The notes below the pieces were generated by a model that saw only the letters and a list, made by a program, of their open reading frames with translations, made no database searches and was not told the origin of the DNA. This document shows positions 1-64,000 of a stretch of DNA of 64,000 nucleotides, piece after piece; within the stretch, counting starts at the first letter, position 1, and every line of letters begins with the position of its first letter. Location: positions 620,001-684,000 of the forward strand of contig NW_027590150.1 in NCBI RefSeq assembly GCF_964213995.1, in the 5' to 3' direction. A program made the translations under genes and the position numbers. This DNA comes from Mustelus asterias (taxonomy: Eukaryota).

Positions 1-1075
1 AACATCAAACAACCTGAGACACAAATCAGTCACCAGTGAGTAAATGTAGTTGTTTTCTCCAAAAAAAGAATCACTGAAAGCACTCCCCCTTCTCCTCTGC
101 CTCTCCTGTGTGATAAGGGAATGCAGGTGTGTGTGATTAGCCATGACTTCTGCACCATCATGATCCACAACGCTTACTCCAAGTTGGTTTGCCCAGTTGA
201 AGGAATGCTGTACATTTGAGTCATAATTGTTGAAGCAGGGTGTTGTTTGAAAGCATCACAGATTCGAAGAATTAGTTTGGAAAGGGAATAAAAATTAATT
301 TAATTTGAACTGCCGTGTGTTTCTGTTTGAAATAAATTCAGACTGTACTAAAATGTGAAAGGAATGTATTTGGGTTTGAAATTAAGTTGTTCAAGGTTAG
401 AATTGTGAAGGCCAATTTGCTCCCAAAACACAAAGATCAGGCTGCAGTTTGGCAGCAAACCAGTTCCAACTTTCCTAAACATCTGAGTTAAAATTGTTGA
501 GATTCGGTTAACAACATATTTCACAAAGTATTTCTTTCAACTTTGATTAAGTGGAAAATATTGAAAGTTGAAATTGGTGTTCAAAAAAGGATCGATAAAA
601 GAGATGAAATTGGAACAAAATTGAAGAAAATAACACGAGAGAAGTTTTTTAAATTATGTAAGTTGATGCAATTGCCAAGTTTCCTCTGCCCACTCCCCGC
701 CTCTCTCGGTTCCACAGAGAAGTTAACACTTTCAGCAGACAGTTGATTGTTATAAATCTCCACACAGCCTTTGTTTTTTAATGTAACCTATACTTGGACA
801 TATTAACTCACTGAGATCTTGGCCAGAGCCAGATGGATTGTTTGTGTTTTTTAAACAGGTGATGATGGTTTCCAGCTCTGAGTGAAGTCAACAGTTTTGA
901 GAATTAAAGCAGAGAATAAAAGACTTTACTTTTCAGAAAACCACCAAGCCTGCTTAGGATACTGGAATTGATAAACATCTGATGTGAGTTGCTATTTCAA
1001 GCATTGAAAATGGAAATCACCTGTTGTTTAAGGGAAAGAACAAAGTTGATAATGCCTGGAATCAAACACAAATTT

Positions 1076-1431
1076 GGGGCAGCACTGTGGCACAATGGTT
1101 CTCATGGCTGTCTCACAGTAAGAAGTCTCACAACACCAGGTTAAAGTCCAACAGGTTTATTTGGTAGCAAATAGGCCAGGGACCCGGTTCGATTCCTGAC
1201 TTGGGTCACTGTCTGGCGGAGTCTGCACGTTCTCCCTGTGTCTGCGTGGATTTCCTCCGGGTGCTCCAGTTTCCTCCCACAGTCAAAAAGACGTGCTAGT
1301 TAGGTGCATTGGCTAGGCTAAATTCTCCCGCAGTGTGCCAGAGCAGGCGCCGGAGTGTGGCGACTAGGATTTTCGCAGTAACTTCATTGCAGTGTGAATG
1401 TAAGCCTACTTGTGACTAATGAATAAACTTT
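1076..1431 (+). mobile_element. tRNA-derived SINE (HE1-like head/core, alternative 3' tail), interrupted by a Penelope-like terminal fragment
   Basis: A-box tggcacaatgg, B-box ggttcgattcc, core gtctgcgtggatttcctccgggtgctccagtttcctcccacagtc, tail acttcattgcagtgtgaatgtaagcctacttgtgac...aataaac; 1119-1174 is foreign sequence. Confidence 0.85.
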
Positions 1432-1689
1432 GACTTCAAATATTCTTAAAGTTTTTAAAGTTTATTTATTAGTGTCACAACTAGACTTGCATTAACACTG
1501 CAATGAAGTTACTGTGAAATGTTCGGTTTCTTTTTAAAGATATTATGAGCATATTTCATGTTTTAAAAGATTCTCCAGAACTCCGGAAAGTGCAGTTTAA
1601 AGGAATGCATACATTCGGGTATGGAACATTCTGGTAAAGGGGAAGTATAGACGAGGTAAATGAGGTGACAGCTTTTTCTTGGAGATATT

Positions 1690-1956
1690 TAAAGTTTATT
1701 TATTAGTGTCACAAGTAAGGCTTATTGCAATGACGTCACTGTGAAATTCCCCTAGTCACCACATTCCGGCGCCTGTTTGGGACAATGCACCTAACCAGCA
1801 TGTCTTTCAGTCTGTGGGAGGAAACCGGAGTACCCGGAGGAAACCGACGCAGACACGGGGAGAATGTGCAAACTCCGCACAGACAGTGACCCAAGTCGGG
1901 AATCAAACCCAGATCCCTGGTGCTGTGAGGCAGCAGTGCGAGCCACCGTGCCACCC
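1690..1956 (-). mobile_element. tRNA-derived SINE (alternative tail type)
   Basis: Reverse complement of the same head/core/tail as 1076-1431; a tail-only piece also lies at about 1455-1519. Confidence 0.85.
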
Positions 1957-2475
1957 CTTGTTTGTTTCTTTGTCCATGAACTATTTGAGAGAACTGAATT
2001 TTATAATCTGGCCGCCATCTGAGACGTTGGGATTGTACAGGGGGAAATAAGCAAATACGTTGAGATGGAAAACCCCTTTGACCCCGGCTTTTGACTTTCT
2101 TTTGAAGTTTCCAGCAGAATTATTGGATGGTGCATCCTTTGAAAGAGAGTGGAATTCAGGATGATGATTGGTAAAATACCCAGCACCATCGCTATAGACC
2201 TGATAAACCTTTCACAAATACACAACAAGGATTTGTGGGAGAGGACAGAGAGATAACAACAAGCAAGACAAAGTACATGTCTGGTTAATAACAACAACAT
2301 GAGAGACAACATTTAACATGGAGGGAAATGTGTGAAGATGGCTTATGAATGTGAGACTCCAACAGAGAATTAAAGAAGGAATTGGAACACTGATGTGAGA
2401 TTGCAGAATTGGTTTGTAAGTTGTGAATGAACTAATATGCGAGAGTGCACAGTGCAGCTGTATTGAAGAATGAAG

Positions 2476-2800
2476 TGTGGCACGGTGGCACAATGGTTAG
2501 CAGTGCTTCGTCATAGCGCCCAAGGACCCGGGTTCAATTCTGGCCTCGGGTCACTGTCTGTGTGGAGTTTGCACAATCTCTCCGTATCTGCGTGGGTTTC
2601 CTCCAGGTGCTCCGGTTTCCTCCCACACTCCAAAGATATGCAGGTTAGGTTGATTGGCCATAGTAAATTGCTTCTGAGCGTCAGGCGAACTAGCAGGGTA
2701 AATAAATGGGGTTTTGGGGATAGAGCCTGGATGGGATTGTGGGCTGTGCAGACACGATGGGCCAAATGGCCTCCTTCTGCACTGTAATGATTCTATGATT
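2476..2800 (+). mobile_element. HE1-type SINE with CR1-like tail
   Basis: tRNA head ggcacggtggcacaatggttagc, core, tail gatgggccaaatggcctccttctgcactgtaatgattctatgatt resembling the CR1 3' ends in this window. Confidence 0.88.
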
Positions 2801-3712
2801 CAAATGGGACTTTCTCAGCTGCTTGACTAACAGCGTGACATGAAATGGTTAATATGACCTGAAGAGTAAGAAATCATTTTGAAATGATCAAGGCACTGAC
2901 ACAGACTCCAGAGAAACTGACTGGAAGAACAAATTAAAGTAAATGGAATTTTGGACTGGGACAAATGAAGGCGCGGGAGAAATAATACTGAATAAGAATT
3001 ATTACAAGATGGAGCAGGTTAAGGGACAGCTTGAGAATTGTTTTGAATCTATGCAATTTATACAGCAATTATATGTTATCACTGCTTTTATATCCAATTA
3101 TACCATTTCAATTATGTCTGAAAATTAGTTGTGAGAAGGAGATTGTAAAGGGAATGGAAGTTGGCTACCTTGGGCTAAGCCAATGAGGAAAAGGGGGAAA
3201 ATGCCAGAGTGAATGAATAGATTTAGTAAAAGGGGTGATGGATGTAACACCCCTGCATTAGAGTAAAATCACATGTTAATCAAATGCTCCACATCAAGGT
3301 TCTAATATCAGCAAGGTTGTTTACTTGTTTGAGGAACAAACAGTTTCTGGATTACAGACAAGTCTTTGGGTGAAGTTTTAATAATAAACCTACATAGGCA
3401 AAATAGGAATTTTTGAACAATGTTCTGTGCTCTGACTAACAGTATAACATTTATAGCTGTATTGGAGCTGGGAGCTGTGTTAGAATGCTCAGTGGGATTT
3501 GTGAGTGATCTTGGGCTTTGCAGGTTGGACTCTAGTTGTGGAGGTACTGAGTGCCCCTGGGGCAGGATTTTGGGAAATCGCCTTTGGTTCAGGACCCCGA
3601 GGAAGATTCACATTTCTACTTGGGGTGGTCACTCAATGGAGTTAGTGAAAGTCATTATTGTTATTCATAATTTTACCTTTCTAAAAATAAACTTTGAAAT
3701 GGGAATGGGAAA

Positions 3713-4518
3713 ATGAGCTGTAGTCCAGAAGCCAGTGTTGAGTGTTGTGAGGTACTGAGGAGGGTATCAAGGTTGCAGGAGTGTACCGGCAGACAGGAAG
3801 GTGGGTTGAAGTGTGTCTACTTCAATGCAAGGAGCATCTGGAATAAGGCAGGTGAACTTGGAGTGTGGATTGGTACTTGGGACTACAATGTTGTGGCCAT
3901 TACGGAGACATGGTTAGAACAGGGACAGGAATGGTTGTTGGAAGTTCTGGGGTATAGATGTTTCAGTAAGAGTAGGGAAGGTGGTAAAAGAGGTGGAGGA
4001 GTAGCATTATTAATCAAGGATAGTTTAACGGCTGCAGAAAGACAGTTCGAGGGGGATCTGCCTACTGAGGTAATATGGGCTGAAGTTAGAAATAGGAAAG
4101 GAGCGGTCACGTTGTTAGGAGTTTTCTATAGGCCCCCAAATAGTAATAGAGATGTGGAGGAAGAAATTGCAAAGCAGATTATGGATAGGTGTGGAGGTCA
4201 CAAGGTAGTTGTCATGGGTGACTTTAACTTTCCAAATATTGATTGGAACCTTTATAGGTCAAATAGTTCGGATGGGGCAGTTTTTGTACAGTGTGTGCAG
4301 GAGGGTTTCCTGACACAATATGTGGATAGGCCGACAAGAGGTGGGGCCACATTGGACTTGGCCCGTTTCATTACCCAGTACCAAGTGTTCGGTTTGTTTG
4401 TGGGAGAGCACTTTGGAGATAGTGACCACAATTCGGTGTCTTTCGTTATTGCAATGGAGAGGGATAGGGCCGTACGGCAGGGCAAGGTTTACAATTGGGG
4501 GAGGTGGAATTATGATGG
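3713..4518 (+). mobile_element. CR1 LINE fragment, ORF2 APE endonuclease domain
   Basis: LKCVYFNARSI, AITETWL, GGGVALL, GVFYRPP, VVMGDFN, TRGGATLDL, SDH motifs. Confidence 0.92.
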
Positions 4519-4888
4519 GATTATTTTGATGCAGCGAATGGTAATGACCTGGAACTCGCTGCCTACGAGGGTGGAGGAAGTGGAGACAATAAACAATTAC
4601 AAAGGAAATTGGATGAGCGTTTGGGGCATTTCAAAAATAAATGCTGACTAAATATCTCTGAACTTCCTCACACCCGGTCACTCTGTCATTCTTGTGAAAT
4701 TTGAAATCAGGTATTTGCAACAAGACTCAAAGAGCATCAGCCCACTGGAGGCAAAGTTGTGAGACCGGCCAGTCCAGCAGAAAGAAACCCTCCGACCCTC
4801 CCCAATGACCAACTGTGAGACTGAACAAAATGCAGTCCTGGATGTAATTGAGAGCAGAAACAATAACAGCAGACTCTCATCCCCATAT

Positions 4889-5285
4889 TCACTTCTGAAC
4901 TCGCTGGTGTCTCAGCAGATTCGATAACTGAGTGAATCTTTTCCCACATGCAGAGCAGTTGAATGGCCGCTCTCCTGTGTGAACTCGCTGGTGTTTCTGT
5001 AGGTTGGATGACTTACTGAATCCCTTCCCACATTGAAAGCAGCTGTATGGTCTCTCCCCTGTGTGATCTCGCTGGTGTGTCTGCAGGCTTCATATCCGAG
5101 TAAATCCCTTCCCACACTGACAGCAGGTGAATGCACTCTCACCAGTGTGAACTTGCTGGTGTCTCTGCAGAGTGGATGAATCAGTGAATCCCTTCCCACA
5201 CACCCAGCAGGCGAACGGCCTCTCCCCAGTGTGGCTGTGCCGATGAGCTTCCAGTGGAGAGGGCACTTTGTATCTCTTCCCAGTG
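4889..5285 (-). pseudogene. Z1: C2H2 zinc-finger pseudogene (about 5 fingers, frameshifted, 5' end lost)
   Basis: [20 protein letters not shown]... in shifting frames; 3' region 4645-4890 matches that of Z2 (12841-13080). Confidence 0.85.
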
Positions 5286-5710
5286 TGTTGTGCCTGATTC
5301 AATCGACAAACAGTTTATTGAGTTACGCCAGCGGGGAGAAGCCACAGGGGCTGACCATGTGTAACTCCACCCAACAAAGAATATCATCAATTCTTATCCA
5401 GCTACTCAGCCCATCCCGGCTGGACACAATCCAATCAGAATGGTGATAGATTACATACATTATAGGTTCAATAAAATTAGTATCTGGGCATTATGGGGCT
5501 TTGTGATCATCTCATGGACAGGTGCCCCATCATGCTTTCCAGACCCCCCTTGGGGGGGGGGTCTTTCTTGGGCTTTCTTTGTACATCGACTCCCTTAGTT
5601 AGAAATGGGGCGGATTAAAAGTTCTCAAATGGACGTCAGCACCCTTCCTTTGTTTTAATCGAATGACCACATGGTCTGGGAATCATTTCTATTTAATACT
5701 CTCTCTTTTT
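5286..5710 (-). mobile_element. putative LTR with adjacent polypurine tract
   Basis: Minus strand ends ...caataaa...ggcacaaca (AATAAA then CA) at the Z1 break; the other end is preceded by aaaaagagagag (5699-5710), but starts TA rather than TG. Confidence 0.45.
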
Positions 5711-6320
5711 AAACTCTTTTCTTCAGTATCCAATTCCAGAATTTTCCTTTCCTTTGTGTGACTTGTGTCAGGAATAAATCTTTGGACCTGACAGGAAGTT
5801 TAACCCAAGATCAATCCAACACAGGATTGGTCAGAATCATTTCACATGTGTCAAATTTTAAAGAACCATTACAAATTAAAACTCTCATTCTCACATGGGT
5901 GAATTGTATCCGGATTAAAATTTCCAGATGTTTAGTAAAATATCCTGGAATCCTGTCTCTGGCCAGTAAATATGGCTCCAGGTTCATAACTTCTGAACAA
6001 AAAAAGTTTTATTGATCACACTTCCTTTTTTAAAAATCTGTTTGATTTAAATCACAGACAGAAAACCTCAAAGCTTGAAGCATTCAACCTACAAATATCA
6101 TCCATACACAAACAGAGAAACTTAGCATATGCTTTACAACAACAATGACCAAAATTAATTACTTAAGCGTTCTTGTGATCCTGTTTTTAAACTTCTAAAA
6201 ATGCCTTTAATTAAAGACTCAAGACAAGGTTAATTCCCCAGAAAGATAAACCTGAACAAATGTAGCCCAAAACAATGATAAAACACATCTACAAACATCC
6301 ACAAAAAACAAATGAAACAC

Positions 6321-6953
6321 ACAGGTGGAAAAAGTGGTGAAGGCATATGGCATGCTTGCTTTTATTGGATGGGGCATAGAGTATAAAAGTTGGCACATGA
6401 TGTTGCAGTTATATCGAACGTTGGTTAGGCCGCATTTGGAATACTGCGTCCAGTTCTGGTCACCACACTACCAGAGGACGTGGAGGCTTTGGAGAGAGTG
6501 CAGAAAAGGTTTACCAGGATGTTGCCTGGTATGGAGGGTATTAGCTATGAGGAGAGATTGAGTAAACTAGGGTTGTTCTCTCTGGAAAGAGGTTGAGGGG
6601 GCAACCTAATAGAAGTTTATAACATTACGAAGGGCATAGATAGGGTGAACAGTTGGAAGCTTTTTCCCAGGTCAGAAATGACAAACACAAGGGGTCACAA
6701 GTTCAAGGTAAGGGGGGCAAGGTTCAATACAGATATGCGGGGGACGTATTTTACACAGAGGGTGGTGGGGGCCTGGAATGCACTGCCAAGCAAGGTGGTT
6801 GAGGCAGACACGCTAGGATCATTTAAGACTTATCTAGATAACCACATGAACAGACTGGGAATAGAGGGATACAAACGGATGGTATGTTAGGAACACATGA
6901 TCGGTGCAGACTTGGAGGGCCGAAGGGCCTGTTCCTGTGCTGTATTGTTCTTT
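6321..6953 (+). mobile_element. CR1 LINE 3' fragment
   Basis: LYRTLVRPHLEYCVQFWSPHY, TRGHKFKV, FTQRVVGAWNALP and tail gggccgaagggcctgttcctgtgctgtattgttctttgt. Confidence 0.92.
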
Positions 6954-7210
6954 GTACATATTCCAGACTTTCACTCGACTGTCGGTGGATATCAGATTGG
7001 TATATTCCATTATAGGGTCTGTTCTGTGCTGTACTGTTCTATGTTCTATAACATCTTTGTTGATTTAAAACCCCAAACACGTTACACCCAAACACCGGCA
7101 AAATCTTTGTTCTTTATCTGGGGATAAAATTCTCAGTTATTCCAAATTCCTCCAGGCTATGCTTAATATTTCCACATTTAACTTATTCCCAGAAATCCTC
7201 AATTATAAAC

Positions 7211-7434
7211 TAAAATAGACACATGAGTTTCCGGGCAGTCTCAGGAATATGGTCAAGATAGTCCAGTCCCACAATGCCTCACATTCAATCTGCAGTCCTT
7301 CAATTATAACAGAATATGTGGCTGTATGTAGCTGCCTTGGCCATGGTCAACCCCAACCCCAAGGGTGCCTTCTTGAACTGCTGCAATGCCTGAGGTGTAC
7401 GTACACCCACAGTGCTGTTAGGAAGGGACTTCCA
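7211..7434. repeat. direct repeat X, copy 1 (copy 2 at 10980-11202)
   Basis: taaaatagacacatgagtttccgggcag...ggaagggacttcca occurs twice with about 6 substitutions. Confidence 0.9.
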
Positions 7435-9459
7435 TCGAAACACAGAAAAACTACAGCACAATACCAGCCCTTCAGCCCACAAAGTTGTGCCGAACATGTC
7501 CCTACCTTAGCGATTACTAGGCTTACCTATAACCCTCTATCTTACTAAGTTCCATGTACTTATCTAAAAGTCTCTTAAAAGACCCAATCGAATCCGCCTC
7601 CACCACCGTTGCTGGCAGCCCATTCCACGCACCCACCAACCTCTGAGTGAAAAACTTACCCCTGACATCTCCTCTGTACCTACTCCCCAGCACCTTAAAC
7701 CTGTGTGGTCTTGTGGCAACCATTTCAGCCCTGGGAAAAAGCCTCTGACTATCCACTCGATCAATACCTCTCAACATCTTATACACCTCTATCAGGTCAC
7801 CCCTCATCCTTCATGTCTCCAAGGAGAAAAGACTGAGCTCACTCAACCTATCCTCATAAGGCATGTCACCTAATCCAGGCAACATCCTTGTAAATCTCCT
7901 CTGCACCCTTTCTATGATTTCCACATCCTTCTGTAATGAGGCGACCAGAACTGAGCACAGTACCCCAAGTGTGGTCTGACCAGGGTCTTATATAGCTGCA
8001 ACATTATCTCACGACTCCTAAACTCAATTCCTCGATTGATGAAGGCCAGTACACCATCCACCTTCTTAACCACAGCCTCAACCTGCACAGCTGCTTTGAG
8101 CGTCTTACGAACTCTGACCCCAAGATCTTTCTGATCTTCCACTCTGCCAAGAGTCCTACCATTAATATTATATTCCGCCATCCTATTTGACCTGCCAAAT
8201 GAACCACCTCACACTTATCTGGGTTGAACTCCATCTGCCACTTCTCCACCCAGTCTTGCATCCTATCAATGTCTCGCTGCACCTTCTGACATCTCTCCAC
8301 ACTATCCACAACACCTCCAACCTTTGTGTCATCAGCAAACTTGCCAACCCATCCTTTCACTTCCTCATGGAATTGCGGATAGCGAAGAGCATTGTCGGGC
8401 AATACAGCAGGATATAGATAGGCTGGAAAATTGGGCGGAGAGGTGGCAGATGGAATTTAATCCGGATAAATGCGAAGTGATGCATTTTGGAAGAAATAAT
8501 GTAGGGAGGAGTTATACAATAAATGGCAGAGTCATCAGGAGTATAGAAACACAGAGGGACCTAGGTGTGCAAGTCCACAAATCCTTGAAGGTGGCAACAC
8601 AGGTGGAGAAGGTGGTGAAGAAGGCATATGGTATGCTTGCCTTTATAGGACGGGGTATAGAGTATAAAAGCTGGAGTCTGATGATGCAGCTGTATAGAAC
8701 GCTGGTTAGGCCACATTTGGAGTACTGCGTCCAGTTCTGGACGCCGCACTACCAGAAGGACGTGGAGGCATTGGAGAGAGTGCAGAGAAGGTTTACCAGG
8801 ATGTTGCCTGGTATGGAGGGTCTTAGCTATGAGGAGAGATTGGGTAGACTGGGGTTGTTCTCCTTGGAAAGACAGAGAATGAGGGGAGATCTAATAGAGG
8901 TGTACAAGATTATGAAGGGTATAGATAGGGTGAACAGTGGGAAGCTTTTTCCCAGGTCGGAGGTGACGATCACGAGGGGTCATGGGCTCAAGCTGAGAGG
9001 GGCGAAGTATAACTCAGACATCAGAGGGACGTTTTTTACACAGAGGGTGGTGGGGGCCTGGAATGCGCTGCCAAGTAGGGTGGTGGAGGCAGGCACGCTG
9101 ACATCGTTTAAGACTTACCTGGATAGTCACATGAGCAGCCTGGGAATGGAGGGATACAAACGATTGGTCTAGTTGGACCAAGGAGCAGCACAGGCTTGGA
9201 GGGCCGAAGGGCCTGTTTCCTGTGCTGTACTGTTCTTTGTTCATCCAGGTCATTTATAAAAATCACAAAGAGTAAGGGTCCCAGAACAGATCCCTGGGGC
9301 ACTCCACTGGTGACCGACCTCCATGCAGAATATGACCCGTCTATAACCACTCTTTGCCTTCTGTGGGCATGCCAGTTCTGGATCCACAAAGCAACGTCCC
9401 CTTGGATCCCATGCCCCCTCACTTTCTCAATAAGCCTTGCATGGGGCACCTTATCAAGT
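7435..9459 (-). mobile_element. CR1 LINE (5'-truncated, RT region), split by nested insertion 8369-9240
   Basis: RT motifs [22 protein letters not shown] (9245-9459) continue as EEVKGWVGKFADDTK (to 8368); ttcca at 7430-7434 and 9460-9464 is a likely TSD. Confidence 0.88.
8369..9240 (+). mobile_element. young CR1 3' fragment nested in the minus-strand CR1
   Basis: Uninterrupted ORF2 C-terminus to 9172, intact tail; tcat at 8365-8368 and 9241-9244. Confidence 0.92.
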
Positions 9460-9464
9460 TTCCA

Positions 9465-10979
9465 GTTACTGAGAGAGACAAGAGATGAAATTGCTGGGCC
9501 TCTCACAAAAATCTTTGTTTCTTCATTGGACACAGGTGAGGTCCCAGAGGATTGGAGGATAGCAAATGTGGTCCCGTTATTTAAGAAGGGTAGCAAGGAT
9601 AACCCGGGTAATTATAGGCCAGTGAACTTGATGTCCGTGGTAGGGAAATTGTTGGAGAAGATTCTTAGAGATAGGATCTATACACATTTAGAACTGAATA
9701 ATCTCATTAGCGATAGACAACATGGTTTTGTACAAGGGAGGTCATGCCTCATAAATTTGGTTGAGTTTTTTGAGGAGGTGACAAAAATGACTGACGAGGG
9801 AAGGGCCGTGGATGTCGTCGACATGGATTTTAGTAAAGCGTTTGACAACGTCCCTCATGGAAGGCTGGTGCAAAAGGTTAAATCTCATGGGATCAAAGGT
9901 GAACCAGCTAGATGGGTACAGAACTGGCTTAGCCATAGAAGACAGAGGGTAGCAGTGGAGGGGTCTTTTTCTGATTGGAGGTCTGTGACTAGCGGTGTTC
10001 TACAGGGCTCTGTACTGGGACCTCTGCTGTTTGTGATATATATAAATGATTTGGAGGAAGATGTAGCTGGTGTGATCAGTAAGTTTGCGGACGACACAAA
10101 GATTGCTGGAGTTGTGGATTGTGATGAACATTGTCAGAGAATACAGCAGGATATAGATAGGCTGGAAAATTGGGTGGAGAAATGGCAGATGGAATTTAAT
10201 CCAAATAAATGTGAAGTGATGCATTTTGGTAGATCTAATGCAGGGGGGAGCTATACAATAAATGGCAGAACCATCAGGAGTATAGACACACAGAGGGATC
10301 TGGGTGTGCAAGTCCACGATCCTTAAAGGTGGCAGCACAGGTGGAAAAGGTGGTGAAGAAGGCATATGGCATGCTTGCCTTTATTGGGGCATAGAGTATA
10401 AAAGTTGGCACATGGTGTTGCAGTTATATGGAACGTTGGTTCGGCCGCATTTGGAATACTGTGTCCAGTTCTGGTCACCACACTACCAGAAGGACGCGGA
10501 GACTTTGGAGAGAGTACAGAAAAGGTTTACCAGGATGTTGCCTGGTATGGAGGGTATTAGCTATGAGGAGAGATTGAGTAAACTCGGGTTGTTCTCCCTG
10601 GAAAGACGGAGGTTGAGGGGCGACCTAATAGAAGTTTACAAAATTACGAAGGGCATAGATAGGGTGAACAGTTGGAAGCTTTTTTCCAGGTCAGCAATGA
10701 CAAACACAAGGGGTCACAAGTTCAAGGTAAGGGGGGCAAGGTTCAATACAGATATGCGGGGGACGTATTTTACACAGAGGGTGGTGGGGGCCTGGAGTGC
10801 ACTACCAAGCAAGGTGGTTGAGGCAGACACGCGAGAAACATTTAAGACTCATCTTGATAACCACATGAACGACTAGGAATAGAGGGATACAAATGGATGG
10901 TCTAGTTAGGAACACATGATCAGCGCAGGCTTGGAGGGCCGAAGGGCCTGTTCCTGTGCTCTATTGTTCTTTGTGCTTT
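9465..10979 (+). mobile_element. CR1 LINE, RT domain plus 3' end, frameshifted
   Basis: [43 protein letters not shown]; frameshifts near 10320 and 10385. Confidence 0.93.
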
Positions 10980-11260
10980 AAAATAGACACATGAGTTTCC
11001 GGGCAGTCACAGGAATGTGGTCAAGATAGTCCAGTCCCACAATGCCTCACATTCAATCTGCAGTCCTTCAATTATAACAGAATATGTGGCTGTATGGAGC
11101 TGCCTTGGCCGTGGTCAACCCCAACCCCAAGGGTGCCTTCCTGAACTGCTGCAATGCCTGAGGTGTACGTACACCCACATTGCTGTTAGGAAGGGACTTC
11201 CAGCTACATATTCCAGACTTTCACTGGACTGTAGGTGAATATCAGATTGATATATTCCAT
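10980..11260. repeat. direct repeat X copy 2 followed by segment Y (also at 6955-7010)
   Basis: X matches 7211-7434; tacatattccagactttcact...tattccatt matches 6955-7010. Confidence 0.88.
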
Positions 11261-11768
11261 TCAACCACACCCAAGGTGAGTTATTCCAATTCCTTTATTG
11301 TCCAGGACAATACATTCACAATATCTTTCAAACAGAAATTAAACATTCCCATTTGATTTCAGACAGTAACATATTCTGTTAGTTTGTTCTTTATTGTCAA
11401 TGTCAGGCTGGGGTTGTTTTCCTTGGAGCAAAGGAGGTTGAGGGGAGATTTGATAGATGGGGGACAAGATTCTGACAGGTTTAGATAAGGTGGACAAAGA
11501 AAAGCTGTTCCCATTAGCTGATGGAACAAGGACGAGGGGGGACACAGATTTCTTGTTTTGGGTTAGAGATGCAAGGGAGGGGGGAGTGGGGGGCTGGGGG
11601 GGGGGGGGGGCAGTGGGGTGGGGGGGGAATTGAGGGGGGAGATGTGAGGAAGAATATTCTGATGCAGTGAATGGTAATGACCTGAAACTCGCTGTCTATG
11701 AGGGTGGAGGAAGTGGAGACAATAAACAATTAAAAAGGAAATTGGATGGGCATTTGGGATGTTCCAAA

Positions 11769-12838
11769 CAGAACGAAGAACAAAGAAAATTACAGCACAG
11801 AAACAAGCCCTTTGGCCCTCCAAGCCTGCAGCAACCATGCTGCCTGTCTGAACTAAAACCCCCTACCTTTCCGGGACCATATCCCTCTATTCCTATGCTA
11901 TTCATATATTTGTCAAGACACATCTTAAAAGTCACTATCGTATCTGCTTCCACTACCTTCCCCGGCAACGAGTTCCAGGCACCCACCACCCTCTGTGTAA
12001 AAAACCTGCCTTGTACATCTCCTTTAAACCTTGCCCCTCGCACCTTAAACCTATGCCCCCCAGTAACTGACTCTTCCACTCTGGGAAAAAGCTTCTGACT
12101 ATCCACTCTGTCCATGCCCCTCATAATCTTGGAGACTTCTATCAGGTCTCCCCTCAACCTCCGTCGTTCCAGTGAGAACAGACCAGGTTTCTCCAAACTC
12201 TCCTCATAGCTAATGCCCTCCACACCAGGCAGCATCCTGATAAATATTTTCCGTACCCTCTCCAAAGCCTCCACATTCTTCGGGTAGTGTGGTGACCAGA
12301 ATTGAACACTAGATTCCAAGTGCGGTCAAACTAAGGTTCTATAAAGCTGCAACATGACTTGCCAATTTTTAAACTCAATGCCCCGGCCGATGAAGGCAAG
12401 CATGCCATATGCTTTCTTGACTACCTTCTCCACCTGCATTACCACTTTCAATGACCTGTGTACCTGTACACCGAGATCCCTCTGCCTATGAATGCTCTTA
12501 AGGGTTCTGCCATTTACTGTATATTTCCATTCTGTATTAGACCTTCCAAAATGCATTACCTCACATTTGTCCGGATTAAACTTCATCTGCCATCTCTCCG
12601 CCCAATTCTCCAACTGCTCTATATCCTGCTGTATCCTTTGCCGTTCCCCATCGCTATCCGCAATTCCACCAACGTTTGTGTCGTCCACAAACTTACCAAT
12701 CAAACCAGTTACATTTTCCTCCAAATCATTTATATATATTACAAACAGCAAAAGTCCCAGCACTGATCCCTGCGGAATGTCACTTGTCACAGCCCTCCAT
12801 TCAGAAAGGTACCTTTGCACTGCCAACCTCTGTTTTCT
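11769..12838 (-). mobile_element. CR1 LINE 3' fragment
   Basis: ORFs 12326-12826 and 11696-12319 encode RT C-terminal motifs; the insertion is absent from the paralogous flank at 4527-4670. Confidence 0.92.
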
Positions 12839-13077
12839 TCTGACTAAATATCTCTAAACTTCCTAACACCCTGTCACTCTGTGATCCTTGTGACATTTGA
12901 AACCAGGTATTTGCAAAAAGACTCAAAGAGCATCAACCCACTGGAGGCTGAGACCAGCCAGTCCAGCACAAAGAAACCCTCTGACCCTTCCCATTGACCA
13001 ACTGTGAGAATGAACAAAATGCAATCCTGGATGTAATTGAGAGCAGGAACAATAACAGCAGAATCCAACCTCTGGAA

Positions 13078-15183
13078 TCACTCGTGAACTTGCTGGTGCC
13101 TCAGCAGCCGGGATGAAACGCTGAAACCCTTCCCACACACAGAGCAGGTGAACGGCCTCTCCCCAGTGTGAACTCGCTCGTGCGTCTGCAGGTTGGATAA
13201 CTGAGTGAATTCTTGCCCGCACTGAGAGCAGGTGAACGGCCTCTCCCCAGTGTGAACTCGCTGGTGTGTTTGCAGGTTGGAAAGCTGAGTGAATCCCTTC
13301 CCACACTGAGAGCAGGTGAACGGCCTCTCCCCTGTGTGAACTCGCTGGTGTGCCCGCAGGCTGGATGACTGAGTGAATCCCTGCCCACACTGAGAGCAGG
13401 TGAATGGTTTCTCCCCTGTGTGAACCCGCTGGTGTGTCCGCAGGTCGGATGACCGAGTGAATCCCTTCCCACACTGAGAGCAGGTGAATGGTCTCTCCCC
13501 AGTGTGAACTCGCTGGTGTGTCTGCAGGCTGGATAACCGAGTGAATCCCTTCCCACACTGAGGGCAGGTGAACGGTCTCTCTCCAGTGTGAACCCGCTGG
13601 TGTGTCCGCAGATGGGTTGACCGAGTGAATCCCTTCCCACACTGAGAGCAGGTGAACGGCCTTTCCCCAGTGTGAACTCGCTGGTGTGTCTGCAGGCTGG
13701 ATAACTGAGTGAATCCCTTCCCACACTGAGAGCAGGTGAACGGCCTCTCTCCAGTGTGAACTCGCTGGTGTCTCTGCAGGCTGGATAACTGAATGAATCC
13801 CTTCGCACACTGAGAGCAGGTGAATGGTCTCTCTCCGGTGTGAACTCGCTGATGTGTCTGCAAGTGGGATGACAGAGTGAATCCCTTCTCACATTGAGAG
13901 CAGGTGAACGGTCTCTCCCCAGTGTGAACTCGCTGATGTCTCTGCAGGTGGGATGACCGAGTGAATCCCTTCCCACACTGAGAGCAGGTGAATGGGGGCT
14001 TCTCCCCAGTGTGAACTCGCTGGTGTGCCCGCAGGTCGGATGACCGAGTGAATCCCTTCCCACACTGAGAGCAGGTGAACGGCCTCTCCCCAGTGTGAAC
14101 TCGCTGGTGTGCCTGCAGGTTGGATAACTGATTGAATCCCTTCCCACACTGAGAGCAGGTGAACGGCCTCTCCCCAGTGTGAATTCGCTGGTGTGTCAGC
14201 AGGCTGGATGACCGAGTGAATCCCTCCCCACACTGAGAGCAAGTGAATGGCCTCTCCCCTGTATGAACTCGCTGGTGTGTCCGCAGCTCGGATAACTGAA
14301 TGAATCCCTTCCCACACTGAGAGCAGGTGAATGGCCTCTCCCCAGTGTGAACTCGCTGGTGTCTCTGCAGGCTGGATAACTGAGTGAACCTCTTACCACA
14401 CTGAGAGCAGGTAAATGGCCTCTCTCCAGTGTGAACTCGCTGGTGTCTCTGCAGGCGGGATGACTGAGTGAATCCATCCCCACACTGAGAGCAGGTGAAC
14501 GGCCTCTCCCCAGTGTGAACTCGCTGGTGTATCTGCAGGCTGGATAAATGAGTGAATTCCTTCTCACACTGAGAGCAAGTGAACGGCCTCTCTCCAGTGT
14601 GAACTCGCTGGTGTCTCTGCAGGTGGGATGACTGAGTGAATCCCTCCCCACATTGAGAACAGGTGAACGGCCTCTCTCCAGTGTGAACTCGCTGGTGTGA
14701 CTGCAGGCGGGATGACCGAGTGAATCCCTCCCCACACTGAGAGCAGGTGAATGGCCTCTCCCCAGTGTGAACTCGCTGGTGTGTCTGCAGGCTGGATAAA
14801 TAAGTGAATTCCTTCTCACACTGAGAGCAAGTGAACGGCCTCTCTCCAGTGTGAACTCGCTGGTGTCTCTGCAGGCTGGATATCCGAGTGAATCCCTTCC
14901 CACACTGAGAGCAGGTGAAGGGCCTCTCCCCAGTGTGAACTCGCTGGTGTCTCTGCAGGTGGGATGACTGAGTGAATCCCTCCCCACATTGAGAGCAGGT
15001 GAACGGCCTCTCCCCAGTGTGAACTCGCTGGTGTCTCTGCAGGTTGGATAACTGACTGAATCCCTTCCCACATTGAGAGCAGATGAACGGCCTCTCCCCA
15101 GTGTGGCTGCGCCGATGAGCTTCCAGCTCTGATGGGGTTCCGTATCCCTTCCCACAGTCCGCACATTTCCATGGTTTCGCCAT
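13078..15183 (-). CDS. Z2: tandem C2H2 zinc-finger protein, 25 fingers, no effector domain
   Basis: 701-aa intact ORF, 25 CxxC-x12-HxxxH units with TGERPF linkers; start context accATGg; splice acceptor ttttccag near 15535. Confidence 0.93.
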
Positions 15184-15689
15184 GGTGCAGGTGTCCTTAC
15201 CTCACTCTTGAGTGGACAATTAGTTGAAACTTCGTCCACACACAGAACAAGATTACAGTCTCCACCTGCTGTGAATGGTGTGATATTTATTCAGACTGTG
15301 TAACTGGTTAAAGCTCTTTAGTCAGTGCATCGGAACACTCTCACTCGAGTGTGGCAGTGTGTTGACGCTTTTTCACTCACACTGACATTTCAAATCTTTT
15401 CAAATCGACAGACTGGACAATCATTTCTCCTTCTGGATTCAAAGTCCGATGATATTGAGGTCCCAAGGAATATGACTCTGTCAGATCTAGACGTGACGTT
15501 TGAGATTTCAGCCTGTGATTCCTCTTTCAATATCCTGGAAAATGAGTTTCCAAAAGTCATCAGTGTCAGTACAGGATAGAAATTCAGAACAGACAATTTC
15601 TATGGAACATTCTTTCCTCTCTCATTCAGAGGGTGGGTTCTCCCCCGCATATGCACAGCTTCCCCTCTCCCTCACACATTTTGCAGTCC

Positions 15690-16760
15690 CGGGCGGGGGG
15701 AGGGGGAGATCACCGAGCGGCTTCTCGCTCTGGCCAGAGCCGTCAGCCGGTTGCCTGGAAACCTTGGCTCGATGTGGTGTAGGGGGAGGGGAACAATGGG
15801 TGGGGGCAGGGCTCCCGGGTCCGCACGCCCGGGCCTGCACCATGGAACCCGGAGACATCACCGCGGAGCGCAGTGATTCCTATTGGCTGATTCAGGCAGG
15901 GTTCTATCGTAGCGTCACAATGCGGAAGTTGTCCAATGAGCTTCAGAGTGAAATTTCGCTCTCCGATCACATTCCATTGTGACGTCACACACTCACCCAT
16001 TCCATTGTGATGTCACACCCTCACCCATTCCATTGTGACCTCACACTCTCACCCATTCCATTGTGACGTCAGGGCTTCCCTCTCCGATCACAATCCCTGC
16101 CGGCCTCCCACATGCAGCCTCAATGGCGGCAGTCAGCCCGGGTCTAACACTACAAGCTGCCGCTCCATTTGGTACAAAGGGGGGACCGGGAAGTTCATTT
16201 CCGGGGTTTGGGTTTGAACAACATGTTTACAAAGTCTCTCCACCCACTCGCCACATTTATCATTCCCCGCGCGCCGCCCCCTACCTAGTATTGATCTCGC
16301 CTCCAAATTAAAACCGCCCGTCTACCCGTCGCCATTACCCGCACTGCGCATGCTTCAGGTCCCGCCTCTCATTCACTCCGATTGGTTGGAGGATCAGCCG
16401 CTCCCGCTCGGTCCTCCAGTCCCGCCCCTCGTTCACTCCGATTGGTTGGAGGACCAGCCGCTCCGGCTCGGTCGGCCAGTCCCGCCCCCTCTTCCTATTG
16501 GTCCGGAGCTGCCGTCAATCAGTCCCCGGGCATTGTGATGTGGAGCATGCGCAGTGTCATTGCTGTCCTTGGCGCTTGTTTGTCCCGGAGAAGCGGAGTC
16601 AGCGTTAGGCGGTGGCTGGGAGGATTTGGAAACACTTTGTGGATCCGCAAACCCTTCAGAATCATTGTCAGCTCCCTGGTTTGCAGCTGCGGGGCTTCTC
16701 CCTCCCTCCCTCCCTCCCGGGAACAGGCCCAGGTTAACGGCCCCATCCTGGCTCAGCCAC
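15690..16760. promoter_or_regulatory. CpG-island divergent promoter region for Z2 (-) and Z3 (+)
   Basis: CpG-rich; CCAAT/ATTGG boxes, GC boxes, TGACGTCA (15980, 16064), NRF1-like tgcgcatgc (16346), candidate donors ctcg|gtgatc (- near 15714) and cccag|gttaac (+ near 16733). Confidence 0.75.
15970..16071. repeat. 28-bp tandem repeat (3.6 copies) carrying CRE-like sites
   Basis: cattccattgtgacgtcacacactcacc unit at 15970, 15998, 16026, 16054. Confidence 0.9.
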
Positions 16761-16980
16761 TGGAGGATGGTTCACATCAGAGGATGGGGGAGGGGGACAA
16801 TAAATAAGAGGTTACACTTTGGCCTCAAATCAATGAGGACTCTGATCTCTGGGAAGGAAGGAAACCCTGGGAGGTGGGCGGGGAGGATTCACAAACACCC
16901 GCTGGAGGCCCCAACACCCCCAATAAGACCCATTGGTTTTATTGTCAGTCTGCAGACAGCAGCTGGAGAACTGAACCCAG

Positions 16981-17265
16981 TAAGAAGTCTCACAACGCCA
17001 GGTTAAAGACCAACAGGTTTATTTGGTAGCAAAAGCCACTCGCTTTCGGATCACTGCTCCTTCATCAGGTGAGTCGGACTTGTGTTCATAAACGGGGCAT
17101 ATATATTGACACAAACTCAATTTACAAGATAATGGTTGGAATGTGAGTCTTTACAGGCAATCAAGTCTTAAAGGTACAGACAATGTGAGTGGAGAGAGGG
17201 TTAAGCACTGGTTAAAGAGATGTGTACTGTCTCCAGCCAGGACAGTTAGTGAGATTTCCACATCA
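16981..17265 (-). mobile_element. Penelope-like element terminal fragment with hammerhead-ribozyme-like core
   Basis: 14-bp TSD agaactgaacccag (16967-16980, 17266-17279); empty paralogous site 58474-58487; minus-strand CTGATGA-stem-GAAA at 17068-17044. Confidence 0.75.
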
Positions 17266-17864
17266 AGAACTGAACCCAGACAGAGGAGAGGGAGGGAGAA
17301 AACTGGGAGTGGAGGGAAGAAATGGTGGAGATGTTGAGATGGGTTTGGATTTCAGTCCAGGGGAGGAGGTAGAGTGTGTGGGACGGGGATTTATAGATTT
17401 GGGGGAACAAGAGAGGAAAATATGTTCCAGAGAAACTATGAATTGTCTGTTCAGAATTTCTATCCTGCACTGACAGTGATGGTATTTGTAAACTGTTTTT
17501 GCAGGGTATTATGAAGCAGGATTTACAGATGTGAAACTCAAACCAAACTTCACATCAAGATCTGTTTCAGTGATTTGATTCATCAGAAACTGAATATCAT
17601 CAGCCTTTGTCTACAGAAGGAGAAATGTTCATTCTGTCTGCGGGCAAAGATTTCAAACATCAGTGTGACTGAAAAAGCACCTAGACACACAAACACACCT
17701 GAGAGTTTCCAATGTGCTGAATGTGGAAAGTGGTTTAACAAGTCTGAAAAATAATCACATCATTCTAACTGAGTAGTGACCCGACACATATTCTGTGTAA
17801 ACGAGGCTTCAACTCATCATCCAACCTGGAGTCACATGAGGACACCCGCAGCACAGAGAAACCA

Positions 17865-19249
17865 TTGAAATGTGTGGACTGTGGGAGGGGATTCAATTAC
17901 CCGTCCGAATTGGATATTCATCGTCGCATTCACACTGGAGAGAGGCCGTTCACCTGCTCTGAGTGTGGGAAAGGATTTGCTTACTCATCCAGCCTCTATA
18001 CACACCGGCGTGTTCACACTGGTGAGAGGCCGTTCACCTGCCTCGAATGTGGGAGGGGATGTCATGCTTTATCAAGCCTCCTGATTCACCGGGAGGTTCA
18101 CTCCGATCAGAGACTGTTTCAGTGTTCTGATTGTGAGAAAAGCTTTAAAAGCACAAAGGACCTCCTGAGACACCAGCGCACTCACATGGCGGTGAGACCG
18201 TTCACCTGCTCAGTGTGTGGGAAGGGATTCACTCAGTCATCCCACCTTCTGACACACCAACTTGTTCACACTGATCGGAGACCATTTCAGTGTTCTGACT
18301 GTGAGAAGAGATTTAAAAGTAAAAATGATTTACAAGTCCATCAGCGCACTCACACTGGGGAGAAGCCATTCACCTGCTCCGTATGTGAGAGGAGATTCGG
18401 ACGTTTATCCCAGCTGCAAACACACCAGCGAGTTCACTCTGATAAGAGACCATTTCAGTGTTCTGACTGTGAGAAGAGCTTTAAAAGTAAACAGGATTTG
18501 GTGACACACCAGCGAGTTCACACTGGGGAGAAACCGTTCACCTGCTCGGTGTGTGGGATGGGATTCACCCATTCATCCCACTGTCTGAGACACCAGCGAG
18601 TTCACACTGGGGAGAAACCGTTCACCTGCTCGGTGTGTGGGATGGGATTCACCCATTCATCCCACCGTCTGAGACACCAGCGAGTTCACACCGGGGAGAA
18701 ACCGTTCACCTGCTCGGTGTGTGGGATGGGATTCACCCATTCATCCCACTGTCTGAGACACCAGCGAGCTCACACCGGGGAGAAGCCATTCATTTGCACT
18801 GTGTGTGTGGGAAGGGATTCACTGATTCAGCCCAGCTTCTGATACACGAGCGAATTCACACTGGGGAGAAACCCTTCACTTGCTCCACATGTGGGAAACG
18901 ATTCACTCAGCCACCCCAGCTCATTGCACATCAACTGGTCCACACTGATCAGAGACCTTTTAAATGTTCTGACTGTGAGAAGAGCTTTAAAAGCACGAAG
19001 GACCTGCTGAGACACCAGCAAATTCACACTGGGGAGAGATCATTCACCTGCTCCATGTGTGGGAAAAGGTTCACTCAGTCATCCCACCTGCTGAGACACC
19101 AGCAGGTTCACACGGGAGAGAGATCGTTCACCTGCTCCGTATGTGGGAAGAGATTTGCTCGGTCAGCCAATCTGCTGAGACACCAGCAAGTTCACAAGTC
19201 ACTGCAGGGGTTGGATTCTGCTGTTGCTGCTAATCCCATGCAGGACTGA
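17865..19249 (+). pseudogene. Z3: C2H2 zinc-finger gene, 16 fingers, start ATG lost and frameshift in finger 12
   Basis: Family ATG position reads ACA (17853-17855); extra TG in tgtgtgtgtg near 18800-18810 shifts frame; distal frame ends SLQGLDSAVAANPMQD. Confidence 0.8.
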
Positions 19250-19284
19250 ATCATGTTCATTCTGTTATTAAGGAGACTGGGATG

Positions 19285-21862
19285 GGACACAGATAATCTC
19301 CGTGCAATCAGGCAGAGTCAACATGGTTTTGTGCAAGGGACATCCTGTTAATTGATGTGTTGGATTCTTTGAGGAAGTAACAAGCAATGTGGATAAAGTG
19401 GAACCTGTGGATGTGGTGTATTTAGTTTTCCAGAAGGCATTTGACAAGGTGCCACATCAATGTTTACCACACTTAATAAGAATTCGTAGCATAAGGCATA
19501 TTAGCATTTTATCCATGTTGATTCTTTATATTAGCATGGATAGAGGATTGATGAGCTAATCGGAAACAGAGAGGAACATAGAACATAGAACATAGAACAT
19601 AGAACATTACAGCGCAGAACAGGCCCTTCGGCCCACGATGTTGCACCGACCAGTTAAAAAAAAAAACTGTGACCCTCCAACCTAAACCAATTTCTTTTCG
19701 TCCATGAACCTATCTACGGATCTCTTAAACGCCCCCAAACTAGGCGCATTTACTACTGATGCTGGCAGGGCATTCCAATCCCTCACCACCCTCTGGGTAA
19801 AGAACCTACCCCTGACATCGGTTCTATAACTACCCCCCCTCAATTTAAAGCCATGCCCCCTCGTGCTGGATTTCTCCATCAGAGGAAAAAGGCTATCACT
19901 ATCCACCCTATCTAAACCTCTAATCATCTTATATGTTTCAATAAGATCCCCTCTTAGCCGCCGCCTTTCCAGCGAAAACAATCCCAAATCCCTCAGCCTC
20001 TCCTCATAGGATCTCCCCTCCATACCAGGCAACATCCTGGTAAACCTCCTCTGCACCCTCTCCAAAGCCTCCACATCCTTCCTGTAATGTGGGGACCAGA
20101 ACTGCACACAGTACTCCAAGTGCGGCCGCACCAGAGTTGTGTACAGTTGCAACATAACGCTACGACTCCTAAATTCAATCCCCCTACCAATAAACGTCAA
20201 GACACCATATGCCTTCTTAACAACCTTATCTACTTGATTCCCAACTTTCAGGGATCTATGCACACATACACCTAGATCCCTCTGCTCCTCCACACTATTC
20301 AAAGTCCTCCCGTTAGCCCTATACTCAACACATCTGTTATTCCTACCAAAGTGAATTACCTCACACTTCTCCGCATTAAACTCCATCCGCCACCTCTCGG
20401 CCCAACTTTGCAACCTGTCTAAGTCTTCCTGCAAACTACGACACCCTTCCTCACTGTCTACCACACCACCGACTTTGGTGTCATCAGCAAATTTGCTAAT
20501 CCACCCAACTATACCCTCATCCAGATCATTAATAAATATTACAAACAGCAGTGGCCCCAAAACAGATCCCTGAGGTACACCACTTGTAACCGCACTCCAT
20601 GATGAATATTTACTATCAACCACCACCCTCTGTTTCCTATCCGCTAGCCAATTCCTGATCCAATTTCCTAGATCACCCCCAATCCCATACATCTGCATTT
20701 TCTGCAGAAGCCTACCATGGTGAACCTTATCAAACGCCTTACTAAAATCCATATATACCACGTCCACTGCCTTGCCCCCATCCACCTCCTTGGTCACTTT
20801 CTCAAAAAACTCAATAAGGTTAGTAAGGCACGACCTACCTGCCACAAAACCATGCTGAGGGAGAAACAAGTCATTTTTGGGATGGCAAAGTGTAGCCTGT
20901 GGAGTGCCACAGGGACCAGTGCTGGGCCCTCAACTATTGACAAACTATTTTCATGATGTGGATGACAGGATCAAAATTTGTTGATAACACAAAGGTAGGT
21001 AGGAAAGTGAGATGTGAATGACCATAACAAGCCTGCAAAGCGATATAGATAGGGTCAGTGAGTGGGCAAAAAGTTGGCAACTGGAACAAGATTTTTGGAT
21101 AATGTGAACTTGTCCATTTGGCAGGAAGGATGGAAAAGCAGCTGATTATTTAAACAGAGAGAGATTGCAGAACTTTGAGGTACAGAGGGATCTGGGTGTC
21201 CTGGTACCGTAATCAGGAAAAGTTAGTGTGTGGATCCAGCAAATGATTAGAAAGGTAAATGAATTGTTGTTTATTGCAGAGATGTTTTGCTGCATTTGTT
21301 CAGGGTATTGGTGAGACCACATCTAGAGCACGGTGTACAGTTTTGGTCTCCTTACTTAAGAGAGGACTTGTGTGAGAAGTAGTTCAGAGAAGGTTTAGTT
21401 GACTGATTCACGGGATGAGGGTGTTATCATACAAGGAAATGTTGGACATGTTCGGCCTGTATCTAAAGGGGTTTAGAAGAATGAGAGAGGATCTGATTGA
21501 AACATAAAATTCAGAGGGGACTTGACAGAGTGGATGTTGATTGTAGAGAGAGGAGAACTAGAGGCACAGTTTAAAAATACGGGGTCTCCCATTTAAGACT
21601 GGGATGAGGAGAAACCTTTTCTCTCAGAGGGTTGTTACAGTGTGGAATTCTCTTCCACAGAGAGTGGTGGAGGCTGGCTCACTGAATATTCTGAAGTCTG
21701 AATTTAATAGATTCTTGATTGACGAGAGTGAAAGGGTGTGAGGGGTAAGAAGGAAAGTGGAGTTGAAGCTACAATCACATCAGCCGGGACCCTATTGAAT
21801 GGTGGAGCAGGCTCGAGGGGCCGAGTGGCCTTCTCCTGCTCCTAATTCACATGTTCCCATTG
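19285..21862 (+). mobile_element. old degenerate CR1 in the Z3 3' UTR, split by a young CR1
   Basis: Decayed QSQHGF, DVVYL-FQKAFDKVPH, VRPHLE and CR1 tail gagcaggctcgaggggccgagtggcc on either side of 19575-20857. Confidence 0.8.
19575..20857 (-). mobile_element. young 5'-truncated CR1 with intact RT C-terminal ORF
   Basis: About 390 uninterrupted codons (QHGF...DFSKAFD...PQGSVLGP...FADD...), 3' tail ending in tandem (AGAACAT)n on the + strand. Confidence 0.94.
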
Positions 21863-21980
21863 TGATAGTTGGAGTTTGTTTCTGCTGATGTTAATTTCCC
21901 AAAAAACTGAGCTGCAGCTTAATCTACAGAATAGAATCAAATAAATCTTGCCAATCTGATTGTTCAGCCAGGGTCTAACT

Positions 21981-22320
21981 GGGCGGCACGGTAGCACAGT
22001 GGTTAGCACTGCTGCTTCACAGCTCCAGGGTCCCGGGTTCGATTCCCGGCTCGGTTCACTGTCTGTGTGGAGTTTGCACATTCTCCTCGTGTCTGCGTGG
22101 GTTTCCTCCGGGTGCTCCGGTTTCCTCCCACAGTCCAAAGATGTGCAGGTTAGGTTGATTGGCCAGGTTAAAAATTGCCCCTTAGAGTCCTGAGATGCGT
22201 AGGTTAGAGGGATTAGTGGGTAAATATGTGTGGGTAGGGCCTGGGTGGGATTGTGGTCGGTGCAGACTCGATGGGCCGAATGGCCTCCTTCTGCACTGTA
22301 GGGTTTCTATGATTTCTATG
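21981..22320 (+). mobile_element. full-length HE1-type SINE
   Basis: gggcggcacggtagcacagtggttagc head, B-box, core, CR1-like tail gggtttctatgatttctatg. Confidence 0.92.
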
Positions 22321-22935
22321 AATGACAGAGCGGACTGGAAGAGCTGAACAACCAACTCCAGTTCCTGTGTAGTTTCTCCCAGGCTTCTCCCACTCTCTAA
22401 CTCTGCTCCAGTGCTGGTTTCTGATGAAGTCTCTTCTCCCCAGGTCTCCCATCACTTTCCATTCATCAGCTGGTGTCTGAGTCCAAGTTTACCAGGAACA
22501 GGAGGAGGTCATTTATCCCTCAAGCCTGTTCTCTCATTCACTGAGGTCATGGCTGATCTGTGACCTAACTCCATTTACCCAGATATTGTTTTAATCCTGA
22601 CTTCCTCAGTCTGTTACAATGAGATTTAAAAAATAACTTTTGTTTACATCAGACCTTCAATGTAGGAGAGTGTCCCAAGGTGAATCTCAGAAACATCAAT
22701 TGATAAATCAGACAACTGGCACTGAGGGGATGTTAGGAGGCTGACTGAAGACTTGGTGCAGTGTAAAGGGTCAATGTTAAATTTGTAAATATTCTACCCA
22801 GTGATGTAAGATCAGATGATAAGAGTTTGCTGAGAGATGGTTCTATGCTGAGCCTTGTGCTGTACATATTTAGAAGAAGGTGCAATAAAAAGTTATATTA
22901 ACCAATAGCCTTGCCTCCAGCAGTCTTTGTCAATC

Positions 22936-25375
22936 CTGGCCAATCCCTGTGGCATAGGGACACCCACACTTGTTTGGGAGGAAGCTCCAGGATTTTGACC
23001 GAGTGACAGCGAAGGAACAGCGATATATTTTGAAGTCAAGATGGTGAGTGTTACGATCCCAGTTGATGTTATAATTGGACAGGATGATTCCAGGATGGAA
23101 CACTGGCTCAAAAGACCGCAACTTTTACTTTTTGTAGAAAACATAAAGGAACAGAATCACAGGACTGCCAATTAGCTTTTAACAAAATATTTATTAAACA
23201 CGAAGAGTTTGACGATAACAAAATACTCCTTGACTCACACTTACCTTCACAAATGTATCCAGATTTCAAGAATAACATAGATTTAAAATTCCTTATGCTA
23301 TAATGTTCTCAGTAAACACATGGTTCCTTTAAACCCACAGGTTGGCTGTGATCAGACAAGCCCCACTCTGAAACCAAGTGGCAGATGCAACTCAATCGAT
23401 CCTCTGTGGATTTCTCCTCAAATTTCCCCCCAGATGATTGTCACGAGTGTTTCCAAACTTGGCTCTCAAAAAGACACGTGTTAATATCTCCTTCCAAAGC
23501 AACTTTCTCACTTCCAGGTCTTCCAATTGTTCTTTCAAACAAGGCTTTCTCTCCACTCTTTTAGCAAGAAGCTGCCTCTAGGTTTTTAACTCTCAGAATT
23601 CCTTTGCCTTGAATTGCAACATGCTTCCAAAATTCTGCATAAACTCAGATCATCAGTCCGTAACAGAATACAATTGCTTCAAAATCTGGATTTAAGGACA
23701 TCAAACCTTCCCACTATTTCAGATATGCGGCTTCTCTTTCGCCAACCTCATCAGTTCTTTTCTTCCCAGGTCTGAGTTTAACTTCCATGAATAGTATCCT
23801 GTTCCAAAGACAATGCTGTTCCTTTTTTACTTAAATATTCCTGAAACTTCTTTTCCATTCCCGGGTTTCTCAAACGAACTGTCCTTTAATTCCTCTGGAG
23901 CTTGCTTTCGGACACATTACTCCATTGTATGGCTTTCCTGCTTCTAGTAGAGCTGAGAGCTGCTCACTCTCTCGTTTCCTCACCCCAACTGCTATAGAAC
24001 AACGAACAAAGAAAATTACAGCACAGGAACAGGCCCTTCAGCCCTCCAAGCCTGCACCGGTCATGCTGCCCGACTGAACTAAAACCCCCTCCCCTTCCGG
24101 GGACCATATCCCTCTATTCCCATCCTATTCATGTATTTGTCAAGACGCCCCTTAAAAGTCACGACCAAAGACTATAAATTCAACTAATACTACACTCAAA
24201 AAACCTTCTCACCCTCAAGGTGCCCCTGGTTGCTATGCAACAATGCATTATTTCTCCAACTTCACGTTTATTTTTCACGCCATAAACTCTCTCAGCACAA
24301 CAGGAATACAATTTCAATTGAAACCTATCCCCCACACATGCAAACACCTTTGTTCAACATGAATCCAACCAAAGTTCTCCTCTTCCTACACAGAAACACT
24401 AAATCAAACTTACTTAAATCTATACTTTATTTCTAATATTTAACAATAGAAACATAGATCACTTAAAACTATCTCTGTTTTCCTGACATGAGTGACTTAG
24501 AGAGGAAACTCCAGGTGGTGATATTCTCATGTATCTGCTGCTCTTGGCCTTCTAGATGGTAATGTTCCTGAGTCTGTAAGATGCTGCCTAAGGAGTCTTG
24601 GTGAGTCCCTGCAGTGCATTTTGTAGATGGTACACACTGTTGCTCCTGTCCGTCGGTGGTAGAGGGAGTGAATGTTTGTGGTTAGTGTGTTGATCAAGTG
24701 GGGCTGCTTTGCCCTGGGTGGTTTTGAGCTTGAGTGTTGTTGGGAGCTGCACTCATTCAGGCAAGTGGAGAGTATTCCATCTCATTCCTGACTTGTGTCT
24801 TGTAGATGGTGGACGGGCTTTGGCTGGGGGAGTCAGAAAGTGAGTTACTCTCCTCAGGGCTGCCAGTCTCTGACCTGCTCTGGTAGCCACAGTGTCTATG
24901 AGTTTCTGGTCAATGTAACCCCCGCAGGATGTTGATAATGGAAGGGGGATTCAGTGATGGTAATACCCTTGAATGTCAAGGGGTGATGGTTAGATCTTCT
25001 CCTGTTGGAGATGGTCATTGCCTCGGACTTATGTGGCATGAATGTTACTTGCCACTTGTCAGCCCAAGCCTGGATATTGTTGTATTTGGACATGGACTGT
25101 TTCAGTATCTGAGGAGTCACAAATGGTGCTGAACATTGTGTATTCATTGGCGGATATCCCCACTTCTGATCTTATGATGGAGGGAAGGTCATTGATGAAG
25201 CAGCTGAAGATGGTTGGGCCTCGGACACGACCCTGAGAGATCCCTGCATTGATGTCCTGGAGCTGAGATGACTGACCCTCCACAACCACAACCATCTTCC
25301 TAATTGCCAGTACACGTCCAACCAGCAGAGAGTTTGCCCCTTGATATCCATTGATTCCAGTTTTGCCAGGGGTCC
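22936..25375 (-). mobile_element. CR1-clade LINE 3' fragment (second family), split by a solo LTR
   Basis: QGRVRGPTIFSCFINDLPSIIRSEVG RT motif; gatggtgagtg...tgagtgacttag rejoins across 23049-24488; related tail at about 63630-63810 (+). Confidence 0.75.
23049..24488 (-). mobile_element. solo LTR (contains a CR1 tail at about 23997-24170)
   Basis: Termini TGTTA...TGACA, 4-bp TSD tgag (23045-23048, 24489-24492), minus-strand AATAAA near 23190. Confidence 0.75.
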
Positions 25376-25704
25376 ATGATCTGGGTGGCACAGTGGTTAG
25401 ACCAGTTGGCTCACAGCCCCAGGGACCGGGTTCGATTCCGACCTTGGGTGGCTGTGTCGAGTTGGCACATTCATCAGCTTTTTTTTTGTGGATCATTTCA
25501 GTGGAAATGTGCTCTCCCAGACTCAAAGAGCATCAGCCCACTGGAAACAAAGTTGTGAGACTGGCCAGTCCAGCAGAAAGAAACTCTCCGACCCTCCCAC
25601 TTCACCAATTGTCAAAATGAACATGGTTCAGTCCTGGATGTGATTAACAGCAGCAATAACAGCAGAATCCAACCCCTGTCATCACTTGTGAACTTACTGG
25701 TGTC

Positions 25705-26919
25705 TCAGCAGGTGGGATGACTGAGTGAATCCCTTTGTGAATCCTTGTGAACTCGTTGGTGTGTCTGCAGGTGGGATGACTGAATGAATCCCTTTCCACA
25801 CTCAGAGCAGATAAACGGCCTCTCTCCAGTGTGAACTTGCTGGTGACTCTGCAGATAAGATGAAAGAGCGAATCCTTTCCCACACTCAGAGCAGGTGAAT
25901 GGTCTCTCCCTGGTGTGAACACGTCGGTGTGCCTGCAGGTTAGCTGAACGAGTAAATCCCTTCCCACACTCAGAGCAGGTGAACGGCCTCTCCCCGGTGT
26001 GAACTTGCTGGTGATTCTGCAGGTCAGATAACTGAATGAATCCCCTGCCACACTCGGAACAGGTAAATGGCCTCTCCCTGGTGTGAACCTCCTGGTGTGA
26101 CACTAGGTGGGATGATTGAATAAAACGCCTCCCACACTCGGAGCAGACGAATGGCCTCTCCCTGCTGTGAACTCCCTGGTGTGACATTAGGTGTGACGAT
26201 TGGATAAAACGTTTCCCACATTCGGGGCAGCTGAATGGCCTCTCCCTTGTGTGTGTTCCTTTGTGTGTCACTAGATGTGATAACTGAATAAAACGCTTCC
26301 CACACTCGGAGCAGGGGAACGGCCTCTCCCCCCTGTGGACTCCCTGGTGAGTCACTAGGTGTGATAATTGAATAAAACACTTCCCGCACTCAGAGCAGTT
26401 GAAAGGCCTCTCCTTAGTGTGGGCTCGCTGGTGTATCTGCAGGTGAGATGACTGAGTGAAACCCTTTCCACAGTCGGAGCAGGTGAATGGTCGCTCTCCG
26501 GTGTGGATTTGTTGGTGATTCAAAAGTTCAGATGAATGATTGAATTGCTTCCCACACTCAGAGCAGTTGAATGGTTTTTCCCCAGTGTGAACTTGCTGGT
26601 GTGTCAGCAGGTGGGATAACTGAGTGAATCCCTTCCCACACTCAGAGCAGGTGTACAGCCTCTCCCTACTGTGAACTGCTTGGTGATTCCACAGGTCGGC
26701 TGCCTGGAGAAAACCCTTCCCACACTCAGAGCAGATGAAGGGCCTCTCCCCAGTGTGGCTGCATTGATGAATCTTCAGGGCAGATGGGGAGCAGTCTCCT
26801 TCCCCACACTTGGAGCAGGGGAACAGTCTCTCCCCAGTGCGAATATGTTGATGAGTTTGCAGTGCAGACGGGATATGGAATTCCTTACCACAATCCTCAT
26901 CTTTCCCCGGTTTCTCCAT
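25705..26919 (-). CDS. Z4: C2H2 zinc-finger protein, 13 intact fingers plus a degenerate first finger
   Basis: ORF open from accATGg at 26919; last finger partly deleted, giving [13 protein letters not shown]; acceptor ttttacag at 27255. Confidence 0.85.
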
Positions 26920-28199
26920 GGTGTGGATGTCCTTGTGTCTTTCCAGGTTTAACAATCAGTTAAATCCTCATCCACACATAGAGCATGTGCACTGTCTGTC
27001 CCCGCTGTAAATGATGTGATATTTTTGCAGTCTGTGTAACTGGTCTTTTGACAGTCAGTGTACTGGACACTCTCACTCAGGCCTGTGTTTCTTGGTGCCT
27101 TTCCAGTCACACTGATGTGACAGAAAAAACAGATAAATATTTCTTCTTCTAGATTCAAAGTCTGATGATATTCAAGTTCTGATAATTTGAGTGACTCTAT
27201 TAAGCCTTAACATGTTTTGAGATTGCTGGCAGCAAATCTTCCCCTTATAACTTCCTGTAAAATGAGTTTACAAAAGTCATCACTGTCAGTATCAAACAGA
27301 AATTCAGAATAGACAATTCTAGTTTCTGTGGAACATTTCTTCCTTTCTCGTTCCTCTCGATCTGTACATCTCCATCCCACACCCTATCCCTGTCTCCTCA
27401 CTCTGCTGTATGTATAATACACCCTTCCAATTCTCCTGAAGGTGTTGATTCATGCTGATCAACAAATCCATACTCACTGCTTCTTCTCCAGCACTGAGAT
27501 ATCTTCATGCAGGCTGCCAGTCTAAATACCTAAATATACTTAGTGAAGTAAAATGTATGTAACATAGGGGACCAGTTTAATAAATAGAAGTACAGCAAGG
27601 CTATGAGATAGAACATTATTTCAACAGTGAACATTCTTGAATATCAATTGTTTGGCTATGAGGGTGGTGCATTTTGATACATTCAATATTTCAAAATGAA
27701 ATTAGATGGGCAGTCAAAATAGACTGGCAGGGGAGCAGGGATACAGACGGGATGAGGAGCATATCAGCCATGATTGAATGGCGGAGTGGACTCGATGGGC
27801 CAAATAGCCTAATTATGCTCCTATATCTTATGAACTTAAGGGGGAATGGGACTGACTGGATTGCTCTACAGAGAGTTAGCATGGACTTGAGTTGCTGAAT
27901 GGACTCCTTGTGTGATACAATAACCCGATTACTGAAAATAAACGACTTAGTTACAGTATTAACAAAACTAAAAATAATAAAAAATGAACTTTATTACTGG
28001 ACCATGCATAATATATCTAATTTGTATCATCTTACAAGACTGCACACATCTCTGTCCTATATTAATTTACTGCCCCTTAAATTTCAGCTATTTCCTCGGG
28101 AAATCACCCCTTTAAATTGTGAACATTAGGAAAGAGACCATCCTCTTAACCAGACAAATAAATGTGACAAGTTGAGGAAGCAAAGGATGGCAATGTCTT

Positions 28200-28810
28200 T
28201 AAGAGGGAGAGAGATACCTGGGCCAACCTTTCCAGAGTCTGCAGCTCCCTGAATTCACTTCCTTTCCCTTCAGTTGCTGCAAGTCCCCAATTTAACCCCA
28301 GAATGAGAAGAAAAAGGAGAGAAGAAAACAAAGAGTTTTACTGACAGATGTTGACGACAGGAAGAGATTTCAGTCCGTCTGAAATCCAATCTGCATTGTC
28401 ACAAAGCCCGCACTCTGATTGGCTGGAGGACCAGTGTCCTTCCGGTCCTCCAATTCCTCCCATTGGTCAATGCCCCTCATGAAGACAGTGGTGCAGCGGA
28501 AGTGAGTGGGAGACACTTTGACCCTGGATCGCTCGAAGTTGTTGGCCAATGGGAAACGCTATCCTCCGCACATGCGCAGAACTTCTCTGGGTTCATCATG
28601 CGCAGTCCCACCCGGCGAATAGAGCGATTTCCTCAGCGCGGGGGATTGTGGGAGCCACGGCCGCCATTACTCGGCCGGAGCCGAGTCTCCAAACACCTGG
28701 GACTGCGATGGATGGGATGGGGAGGAGGCGAAGTGACCCCATCCGGATATAATGTACATCTGGGTAGTCACTGGAATTGATAGCGAAGCCGCCTTCGCAA
28801 AATTCAGGTG
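28200..28810. promoter_or_regulatory. CpG-island promoter / exon 1 for Z4 (-) and remnant Z5 (+)
   Basis: gattggctgg, cattgg, ccaat, cggaag, catgcgca motifs; minus-strand donor cccag|gtatct near 28216; paralogous to 45590-46120. Confidence 0.7.
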
Positions 28811-28974
28811 TAAAAATTTAGACACCTGGGTGACATATTGGGGAGTGGAATAGCTCAATGTGAAACTGAACCCCAGAGTCAGCAGCGTCCTTGGGGGAGA
28901 ACTGGGGAAAAATAAGGAGGATGGTCAAAAGAATTAGGCTTACAATTGATAGGGAGGAGGCAGATGTTTAAAGT

Positions 28975-29430
28975 TTGAAATTTGATTAGATTTGATTTAT
29001 TATTGTCACATGTATTAGTAGACAGTGCGAAGTATTGTTTCTTGTACGTTTTACTGACAAAGAGAAGGAAAGAGGAGGGTGCAGAATGGAGTATGACAGT
29101 CATAGCTAGGATATAGAGAAAGATCAAATTAATGTGAGATAGTTCCACTCAAAAGTTTGATGGCCACAGAGCAGAAGCTATTCTTGATTTGGTTGTACAT
29201 GTCCTCAGACCTTTATATCTTTTTCCCGATGGAAGAAGGTGGAAGAAAGAATGTCCAGGTCTTTGATTATGCTGGCTGCTTTTCTAAGACAGTGGGAAAT
29301 GTAGACAGAGTCAATGGATACGAGGCTGGTTTACATGATGGATTAGGTCATTCATGACCCTTTGTAGTTTCTTGTGGTCTTGGACAGAGCAGGAGCAATA
29401 TCAAGTTGTGATACAACCAGAAAGAATGCT
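28975..29430 (-). mobile_element. Rex1/Babar-type LINE 3' fragment
   Basis: Reverse complement of the 40490-40920 element, with aataataaatcaaatc tail. Confidence 0.7.
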
Positions 29431-29469
29431 TTCCAGAAAGGGAGGAGAATGTTACGTGACAACCAGAAT

Positions 29470-29710
29470 ATCAGTTTCAAATTTCTATCCTGTGCTTACA
29501 TTCATTGCTTTGATAGATGTTTTTATTGACAAGGGATTAGAATGGAAGGATTTTCAGTCAGAAACATCTTGATTCATTCGGACACGACTATCATCAGTGA
29601 TCAAATGTCAGAGGAACACTGATGCCCTGTTCAAAAAGATTTCAATCATCAGTGCGAATGGAAAAGTTGTGTGATGCACATTCCCAAGAGAGAGAGAGAG
29701 ATTTCCAGGA
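29470..29710 (+). pseudogene. Z5: remnant of a subfamily A zinc-finger exon 2 (5' part only)
   Basis: aatttctatcctgtg...gacaagggattagaatggaaggattttcag...aagatttcaatcatcagtgcgaatggaaaag matches the 5' end of exon 2 of Z3/Z8. Confidence 0.65.
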
Positions 29711-29759
29711 AAAGAGACATAAGAATATATGGACAAATGAACTATGAGCAGGCCACTCA

Positions 29760-30527
29760 GGCCGTTTCAGTGCTCAGCACCGACAACTGCCAGTTTCCAG
29801 ATGCAATTTTACAACTCATCCGCTTAATCCTGGACCACAATGTCTTCACCTTCAACAACCAGTTCTTCATCCAGACACACGGAACAGCCATGGGGACCAA
29901 ATTTGCACCTCAATATGCCAACATCTTCATGCACAGGTTCAAACAAGACATCTTCACCGCACAGGACCTTCAACTGATGCTATACACTAGATACATTGAT
30001 GACATTTTCTTCCTTTGGACTCATGGTGAACAATCACTGAGACAACTATATGATGACATCAACAAGTTCCACCCCACCATCAGACTCACCATGGACTACT
30101 CTCCGGAATCGGTTGCATTCTTGGACACACACATCTCCATTAAGGACGGTCACCTCAGCACCTCACTATACCGCAAGCCCATGGATAACCTCACGATGCT
30201 CCACTTCTCCAGCTTCCACCCTAAACACGTTAAAGAAGTCACCCCCTATGGACAAGCCCTCCGTATACACAGGATCTGCTCGGATGAGGAGGATCGCAAC
30301 AGACACCTCCAGGCGCTGAAAGATGCCCTCATAAAGAACAGGATATGGCGCTCAACTCATCGATCGACAGTTCCGACGTGCCACAGCGATAAACCGCACC
30401 GACCTCCTCAGAAGACAAACACGGGACATGGTGGACAGAATACCCTTTGTCGTCCAGTACTTCCCCGGAGCGGAGAAGCTACGGCATCTCCTCTGGAGCC
30501 TTCAACATGTCATTGATGAAGACGAAG
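29760..30527 (+). mobile_element. Penelope-like element reverse transcriptase fragment
   Basis: QTHGTAMGTKFAPQYANIFM, RYIDDIFFLW, HPTIRLT, FLD, LYRKP, SSFHPKH motifs; frameshift near 30335. Confidence 0.9.
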
Positions 30528-31128
30528 GTTTGTGACAAATCCCCACATTAACATGGTCAATTCCCCATATTTCTGTGCTTGTGTCTCCAATTGGGCCCCC
30601 AGACTGCCATCATTTCCATCCACTAATGGAAATGTTCATATATTTGGCATGGTGTGACAGCCCTATGGCTGTAAAATGGTAGATCCTCTGGCTCAGTATG
30701 AGCTGTGACTTGGTGGATGGGCTATGAATGTGATATAAATACAGCCTTACAGATGATGCATTTCGTCCAAGTCAACTTGACAGTCAAATGATGAGGGCTG
30801 AATGGACTCCCCGAACTCTCTCGTTGCATATTGTTCTTATTGAATGGGATCATACCTATCCAAGCAGTGTAAAAAAAAGGAAACAACAGGAAACAAGTAG
30901 CCAGAGTAAATCTTGGTCCAGAGAAAGCTCACTTCAAAAGCAACTAACTTGTGTTAATATTAAAAACATTTGCCATATATTGTTTGACACAAAACTGATT
31001 CAGTTTAATTTTATCCAGAACATTAACACCTATTACCGAGCTGCAGTTTATGACCACCAGCAGAATAGGACCCTAATGAATGTTGTTCAGTCCTGGGTGT
31101 GATTAACAGCAAACTCTAACTCCTGCCT

Positions 31129-32403
31129 TCACTTATGAATTCGCTGATGCGTCAGCAGGTTGGATTTCCGAGTGAATCCCTTCCCACACTTGGAGCAGGT
31201 GAATGGTTTCTCCCCAGTGTGAACTCGCTGGTGTTCAATTAGTATCGACGATCGACTGAACCCAGTCCCACATTGAGAGCACATGAATGGCCTCTCGTCA
31301 GTGTGAACACGTTGGTGGGACCTCAGATCTCCAGATCGTTTGTAGCACTTCCCACAGTCTGGGCATTTGAAAGGTCTCTCCTCAGTGTGAACCCGCTGGT
31401 GAGCCATGAGTTGGGAGGACTGAGTGAATCCCTTCCCACAATTGGAGCAGGTGAACGGTCTCTCCCCAGTGTGAATTCGCTGGTGTTCAGTGAGATGGGA
31501 TGATTGCCTGAATCCAATTGCACAGTGAGAGCATCTGAACGGTTTCTTGTCAGTGTGAACATGCTGATGGGATTTCAGTTCTCCAGAACTTTTATAGTAA
31601 TTCTCACAGTCGAGGCACTTGAAAGGTCTCTCTCCAGAGTGAACCCGCTGGTGCACCATGAGTTGGGATGACCGACTAAATCCCTTCCCACACTCCGTGC
31701 AGGTGAATGGCCTTTTCCCAGTGTGAATTCGCTGGTGTACAGTGAGTTGAGATGATTGCCTGAACCCAGTCCCGCAGTGAGAGCACCTGAACGGTCTCTC
31801 CTCAGTGTGAACACGTTGGTGGTACGTCAGTTCCCAGGAACTTTTATAGCCCTTTCCACATTCTGCACAGTGAAAAGGTCTTTCCTCCGTGTGAACTTGC
31901 TGATGGCGTGTCAGTTCCCGGGAACTTTTAAAGCACTTCCCACATGCTGGACATTTAAAAGGTCTCTTGTCAGTGTGAACTCGCTGGTGTGATAGCAGGT
32001 TGCTTGTGTGAATGAATCCCTTCCCACACTGGGAGCAGGTGAATGGCCTCTCCCCGGTGTGAACTCTCTGGTGTACCAGCAGATTGGAGGACTGAGTGAA
32101 TCCCTTCCCACATTTGGAGCAGGTGAATGGTCTCTCTCCAGTGTGAACTTGCCGGTGTCTCAGCAGGTTGAACGACTGAGTGAATCCTTTCCCACACACA
32201 GAGCAGGTGAACGGCCTCTCCCCAGCATGAACTCGCTGGTGAATTTCCAGTTCAGATGGGGAATAGAATCCTTCCTCGCAGTCCCCACATTTCAACGGCT
32301 TCTCTTCAGTGTGACGGCACTTGTGGTTCGTGGGGTCAGATGATTCATACACAGAACACGCGTACAGATTCTCCCCACTGCAATCGATGCTTTTTTCTTC
32401 CAT
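31129..32403 (-). CDS. Z6: C2H2 zinc-finger protein, 14 fingers (subfamily B start MEEKS)
   Basis: Intact ORF from aacATGg at 32403; acceptor tttcacag near 32516. Confidence 0.9.
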
Positions 32404-32662
32404 GTTCAAAATCCAATCATGATACAATGGTTACAATAAATTGGGCGACTCCATCAGATCCTGATGTGATGTTCGCTTTGTGTTTCCCGACTGAAAATCC
32501 TCCTCTTCTAATACCCTGTGAAATTGATTTAAATGGAAAAAAGGCAGTGAGAGAGAACCCACAGAAACACAAAGGCAGGTTGTGAAATTGAGCTGAATGA
32601 ATCTGGTCATTTGTGGGGCCGGCACTGGGAAAAAGTTACCAGGGAAACTGCCGGATTGTCAG

Positions 32663-32945
32663 TGGGCGGCACGGGGGCGCAGTGATCAGCACTGCTACCT
32701 CACAGCGCCAGGGACCCGTGTTTGATTCCCAGCTTGGGTCACTGTCTGTGTGGAGTTTGTACGCTCTCCCTGTGTCTGCGTGGGTTTCCTCCGGGTGCTC
32801 CGGTTTCCTCCCACAGTCCGAAAGACATGCTGGTTAGGTGCATTGACCCGAACAGGTGCTGGATTGTGGCAACTAGGGGAATTTCACAGCAACTTCATTG
32901 ATGTGTTAATGGAAGCCGACTTGTGACTAATAAATTTTTAACTTT
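32663..32945 (+). mobile_element. tRNA-derived SINE (alternative tail) in the Z6 intron
   Basis: Head/core/tail as 1076-1431; absent from the paralogous introns at about 34475 and 56830. Confidence 0.85.
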
Positions 32946-33214
32946 AAAAAAACCCAACTGATTCACTAATGTCCTTCAGGGAAGGAAACCTGCTCCCTGG
33001 TCAGGGGTGACACAAGACTCTGGACAATCTGGGAGAAGAGATCGAGGGGGAAGAGGCAGAGAGACAGAAGTAGGAGAGGGTGAGACAGAATTGGGCAGCA
33101 CAGGAAAAAAGGAATTTCAAATATTTCAAACTCCCACAACCTCGACCACCTCGATGGAGCAACGAAGCAGGTGTATGGGAACACCATCATCTCCAAGTTC
33201 CTTTTCAACTCACA

Positions 33215-33745
33215 CACCATCCTGACGTGTCTGACATCCAGTACTGGATGAACAGAAACTTCTTCCAATTGAATATTAAGAACCAAGCCGTTGTCTTCAG
33301 TCCTCACAACAGACTCCACTCTCTCTCCCTGGCAACTGTCTGAGGCTGAACCAGACTTCTCACAACCTCAGTGTCCTGTCTCATCCCAAACTGAGCTTCC
33401 AGCCACATATCCTCATCATCACCCAGAATGTCTATTTCCACCTCAGTAACATCGCCCGAGTCTCAAATCATCTTGTTCAGAAACTCTCATCCATTCCTTT
33501 GTTACCTCTGGACTTAACTCTCCCAGAGCACTCTTTGCTGGCCTCCCACATTCAGCCTCCCTGCAATCCTCAGGTCATCCAAAACTCTGCTGTCTGTGTA
33601 ATTATTCAAGACTTGTTCACCCATCACCCCTGTGCTCACTGACCTATAAAGGTTCCTGTTTAAGAACCACTAACATTTAAAAACTCCCGTTCTTGTTTCC
33701 AAATTTCTCCATGACTGCGACCACTCCTCTCTCTGTAATATCCTT
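33215..33745 (+). mobile_element. L2 LINE 3' fragment (paralogous copies about 34720-35230 and 57105-57250)
   Basis: SDIQYWMNRNFFQLNIK, FHLSNIAR, ETLIHSFVTS motifs typical of L2 ORF2. Confidence 0.7.
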
Positions 33746-33789
33746 CAGTCACACAATTCTCCATCATCGATGCTCGCCCCTAATTCCAG

Positions 33790-34240
33790 CCTCTCTTCAG
33801 TGTGAACATATTGATGGGATGTCAGTTCCTGGGAACTTTTATAGCACTTCCCACAGTCTGGGCAATTAAAAGGTCTCTTGTCAGTGTGAACTCGCTGTTG
33901 TGTCATGGGTAATGCCGACTGAGTGAATCGTTTCCCCACATACAGAGCAGGTGAATGGCCTCTCCCCCGAGTGAACCTGCTGGTGTTTCAACAGGTTGTT
34001 TGACTTATTGAATCACAACCCACACTCAGAGCCGGCTCACGGCCTCTCCCTTGTGTGACTGCGTCACTGAGTCTCCAGTTTAGACGGTAACTGAAGGCCT
34101 TCTCACAGTCCTCATGTTTCCACAGTTCTCCCCGGTGTGATAGTGTCTCGACAGGTTAGACGATTGGTTGAAGCCTCATCCACACATAGAACATGTGTAC
34201 GGTTTTCCCCCCACTGTGAACAGTGCTTTTTCCTTCAATG
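33790..34240 (-). pseudogene. Z7: subfamily B zinc-finger pseudogene
   Basis: Start reads ATT instead of ATG; decayed fingers; 3' truncated; upstream region 34335-35230 duplicates 32520-33740. Confidence 0.82.
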
Positions 34241-35463
34241 TTCAAAATCCCATAATTTGGACACTCCATCAGATCCTGATGTGAATGTTTGGTTTGAGTT
34301 TCCTGACTACATATCCTCCTCTTTCAATACCTCATGAAATTAATTTAAAACAGAGAAAAGGGAGTGAGAGAGTGCCCACAAAAACACAAAGGCAGGTTAT
34401 GAAATTGAGCTGAATGAATCTGGTAATCTGTGGGGTCGACACTAGGAAAAAGTGATCATGGAAGCTCCTGGATTGTCATAAAAACCCAACTGGTTCACTA
34501 ATGTCCTTTAGGGAAGGGGACTTACCACCCAGTCTGGGCCTACACAAGACTCTGGCCTCTACGGGAGGGGAGAGAGGTGAAAGACGCAGGGGCAAAGGAG
34601 GTGATTTTCTATTTTGAATTCTAGAACTTTGACAAAATTCTCCAAACCTTCAACTTCCACACCAAGGAGGACCAGTTGCATTCGAACACCATAATCTCCA
34701 AATTCCCCTCCAACTCGCACACTGTCCTGCCCTGTCCGATACCCAGTACTGAATGAACAGCAATGTGCTCCATTTAACTACTGGGAAGAAGAAAACCATT
34801 GTTTCTCTTCAGTCCCCGCTACAAACTCCACTCCCAAACTACTGACTCCATCCTTCTCCCTGACAACTGTCTGAGACTGAACCGGACTGTTCCCAGCTTC
34901 AACAACAGCTTTCATTCGAAACTGAGCTCCTGACCTCATATCTGAATAATCACCAAGACTGCCAATTTCCATCTCAGTAACATCATCTGACTCTGTCCTT
35001 GATTTTGCTCATCTGCAGCTGGAACTCTCATCCATTTCTTCAATAACTCCAGACTTAACTATCCGAATGCATTTCCAGCCTCCTACATTCAATCTCCCTG
35101 AAGTCTTTAAGACTTCTCATCCAAATCTCTGCTGGCCGTGTGCTTACTCACACCAAGTCTTGTTCATCATCACCCCTGAGCTCACTGACCTGCAAAGGCA
35201 CTTAATGTACAACACTTCTTTGAAATGCCCTGGGAAAGTCTATGACATGGAAGACATATAAATACAGATTGTTATTATTGACATGTATCATCGTTCCTTC
35301 ATCATCACTGGGTGAATAACCTGTAACTCTTACCTAACGCATTGTGGGAGCATCTTCACCACATGGACTGCAAAGTTCAAGAAAGTCAAAGATCATCTTG
35401 CCCACAGATACCTGGGGATGGGGAATGTTTGCTGCTGGTCTTGTTAGTGAAAGGACACAGTCT

Positions 35464-35755
35464 ATTTATCTATTAGCATCATAAGTAGGCTTACATTCAC
35501 ATTGCAATGAAGTTACTGTGAAAACCCCATAGTCGCCACACTCCGGCGCCTGCTCGGGTACACTGAGGGAGAATTTAGCATGGCCAATGTACCTAACCAG
35601 CACGTCTTTCGGACTCTGGGAGGAAACCAGAGCAGCCAGAGGGAACTCACGCAGACACAGAGAGAACGTGCAAACTCCACACAGACTCCACAAGGCTGGG
35701 AATCGAATCCGTGTCCCTGGCGCTGTGAGGCAGCAGTGCTAACCACCGTGCCACC
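35464..35755 (-). mobile_element. tRNA-derived SINE (alternative tail)
   Basis: Reverse-complement head/core/tail. Confidence 0.85.
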
Positions 35756-35841
35756 TTAATTTTCACATCAAAGCAAAAACTGACTTAACTATTTGGGACT
35801 TTCAAAGGTGGTGATTTTAACCAACATCCCCCACGGTGGTG

Positions 35842-36428
35842 AATGTTGAGTATAAAAGTTGGCAAATTATGTTACAGTCATATAAAATATTGGTTAGGTC
35901 ACATTTGGAATACTGTGTCCAATTCTGGTCGGCATTCTACCAGAAGGACGTGGTGGCTTTGGAGGGAGTACAGAAAATGTTTACCAGGATGTTGCATGGT
36001 ATGGAGAGTATTAGCTATGAGGAAAGATTGAATAAACTGGAAAGATGGAGGCCATGGGGCAACCTGATAGAAGTTTATAAAATTATGAGGGGCGTAGGTA
36101 AGGTAACAGTTGGAAGCTTTCTTCCTGGGCAGAAATGACAATCACAAGGGGGCACAATTCAAAGTAAGGGGGGGAAAAGTTCAGTGGAGACACGGGGGGG
36201 GGGGGGGGGGGACGTTTTTTTTACACAGTGGGTGGTGGGGCCTGGAATGCACTGCCAAGTGAGGTGGTCGAGGCAGATACATTAGCAACATTTAAAACTT
36301 ATCTGGATAAAAACATGAACAGACGGTGTATAGAGGGATATAAGCGGTTGGTTTAGATAGGACAACGTGATGGGCGCAGGCTTGTGGGCTGAAGGGCCTG
36401 TTCCTGTGCTGTACTGTTCTTTGTTCTT
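35842..36428 (+). mobile_element. CR1 3' fragment with internal G run
   Basis: LVRSHLEYCVQFWS motif, CR1 tail, poly-G near 36193-36211. Confidence 0.85.
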
Positions 36429-36439
36429 TATCCCCTAGC

Positions 36440-36800
36440 CACACCATAGGGGAACAGTGCGCAGGCGCAGTACCGAACATGGTCGGGAGCATGCGCGATG
36501 TCAGTGATGGCGAAGGGGAGAGAGGATCCTTTTGTCTGATCCGCAGCCGGTGAAGGTGTGGAAACGCGCAGGGCCGATGGAGTCGGCGGGTGAACGGGGA
36601 GGGTTTCTAAATACCTGCTGAAAGCCTCAAACCGCGAATACGGACCTGCAGGTTCCGCGTTTGCAGCTCCGGTTTGTCCTCCTGGGGCGAAGACCCCGGT
36701 TACCAGCCGCCATCTTAGTTCAGCGGAGGGCAGAGCGCATGCGCTGACGTCTTGGTGACGCCCATTGTCACACAACAGAGAGTGGACGGGATTCAGGATT
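36440..36800. promoter_or_regulatory. CpG-island promoter between Z7 (-) and Z8 (+)
   Basis: NRF1-like tgcgcaggcgca, gcgcatgcgc; YY1-like gccgccatctt; tgacgtc; minus-strand donor cag|gtattt near 36614. Confidence 0.7.
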
Positions 36801-37397
36801 TCTGTTTTTAACTGGGTCCTAGTGCCCGAGTCACATAAAAGGATCAGTCACACTGGTCAGAACTTTCTGGTTCAGTTCGGAAGGTTCCCTTTGGTTTTGT
36901 TGATGCTTGGTTGTTGATTTTTGTCTTTCAGTTCGTTTGGACCATATGATTGGAGGGAATAAGAAAGGAAAGAATGTTCCATCCGAACTAGAATTGTCTG
37001 TTCTGAATTTCTATCCTGTATTTACACTGATAACTTCTGTAAACTCCTTTTACAGGGGATTAGGATGGGAGGATTGACAGGTGGGAAACTTAAATCAAAC
37101 ATCACATTGAGATCTGACAGTCATTCGATTCATCAGGACCTGAATATCAATGTGGAAGGAGAAATGTTTGTTTGTTCTGTCTGTGGGAAAAGATTTCAAA
37201 CATCAGTGTGACTGGAAAAGCAGCGAGACACACACACCCGAGTGACAGCGTTCCAGTGAACTGACTGTGAAAAGAGCTTGAACCAGTTACACAGCCTGAA
37301 AAAACATCACACCATTCACAGCAGGGAGGAACCGTACATGTGCAGTGTGTGTAGTCAACTGATCATCAACCTGGAGAGACACAAGGATACTGGCACC

Positions 37398-38781
37398 ATG
37401 GAGAAACCATGGAAATGTGAGGAACATAGAACAGTACAGCACAGAACAGGCCCTTCGGCCCACGATGTTGTGCCGAGCTTTATCTGGAACCAAGATCAAG
37501 CTGTCCCACTCCCTATCATCCTGGTGTGCTCCATGTGCCTATCCAATAACTTCTTAAATGTTTCTAAAGTGTCTGACTCCACTATCACTGCAGGCAGTCC
37601 ATTCCACACCCCAACCACTCTCTGCATGAAGAACCTACCTCTGATATCCGTCCTGTATCTCCCACCACGAACCCTATAGTTATGCCCCCTTGTAATAGCT
37701 CCATCCACCCGAGGAAATAGTCTTTGAACGTTCACTCTATCTATCCCCTTCATCATTTTATACACCTCTATTAAGTCTCCCCTCAGCCTCCTCCGCTCCA
37801 GAGAGAACAGCCCTAGCTCCCTCAACCTTTCCTCATATGACCTACCCTCCAAACCAGGCAGCATCCTGGTAAATCTCCTCTGCACTCTTTCCAGCGCTTC
37901 CACATCCTTCTTATAGTGAGGTGACCAGAACTGCACACAATATTCCAAATGTGGTCTCACCGAGGTCCTGTACAGTTGCAGCATAACCCCACGGCTCTTA
38001 AACTCCAACCCCCTGTTAATAAAAGCTAACACACTATAGGCCTTCTTCACAGCTCTATCCACTTGACTGGCCATCCCAGCTGGAAATCCATCAGCGCACT
38101 CACACTGGGGAGAGGCCATTCACCTGCTCCATGTGTGGGAAGGGATTCAGAGAGTCATCCAACCTGCTGCAACACCAGCGAGTTCACACTGACCTGAGAC
38201 CTTTTAAATGCCCAGACTGCGGGAAGGGCTATAAAAGTTCTGGGGACCTGATGTCCCATCAACGTGTTCACACTGACCAGAGGCCATTCAGGTGCTTTCA
38301 CTGCGGGACTGGGTTCAGGAAATCATCTGAATTCACTGTACATCAGCGCACTCACACTGGGGAGAGGCCGTTCACCTGCTCCATGTGTGGGAAGGGGTTC
38401 ATTAATTCATCCAACCTGCTGAGACACCAGCGCACTCACTCTGATGCAAGAACTTTCAAATGTCCTGACTGTGAGGAGAGCTTTAAAAACAGTGATAATC
38501 TGCTGAGACATCGACGCACTCACACTGGAGAGAGGCCGTTCACCTGCTCTGAGTGTGGGAAGGGATTCACTCGATCAGCCGCACTGCTGACACACCGGCG
38601 AGTTCACAGCGGAGAGCGGCCATTCGCCTGCTCGGAGTGTGGGAAGAGATTTACTTATTCATCTCATCTATTGAAACACCAGCGCACTCACACTGTGGAG
38701 AGACCATTCACCTGCTCCATGTGTGGGAAGGGATTCACTCAATCTTCTAACCTGCTGACACACCAGCAAATTCACAAGTGA
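37398..38781 (+). pseudogene. Z8: zinc-finger gene split in finger 1 by an antisense CR1; distal 216-aa ORF (7 intact fingers) still open
   Basis: accATGgagaaaccatggaaatgt at 37398, CR1 37422-38070, array resumes [11 protein letters not shown] at 38071; ATG at 38131. Confidence 0.82.
37422..38070 (-). mobile_element. young CR1 3' fragment inserted in the Z8 coding exon
   Basis: Uninterrupted ORF2 C-terminus (to 37496) with tail; no TSD, about 24 bp of target lost. Confidence 0.92.
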
Positions 38782-39994
38782 GTGCAGAGGTTGGAGTTCT
38801 CTGTATTGCTGCTGTTGATCACATTGAGGACTAAATGTGTGGATTAAACCTGAGGTGTGTAAGAAATGTGTCCCAGCTGCTCTTCCATGGTTCAGAGCTC
38901 CTCGGCACGGAACAGAGGCTCCTTTACAACTGTGTTTAGAGTCAGGAAGAACAACAGTGAATGCTGGAAACATGCCGTCAAATCAGAGATTGGTGTAAAA
39001 CTGGGATCTGTTCCTGAGTGAGAGTGAAACAGCAGGTTTAAGTTTCCTGTCTGGAACTGATTGTGGTAATTATGGTAATCATAGAATCCCTACAATGCAG
39101 AAGGAGGCCATTTGGCCCATCGAGTCTGCACCGACTCTCTGTCAGAGCATCTTCCCCAGACACACCCCTCCCACGCTAGCCCCATTACCCCACGCATTTA
39201 CCCCACTAATTCCCCGAACCATAACATCTTGGGACATCTATGGGGCAATTTAGCATTGGTCAATCTGCCTAACCTGTACATCTTTGGACTGTGGCAGGCA
39301 ACCAGGGAGCATTTCCATGGAGATGCTGCTTCGACCCAGAGTGTAATGGTAATGCTGCTGCACTTTGATACGACTGCTCAGACATTAGACTGTGTCAGCT
39401 CTTATTGATACTGAATAAAATCTAACCACTGTCACCAATAAGGGTTATCACTGGCAATCATTTCAGAGTTTGGGGAAAGAGAATAAAGGGCTAATGGACA
39501 CCCCGAATCCCAATTCTATAGAATAAAAGGATGTTCACAATACTCTGGGCCCAAATGGTTTCTCTTCAGCTCCTCTGCACCCTGTTACTGTGACTCCACA
39601 CTTTGGGCACATGGACTGAACCCCAGGGGTTCCATCACCATCTGCCCCAATCGCCCCGTCTCCTGCCCCAATTGGCTGGAGGCCCATTTCCCAGTCAGTC
39701 CTCCAGCACCTTCCTGTCTCTCTATCAGTGCAACGCCCAGGGCAGCTTCCCAATTGAGGCTCAGGCCCTGTTATTCTCAGCGAAATTCAGCTCTCAACTC
39801 CGTCACCTGGCTGTCACTAACATGAGCAACAGAGAGAGAAAGGTGCCCCAGGCTGAAATGGGAACTTGAAACTTGTGGCTCCAAACAAACTCTTCAACAT
39901 TTGTGCATTCAATACCTGTTTTTGTATGAGGTTGTTATTTTGACATTGAGGCACTGGAGGCGAAGAATAACTTTCCCTTTCCAACTTTGAATTA

Positions 39995-40470
39995 GAACCA
40001 TAGAACCATAGAAAATTACAGCTCAGAAACAGGCCTTTTGGCCCTTCTTGTCTGTGCCGAACCATTTTATGCCTAGTCCCACTGACCTGCACTTGGACCA
40101 TATCCCTCCACACCCCTCTCATCCATGAACCCGTCCAAGTTTTTCTTAAATGTTAAAAGTGACCCTGCATTTACCACTTTATCTGGCAGCTCATTCCACA
40201 CTCCCACCACTCTCTGCGTGAAGAAGCCCCCCCTAATATTCCCTTTAAACTTTTCTCCTTTCACCCTTAACCCATGCCCTCTGGTTTTTTTCTCCCCTCG
40301 CCTCAGCGGAAAAATCCTGCTTGCATTCACTCTATCTCTACCCATCAAAATCTTATACACCTCTATCAAATCTCCCCTCAATCTTCTACGCTCCAGGGAA
40401 TAAAGTCCCAACCTATTCAATCTCTCTCTGTAACTCAGCTTCTCAAGTCCCGGCAACATCCTTGTGAACC
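39995..40470 (-). mobile_element. CR1 3' fragment
   Basis: LERRRLRGDLIEVYK, TRGH, FFTQRVV; (agaaccat)n tail. Confidence 0.9.
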
Positions 40471-40489
40471 TGTCTATTGTCTATTGTAT

Positions 40490-40920
40490 CAGCCACAGCG
40501 CAGTGGATCCACACGCTTCCACAAGAAACTGCAAAGGGTGGTGAATGTACCCAGTCTATCACACAAACCAGCCTCCCATCCATTGCCTGTGTCTACACTT
40601 CCTGCTGCTTCGGAAAAACAGCCAGCATAATCAAGGACCCTACACAGCCCAGACATTCTCCCTTCCACCTTCTTCCATTGGGAAAAAGATACAAAAGTCT
40701 GAGGACACGTACCAACTGACTTCCCTGCTGCCATCAGACTTTTGAATGGACCTACTTCATATTAAGTTGATCTTTCTCTACATTCTAGCTGTGACTGTAA
40801 CACTACATTCTGCACTCTCTCCTTTCCTTCTCTATGAACGGTATGCTTTGTCTGTATAGCATGCAAGAAACAATATTTTTCACTGTATACTAATACATGT
40901 GATGATAATAAATCAAATCT
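40490..40920 (+). mobile_element. Rex1/Babar-type LINE 3' fragment
   Basis: HKKLQRVV, QSITQTSLPSI, ASIIKDPT-P-HS-FHLLP-GKRYKSLRTRTN motifs. Confidence 0.72.
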
Positions 40921-41335
40921 TCACTCTGAATCAGAAGATTGTTCTTTCCAATCCCAGTCCATTGACCTGAGGCCAACATTCAAAGTGCCAGCACTGAGGG
41001 AGTGCTGCATTATTAGAGCTGCTGCCTTTAGGATGAGATGCCAACCCAAGTACCCCATCTGCCCCTTCAAGGACATAGATGTTGCCATGGGTATGATTTT
41101 GAAGAAGAGCAGGGGGCCTATCCCCAGAGTCTTGACCAATATTTATCAATCAACATCACTATAAACAGATCATCTGCTCGTGATCATGTTGCTGCTTTTG
41201 GGATCTTGCTGTGTACACATTAGCTGCCACATTTCCTGCATTACAACAACGACCACACTTCAAAGCTGCTTCATTGGTTGGAAAGTGCATTGGGACACCC
41301 TGTGGTCCTGAACGATGCTAAATGCAAGTTTTTTA
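40921..41335 (+). mobile_element. DeuSINE (SacSINE1-like), degenerate
   Basis: cactgagggagtgctgca, gaagaagagcagggg...ccaatatttat, gggatcttgctgtg...tttcctgcattacaaca...cttcattgg...aaatgcaagt resemble the Deu domain and tail. Confidence 0.7.
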
Positions 41336-43782
41336 ATTTCAGATTTGTGTTCCCTGATCTTGATATCTGAATCTGAATTGACTTCAGCCACCCCCAAAAC
41401 TTGCCATTTAACAAATTCACTTTGGATCAAAGAATATTTTAACCAATTAAGGCAACAGCAGGATTCTCCGGTGAGTAAATTTTAAAAATAAATTTATTCA
41501 ACAAGAAATGTTTACTTCAAACATTGGCTTTTACAGCTTGATGTGGGTGATCAGTCTGTCGAAGGTTAACCCTCTCTGGCTCCTTCTTTGACAGGAATTC
41601 TTGTGGATTTCAACCTCAGAAGTCTGGTTCCTTCTTTGACAATAATTTACCTGGAACTCGACCCTGTGAATATTCAGTACTTGGCTGGCAGGGAAGATGT
41701 TGGGAATCTACTTTTATCCCCAAAGTGACCATTACCTGACATCAGAGTTGGGCTGATTGTGACATGACACTTGGTCAATTTGGTTACCAGATTAATTTAA
41801 CCGGATCCCCAATTACTGACACCACCTTCTCTCAAAATCTTAGACAGGAATACAATTGCACAGTTTCATACTAACCCTTTATCTGATTCTATACAATCAG
41901 GTATTCAGACAATTTCAAATTCTGAGACAAATCAGAGCTTGAAGGTCTCTCTTACCAGTACATTTATCATCATTGCACATTCTTCACATACACAGCAATT
42001 CAAATGATATGTTTTTACAGCAAATAAAACTCAGTCTTTTACTATAAGACTACTTGTGACACTAATAGATAAAAAAATGACATTCTTTATCGATTTATTA
42101 ACCGTAACTCAATTAAATCTCACTACTTCTCCAGTTATTTGTTACTGAATGCGAGCTAATTAATACAGTAATCTTTAGTTAATAAACTTGGTTACTACAA
42201 GATAGACTGGTTCAAAAAGACAGTTTGTCGAAAGATAACAGCTTTCTTCCTTACTAATCCTGACCAGACTGAACAATGAACCTTATTCTTTAGTTGGACT
42301 TTGGAAGAATATGATATCCTGTAGCTTATCAAAATTATAAAATAATTTATTTCTTTAAACAACTTCTGCCGGCTCTGCGGTTTCTGGAAACTTTTCAGGT
42401 TATTCAATGTTAATATTTTAAAATAAAGATCTAGCCTTTATATAATTGTCTATTACACTGAGTCACTGACGATAGCTTATTCAAGGTTCATTCCTGAATA
42501 ATCGTATGTTACATGACTGGCTTTTCATATACAATCAATTTGTAGCTAATAAAGCCAGTGACAGAAGGGGAATAGACTGTTAGAAGCCACATGTTCGATT
42601 TTAAAATGGTTTCCTTGACCTTGTTACTTATAGCAATGAATATAGATAGTTTTCTGATCGATAAGGGAATTAGGGGATAGGGGGAGCAGGTGGCTAAGTG
42701 GAACTGATTCGCTTCAGATCAGCCATGATCTTGTTGAATGGCGGGGCAGGCTCGAAGGGCCAGATGGCCTACTCCTGCTCCTATTTCTTATGTTCTTATG
42801 TTCTTATATGGTATGAAAGCGATTGATTTTTGAAACTAAATTTGGTTACTCAGGCCTGCAATTTCTTCCATTACAACAGTCACTACAATTCACAGAACTT
42901 CATTCACTGTATAATGCTTCAGGACAAAGGCATAGATAGAGAAACAAGGTGGTGAAAGGTTATCGGGGGAGGTGGGAATGTGGAGTTGAGGTTTCAATTA
43001 GGTCAGCCATGATCGTGTTGAATGGCAGAACAGGCTCCTGAATCATATGTTCATCTGACACCCTGTGGTTGTGAGAGGTGCTACAGAAATGCAATTTTTT
43101 TTTGTTCTCCACAATATTGTATATATTACACTCAGTCCCTGCATCAAAATCATTGTTAAAGGTTGAGTCTAAATTTGCCACATTTTGAATGATGGGGTGG
43201 TTTTCTCCAAAGAGAAGACGAAGAAGTGATCTGATGGAAGTCTTTAAAATTATGAAGGGGTTCAATATTCCAATAGGTATTTCAGTGAGAAACCTCTTTA
43301 CCAGCGAGTGGTGAGAATGTGGAACTCCCTACCACAGCGAGTGGTTGAGGTGAACAGCATGGATACATTGAAGGGGAAGCTCGATACATACATGAGGGAG
43401 AAAGAAATAGAAGGATATGCTGATGAGGAAGATGAAGAGGGGTGGGTGGAAACTTATGTTGCGTATAAATAGTGACGCAGACTGATTGGGCCGACTGGCC
43501 TGGCCCTGTGCTGTAGACTCAATGGAACAGAGACAAATGTATTTTAGATCTACCTGGAGTGCTATTAAAAGCACTATTTACTATCCAAGATAAAATAAAT
43601 ATCCTTCATCAGCTTTTGTGGATCATTTCAGTAGAAATGTGCTCTCCCAGGCTCAAAGTGCATCAACCCACTGGAATCAACATCGAGACCAGCCAGTCCA
43701 GCAGAAAGAAACTTCACCAAAATGGTTCAGTCCTGGACATGATGAACAGCAGCAATAACAGCAGAATCCAACCCTGTCATCA

Positions 43783-43887
<105 letters not shown>

Positions 43888-44973
43888 CTACAGGTTGGAT
43901 GAATTACTGAATCCCTTCCCACACTGAGAGCAGGTGAATGGTCTCTCTCCGGTGTGAACTCGCAGGTGTGTCTGCAGGTGGGATGACTGAGTAAATGCTT
44001 TCCCACAATCAGAGCAAGTGAATGGCCTCTCCCCAGTGTGCACTCGTCGGTGTTTCTGCAGATTGGATGCATCTGGGAATCCCTTCCCACAATCGGGGCA
44101 GGTCAACGGTCTCTCCCCAGTGTGAACTCGCTGGTGTATCAACAGATGCGATGAATCAGTGAATCCCCTCCCACATTCGGGGCAGGTGAATGGCCTCTCC
44201 CCAGTGTGAATTCGCTGGTGCATCAACAGATGGGATGAGCGACTAAATCCCTTCCCACAGGTAGAGCAGGTGAATGGTTTCTCCCCAGTGTGAACTCGTT
44301 GGTGCATCAGCAGACTGAATGAATCACTGAATCTCATCCCACACATTGAGCAGGGGAATGGTCTCTCTCTGGTATGAACCCTCTGGTGCATCAGCAGGTT
44401 GGATGAATCAGTAAATCCCTTCCCACACTCGGAGCAGGCGAATGGCCTCTCCCCAGTGTGAACTCGCTGGTGCCTCAGCAGGTTGGATGAATCACTGAAT
44501 GCCTTCCCACACTCAGAGCAGCTGAATGGTCTCTCCCCGGTGTGAATGCGCTCGTGTGACTGGAGGCGGGATAACTGAGTGAATTCCTTCCCGCACTCCG
44601 AGCAGGTGAACCGCCTCTCCCTGGTGTGAACTCGCTGGTGCATCAACAGGTTGGATGAATCACTGAATCCCTTTCCACAATCGGAGCAGGTGAATGGCCT
44701 CTCCCCAGTGTGAACTCGCTTGTGTGTCAGCAGGTGGGATGAACTTGTGAATCCTTTCCCACACTCAGGGCAGGTGAATGGCCTCTCCCCTGTGTGAACT
44801 CGTTTGTGTGTCTGCAGGGAGGATGAATGAGCGAATCCCTTCCCACACTCCAAGCAAGTGAAAGGCCTCTCCCCAGTGAGACTGCGTCGATGAGTTTCCA
44901 TCTGATATGGGAAATTGAATCCTTTACCACAGTCTCCACATTTCCATGGTTTCTCCATGGTGTAGGTGTCCAT
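43888..44973 (-). CDS. Z9: C2H2 zinc-finger protein, 11 intact fingers, premature TAG in finger 13 of 14
   Basis: 361-aa ORF (family ATG 44958); the same frame continues with intact finger sequence to TGA at 43780-43782. Confidence 0.8.
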
Positions 44974-45589
44974 GTGTCTCTCCCAGTTTGACAGTCAGTT
45001 GAAGCCTTGTCCATACATAAAAAACCTGAATAGTGACTAGTGATGTCTTTTCAAGCTGTGTAACTGGTTGAAGCTTTATTCCACAGTCAGTGCACAGGAA
45101 CACCCACTCATGTCTGTGTCTCCACGTTTTCCAATCACACTTATGGTTGAAATCTCTTGAAGCAGACAGAACAGAGAAATATTTCTCTTTATAGATTCCA
45201 AAGGCTGATGTTGTTCAGGTCCCGATTTATCAAGTTAATCTGGCAGATCACCACGAATATTTGTTTTGAGAAGTCCAATTCTGATATTCTGTAAAATGAG
45301 TTCCAAAATTCATCACTGTCAGTGCAACTTAGAAATTCAGAAAAGACAATTCTAGTTTTTATAGAAAATTCTTTACTTTCTCCCGCCATTCTTACCCTGC
45401 ATCTAATACACATCATAGAACAACACTCGACATATCCCTGTCCTGTATTAATTTACTGTCTCCTTAATATCAGCTATCTCCTGGGGATCCACCCCTTTAA
45501 TTGTGACCATTACGAATATAGACCATCCTTTTAGCCAGACAAATAAATGTATTAAGCTGAGGGAGCTAAAGAATGTTAATGTCTTTAAA

Positions 45590-46120
45590 AGAGAAAGGCT
45601 TGGGGCAACCTTACCAGAGTCTGCAGCCTCCCTGGATTCACTTCCTTTCCCTTCAGTTGCTGCAAGTCCCCAGTTTCCCCCAGAATGAGAAGGGGGTTGA
45701 AAAGAAAGTGTTTCACTGACAGATGTCGGAGACAGGAGGACGTTTCTGTCTGCATGAAGCTCAATCTGCATTGTCACAAAGACAGCATTCTGATTGGCTG
45801 GAGGACCAGAGGGCTGCCGGTCCTCCAACTATTCTCATTGGTGAATGTCTCACGCGACATAATGGTGGGTGGGACCTCCTCCGTACATGCGCACCTTCCC
45901 TCTCCCCTGGACATGCGCATTCGGGGTCGCCTGCTTGCGTGGCGAATAGAGCGGTTTCCCCAGCGCCGTGGATTGTGGGTATGCGGCTGCCATTATTCAG
46001 CCGGTCTCCAAACTCCTGGGACTGGGGTGAAAATTCGTGGGTTTGGGTTTGGTACCTGTGGGTTTGATTGTGACGCCCCTTTCGCAAAAGAGTTTGTTAA
46101 ATACAGCTGTAAAGATTTGG
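45590..46120. promoter_or_regulatory. CpG-rich promoter / exon 1 for Z9
   Basis: Colinear with 28200-28810 (gattggctggaggacca, catgcgca, gcgaatagagcg). Confidence 0.68.
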
Positions 46121-47032
46121 ACAGTGGCACAGTGGTTAGCACTGCTGCCTCACAGCGCCAGGGACCCAGGTTCAATTCCGGCCTTGGGTGACTGTCTGTG
46201 GGGAGTTTGTACATTCTCTCTGTATCTGTGTGAGTGGCTGGGCTTCCCCGTCTTGCCGGCGGTTGACATGAGCTGGCCATGTCAATGATGAACCTCATGC
46301 AGGAGGACACCAAGGGCAGCCTCAAGGCTGGTTTGGCCCTTCTGGTTCCCCTCTCCCCCTGCTCCAGTGGCACAGACATTTGGAAATATGTAACCAATGT
46401 CCAACTCCTCACAGCCAAAAGATATTGCTGATTTTTAAAATTACTGCCTCTGAAAACTGGCATGGTTTGCAGAGATTAACAATTTAATGCACTTAACTGG
46501 ACAGACTGGAAAATGCCCACATCTTTTCTCTGTCTAGTTAATCCACTCGAATGATCATCTGATGAATCAGCTGACACTGTCCCATGCAGGGAGCCTTTTA
46601 AAGTGCTGGCCGTGACCTTGTTCTGGGTCACTGCCTGCAGTCTACAACACTAGACATCCCACTCTCCAACACTCATTGAGCAAAATGAAGGTCTACAACC
46701 CACCCTTGCTGCTAATTGGTGACAATGAATGTATTATCAGACACGCAGTGATGGCGGCACAGAAGTCGGAATGCTGCCGAATTCCGGATGTGGAATGCGC
46801 TGTCATAGAAACGAGAAGCAGGAGTAGGCCATTTGGCCCTTCAAACCTGCTCCACCATTCATTATAATCATGGCTAATCATCGAATTCAATGGGCTGATC
46901 ATCGAATTCAATATCCTGATCCCACATGACTGCATTGTTCAGCTGTTGGAAGTTACCTCAAAACTGATTGCAAACGTTTATGTCTCTGATGTAAATCACC
47001 ATTTAAAGTCAATAAGGCTGAGTGTAATTATT

Positions 47033-47167
47033 GAGCTCTGATGGAGGGTCATCTAGACTCAAAATGTTGGCTCTATTCTCTCTCCACAGAGGCTGTCAGA
47101 CCTGCTGAGATCCCAGCATTTTCTGTTTTTGTTTCAGATTCCAGCAGCCACAGTAATTTGCTTTTAT
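47033..47167 (+). mobile_element. Penelope-like terminal fragment with decayed hammerhead-like core
   Basis: gagct-CTGATGG-a-gggtc-atcta-gactc-AAAATGTT-ggctc then ccacagaggctgtcagacctgctgag; sister copy 62910-63016. Confidence 0.6.
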
Positions 47168-47946
47168 CTTAAGAGATTATTCCTCAAATTGAAATTGACA
47201 AAATAAATTGATATGAATGGCTGATTTGAACATCCAAAGGGAAAGTTTAAGGGAATAATCACATTGTCAGAACAAAAAGAAACTAACAACTAACAGCCAG
47301 GTGGTTCCTCAGTGTCAAAAACGATTTCTTTTTCACAATAATATTTCTACTTGAATTTGGGTTAATTTCAGAAAAAAAGTCAGAGAAAATTTGTGTTATT
47401 TTTAGGAAATAAAAGACCATCTAAAACAAAGATCTTGATAATGCCTGAAATCAAATATGATTATAATATATGAAATATGATATGGGGAAGTTTATGAGTG
47501 AGAGGAGGAGAAATTTCTTCATGCAGAGAGTGGTGAACTTGTGGAATTTGTCAGCACAGAAGGCTGCGGAGGCCAAAACATTAGAAATATATCTGTTTAC
47601 CTTCTGAGATATATTCAGACTCTAAAAGCCTCAAGGAGTTTGGGGGGATCAGTGGAGAATGGTGTTGAGATAGGGGATCAGTCATGATCATATTGAACAG
47701 CAGAACAGGATCGAAGGGCCACATGACCTATTCCTGCTCCTATTTTCTATGTTTCTGGAAGTCAACAAAACAAGAATCTCATCAGGACTGTTGTTAAAAA
47801 TGGAAACGAGGAATTACACATCTTCAGCCTGATCAACCAACATAAATTATAAAAGTCTGTTCTGTTAAGTATATTTTTCCATTCTATATTGACAAGTATT
47901 TTTCTTTTAAATAAGCTTCCTTCAATTGATTATCTGAGATTCCTGT

Positions 47947-48162
47947 CATAGAATCCCTACAGTGCTGAAGGAGGCCATTCGGCCCATGGAACCTGCACCA
48001 ACAACAATCCCACCCAGGCCTAACCTCATAACCCATTTACCCTGCTAATCCCCCTGACACTCAAGGTCAATTTAGAACAGCCAATCAAGCTAACCCACAC
48101 ATCTTTGGAGTGTGAGGAAACCAGAGCACCCGGAGGAAACCCACGCAGACATGGGGAGAACG
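47947..48162 (-). mobile_element. HE1-type SINE, 5'-truncated
   Basis: Reverse-complement CR1-like tail and core. Confidence 0.8.
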
Positions 48163-48189
48163 TCTTATCCAGTGGTTAAAAGTCTTGTT

Positions 48190-48810
48190 TAAAGTAAAAT
48201 AACTGAGAGAGTTGTTTACAGGCATCGGTGAATTGGGCTGATTGCAGACAGAATGAGCAGGACAGTGAGAGAGAGAGCTGTGTCTGCACTGGCGCAGAGA
48301 CAGAAATCCGATTGGAGGGTTGAAACATGGAGTTACAGGATTTGGGAGGTGACAAGGACGTTACAGGGGAAAAGACGATTAGAGATTGGGGCGAGAGTTT
48401 ACAAGGATATTGGGAGTTAAGGGTTGGTTTCATTGGGGGAGGGTGCTGGTGATGATGGCAGAACTGAAGGACATAGGAATACCTGAAGGGAGAGAACCAT
48501 GAACGATATCAGTGAAAATAGGGAAGCTGGGTGAGGAGCAGTTTAGTGGGAATAAGGTCGAGGGAGGAGGTGGGATTGCTGGAAAGATATACTCTGAGAG
48601 GATACAAGGAGAGATAGGAGAGAATTGAAACAAAGGATCAAATTCAGGGCTACAGCAAAGGGGGGTCATGAGAGAGAGTTTGGCTCGGTGGGCTAGGGGA
48701 AGGGAGGGAAGCAGTAGAGGCAGCTGATTACATTGTCTAAATCTTAATGACAAAGAAGCTCCATGAGCTCCTCACACTGGAGGTGAAGATGGAGGAGACA
48801 GGGGAAAGAG
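48190..48810 (-). mobile_element. degenerate L2 ORF2 fragment
   Basis: Minus strand reads CEELMELLCH/KI-TM-SAAS, resembling the L2 mid-ORF2 segment. Confidence 0.5.
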
Positions 48811-48974
48811 AGACCTTCAAAGGATCCAAATTGTGTTTGAGATATTAAAAAAGCTCAACACTCTTCATGTCGAACACAAACTGAATTTATTTTACTTAAC
48901 AATGTATAACTTAACATTTATAACTATGCTTTGTTTATAAACAGCAATACTGTGATAACTTTCCACACAAATAT

Positions 48975-49670
48975 CAACATACAAATTAGGAGCAGGAGTA
49001 GGCCACTCGGCCCCTCTAGCCTGTTCCACCACTCAATAAGACCATGGTTGATCTGATTGTAACCTCAAATCCACATTCCTTTTACCCCTTGTTAATCAAG
49101 AATCTATCCAGCTCTGCCTTCAAAATATTTAAAGACACTGCTTCCAATGCTTTTTGAGGAAGACCCAGAGACTCGCTGCCCTCTAAGAGAAAACATTTAT
49201 TTCTCATCTTTGTGTCAACTGAGCAACATTTTATTTTTCAATAATGTATTCAATAATAAGAATTAGATTCGCTCACATGAGAAATCATCCTCTTTAAATC
49301 GATCCTGTCAAAATACCTCAGGAACTGAAAAAGATTTGAATCAAATTGCCTCTTACTCTTTTAAGCTCCAGCAGATACAAGCTCAGGCTACTCAGTCTTT
49401 CCTCATAAGAGAACCTCCCATTTCTGGTATAGTCTAGTAGACCTTCTCTGAACTGCTTCTAACACATTTACATTCTTCTTTAAATAAGGAGACAAATACT
49501 TTAATCATATTCCAAATCGCCAGTGTTCTGTAAAGCAGAAGCATAACCTCTGTTTTGTATTCAATTCCCCTCACAATAAACAATAACATTATGTTAACTT
49601 TCCCAATTACTTGCTGTACCCTTCTACTAGCCTTTTGTGACTCATGAACCAGGACACTCAGAATCCTCTG
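48975..49670 (-). mobile_element. old CR1 3' fragment
   Basis: HESQKAS-VQQVIGK-N-ML-FI-RGIEYK motif and CR1 tail. Confidence 0.75.
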
Positions 49671-49679
49671 ACGGGGAAC

Positions 49680-49860
49680 TGAATTTCTCCTCACAGTCTC
49701 CACATTTACACGGTTTCTCCCTAATGTGACTGTGGATGTGAATGGTGCTGTTTCCTTCCATGTTCAAAATTCTCTGCTGTTAAGGTTACGATAAATTGTG
49801 CAGCTCCATCCAATCCTGATATTCTGTGTGAGTTTCCTGACCCCAAATCCTCCCCTTCTA
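49680..49860 (-). pseudogene. Z10: 5' remnant of a subfamily B zinc-finger exon
   Basis: ttttgaacATGgaaggaaacagcaccattcac...gagaaaccgtgtaaatgtggagactgtg, cut by CR1. Confidence 0.7.
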
Positions 49861-49978
49861 AGCCAATTATATTAACACCTATAACAGAGCTGGAGTTATT
49901 TTTCAATTCAGCAGAAACAGACACAAACAAACATGGTTAAGTCTGAATATGATTAACAGCAAAATCCAATCACAATAG

Positions 49979-50563
49979 TTACTTGTGAATTTGCTGGTGT
50001 TTTCGCAGCCTGGATGAAGTAATGTATCCCTTCCCACACTGGGAGCAAGTGAATGGCCTCTCTCCAGTGTGAGTTCGCTGGTGATTTAGCATCGTGCATG
50101 AGGTAATGAATCCCTTTCCACACACAGAGCAGGTGAACGGCCTCTCCCCAGTATGAATTCGCTGGTGTTTCAGCAGCATGGCTGAGGTAGTGAAACCCTT
50201 CCCACACTGGGAGCAGGTGAACGGCCTCTCCCCAGTGTGAACTCGTTGATGATTTAGCAGCGTGGATGACTGAGTAAATCCCTTCCCACACTGAGAGCAG
50301 GCGAATGGCCTTTCGTCAGTATGAATTCGCTCGTGTATCACTAGGTTGGATGACTGATTGAATTCCTTCCTACACACAGAACATGTGAACGGTCTCTCCC
50401 CTGTGTGAATTCGCTGGTGTTTCAGCAGATGGGATGAGGTAGTGAATCCCTTCCCACATTGAGAGCAGGTGAACGGTCTCTCCCCGGTGTGAATGCGTCG
50501 ATGAGTTTCCAGGTGGGATGGGTAATCAAATCCCTTCCCACAATCCTCACATTTCCAAGCCAT
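49979..50563 (-). CDS. Z11: C2H2 zinc-finger protein, 7 fingers (subfamily B, original ATG lost, new ATG at 50563)
   Basis: ORF open 49979-50680; MEGKS start reads ATA; first in-frame ATG is gagATGg (EMAWKC). Confidence 0.8.
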
Positions 50564-52229
50564 CTCCCTGTTGTGACTGCAATTATGTCCTGAAAGGCCA
50601 GATGATTGGGTGAAGTCTTGTCCACAAACAGAACACAGTTTCTCTCCACTGTGAATGGTGCTTTTTCCTTCTATATTCAAAATACAATGATATTCAGGTT
50701 ACAATAAATTGGTCGACTCAATCAGGTCTGAGATCATGTTTGATTTCTGTTTACCAACTGCAAATCTTCCTCTCCTAAAAGGTTGTGAAATTGATTTAGA
50801 ACAGAAAAAAACTCATTTTCTCCTCATGCAACTGGCAAACATTATCTTATCTATGGAAAGAGACATAAAGTTAAAAGGCAAAAGGGATCAAAGGATATGG
50901 GGGTTTGGGCTATTATCATAATGAATAGAAGAGCAGGCTTGAAGGGCCAAATGGCCTACTCCTGATCCTATTTTCTATGTTTCTATGCAACTCAATGTCT
51001 ATGAGGATGGTGGAACAGTAAACAAATGGTTTCAAAATGAGATTGGATCGGCACACAAAGGAAATGAACATGCTGCACTAATGGAGATATAGAGGGGAAT
51101 GGGGCTGAGTGGATCACTCTGCAGAAAGTTGACATGGACTCAAGTTCCTTCTGAAGTGTAGAGTCCATGATTGGAAATGTATAACATAGCTGCAGTACTA
51201 GATTACAAGAATGGAAATAATAAATACATTATTTTACTGAAATATAAATATTATACCTAATACGTACTATAAAACAACACTGGATATATCTCTGTTGTTA
51301 CGTCCCAAGCCAACTGATAACCTTATAATAAACACATTCCTGACAATTCCAAGGATAAAATGAGTGAGGTTTCACTTTTTAAAATGTTTCATTGTAAAAA
51401 TCAAAATAAAAGCAACATAAATGAATCAGGCATTGACAGACAAATAGTATTTGAATAGATGGGATACTTTTACTTCAATAAAACCAGTCTCAACAAAATC
51501 ACCAGCAATTTCTCCCTTAGAATTCGTGGCACTAATTCAATTTACCACAACTCTCTGTATTTCCCAGAGAGAGAGAAAAAACACAGGAGAATGGCACTCA
51601 GTCAAAATGCTCATTTGGCGAGTCGGGTACAGATATGATGGCCCATATATATGGCCCATATATATTTTATATATTTGCATATTTAATGGATAATAAATGT
51701 GTGTAATATACAGCACTCTGTTATGTGATTGGCAAGATAGGGATCAGTGAGGAAGAACTTTTTTTAGGCCCTGGAACTTGCTGCTGGTGAGAGTGGTGCA
51801 ACTGGAGATAATCAGCGATTTCAAAATGAAATTTGATGGACACTTGAAGGAAATAAACTTTCAGGGAAATGGGGATATTGAGGGGTATGGAATTGACTGA
51901 TTTTCTGTACAGAGAGTTGGTATGGACTTGAGTTGCCAAATAGATTCATTTTGTGCCACAGTGACTCTATGGCTTGAAATATAAAACATAGCAACGCTGC
52001 TATATATTTCAAGACAAGAAATAATTATAATGAACTTCAGAGAATCATAAATGATTTTGTATGTGCCATATGACCACACTATCTCTGTCCTCATTTGATT
52101 TACTGTTCCTTTAAACGTCATCCATCTCTTGGGAAAACGTTTTAATTGTGAGCATTAGGTAGGAGGCCATCCTATTAACCAGACAAATAAATGTGTCAAA
52201 CTGAGAGAGCTAAAGGATATCTTTGAGAG

Positions 52230-52930
52230 AAAAAGGAAAAGATACCTGGACCTTGTCCTGCTCCTAATTCCGATGTTCGTCTGTTTCCTTTCCAGAGTCT
52301 ACAGCCTCCCTTGATTCACTTCCTTTCCCTTCAGTTGCTGCAAGTCCCCAATTTCCCCCAGAATGAGGAAAGAAATGGAAAGGGGGAAACATTGATTTCC
52401 TCCCAGATGTTGTCCAGAGGCGGAAGCTTCACTCTGAAGCTCATTGGACAACTTCCGCATGTGACGTCACAAAGGAGCCCCCCTGAATCAGCCAATAGGA
52501 ATCAGTCTGCTTCGCGGTGACGTCATGGTTTTCCAGTGCGCAGGCCCGGCCCGCAAACGCGGGCCCCGCTCCCGCCCATTGTTCCCCTCCTCCTGCACCT
52601 CCTCGAGCCAAGGTTTCCAGGCAACCGGCTGGCGGCTCCGGCCAGAGCGAGAAGCCGCTCGGTGATCTCCCCCTCCCCCCTCTCTCCACGGCGGCTGCTG
52701 CTCCAAAAAGAGACCCGAGAGCGACCGCTGGCGGCAGCCGCACTGCGCCTGCGCCGGACAGCTCGGCTCAGCAGCGCTCTCTGCGCCTGCTCCGGACAGC
52801 TCGGCTCAGCAGCACTCTCTGCGCCTGCTCCGGACAGCTCGGCTCAGCAGCGCTCTCTGCGCCTGCTCCGGACAGCTCGGCTCAGCAGCGCTCTCTGCGC
52901 CTGCGTGCTGGGCTGCCAGCTGAGGGAGTG
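52230..52930. promoter_or_regulatory. CpG-island promoter upstream of Z11
   Basis: 52290-52380 matches exon 1 of Z4/Z9; 52428-52680 is the reverse complement of 15695-15952; TGACGTCA twice, CCAAT, GC boxes. Confidence 0.75.
52743..52905. repeat. 38-bp GC-rich tandem repeat, 4.3 copies
   Basis: ctgcgcctgctccggacagctcggctcagcagcgctct at 52743, 52781, 52819, 52857, 52895. Confidence 0.93.
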
Positions 52931-53258
52931 GGGGAGGGGACTTTGCAAAATCTCTTCCCATCATTTTCTTCCAAGTCCCGCAGTTTGATTTGAAACAGCA
53001 CAGCTTTTGTTTCAGACTCAAACGTCCTTCTCTGGCCAACATGTGTGAGTAAAACCTTGGTTAGGCGCATTTGAGGTATTGCATGCAGTTCTGGTCACCA
53101 CACTACCAGAAAGACATGGAAGCTTTGGAGAGAGTGCAGAGAAGGTTCACCCGGATGTTGCCTGGTCTCGAGGTGTGGACCATGAGGAGAGATTGAATAA
53201 ACTAGTCTTGTTTTCAACTGGAAAGATGTAGGATGAGGGGAGACCTGATAGTCCAAAT

Positions 53259-53607
53259 GCGGCACGGTAGCACAGTGGTTAGCACTGCTGCTTCACAGCT
53301 CCAGGGACCTGGGTTCGATTCCCAGCTTGGGTCACTGTCTGTGTGGAGTTTGCACATTCTCCTCGTGTCTGCGTGGGTTTCCTCCGGGTGCTCCGGTTTC
53401 CTCCCACAGTCCAAAGATGTGCGGGTTAGGTTGATTGGCCATGCTAAAATTGCCCCTTAGTGTCCTGAGATGCATAGGTTAGAGGGATTAGTGGGTAAAA
53501 TATGTCAGGATATGGGGGTAGGGCTTGGGTGGGATTGTGGTAGGTGCAGCCTCGATGGGCCGAATGGCCTCTTTCTGTACTGTAGGGTTTCTATGATTCT
53601 ATGATTC
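53259..53607 (+). mobile_element. full-length HE1-type SINE
   Basis: Near-identical to 21981-22320. Confidence 0.92.
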
Positions 53608-53609
53608 AT

Positions 53610-55400
53610 TTCAATGCAGCCTAACCAAGGTTTTATATAGCTGCAACATGATTTCCCAACTCTTGTACTCAATGCCCCGGCTGATGAAGGCAAGCATGAC
53701 TTCTGCTTTTTTAATCACTTTGGCAATCTGTGTTGCCAATTTTAGGGAACTGTGAACCTGCATGCCCAGATCCCTTTGTATCTTAATGTTCCTAAGGGTT
53801 CTACTATTTACAATATAATTCACATCTAATTTGATCCTCCAAAATACATCGCCTCGTGTTCGTATGGATGAAACTCCATCTGCCATTTCTGTGCTCAAGT
53901 CTCCAATTTATCTAAATTCTGTTGTATCCTCTGACAATCCCTGGCACTATCAGCAACTCCAACAGTCTTTGTGTCATCTGCAAATTTACTAATCCCTCAC
54001 ATTTTCCTCCAGATCATTTATATATATACTAACAGAGGTCCCAGTACAGATCCCTGCAGAACACCATCCATCTAGTATCCATCTAGCCAGCCCACCCTGA
54101 ATCATGTGATTTTTAGTTTATGTACCTGTCTGCCATGTGGGACCTTGTCAAACACCATAGTAAACTACGTCCACAGCCCTTCCCTCATCAATTATCTTTG
54201 TCACCTCTTCAAAAAATTCAATCAAATTAGTGAGACATGACCTTCCCCATACAAAACCCTGCTGCTTGTAACTAACTCGTCCATTTTCTTCCAAATGTGC
54301 ATATATCCTGTCCCTCAGTATCTTCTCCAAAAGCTTCTCCACCACTGACATAAAGCTCACCAGCCTATAAATTCCTGGATTATCCCTGCTTCCTTTCTCA
54401 AACAAGGGAACAACATTGGCTATTCTCCAGTCCTCTGGAACCTCACCTGTGGTCAAAGAGGACGTGAAGATATCTGTTAAGGCCCCGGCTATTTCTTCCC
54501 TTGTCTCCTGCAGCAACCTGGGATAGATCCCACCTGGCCCTGGGGACTTGTCTACCTTAACACAATTTAGGATACTCAACAATTCTTCCTTCGATATATT
54601 TACATTCACTAGAGCGTTCACACACCTATCCCTGAACTCAACATCCATTATGTCCTTCTCCTTGATCAATACCGATACAAAGTACTCATTAAGGTTCTCA
54701 CCCACTTCCTATGGCTCCACGGAAAACTTCCCTCCATTGTCCTTGAGTGGGCCTACTCTTCCTCTTGCTACCCTCTTGCTCCTAATATGCGCATAAAAAG
54801 CTTTGGGGTTCTCCTTGACCCTGTTTACTAAAGACATTTCATGGCCCCTTTTAGCCCTCCTAATTCCACGGTTAAGTTCCTTCCTACTTTCAATGTGCTC
54901 CTCAAGCGCTTCATTCATTTTTAGACGAGGCCTGTCATATGCTTCTTTTATCCTTTTGACTGAAATTACAATTTTCCTTGTCATCCATGGTTCCTGAATC
55001 CTGCCATTTCTATCTTCATTTTTTGCGAGAACATGCCTGTCCTGCACTTCAATCAACCGGCCTTTAAAAGCCTTCCACATGCCAGACATGGATTTACCTT
55101 CAAATAGCTGCTCCCAGTCCACATTCCCCAGTTCCTGTCTAATTTGGATGTAATTGGCCCGTGCCTAATTAAGCACCCTCACCCGAGGGCAACTCTTGTT
55201 CTTATCCACGACTATCTGAAATCTTATGGAATTATGGTTGCTAAACCCAAAATGCTCCCCCACTGAAACATTGATCACCTGGCCCAGCTCATTCCCCAAT
55301 ACCAAGTCGAGTATAGCCCCCTCCGGGTTGGATTGTCAACACACTGTATCAAAAAGGCCTCTAGGACAATCTAACAAATTGTTCTCCATCCGAGCCCTTG
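53610..55400 (-). mobile_element. degenerate CR1 ORF2 (late endonuclease to RT)
   Basis: [43 protein letters not shown] motifs in broken frames. Confidence 0.88.
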
Positions 55401-55419
55401 GCTGTCAGGGAATTTGTAT

Positions 55420-56080
55420 AGATATTTAATAAGAAAAGTTAACAAAGTGAGCATTGGTCCCATAGAAAGTGATCTGGAGAATTGGTTGTGGAAAGTAGGG
55501 CTATGGTGGATGAACTAAACAGATATTTTGCACCTGTCTTTGCTATAGACAGCACAAGTAACCTCCCAGAGATAGTTGTAAATCAGGAAATGGAAGAGAT
55601 GGTGCAAATCAGGAAAATTACGAACAGTGGTATTGAGCACATTGTTGGGTGTGTGCGCTGACAGGTTCTCTGGTCCGAATGGACTTCTCCCTAAGGTCTT
55701 GAAAGAAGAGGCTACTGAGATCATTGATGCAGTCATTTTAATTTTACAAAATTTCAGCGATTCAGGGAAAAATGGCAAATGTTTTATTATTCAAAAAGGA
55801 AGAGAGAAAGTGGGAAAGTTCAGGCCAGTTAGCCGAACATTTGTCACAGGGAAAATGTTAAAAGCCATTCTCTTCCTCTGCAGTGGAAGCAGAGTCTTTG
55901 AATATTTTTAAGACAAAGCTAGATAGATTCCTGACTAACAAGAGGGTGAAAGGTTATGGGATGTAGGCAGGAATGTAGAGTTGAGGTTACAATCAGATCA
56001 GCCATGAGCTTACTGAATGGTGGAGCAGGCTCGAGGGGCCGAATGACCTACTTCTGCTCCTAATTTTTATGTTCGTATGC
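55420..56080 (+). mobile_element. old internally deleted CR1 whose tail truncates Z12
   Basis: SGPNGLLPKVLKE-A-EI-DA motif; tail gagcaggctcgaggggccgaatgacctacttctgctcctaatttttatgttcgtatg abuts the last finger. Confidence 0.78.
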
Positions 56081-56602
56081 TCGCTGGTGTTTCAGCAGCT
56101 GGGATGACTGAGTGAATCTCTTCCCACACTCAGAGCAGGTGAATGGCCTCTCCCCAGTGTGAGTGCGCTGGTGTACAGTGAGATGAGATGATTGTCTGAA
56201 CCCAGTCCCACATTGAGAGCACCTGAATGGTCTCTCATCAGTGTGAACACGTTGATGGTACATTAGTTCCTGACAATTTTTATAACACTTCCCGCAGTCC
56301 AGACATTTAAAAGGTCTGTCCTCACTGTGAACACTTTGGTGTGTCATCAGGTTAGATGAATTAATGAATCCCTTCCCACACACACAACAGGTGAATGGCC
56401 TCTGCCCTGTGTGACCACGCTGATGAATTTCCAGCTGTGATGGGTAATTGAATCTCTTTCCACAGTCCCCACATTTCCACGGCTTCTCCCTGTTGTGACT
56501 GCATTTGTGTCTTGACAGGCCGGATGATTGGCTGAAGTCTCGCGCACACACAGAACATGTGTACGATTTCTTCCCACTGTGAATGGTGCTTTTTCCTTCC
56601 AT
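56060..56602 (-). CDS. Z12: C2H2 zinc-finger protein, 5 fingers plus a truncated sixth (subfamily B)
   Basis: aacATGgaaggaaaa start; stop codon lies in the antisense CR1 tail (HQRAYEHKN*). Confidence 0.75.
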
Positions 56603-57250
56603 GTTCAAAATCCAATGATGTTCCGGTTACGATAAATTGGGTGATCCATCAGATCCTGACCTGATGTTTGGTTTGAGCTTTCTGATTGCAAATTCACCCC
56701 TTCTGAAACAGAAAAAGTGAGAGTGAAGCCACAAAAACACAAAAGTAGGTTGTGAAATGGAGCTGAATGAATCTGTTAATTTATGGGGCCGGCACCAGGA
56801 AAGAGTGACCATGAAAACTGCTGGATTGTCATAAATTTAACAATTGGTTCATTATATCCTTCAGGAAAGGGAACCTGCCACCCAGTCTGGACCGATACAC
56901 GATCCAGTATCTATGGAAGGGAATGAGAGGGAGAGAGAGGTTAGAAGAAGCAGAGGATGAAGAAGAGGGATTTTTCTGTATTTGCAGCTTGATCAGAACT
57001 CTGACAGAATCACCTTAACCCTCAACCTCCACCACCGACAACGGCCAGAGTATTCAGCATATGTTAAGACCATTACCTCTAAGTTCCCCTCCAACTCACA
57101 CATCGTCCTGACTTGTCTGACATCCAATACTGGAACATCAGAAATTTTCTCTCATTTAAATATTGAGAAGACTGAAGCCATACTTTCCAGTTCCCACTCC
57201 AAACTTCATTCTCTAACTACTGACACCGTCACTCTCTCGGCCAACTGTGT

Positions 57251-57527
57251 GGCTGGCACAGTGGTTAGCACTGCTGCCTCACAGCGCCAGGGACCTGGGT
57301 TCGATTCCTGGCTTGGGTGCCTGTCTGTGCAGAGTTTGCACATTCTCCCCGTGTCTGTGTGGGTTACTTCCGGGTGCTCCAGTTTCCTCGCACAATCTGA
57401 AAGACATGTTGGTAAGGTGCATTGGCCATGCTGAATTCTCCCTCAGTGTATCCGTACAGGCGCCGGAATTCTCACATTAACTTCATTGCAGTGTTAATGT
57501 AAGCCTACTTGTGACACTAATAAATAA
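57251..57527 (+). mobile_element. tRNA-derived SINE (alternative tail)
   Basis: Head/core and acttcattgcagtgttaatgtaagcctacttgtgacactaataaat tail. Confidence 0.85.
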
Positions 57528-57689
57528 CCAGGTTGTTCAGAACCATGATGTTATATAACCATGGTTGAGGGGGTGGCACAGTTGTTGTGCTGCATCAGTG
57601 AGAAATTGGAAGTGAAAGAGTGAAGCAGTTTGATGGGCAAGTTGTCCACGTTCTGTCACTGGAGAAATTTCAAAATTATTGCCCCCAAC

Positions 57690-58250
57690 AAAAATGGCAT
57701 CTGCGCATGCGCCCTATTGCGAGTGCCCCCGCTAAAGATGACAGCTGCGCATGCGTCTTGCTGCGACCACCCGAAAAAGATGGCGGCGGTTAACCCGGGT
57801 CTGTAACTGAGAGAAAGTTACGGCCCTGCTCTGTGCAAAGGGCCGGGGACCATCCCAATTACCGGTAGGTTCTTTTTCAAGGATTCGCGGTTTATGTAAC
57901 GTCTTTACGAAGTCTCGCAAACCGCCCCCCTGATCCATCGCTCCCTCTGCCTCGCCATTCCCACCTTTTCTCATTGTGGATCTGAGCAAGATTCGGCTCC
58001 ACCGCCATTAATCACACTGCGCATGCTTCATTTATACCCCAGCCCCGCCCCTCAATAACTGATTGGAGGACCAGCTGCTTCCGCTCCGTCCTTTAGCCCC
58101 GCCCCCTCTTCCTATTGGTCCGGAGCTGCTGTCAATCAGTCCCTGGGCATTGTGAGCGAAACAAACCCTTCAGAATCATTGTCAGCTCCCTGGTTTGCAG
58201 CTGCGGGGCTTCTCCCTCCCTCCCTCCCGGGAACAGGCCCAGGTTAACGG
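57690..58250. promoter_or_regulatory. CpG-island divergent promoter for Z12 (-) and Z13 (+)
   Basis: tgcgcatgcgc (57702), tgcgcatgcgt, aagatggcggc (near 57778), ATTGG and GC boxes; 58010-58710 is paralogous to 16335-17545. Confidence 0.75.
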
Positions 58251-59371
58251 CCCCATCCTGGCTCAGCCACTGGAGGATGGTTCACATCAGAGGATGGGGG
58301 AGGGGGACAATAAATAAGAGGTTACACTTTGGCCTCAAATCAATGAGGACTCTGATCTCTGGGAAGGAAGGAAACCCTGGGAGGTGGGCGGGGAGGATTC
58401 ACAAACACCCGCTGGAGGCCCCAACATCCCCAGTAAGACCCATTGGTTTTGTCAGTCTGCAGACAGGAGCTGGAGAACTGAACCCAGACAGAGGAGAGGG
58501 AGGGAGAAAACTGGGAGTGGAGGAAAGAAATGGTGCAGATGGTGAGGAGGAGGGAGAGTGTGTGGGACGGGGATTTACAGATTTGAGGGAACAAGAAAAA
58601 AAAATGTTCCAGAGAAACTAGAATTGTCTGTTCAGAATTTCTATCCTGGACTGACAGTGATGGATTTTTGAAACTGCTTTTACAGATGAGGATTTACACA
58701 CAGGAAACTCAAACCAAGACAAATGTCACTTTGTGATTTCTATCGTGCATTGACAGCAATGGGTTTTGTAAACAGAGATTGAAGGGGTTGAACCATTTTT
58801 CTTTAGAAAATAAGGGATTACGCAGTGACCCGATAGTCTTTTAAAATTATCAGATGCTTGGACAGGGGAGATGTGGAGAAAATACTTCCATTTGAGAGAG
58901 TTCAAAATTAGCGACCATCAATAAGCAAAGAGTGATAAATACATGATAGTTACTAATCAATCCAAGATGAAGCTGAGGATAAATTTCTTTACTCACAGGT
59001 TGAGAATGTGAAATTCATTAATACAGGAAGCAGTTGAGGAAATTATTGAGCTGTTGTCAGAAGGAAAACATAAGACCATAAAATATAGGATTCAGCTATT
59101 TGGCCCATTGTGTCTGCTCCACTATTCAATCATGGCTGATAAGTTTATCAACCCCATTCTCCTGCTCTTTCTCTGTAACCTTTGATCCCTTTACCAATCA
59201 AGAACCTTTTTATCTCTTTGAAATGTACTCAATGACCTTGCCGCCACAGTCTTCTATGGCACTGAATTTCACAGATTCACCATCCTCTGGCTGAAGAAAT
59301 TCATGACAAACACATCAGAGAAAAAGGAATAGAAAGATCAGCTGAAAGATTGAGATGTGGTAGGTAGAATT

Positions 59372-59680
59372 TATAGTGTTCCTACAATGTAGGAGGCCAT
59401 TTGGCCCATTGAGTCTGCACAACCACAATCCCACCCTGACCCTATACTCATAACCCCACTTATTTAACCTGGTAGTCCCCCTGACAGTAAGGGACAATTT
59501 AGCATGGACAATCAACCTAACCTGCACATATTTGGACTGAGGGGGCAAACCGGAGCACCCAAAGGAAATCCACACAGACACGGGGAGAATGTGCAAACTC
59601 CACACAGACAGTCACCTGAGGCTGGAATCAATCCCAGGTCCCTGGCATGTGAGGCAGCAGTGCTAACCATTGTGCCGCCC
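59372..59680 (-). mobile_element. HE1-type SINE
   Basis: Reverse-complement head, core and CR1-like tail. Confidence 0.85.
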
Positions 59681-60230
59681 ATGATGGGATAGGAGGAGAT
59701 GTGTGTCGAGTATAAACAACAGCAGGTTAGTTGGACCAAATGGACTGTTTGTGTCTGATAAGTTTGAAGTAATTCAATTTAAACTCCTTTCGCAGAATAT
59801 TTGCAGATTGGAAATTCAAACTGAATATCATGTCAAGATTGGTCAGAGTCACTTGATTCATCAGGAGCTGATCATCATCAGCCTATGAATGTGGAAGGAG
59901 AAATGTTGTCTGTTTTGTCTTTGGGAAATGATTCAAATATCAGTGTGACTGGAAAAGAACCGAGACACACATCTAAGCGATTTTCCGCAGTTTTCTGGAA
60001 CAGAGCTTTAACCAGTCACACAGCATGAAAAGAAACTGCACATTTACATCAGGAGACACCTTACTCGTGTTGTATTTGTGGATCAGGCTTCAACTGATTA
60101 CCATATGAACAAGGAACAGCAACAGGCCATTCGGCCCCACCAGCCTGCTCTGTCATTTAATAACATCATGGCTGATCTGATAGTGACTTCAAATCTCACC
60201 CCACCTACGCCCAATAACCTGTCGTTAACC

Positions 60231-61379
60231 ATGGAGAAACCATGGAAATGTGGAGACTGTGGGACGGGATTTAATTACCCGTCTGAATTGGAAACTCATC
60301 GACGTATTCACACTGGGGAGAGACCGTTCACCTGTCCCGTGTGTGGGAAGGGTTTCACTCAGTCATCCAGCCTCTACACACACCAGCATGTCCATACCGG
60401 TGAGAGGCCATTTACTTGTCTTCAATGTGGGAAGGGATTTAATGCTTTATCAAACCTCCAGACTCACTACCAAGTTCACTCTGATCAGAGACCGTTTAAA
60501 TGTTGTGACTGTGGGAAGAGTTTTAAAAGTAAAACGGATTTATTGATTCACCAACGCACTCACACTGGGGAGAGGCCATTCATCTGCTCCGTGTGTGGGA
60601 AGGGATTCACTCAGTCATCCCACCTCCTGACACACCAAAGTGTTCACACTGATCAGAGACCATTTAAATGTTCTGACTGTGAGAAGAACTTTAAAAGTAA
60701 AAAGGATTTACTGATTCATCAACGCACTCACACTGGGGAGAGGCCGTTCATCTGCTCCGTGTGTGGGAAGGGATTCACTTGTTCATCCCAGATCCTGAAA
60801 CACCGATTTGTTCACACTGATCAGAGACCTTTCAATTGTTCTAAATGTGAGAAAACATTTAAAAGCAAAAAGGATCTTCTGAAACACCAAAACACTCACA
60901 CTGGGGAGAGGCCGTTCATCTGCTCTCTCTGTGGGAAGGGATTCACTCGATTAGCCCACCTTCTGAGACACTATCGAGTTCACACTGGGGAGAGGCCGTT
61001 CACCTGCCCTGTGTGTTGTCAGGAATTCATTGATACATCTGACCTTCTGATACACCGGCGAGTTCACACTGGAGAGAGACCTTACACTTGCCTCCGGTGC
61101 AGCAAGAGATTCACTCAGTCATCCCACCTGACTACACACCAACTTGTTCACACTGATCAGAGACCTTTTGAATGTTCTGATTGTGAGAAGAGATTTAAAA
61201 GTAAACAGAATCTGCTGAAACACCAGCGAGTTCACACTGGGGAAAGGCCGTTCAACTGCTCCATGTGTGGGAAGGGATTCGCTCAGTCAAACAACCTGCT
61301 GAAACACCAGCAAGTTCACAGGCGACAGCAGGGGTTGGATTCTGCTGTTATTGCTGCTGTTCATCACACCCAGGACTGA
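60231..61379 (+). CDS. Z13: C2H2 zinc-finger protein, 13 fingers plus C-terminal tail [19 protein letters not shown]
   Basis: Intact ORF from accATGg at 60231 (in-frame upstream ATG at 60105); closest paralog of Z3. Confidence 0.9.
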
Positions 61380-61879
61380 ATAGTGTCTGGTTACCAGTGA
61401 GGTTCCACAGTTTTGTGGTATATCTCAATGACTTAGACTTAAATGTAAGGCTCATGATTCAGTTTGCAGATGAAACAACAATTGTGTTTGTGTTTAACAA
61501 TCCAGAAGAAAGCCGTGGACTGCAGGAAGATATCAGTGGGCTGGTCAGATGGGCAGAAAAATGGCACATGGAATTCGATCTGGAGCAGTGAGAGAGAATG
61601 AATTTGGGACATTAGACAAGACAAGGGAGTGAACAATAAAGGGATGATGCTGAGAATTATAGAGGATCAGAGAGAACCTGGAGTCAACATCCAGGCATCT
61701 GTGAAGGAGGCTGGACAGGTAGATCATAAGACCAGAAGATGTAGGAGCGGAATTAGGCCATTCAGCCCATTGAGTCTGCTCTGCCATTCAATCAAGGCTG
61801 ATCAGTTTCTCAATCAGGTGGTCAAGAAGACATTTGGCCCAAGCCTAGTGTATAAGAGGAGGGAGATTTTGCTCAAACT

Positions 61880-62896
61880 GAAGCAGAGAGTGGGAATAAG
61901 TGGATCCTTTTCAGAGTGGGAAGCAGTGACTAGTGGGTCCGGCAGGTTCAGTGCTGCAACCCCAGCTGTTCATAATATACATTAATGATTTGGATGAAGG
62001 AATTGAATGCAATATCTCCAATTTTCAGCCGACACTAAGCTGGGTGGCAGTGTGTGCTGTGAGGAGGATCCCGAGAGGCTACAGGGGGGCTTGGACAGGC
62101 TGAGTGGGCAGATACTTGGCAAATGCAATATAATGTGGATAAATGTGAGGTTATCAACTTTGGTGGCAAAAACAGGAAGAAAGATTATTATCTGAATGGT
62201 GGCAGTTTAGGAAAAGGGGAAGTGCATCGTGACCTGGATGTCATGGTGGGACAGTTGCTGAAGGTTGGCATGCAGGTACAGCAGGCGGTGAGGAAAGCTA
62301 ATGGCATGCTGGCCTTCATAGCGAGAGGATTTGAGTACAGGAGTAAAGATGTTTTTCTCAGTTGTACAGGGCCTTGGTGAAGCCACACCTTGAGTATTGT
62401 GTGCATTTTTCCTCCTAGTCTGAGGAAGGACATTCTTGCTATTGAGGGAGTCCAGCTAAGGTTCACCAGACTGATTTCTGGAATGGCAGGACTGACATAT
62501 GAAGAGAGACTGGATCGACTGGGCTTTTACTCACTGGAATTTAGAATGAGAGGGGATCTCATAGAAACATTTAAAATCCTGATGGGACTGGACAGGCTCG
62601 ATGCAGTCCCAACATGTTCCCAATGTTGGGGAAGTCCAGAACTAGGGGTTACAATCTTAGACTGAGATGAGGAAGAACTTCTTGTTGTGAACCTGTGGAA
62701 TTCTCTACCACAGAAAGCTGTTGGGGCCAGTTTGTTAAATATGTTCAAGAGGGAGTTGGATGTGACTAAAGGGACCAAGGGCTATGGAGAGAAAGTGGGA
62801 CTGTGATACTGAAAGTGCATGATCTGCCATGATCATATTGAATGGTGGTGAAGGCTCGAAGGGCCGAATAGCCGACTCCTGCACCTATTTTCTATG
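61880..62896 (+). mobile_element. degenerate CR1 RT/3' fragment (within a larger CR1 stack 61390-63450)
   Basis: YINDLDEG, ADTKLGG, ANGMLAFIARG motifs, CR1 tail. Confidence 0.85.
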
Positions 62897-62909
62897 TTTA
62901 TAAAACGCT

Positions 62910-63016
62910 TCATAAAACGTTCTGTCGAAGGATCATTTAGATCCAAAAGATTAACTCTGTTTCTCCCCACAGATGCTGCCAGACCTGCTGAGGTTACCCA
63001 GCATCGTCTGTTTATA
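62910..63016 (+). mobile_element. Penelope-like terminal fragment with decayed hammerhead-like core
   Basis: CTGTCGA-a-ggatc-attta-gatcc-AAAA; flanked by tttataaaacgct (62897-62909) and tttataaaatgct (63017-63029). Confidence 0.6.
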
Positions 63017-64000
63017 TTTATAAAATGCTAGTTGGAGCAAGCTGGAGTACTGAGCTCTGTTCTGGTTACCAGATTAATCAGTTATAAAAGTATATGTCAA
63101 GTCAAGCTGTGTGGCAGAAAGCTGAAGACAGTTGGTGATTTTTTAATATAATTCCAATCTGTTCAATTTTCAAATCTAGTGAATAAAGGATTGAAGAATT
63201 AGGAGGGTTCGTGGAGGAATCATTTCACCCGGAGAGTCACGGGGATCTGGAACTCACTGCCTGAAAGGACGGGAGAGGCAGAAACCCTCATCACATTAAA
63301 CAGGAACTCAGATACGCAGTTGAGATTCTGTTACACACAGAGGGACAGATCAAGAGCTGGAAAGTAGGGTGAAACTGGACAGTACTTTTCCAGCCAGCAC
63401 AGACCTGATGGGTTGAATGGCCTCCTGCTGTTCAGTGAATTTTCTATATTTCAGTTCTGACAGTTGGAGTTTGTTTCTGCTGATGTTAATAACTCCTCGA
63501 ACTGGGCTGCAGTGTATAATTCTGGATAAATGTGAAATCAGCTTGATTAAAACACATCAGAATAGATTTTTTGTCTTTCCCACCTGTGTTATCTGATTGT
63601 ATTCTGATTTTCTTATCAGTAACACAACTAACCTCAGCCGCCCCAATCTGTGAATGACTTAGTAAATTCCTTCCCTAACAGCACTGCGAGTGTCCCTCAA
63701 ACCACAGGGACTGCAGCGGTTCAGGAAGGGCAGCTCACCACCACCTCAAGGGCAATTAGGAACAGGCAATAAAAATACTGGTCTGGCCAGTGACACCCAC
63801 ACCCCATGAAAAGAAAATGTCTGTTCAAACAAGACTTAATTAAGGCAGGACAGGATTCTTTGAATAATAAATTTTCCATTAAATTAACATTAAAATTATT
63901 ATTAAAGGAAAGAGATTTGCATATCAATTCAGGAAAATTTCCAAGATGGTGCTGGAGTGAGGCGACTTCTTGCAAGCTGTGCCCAGCATACCCTCTAATT

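Follow-up and report, generated by a model that had tools for sequence, protein, structure and literature searches.

A family of finger-only C2H2 zinc-finger genes in a shark genome and its possible action on repeats

What can a large cluster of zinc-finger genes do in a genome when its arrays of DNA-binding fingers are joined to no recognisable effector domain? Cartilaginous fish are reported, in the part of PMC8455134 available to us, to have lost KRAB-domain gene families. They nevertheless stand out for their zinc fingers: Supplemental Data 1 of PMC10547256 lists 3,586 ZNF ORFs for Scyliorhinus canicula versus 1,710 for zebrafish, and the counts for cartilaginous fish are among the largest in the rows compared. 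The portions of the same paper available to us also report that ZNF number correlates with retroelement number across animals, and that knockdown of the FiNZ-ZNFs in zebrafish leads to derepression of transposable elements (TEs). We found no published description of a finger-only family in sharks, the literature offering counts and a passing mention. Here we describe such a family, starting from a stretch of 64,000 nucleotides of Mustelus asterias DNA, which we call the window and within which all positions are counted.

The window holds 13 paralogous C2H2 zinc-finger loci, identified with a finger HMM and a leader HMM. The labels Z1 to Z13 are mapped onto the numbering of an earlier note on this DNA, and the two inventories agree in the number of loci and in the five loci listed there as broken. 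Every array is contiguous and intron-free, with an unbroken finger spacing of 84 bp, which upholds the claim of that note that each array lies in one exon; the fingers follow the pattern C-x2-C-x12-H-x3-H with TGEKP-like linkers, as is diagnostic of tandem C2H2 (Kruppel-type) ZNF genes. Only Z2, Z6 and Z13 are undamaged. Z2 (13078..15183, minus strand) is an intact ORF of 701 aa with 25 fingers that share 87% DNA identity with each other, the first two of them recurring identically at no fewer than 19 genomic places. Z6 (31129..32403, minus) is an intact MEGKS-type gene whose stop directly follows the last of 14 fingers, and Z13 (60231..61379, plus) is an intact ORF of 382 aa with 13 fingers and a 19-aa tail. 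Between Z2 and Z3 lies a CpG-rich divergent promoter region common to both genes (15600..16600), overlapped by a 5′ module comprising the promoter and first-exon region (16414..16980, plus), which stands nearly identical before unrelated arrays and has a second copy in the window (58162..58530, plus; 97% to the Z3 copy). Divergent promoters and a shared module of this kind suggest co-regulation. Genome-wide, the family carries more than 2,000 exact start signatures and runs to thousands of genes.

The remaining loci are damaged or altered to varying degrees. The earlier note placed breaks at or next to repeats in Z1, Z5, Z8, Z10 and Z12, and all five are real. Z1 (4889..5283, minus) keeps the four 3′ fingers of a Z2-type gene (82% to the Z2 3′ end) with an internal stop, its 5′ part lost where an LTR-like repeat begins at 5284. 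Z5 (about 29487..29700, plus) has its acceptor, spacer and first dead finger only, its array missing, and an RT fragment, which we take by its motif to be Penelope-like, lies directly 3′ of it (29730..30530, plus). In Z8 (37056..38781, plus) a LINE fragment of 650 bp (37419-38073) interrupts exon 2 inside the first finger. Z10 (~49660..49864, minus) is a remnant, truncated at a LINE 3′ fragment so that the spacer and one half-finger are left, and Z12 (56060..56602, minus) keeps five to six fingers, cut by another such fragment at 55880-56082. The note undercounted the total damage, however, since Z3, Z7 and Z9 are also affected. Exon 2 of Z3 (17505..19249, plus) has its leader, 15 canonical fingers and the tail in frame, with no ATG at the family start and a frameshift near 18830; Z7 (~33760..34330, minus) is a pseudogene with several frameshifts; and Z9 (43780..44958, minus) has an ATG and 11 canonical fingers before a premature stop in the second-last finger, after which two more fingers follow. 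Z4 (25705..26919, minus) has an ATG, 13 canonical fingers and an altered C-terminus, and Z11 (49979..50698, minus) has eight fingers with ATA at the family start, the next ATG, at 50563, leaving seven. About half of the window's 13 copies are broken, and in a wider sample 22 of 49 loci were clean in 304 kb.

The repeats themselves bear on how these breaks should be read. One block (5284..12844) consists of an LTR-like piece, to about 6316, and of nested fragments with RT that we presume to be LINEs. Pfam recognised RVT_1 and Exo_endo_phos only among the window's retroelements, which partly bears out the note's many retroelement clades; judged by their motifs, they are presumed to be CR1, Penelope, HE1-type SINE and LTR elements. 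Rfam and ARAGORN gave no matches in the window. Repeat blocks adjoin arrays 17 times out of 188, when 54.8 such adjacencies would be expected, a roughly threefold shortage. Since repeats adjoin arrays less often than chance, the breaks do not point to conflict with TEs and seem instead to be losses of a passive kind.

Purifying selection acts on the arrays, with an omega of about 0.3. For 26 full-length copies of the Z13 subfamily, a count of distinct changes (85 N, 74 S; p ~1e-12) gave an omega of 0.31, and pairwise comparison gave 0.27. At structural residues pN was 0.01, with Cys, His, Phe and Leu almost untouched, and the contact residues were conserved as well (pN 0.11 vs pS 0.35). For Z2-type arrays, pairwise counts gave pN above pS at the contact residues, but this apparent positive selection was lost on the tree, where contact sites in 102 finger units changed about as fast as synonymous ones (4.6 vs 5.2 per site, p=0.77) and the codon model gained 0.6 log units over omega=1 at contact codons. 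No positive selection at DNA-contact residues was found in either of the two subfamilies tested, Z13 and Z2-type, and with specificities nearly identical by the dozen, dosage or drift seems a better fit than a race. Such conservation in the 26 Z13 copies is what one would expect if the finger-only proteins regulated host genes or the ZNF clusters themselves, by competition or weak activation, and had nothing particular to do with transposons. We regard this reading as unlikely while giving it serious weight: the CpG-island promoters and shared 5′ module would fit a co-regulated set of regulators, and the cephalopod C2H2 expansions have been linked to brain expression, with neuronal roles proposed, in the part of PMC12513265 available to us. 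Against it stand the thousands of loci, more than half of them broken in the sample, and the free shuffling of fingers, which are atypical of developmental regulators.

The family grows by duplications of 4-10 kb and by gain and loss of whole fingers, and its copies die by stops, slippage and repeat insertion. A search with full-length Z13 was swamped by unrelated ZNFs; the 40 Z13 paralogs fetched, at 93-100% identity, comprise 29 full-length copies, eight with an early stop and three lacking some internal fingers. Copies of Z2 range from 11 to 26 fingers, and 18 of 20 have preserved the frame. Among 17 Z3-type copies, 11 have an open frame of 13-14 fingers without the family ATG, so an open frame is no proof of translation from that codon. 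Duplication of the whole window as one block was rejected, because what most Z13 paralogs have in common is the 5′ module plus at most some 4 kb of gene, with different neighbours. Recent duplicates, copy-specific pseudogenes and purifying selection on intact copies are together the marks of a birth-and-death multigene family, and they support the turnover that had been claimed from the window alone. Might the whole family, then, be the by-product of a recombination-prone region, in which unequal crossing-over and conversion yield mostly redundant copies and selection only purges damaged products or keeps dosage? Blocks of about 8 kb at 99% identity or more are found among the copies, in 15 pairs the 5′ module is 99% identical while the arrays behind it reach only 63%, promoter pieces are inverted among paralogs, and the contact residues of the Z2 subfamily change at a near-neutral rate, all as this would predict. 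We nonetheless think it unlikely, given an omega of about 0.3 with the zinc-binding and core residues spared, the threefold shortage of repeat insertions, and the persistence of the family across shark orders.

Upstream of the fingers, all window loci share one exon-2 leader, made of a decayed spacer and dead fingers. In Z2 it occupies 15184..15536 on the minus strand, below a predicted splice acceptor at 15536/15537; contigs of presumed-RNA runs from other organisms diverge from the genomic sequence at 15536, a weak hint. The leader is former coding sequence that is now non-coding. In 28 non-redundant genes (of 72), its 361 columns hold 75 non-triplet and 17 triplet indels, compared with seven and five in 270 columns of coding sequence; no codon periodicity was found, and the same stops recur, TSV* in 26 of 28 genes and GFN* in 25. 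Two other roles for the leader were considered and found no support: RNAalifold gave no consensus structure for an RNA stem (one double change in 12 pairs, 28 genes), and no more than 14 of the 28 genes had an in-frame ATG for a supposedly conserved 15-codon uORF. A two-exon transcript with its start codon at an internal ATG is very probable. Among the presumed-RNA contigs from other organisms, none spanned the exon 1-exon 2 junction of the same window locus; a simple donor score revealed no shared strong splice donor, and three loose-end motifs were not found beside a donor in the fetched loci.

Alternatively, an upstream exon that is joined to the spacer by splicing, in certain members or tissues, might code for a novel or distant effector. 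The spacer has the look of a linker that was once in frame, following a phase-2 acceptor as it does in KRAB and FiNZ genes, and some MEGKS-type genes still have an open frame from spacer to fingers. In MEKPWKC-type genes, however, a frameshift and two stops lie between acceptor and array, so that an upstream exon cannot join the array in frame. Word-based searching of proteins with the spacer gave no match; a profile search gave 28 matches among 1.84 billion proteins, all 15 named ones being from sharks, of eight species, and the spacer was present in 24 of 26 matches inspected, two of which end at the same TSV* position. By inspection, the upstream parts of these 24 proteins appear mutually unrelated, and a shared N-terminus is not evident. 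As the earlier note stated, no KRAB, SCAN, BTB, ZAD or SET domain matched in the six array frames scanned, and Pfam found no known effector in 148 of 159 sense-strand upstream frames (at least 36 aa, 11 upstream regions), the other 11, in repeat pieces, being left out of the scan; a PR/SET domain was likewise absent from both sets. None of 146 genomic SCAN-like matches lay on C118 or C71 (150 of 604 candidates scored), and a genome-wide KRAB search had no match, with an insensitivity that left its control silent too. We consider an upstream effector improbable.

What remains constant in the protein is a single feature, the first finger, marked by Trp and Pro. It has D in 27 of 29 cases, P(+1) in 27 of 29 and E(+5) in 25 of 29; its positions -1, 3 and 6 are variable while its non-contact residues are near-fixed, and the second finger varies at the same non-contact positions that the first keeps. 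This makes the first finger a candidate cofactor dock and lends some support to the suggestion, made from the window alone, of partner binding through an atypical finger. Its constancy could also stem from common descent and gene conversion, because the non-coding leader, at a divergence of 0.11-0.18, is similarly well kept. The other effector suggested there, a short C-terminal tail, is very improbable, whether translated directly or via stop-codon readthrough. Most genes have a recognisable version of this 17-19-aa sequence, and 17 of 20 scorable cases preserve its frame beyond the stop. Yet a stop precedes the tail in seven of the nine window loci where it survives and in 44 of the 73 distinct tails examined, translated tails show no coding constraint and change equally across codon positions (0.71/0.59/0.71; in the Z13 subfamily pN 0.138 vs pS 0.146, six vs two changes), 12-nt deletions fit short-repeat slippage, and second stops and frameshifts occur.

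The explanation that we tentatively prefer is that these are finger-only proteins acting on repeats, with or without a cofactor dock. Thousands of tandem C2H2 genes would encode finger-only frames from a predicted start at an internal ATG, their variable fingers would bind repeat-derived DNA, and the constant first finger may recruit a co-repressor, standing in for a KRAB-type domain. Taken separately, action on transposons or repeats has about an even chance of being right; given such action, that the first finger docks a cofactor, as against simple occupancy of the DNA, is possible, if less so. A bolder version is distinctly doubtful: a shark genome defence of several thousand finger-only proteins, whose ancestral N-terminus became 5′UTR before the shark orders split, with the first finger as a universal dock for a silencing complex and with promoter modules and arrays shuffled separately. 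If finger-only restraint of transposons is true, sequence-specific silencing in jawed vertebrates needs no separate effector module. The family also offers direct tests, with one constant finger and a few large subfamilies of known fingerprints, and its shared sequences would permit multi-gene knockdown.

Several known systems resemble this family in part. In tetrapods and lobe-finned fish, the KRAB zinc-finger genes (KZFPs), defined also by TE binding and TRIM28 recruitment, are likewise clustered and lineage-specific, hold their array within a single last exon and have linkers of the canonical TGE[RK]PF form, contact residues that vary and many pseudogenes; the shark family differs in that KRAB is absent, the last exon does not code in its N-terminal part and the predicted start is an internal ATG. 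The cyprinid FiNZ-ZNFs (Wells et al. 2023, PMC10547256) share its size, clustering, predicted two-exon layout and freedom from KRAB. They have knockdown evidence and a coding first exon with a conserved acidic domain of 28 aa, for which the MEKPWKC-type shark genes allow no in-frame join, and the available portions of that paper report positive selection in four of seven clades, compared with none in the two shark subfamilies. The coleoid cephalopod C2H2 expansions, as described in the available part of PMC12513265, are also non-KRAB, tandem and lineage-specific, and number hundreds to thousands, in a lineage unrelated to sharks. Finally, PRDM9 arrays (PMC5519329) resemble Z2-type arrays in being homogenised and in gaining and losing whole fingers. 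Most Z2-type arrays have 0.36-0.41 of their amino-acid diversity on the four contact positions, lower than the 0.46-1.0 of the complete PRDM9 rows in the available part of that source, a comparison that is only rough since the first finger is dropped, and unlike PRDM9 the shark family is without SET, SSXRD and KRAB.

By all of the tests that we ran, the zinc-finger cluster is real and effector-less. A six-frame scan of the window finds ten main arrays with 118 finger-pattern matches, and a finger HMM combined with a shared-leader HMM arrives at the same 13 paralogous loci (Z1-Z13, by position) that the earlier note had counted, provided that Z8, divided by a LINE fragment, counts once and that Z5, at ~29.5 kb, counts as a remnant without an array. 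Repeats lie at each of the five breaks named there (Z1, Z5, Z8, Z10 and Z12); Z3, Z7 and Z9 carry further damage, the end of Z4 is altered, Z11 has no family ATG, and Z2, Z6 and Z13 are clean. Upstream of Z13 there is a second, truncated copy of the splice acceptor and spacer (window 58642-58738 and 60102-60219), and a short LINE 3′ fragment sits immediately ahead of its ATG, with Z13 still open. About 37% of the window is matched by repeats taken from ZNF-free stretches. The assignment of these to many retroelement clades holds in part: Pfam recognizes reverse transcriptase and endonuclease fragments, and the clade names CR1, Penelope, HE1 and LTR are putative.

In agreement with the earlier note, the scanned array frames and 148 of the 159 upstream sense frames yield no match to KRAB, SCAN, BTB, ZAD or SET, and the four weak domain matches in those frames are to unrelated families, under their cut-offs. 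A genome-wide KRAB search found none; it was insensitive, since its control was silent, and the portion of PMC5519329 available reports a chimaera PRDM9 with KRAB. SCAN-like matches are dispersed over the genome (at least 146, in stretches L155-L157 and elsewhere, many with stops), and none of the 146 listed falls on the window's own contig, C118, or on contig C71. Such sequence is linked to LTR gag, and these matches are probably gag remnants. On these searches, membership of the cluster in the KRAB or SCAN families is rejected.

One splice acceptor and spacer precede both predicted protein starts of the family, MEKPWKC and MEGKS, and dead fingers come after the spacer in the MEKPWKC type. 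The 72 MEKPWKC genes that have the anchor reduce to 28 non-redundant ones; their leader, made up of spacer and dead fingers, shows 75 non-triplet indels and 17 triplet ones over 361 columns, compared with 7 and 5 in 270 columns of the coding part. It lacks a third-position excess, and two stops are common to 26 and 25 of the 28. Given these indels and shared stops, no upstream exon can be joined in frame to the array in this type. MEGKS genes usually have a stop ahead of the ATG, the spacer being open in a minority. The MEKPWKC ATG lies in an ACCATGG context in 23/28 genes, a count that the anchor pattern is biased towards. The family ATG is missing from Z3-type genes (window 17850-19249). Even so, the frame stays open over 13-14 fingers and the tail in 11 of 17 copies, which could use a near-cognate start or have lost the ATG recently. 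Among contigs presumed to be RNA of other organisms, loose ends fall at 15536, the predicted acceptor, in two runs; a third run joins 15536 to position 15772, which is on the opposite strand in a GC-rich 5′ region. In one contig the alignment begins at 17504 and 79 more letters stay unplaced, and other contigs of these runs read across the acceptor. The departures at the acceptor hint weakly that paralogs are spliced, and do not prove that the window genes are expressed.

A spacer profile search of proteins gave 28 matches, and the spacer is present in 24 of the 26 examined, the other two being unrelated. The parts upstream of it in the 24 show, by inspection, no mutual likeness, and two, one of them from a sawshark, terminate at the same TSV* stop of the leader. 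Names were looked up for 19 of the 24; all 15 that carry one are from sharks, of eight species, and a hexanchiform protein has the same first finger, so the N-terminus was likely lost long ago. One sawshark gene model, P0049, unites the spacer, histone H2A and a family array; it is probably mis-joined, and suggests that histone genes lie among these ZNF clusters.

The short C-terminal tail, put forward earlier as an effector, is unlikely to be one: a stop stands ahead of it in 44 of 73 distinct cases, and translated tails have no third-position bias (135 matches, 108 parsed, about seven rows misparsed, the open class being mostly Z13 copies). No other protein surface that we found is constant throughout the family, which makes the first finger, marked by a Trp ahead of its first Cys, the best candidate for docking a partner. 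Among 29 non-redundant copies, D is kept in 27, P(+1) in 27 and E(+5) in 25, with positions -1, 3 and 6 variable, and the next finger varies at non-contact positions that are constant in the first. Common descent with gene conversion could also produce this constancy.

Omega in the Z13 subfamily is 0.27-0.31, from 26 distinct 382-aa copies, with 15 of the 40 fetched excluded because they carry stops or deletions; structural sites have a pN of 0.01, contact sites 0.11 and tail sites 0.14. Over 102 Z2-type finger units, contact codons have 4.6 non-synonymous changes per site and the remaining codons 1.2, with 5.2 synonymous; the contact residues are free to change, and evidence for driven change was not obtained. 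The reading of repeat breaks as a sign of conflict is not supported, since repeat blocks adjoin arrays less often than chance (17 of 188 times against 54.8 expected; if blocks are merged more loosely, 15 of 144, with 45.7 expected). The shortage is large even though the repeat library overlooked two breaks in the window itself and duplicated copies are not independent; passive loss is the best reading of the breaks.

The 5′ module, a promoter and first exon of 370-560 bp, has 98% identity among Z13 paralogs, against ~94% for their synonymous sites and leaders, and 99% identity in 15 pairs in which the arrays behind it share 63%; this could stem from conversion or strong constraint. Its copies at window 16414-16980 and 58162-58530 and in stretches L055-L094 are 97-99% identical before unrelated arrays. 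Parts of the module lie in opposite orientation in different paralogs, and the best 40 of 1,132 genome candidates are all on cluster contigs. Over 150-185 nt, some contigs from other organisms differ from the module at 0-1 positions. Promoter tandem repeats have units of 28, 60 and 38 bp (window 15970-16071, 16359-16488 and 52743-52904), with CCAAT and GC boxes inside the 60-bp unit.

The 3.68-Gb genome holds 2,082 exact matches to the MEKPWKC-start 25-mer and 298 to the MEGKS 21-mer (reversed controls 0). Of these, 15 and 2 fall in the surrounding 304 kb, together with 49 leader-bearing loci and 22 clean ORFs of at least five fingers; scaling gives roughly 7,000 loci and 3,000 intact ORFs, which uncollapsed haplotypes may inflate, as contig C1973 is ~100% identical to the window across 7.9 kb. 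Clusters are patchy: of 20 stretches of 10 kb sampled at even spacing along C71, 7 have fingers. The cluster edge is sharp, ~39 kb ahead of the window, and the adjoining C118 420001-580000 (L005-L020) has no finger in 160 kb. The 40 close paralogs of Z13 comprise 29 of full length, eight that stop early and three that lost internal fingers. The Z2-Z3 pair is duplicated as a block of at least 8 kb, and Z2 copies keep frame in 18/20 with 11-26 fingers. Z2 itself (13078-15183) is minisatellite-like, with 87% identity between fingers, and near-identical copies gain or lose whole fingers. An inverted near-identical duplication of ~18 kb with 3-4 ZNF loci (C118 764896-783704 and 860455-878434) spans copies 100 kb apart.

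We found no published description of this family in a literature of which most subscription papers were outside reach. The main text of PMC10547256, as far as available, does not mention sharks, and eight rows of its Supplemental Data 1 give 475-3,586 ZNF ORFs in seven chondrichthyan assemblies; PMC11979771 mentions in passing that catshark chromosomes 13 and 17 carry ZNF clusters rich in recent duplicates. KRAB family loss is treated in PMC8455134, and TRIM33 with KRAB-like and FiNZ proteins in PMC11603059, to judge from the sections available; zinc, ZNF and C2H2 are absent from the text examined of bioRxiv 10.1101/2025.06.08.657570. By analogy, it is plausible that the cluster acts against transposons. 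In its lineage-specific tandem arrays the cluster resembles the ZNF expansions of tetrapods, cyprinids and cephalopods (the last in PMC12513265), and we class it as a variant of these.

Follow-up and report, generated by a model that had tools for sequence, protein, structure and literature searches.

The window, meaning the whole 64-kb stretch of Mustelus asterias DNA analysed here, contains about 12 C2H2 zinc-finger arrays among LINE fragments on a contig of the 3.68-Gb genome, and close annotated relatives of the window proteins come from sharks. One of the genes, Z2, is a classical Krüppel-type poly-C2H2 gene with tandem C-x2-C-x12-H-x3-H fingers and TGEKP-type linkers in one ORF. It belongs to subfamily A, whose predicted proteins start six residues before the Cys of the first finger. 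The stretch between the acceptor of the Z2 finger exon and this start is called the fossil leader below. Z2 and its upstream region have the following features:

15650..16800, no strand: CpG-rich region separating Z2 and Z3, which lie head to head; approximate limits
15535..15536, minus strand: predicted 3' splice site AG of the Z2 finger exon
15425..15534, minus strand: fossil acidic linker, frameshifted in Z2 (40 codons in intact paralogs)
15351..15424, minus strand: fossil finger 1, beginning with an upstream ATG; the 15-codon uORF opened by this ATG ends at stop 1
15377..15379, minus strand: stop 1, TGA, ancestral TGG (Trp)
15271..15335, minus strand: fossil finger 2, approximate limits, contains a slowly evolving 40-nt core
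15184..15258, minus strand: fossil finger 3, approximate limits
15220..15222, minus strand: stop 2, TAA in Z2 and TGA in the majority of copies; the codon probably derives from CGA
15181..15183, minus strand: predicted start codon at the Gly of the linker between fingers 3 and 4, with A at -3 and G at +4
13078..15183, minus strand: Z2 main ORF, 701 aa, 25 C2H2 fingers, no other domain seen

The finger exon of intact paralogs opens one base before the first full codon, corresponding to a phase-2 intron. The upstream ATG at fossil finger 1 is present in 56 of 88 subfamily A copies. The CpG-rich region likely serves as shared promoter and first exons of Z2 and Z3. Three types of promoter/first-exon module, with CCAAT and GC boxes, recur in this region (15650-16800) and in its paralogs, and neighbouring genes often lie head to head on them.

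The presence of decayed fingers before the start codon of subfamily A genes, as put forward in the original prediction, proved to be real, and the leader could be resolved into a decayed 40-codon linker followed by three C2H2 fingers. A finger profile was built from the 111 coding fingers of the window and applied to the fossil frames, with 630 shuffled frames (maximum 4.8 bits) as a control. Five of the seven fossil segments in the window outscored all shuffled frames: Z4 reached 26.4 bits, Z8 22.9 and 14.4, Z3 12-15, Z2 11.8 and Z9 8.4. Z13 (4.7 bits) and Z5 (3.9 bits) did not exceed the shuffle maximum. Pfam zf-C2H2 matched the Z8 segment, with X at the TGA, at E=5e-4, below the gathering cut-off. 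The segment also aligns to intact paralogs, and it is C2H2-derived beyond chance. The refuting outcome named in the original prediction, a segment that fails to score as C2H2 in a profile, was not obtained.

Related segments were identified at the following positions in the window:

17505..17855, plus strand: Z3 fossil segment; stop 1 is present at 17666, whereas stop 2 and the ATG are lost
26917..27254, minus strand: Z4 fossil segment and ATG, followed by a 404-aa ORF
29655..29657, plus strand: Z5 fragment with CGA at the stop-1 site, likely a secondary state
37056..37400, plus strand: Z8 fossil segment, three fingers in a single frame; gene broken downstream
44956..45288, minus strand: Z9 fossil segment and ATG, followed by a 356-aa ORF
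59891..60233, plus strand: Z13 fossil fingers, insertion after stop 2, ATG at 60231, 382-aa ORF
32401..32403, minus strand: Z6, subfamily B start ATG, 424-aa ORF
56600..56602, minus strand: subfamily B start ATG, 180-aa ORF

All of the predicted codons at stop 1 (TGA at 15379, 17666, 27109, 37209, 45137 and 59946, CGA at 29655 in Z5) are present in the sequence, as is the TGA at 60095 in Z13. The second stop lies 39 nt before the ATG in Z2 (as TAA), Z4 and Z9, as had been stated; the distance is 38 nt in Z8 and, due to the insertion, 136 nt in Z13. This insertion of about 97 nt after stop 2 (60098-60230) adds two upstream ATGs that share the frame of the main ORF. Z3 has TCA at stop 2 and ACA in place of the start ATG (17853-17855); it still has an open finger array of 329 codons, before which no in-frame ATG is found. 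Z8 is broken after seven codons by a LINE reverse-transcriptase fragment (37419-38119), and its remaining fingers lie at 38023-38781. The Z5 fragment continues into a reverse-transcriptase-like ORF (29623-30516), which presumably carries a Penelope-like motif.

When the genome was searched with the 353-nt leader, 2485 first-pass candidates were obtained, and 40 scored matches had 97-100% identity. In seven blocks chosen by position, the family linker was identified upstream of 106 of 110 finger arrays, and in three of the remaining four fossil finger residues were directly visible. From 157 linker matches, 99 were assigned to class A and 14 to class B, while 44 were dropped as too decayed or fragmentary; the main set consists of 88 non-redundant A copies with less than 95% identity. 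A 22-mer around stop 1 that allowed at most one mismatch to the TGG form was found at 1033 places in the genome, with TGG in just 29. At 27 of these 29 a TAA is present four codons earlier and one more is a short fragment; an A-type copy with TGG or CGA in a basal position was not seen among the copies compared. Subfamily A comprises more than a thousand gene copies with a fossil-finger leader.

The stops and the start codon are widely shared among these copies. Stop 1 is TGA in 83 of the 88 A copies and stop 2 is present in 75 (68 TGA, 7 TAA). An ATG occupies the start site in 74, of which 73 have A at -3 and 72 have G at +4. A separate replicate block gave similar values (stop 1 in 10/10, stop 2 in 8/10, ATG in 10/10). 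Genome-wide, stop 1 was TGA in 96 of the 100 matches listed out of 424, and the start site was ATG in 96 of the 100 listed out of 536, with GGG or AGG in none of those listed. Copies with at least six fingers had the ATG in 55 of 59 cases compared with 28 of 39 for the others (p=0.008). No such enrichment in copies with intact arrays (59 vs 39) was observed for the stops, the upstream ATG or the acceptor AG, the latter being present in 53/59 and 33/39 copies (p=0.53). The comparison supports the view that the linker-derived ATG has been kept by selection in intact arrays. Translation likely begins at this ATG. Many copies have several upstream ATGs, and in 74 A copies 20 uORFs overlap the main ORF; such overlapping upstream ATGs could lower the use of the proposed start.

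The ancestral state of these codons could be read from intact paralogs. Two genes, L031 (contig C1, 376 aa) and L147 (contig C857, 418 aa), have a frame without stops that runs from the same acceptor across the linker and fingers 1-3. Between them, fingers 1-3 have pN of 0.12-0.26 and pS of 0.67-0.92, and by this measure both genes appear to be under purifying selection across the segment equivalent to the fossil. Stop 1 corresponds to TGG in L031, L147 and a pair of pseudogenes on C4. It is therefore concluded that stop 1 arose from a Trp codon by mutation to TGA and that the CGA of Z5 is not the ancestral state but likely secondary. The stop-2 site is CGA, CGC, CGT, CAA or CAG in B copies and the C4 pseudogene, suggesting that stop 2 probably arose from an ancestral CGA by CpG deamination. 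At the start site GGG is found in L031, GGC in L147 and GGG, AGG or AAG in B copies. The ATG would accordingly have replaced the Gly codon in a TGEKP-type linker, a change that takes two substitutions and for which AGG is a plausible intermediate.

Several features of these paralogs and related matches were recorded in addition. L147 (positions 1492-2745 of its sequence record, from C857) has third positions strongly shifted to G+C (0.84-0.94), 4 kb of simple GA-rich repeats before the gene, and a last finger ending with a degenerate His and a Pro/Gln tail. The C4 pseudogenes (L207-L209, at 68.86 and 70.18 Mb) are near-identical and frameshifted; they still have TGG at the stop-1 site and CGA at that of stop 2 and, like L031, an ATG at linker codon 3. 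Two stop-free matches, C2706:19159 and C71:20199087, were rejected as intact paralogs: both are 5'-truncated, and the latter stops after finger 2 and nests inside subfamily A. When the N-termini of L031 and L147 were used as protein queries, no shark orthologs were obtained among 13 and 44 candidates, respectively.

Indels in the fossil amount to 1.3-1.9 per 100 nt per copy and are mostly frameshifting, compared with 0.34 in finger 4. New stops were found in 151 of 6305 fossil codons and in 7 of 2417 codons of finger 4, and divergence is flat over the codon positions of the fossil and not flat in finger 4 of intact arrays. By these patterns the leader is no longer under coding constraint. In a tree of 28 of 98 A rows, 14 of 15 B rows (one A/B chimera excluded) and 3 outgroup rows, the A rows lie on one side of a branch with support 100/99 and form an open star shape, and the B branch is set apart from A with support 100/96. 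When the stop-2 and ATG columns were omitted, A was not resolved as one branch, which was also not rejected (p-AU 0.44), and B was weak.

For subfamily B, the predicted lack of the first two fossil fingers and the retention of the third were borne out: fingers 1-2 are missing and finger 3 is intact in most rows. A stop is found at one linker codon in 11 of the 15 B rows and an ATG nine codons later in 12. At the site of A stop 2, B copies have CGA/CAA-type codons and at the A start site GGG/AGG-type codons. The expected ATG could be identified in two of four B-type 5' segments in the window (32403 and 56602), but the other two have ATA (50674) and ATT (34239). Nor is this start new, as had been proposed, since L031 has an ATG at the same codon. 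An open-linker B gene was identified on C2706 (L204, ~7800-9040, minus strand), where the linker is open from the acceptor and the gene encodes 410 aa; a Heterodontus model also contains such a gene. The C2706 gene may be a B copy in which an upstream exon is still in use. A further copy on C71 (~9.84 Mb, block position 151306) combines the B-type 5' deletion with an A-type finger 3, stop 2 and ATG, pointing to recombination between the subfamilies. Subfamily B likely represents an independent shortening, by deletion of fingers 1-2, its own linker stop and the use of an older internal Met. The claim of one truncated founder for the whole family is thus not upheld, as B has its own linker stop, an intact finger 3 and a separate branch.

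Other readings of the two stops have to be weighed against a single truncation. It might be argued that the stops are read through or recoded, so that the upstream fingers are still part of the protein. UGA followed by CUG is a leaky stop context and Trp is a common product of UGA readthrough; stop 1 is seen in the sequence to be followed by CUG and its ancestral residue is Trp. However, in 70 of 96 copies the frame of stop 1 differs from that of the main ORF, and readthrough is therefore excluded as a general rule. At least 60 open codons precede finger 4 in just 2 of 97 copies and most fossil indels shift the frame, which makes this reading highly improbable. That the stops arose recurrently at CpG hot spots, and not once in the founder, would agree with the probable origin of stop 2 from CGA, with one B copy that has its own TGA at the stop-2 site, and with the unresolved position of A in the tree after omission of the trait columns. 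Stop 1, however, derives from TGG, which is not a CpG site, and 83 of 88 copies of a star-like radiation share it along with stop 2 and the ATG. Recurrence is very unlikely on these grounds.

The uneven evolution of the leader, part of which forms a slow core, counts against plain drift and raises the question whether the fossil was exapted as a shared cis-regulatory element, acting as DNA or RNA, which helps to control the whole family and was retained for this reason. The 40-nt core of fossil finger 2 changes at 0.58 of the base-corrected rate (0/2000 permutations as low); together with ~20 nt around stop 1 it changes at about 0.6-0.7 of the rate of the rest of the leader. Stop 1 requires 4 parsimony changes compared with a median of 23 over 303 windows (rank 1) and 15-28 at seven other TGA triplets, and only 2 changes in 150 sites were counted among 51 divergent copies. 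Yet, counted genome-wide, the G of stop 1 has 40 variants (28 of them TAA), about as many as the neighbouring G (45), both counts being inflated by duplication. Furthermore, the core is just as slow in broken as in intact copies, it is absent from subfamily B, and the uORF ends at stop 1 in just 27 of 74 copies. Class A was, moreover, defined partly by a match to the leader region itself, an ascertainment effect that calls for caution. Consensus folding of the leader alignment gave zero energy for both real and shuffled alignments and hence says nothing on structure. Exaptation as a cis-element is thus considered unlikely. The same holds for its wider form, an improbable one, according to which the dead fingers (slow 40-nt core and near-invariant TGA motif) would form a family-wide element for joint gene control and truncation to a bare array would have enabled the expansion.

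It had also been proposed that the stops explain why the family has no N-terminal effector, an ancestral effector on an upstream exon having been disconnected by them. The intron phase and the open linker are indeed kept in L031, L147 and the B copy on C2706. In L147 the linker before the first ATG looks coding (pN 0.30, pS 0.73, GC3 0.70 vs 0.33 for the A consensus), and an upstream coding exon is therefore probable, lying off its contig. However, no effector was found on the intact paralog L031. The 93 open stretches of at least 45 aa in ~19 kb upstream of L031 gave only retroelement and lipase-like matches in a Pfam scan, which left out a long LINE ORF and may miss short exons. The sole in-phase candidate exon there, located ~1.8 kb upstream in a CpG island (1.5-2 kb upstream), consists of an ATG and 12 codons with a strong donor in the correct phase. 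This 13-codon exon could be due to chance, because its ATG is located in what we take to be a YY1-like motif.

Nor did the upstream regions of A and B genes yield a coding exon conserved across the family. The A and B genes have at least three upstream modules (in 20, 34 and 8 of 102 copies) with no obvious in-phase ORF, and the candidate donors in the module consensus are in phase 0 or 1 and not in phase 2, although this is a weak test. Three ORFs in 15650..16800, upstream of Z2 and Z3, had no Pfam match. A genome search for KRAB (PF01352) gave no hit, though controls were also unrecovered; no KRAB on an upstream exon could be identified upstream of Z2/Z3 or L031, and the main ORFs themselves open with the fingers. 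For the KRAB zinc-finger genes an origin in bony fishes is argued in the available part of PMC11603059, and the available part of PMC8455134 counts KRAB among the families missing in cartilaginous fishes. Since no effector was found upstream and the origin of KRAB is placed in bony fishes, the family may have lacked an effector before the stops arose, and the loss of one through them is regarded as doubtful.

The truncation of the founder of subfamily A by two stops, with a new linker ATG and a leader made of a dead linker and three fingers, and with B shortened separately, is considered quite probable. The ~350 bases before the A start are the broken remains of a linker and three fingers. Two codons, TGG and likely CGA, would have mutated to TGA in the founder, while an ATG newly formed on a linker glycine codon, so that the upstream part likely became a 5' untranslated leader. 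Since the founder's linker and three fingers would thereby have become untranslated, the products of A genes are likely finger arrays and nothing else. A burst of expansion of the truncated form to over a thousand copies would have followed, at a time when several shark orders had not yet split, and the leader would have been mostly drifting since, with the new ATG held by selection. Lost were presumably the linker, three fingers and whatever the upstream exon supplied; that a folded effector was among these losses is doubtful. Two parts of the original prediction are in line with this account: that nonsense mutations cut the founder of A agrees with TGG in the intact paralogs and TGA in 83/88 copies, and a strong-context start from TGEKP to TMEKP agrees with the Gly codon (GGG/GGC) of the paralogs, the A at -3 and G at +4 and the signs of selection on the ATG.

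The fossil segment is likely included in the mRNA, as judged from contigs of four runs presumed to be RNA that cover it; one of them spans 15213-15537 and ends at the acceptor. A splice junction into the acceptor was not among the joints listed, and two listed contigs cross acceptors unspliced. Gene models of other species were collected from NCBI and UniRef, where few were usable from the representative set, long finger arrays dominating the matches. Heterodontus models read the fossil in shifted frames, and the residues that they give there are compatible with TGA or CGA at stop 1 but not with TGG, and call for T-N-A at stop 2. The A-type linker was found in Carcharodon and Scyliorhinus models, a Pristiophorus model starts at the same start, and B-type starts are present in Heterodontus, Scyliorhinus and Cetorhinus models. 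We take these genera to represent four orders and both main shark lineages. In shallow searches no ray or chimaera protein was seen. The shark models, named 'zinc finger protein 850/271/91/ZFP2-like' in NCBI and UniRef, share the MEKPWKC start or have B-type starts, and some read fossil pieces in shifted frames; their names are generic, several are chimeric across neighbours, and the origin of the leader is undescribed in them. Atlas searches returned generic zinc-finger clusters. No description of this leader was found in the literature covered, most subscription papers being outside it, and the available part of PMC3126818 holds nothing relevant to the leader.

The finding is one of evolutionary anatomy: a large transcription-factor family that was apparently born from a broken gene, with ancestral codons, intact outgroup genes and the new start in one genome. 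It would set the probable true N-terminus for more than a thousand badly annotated shark genes. As cartilaginous fishes are said to be without KRAB zinc-finger families (available parts of PMC8455134 and PMC11603059), a family without a silencing module of its own sharpens the question how these fishes use zinc-finger clusters.

Among known systems, the tetrapod KRAB zinc-finger clusters are alike in being tandem poly-C2H2 clusters with the fingers on one last exon behind a spacer, and in their lineage-specific duplication and recurrent loss of N-terminal domains by degeneration (Tadepally 2008, PMC2443715, available part). In contrast to them, no KRAB or SCAN was found in the shark family, whose founder appears to have lost fingers and spacer to the leader, and it is the truncated form that expanded. 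The loss of effector exons is described in the available part of PMC2443715, but a new start in a finger linker is not. The FiNZ genes of cyprinid fish likewise represent a large, fish-lineage tandem C2H2 expansion without KRAB (Wells 2023, PMC10547256, available part). FiNZ proteins have a conserved acidic N-terminal domain of 28 aa and their repression of transposons has been demonstrated (same part of PMC10547256), whereas the subfamily A ORFs leave no room for such a domain unless an upstream exon is in frame. The terms shark, chondrichth and cartilag do not occur in the main text of PMC10547256. The shared leader offers a single target for probing the whole family, as was done with FiNZ in zebrafish (PMC10547256, available part). 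New here is a tandem zinc-finger family that carries a fossil leader and apparently stems from a truncated founder, and it is kin to these known tandem expansions.
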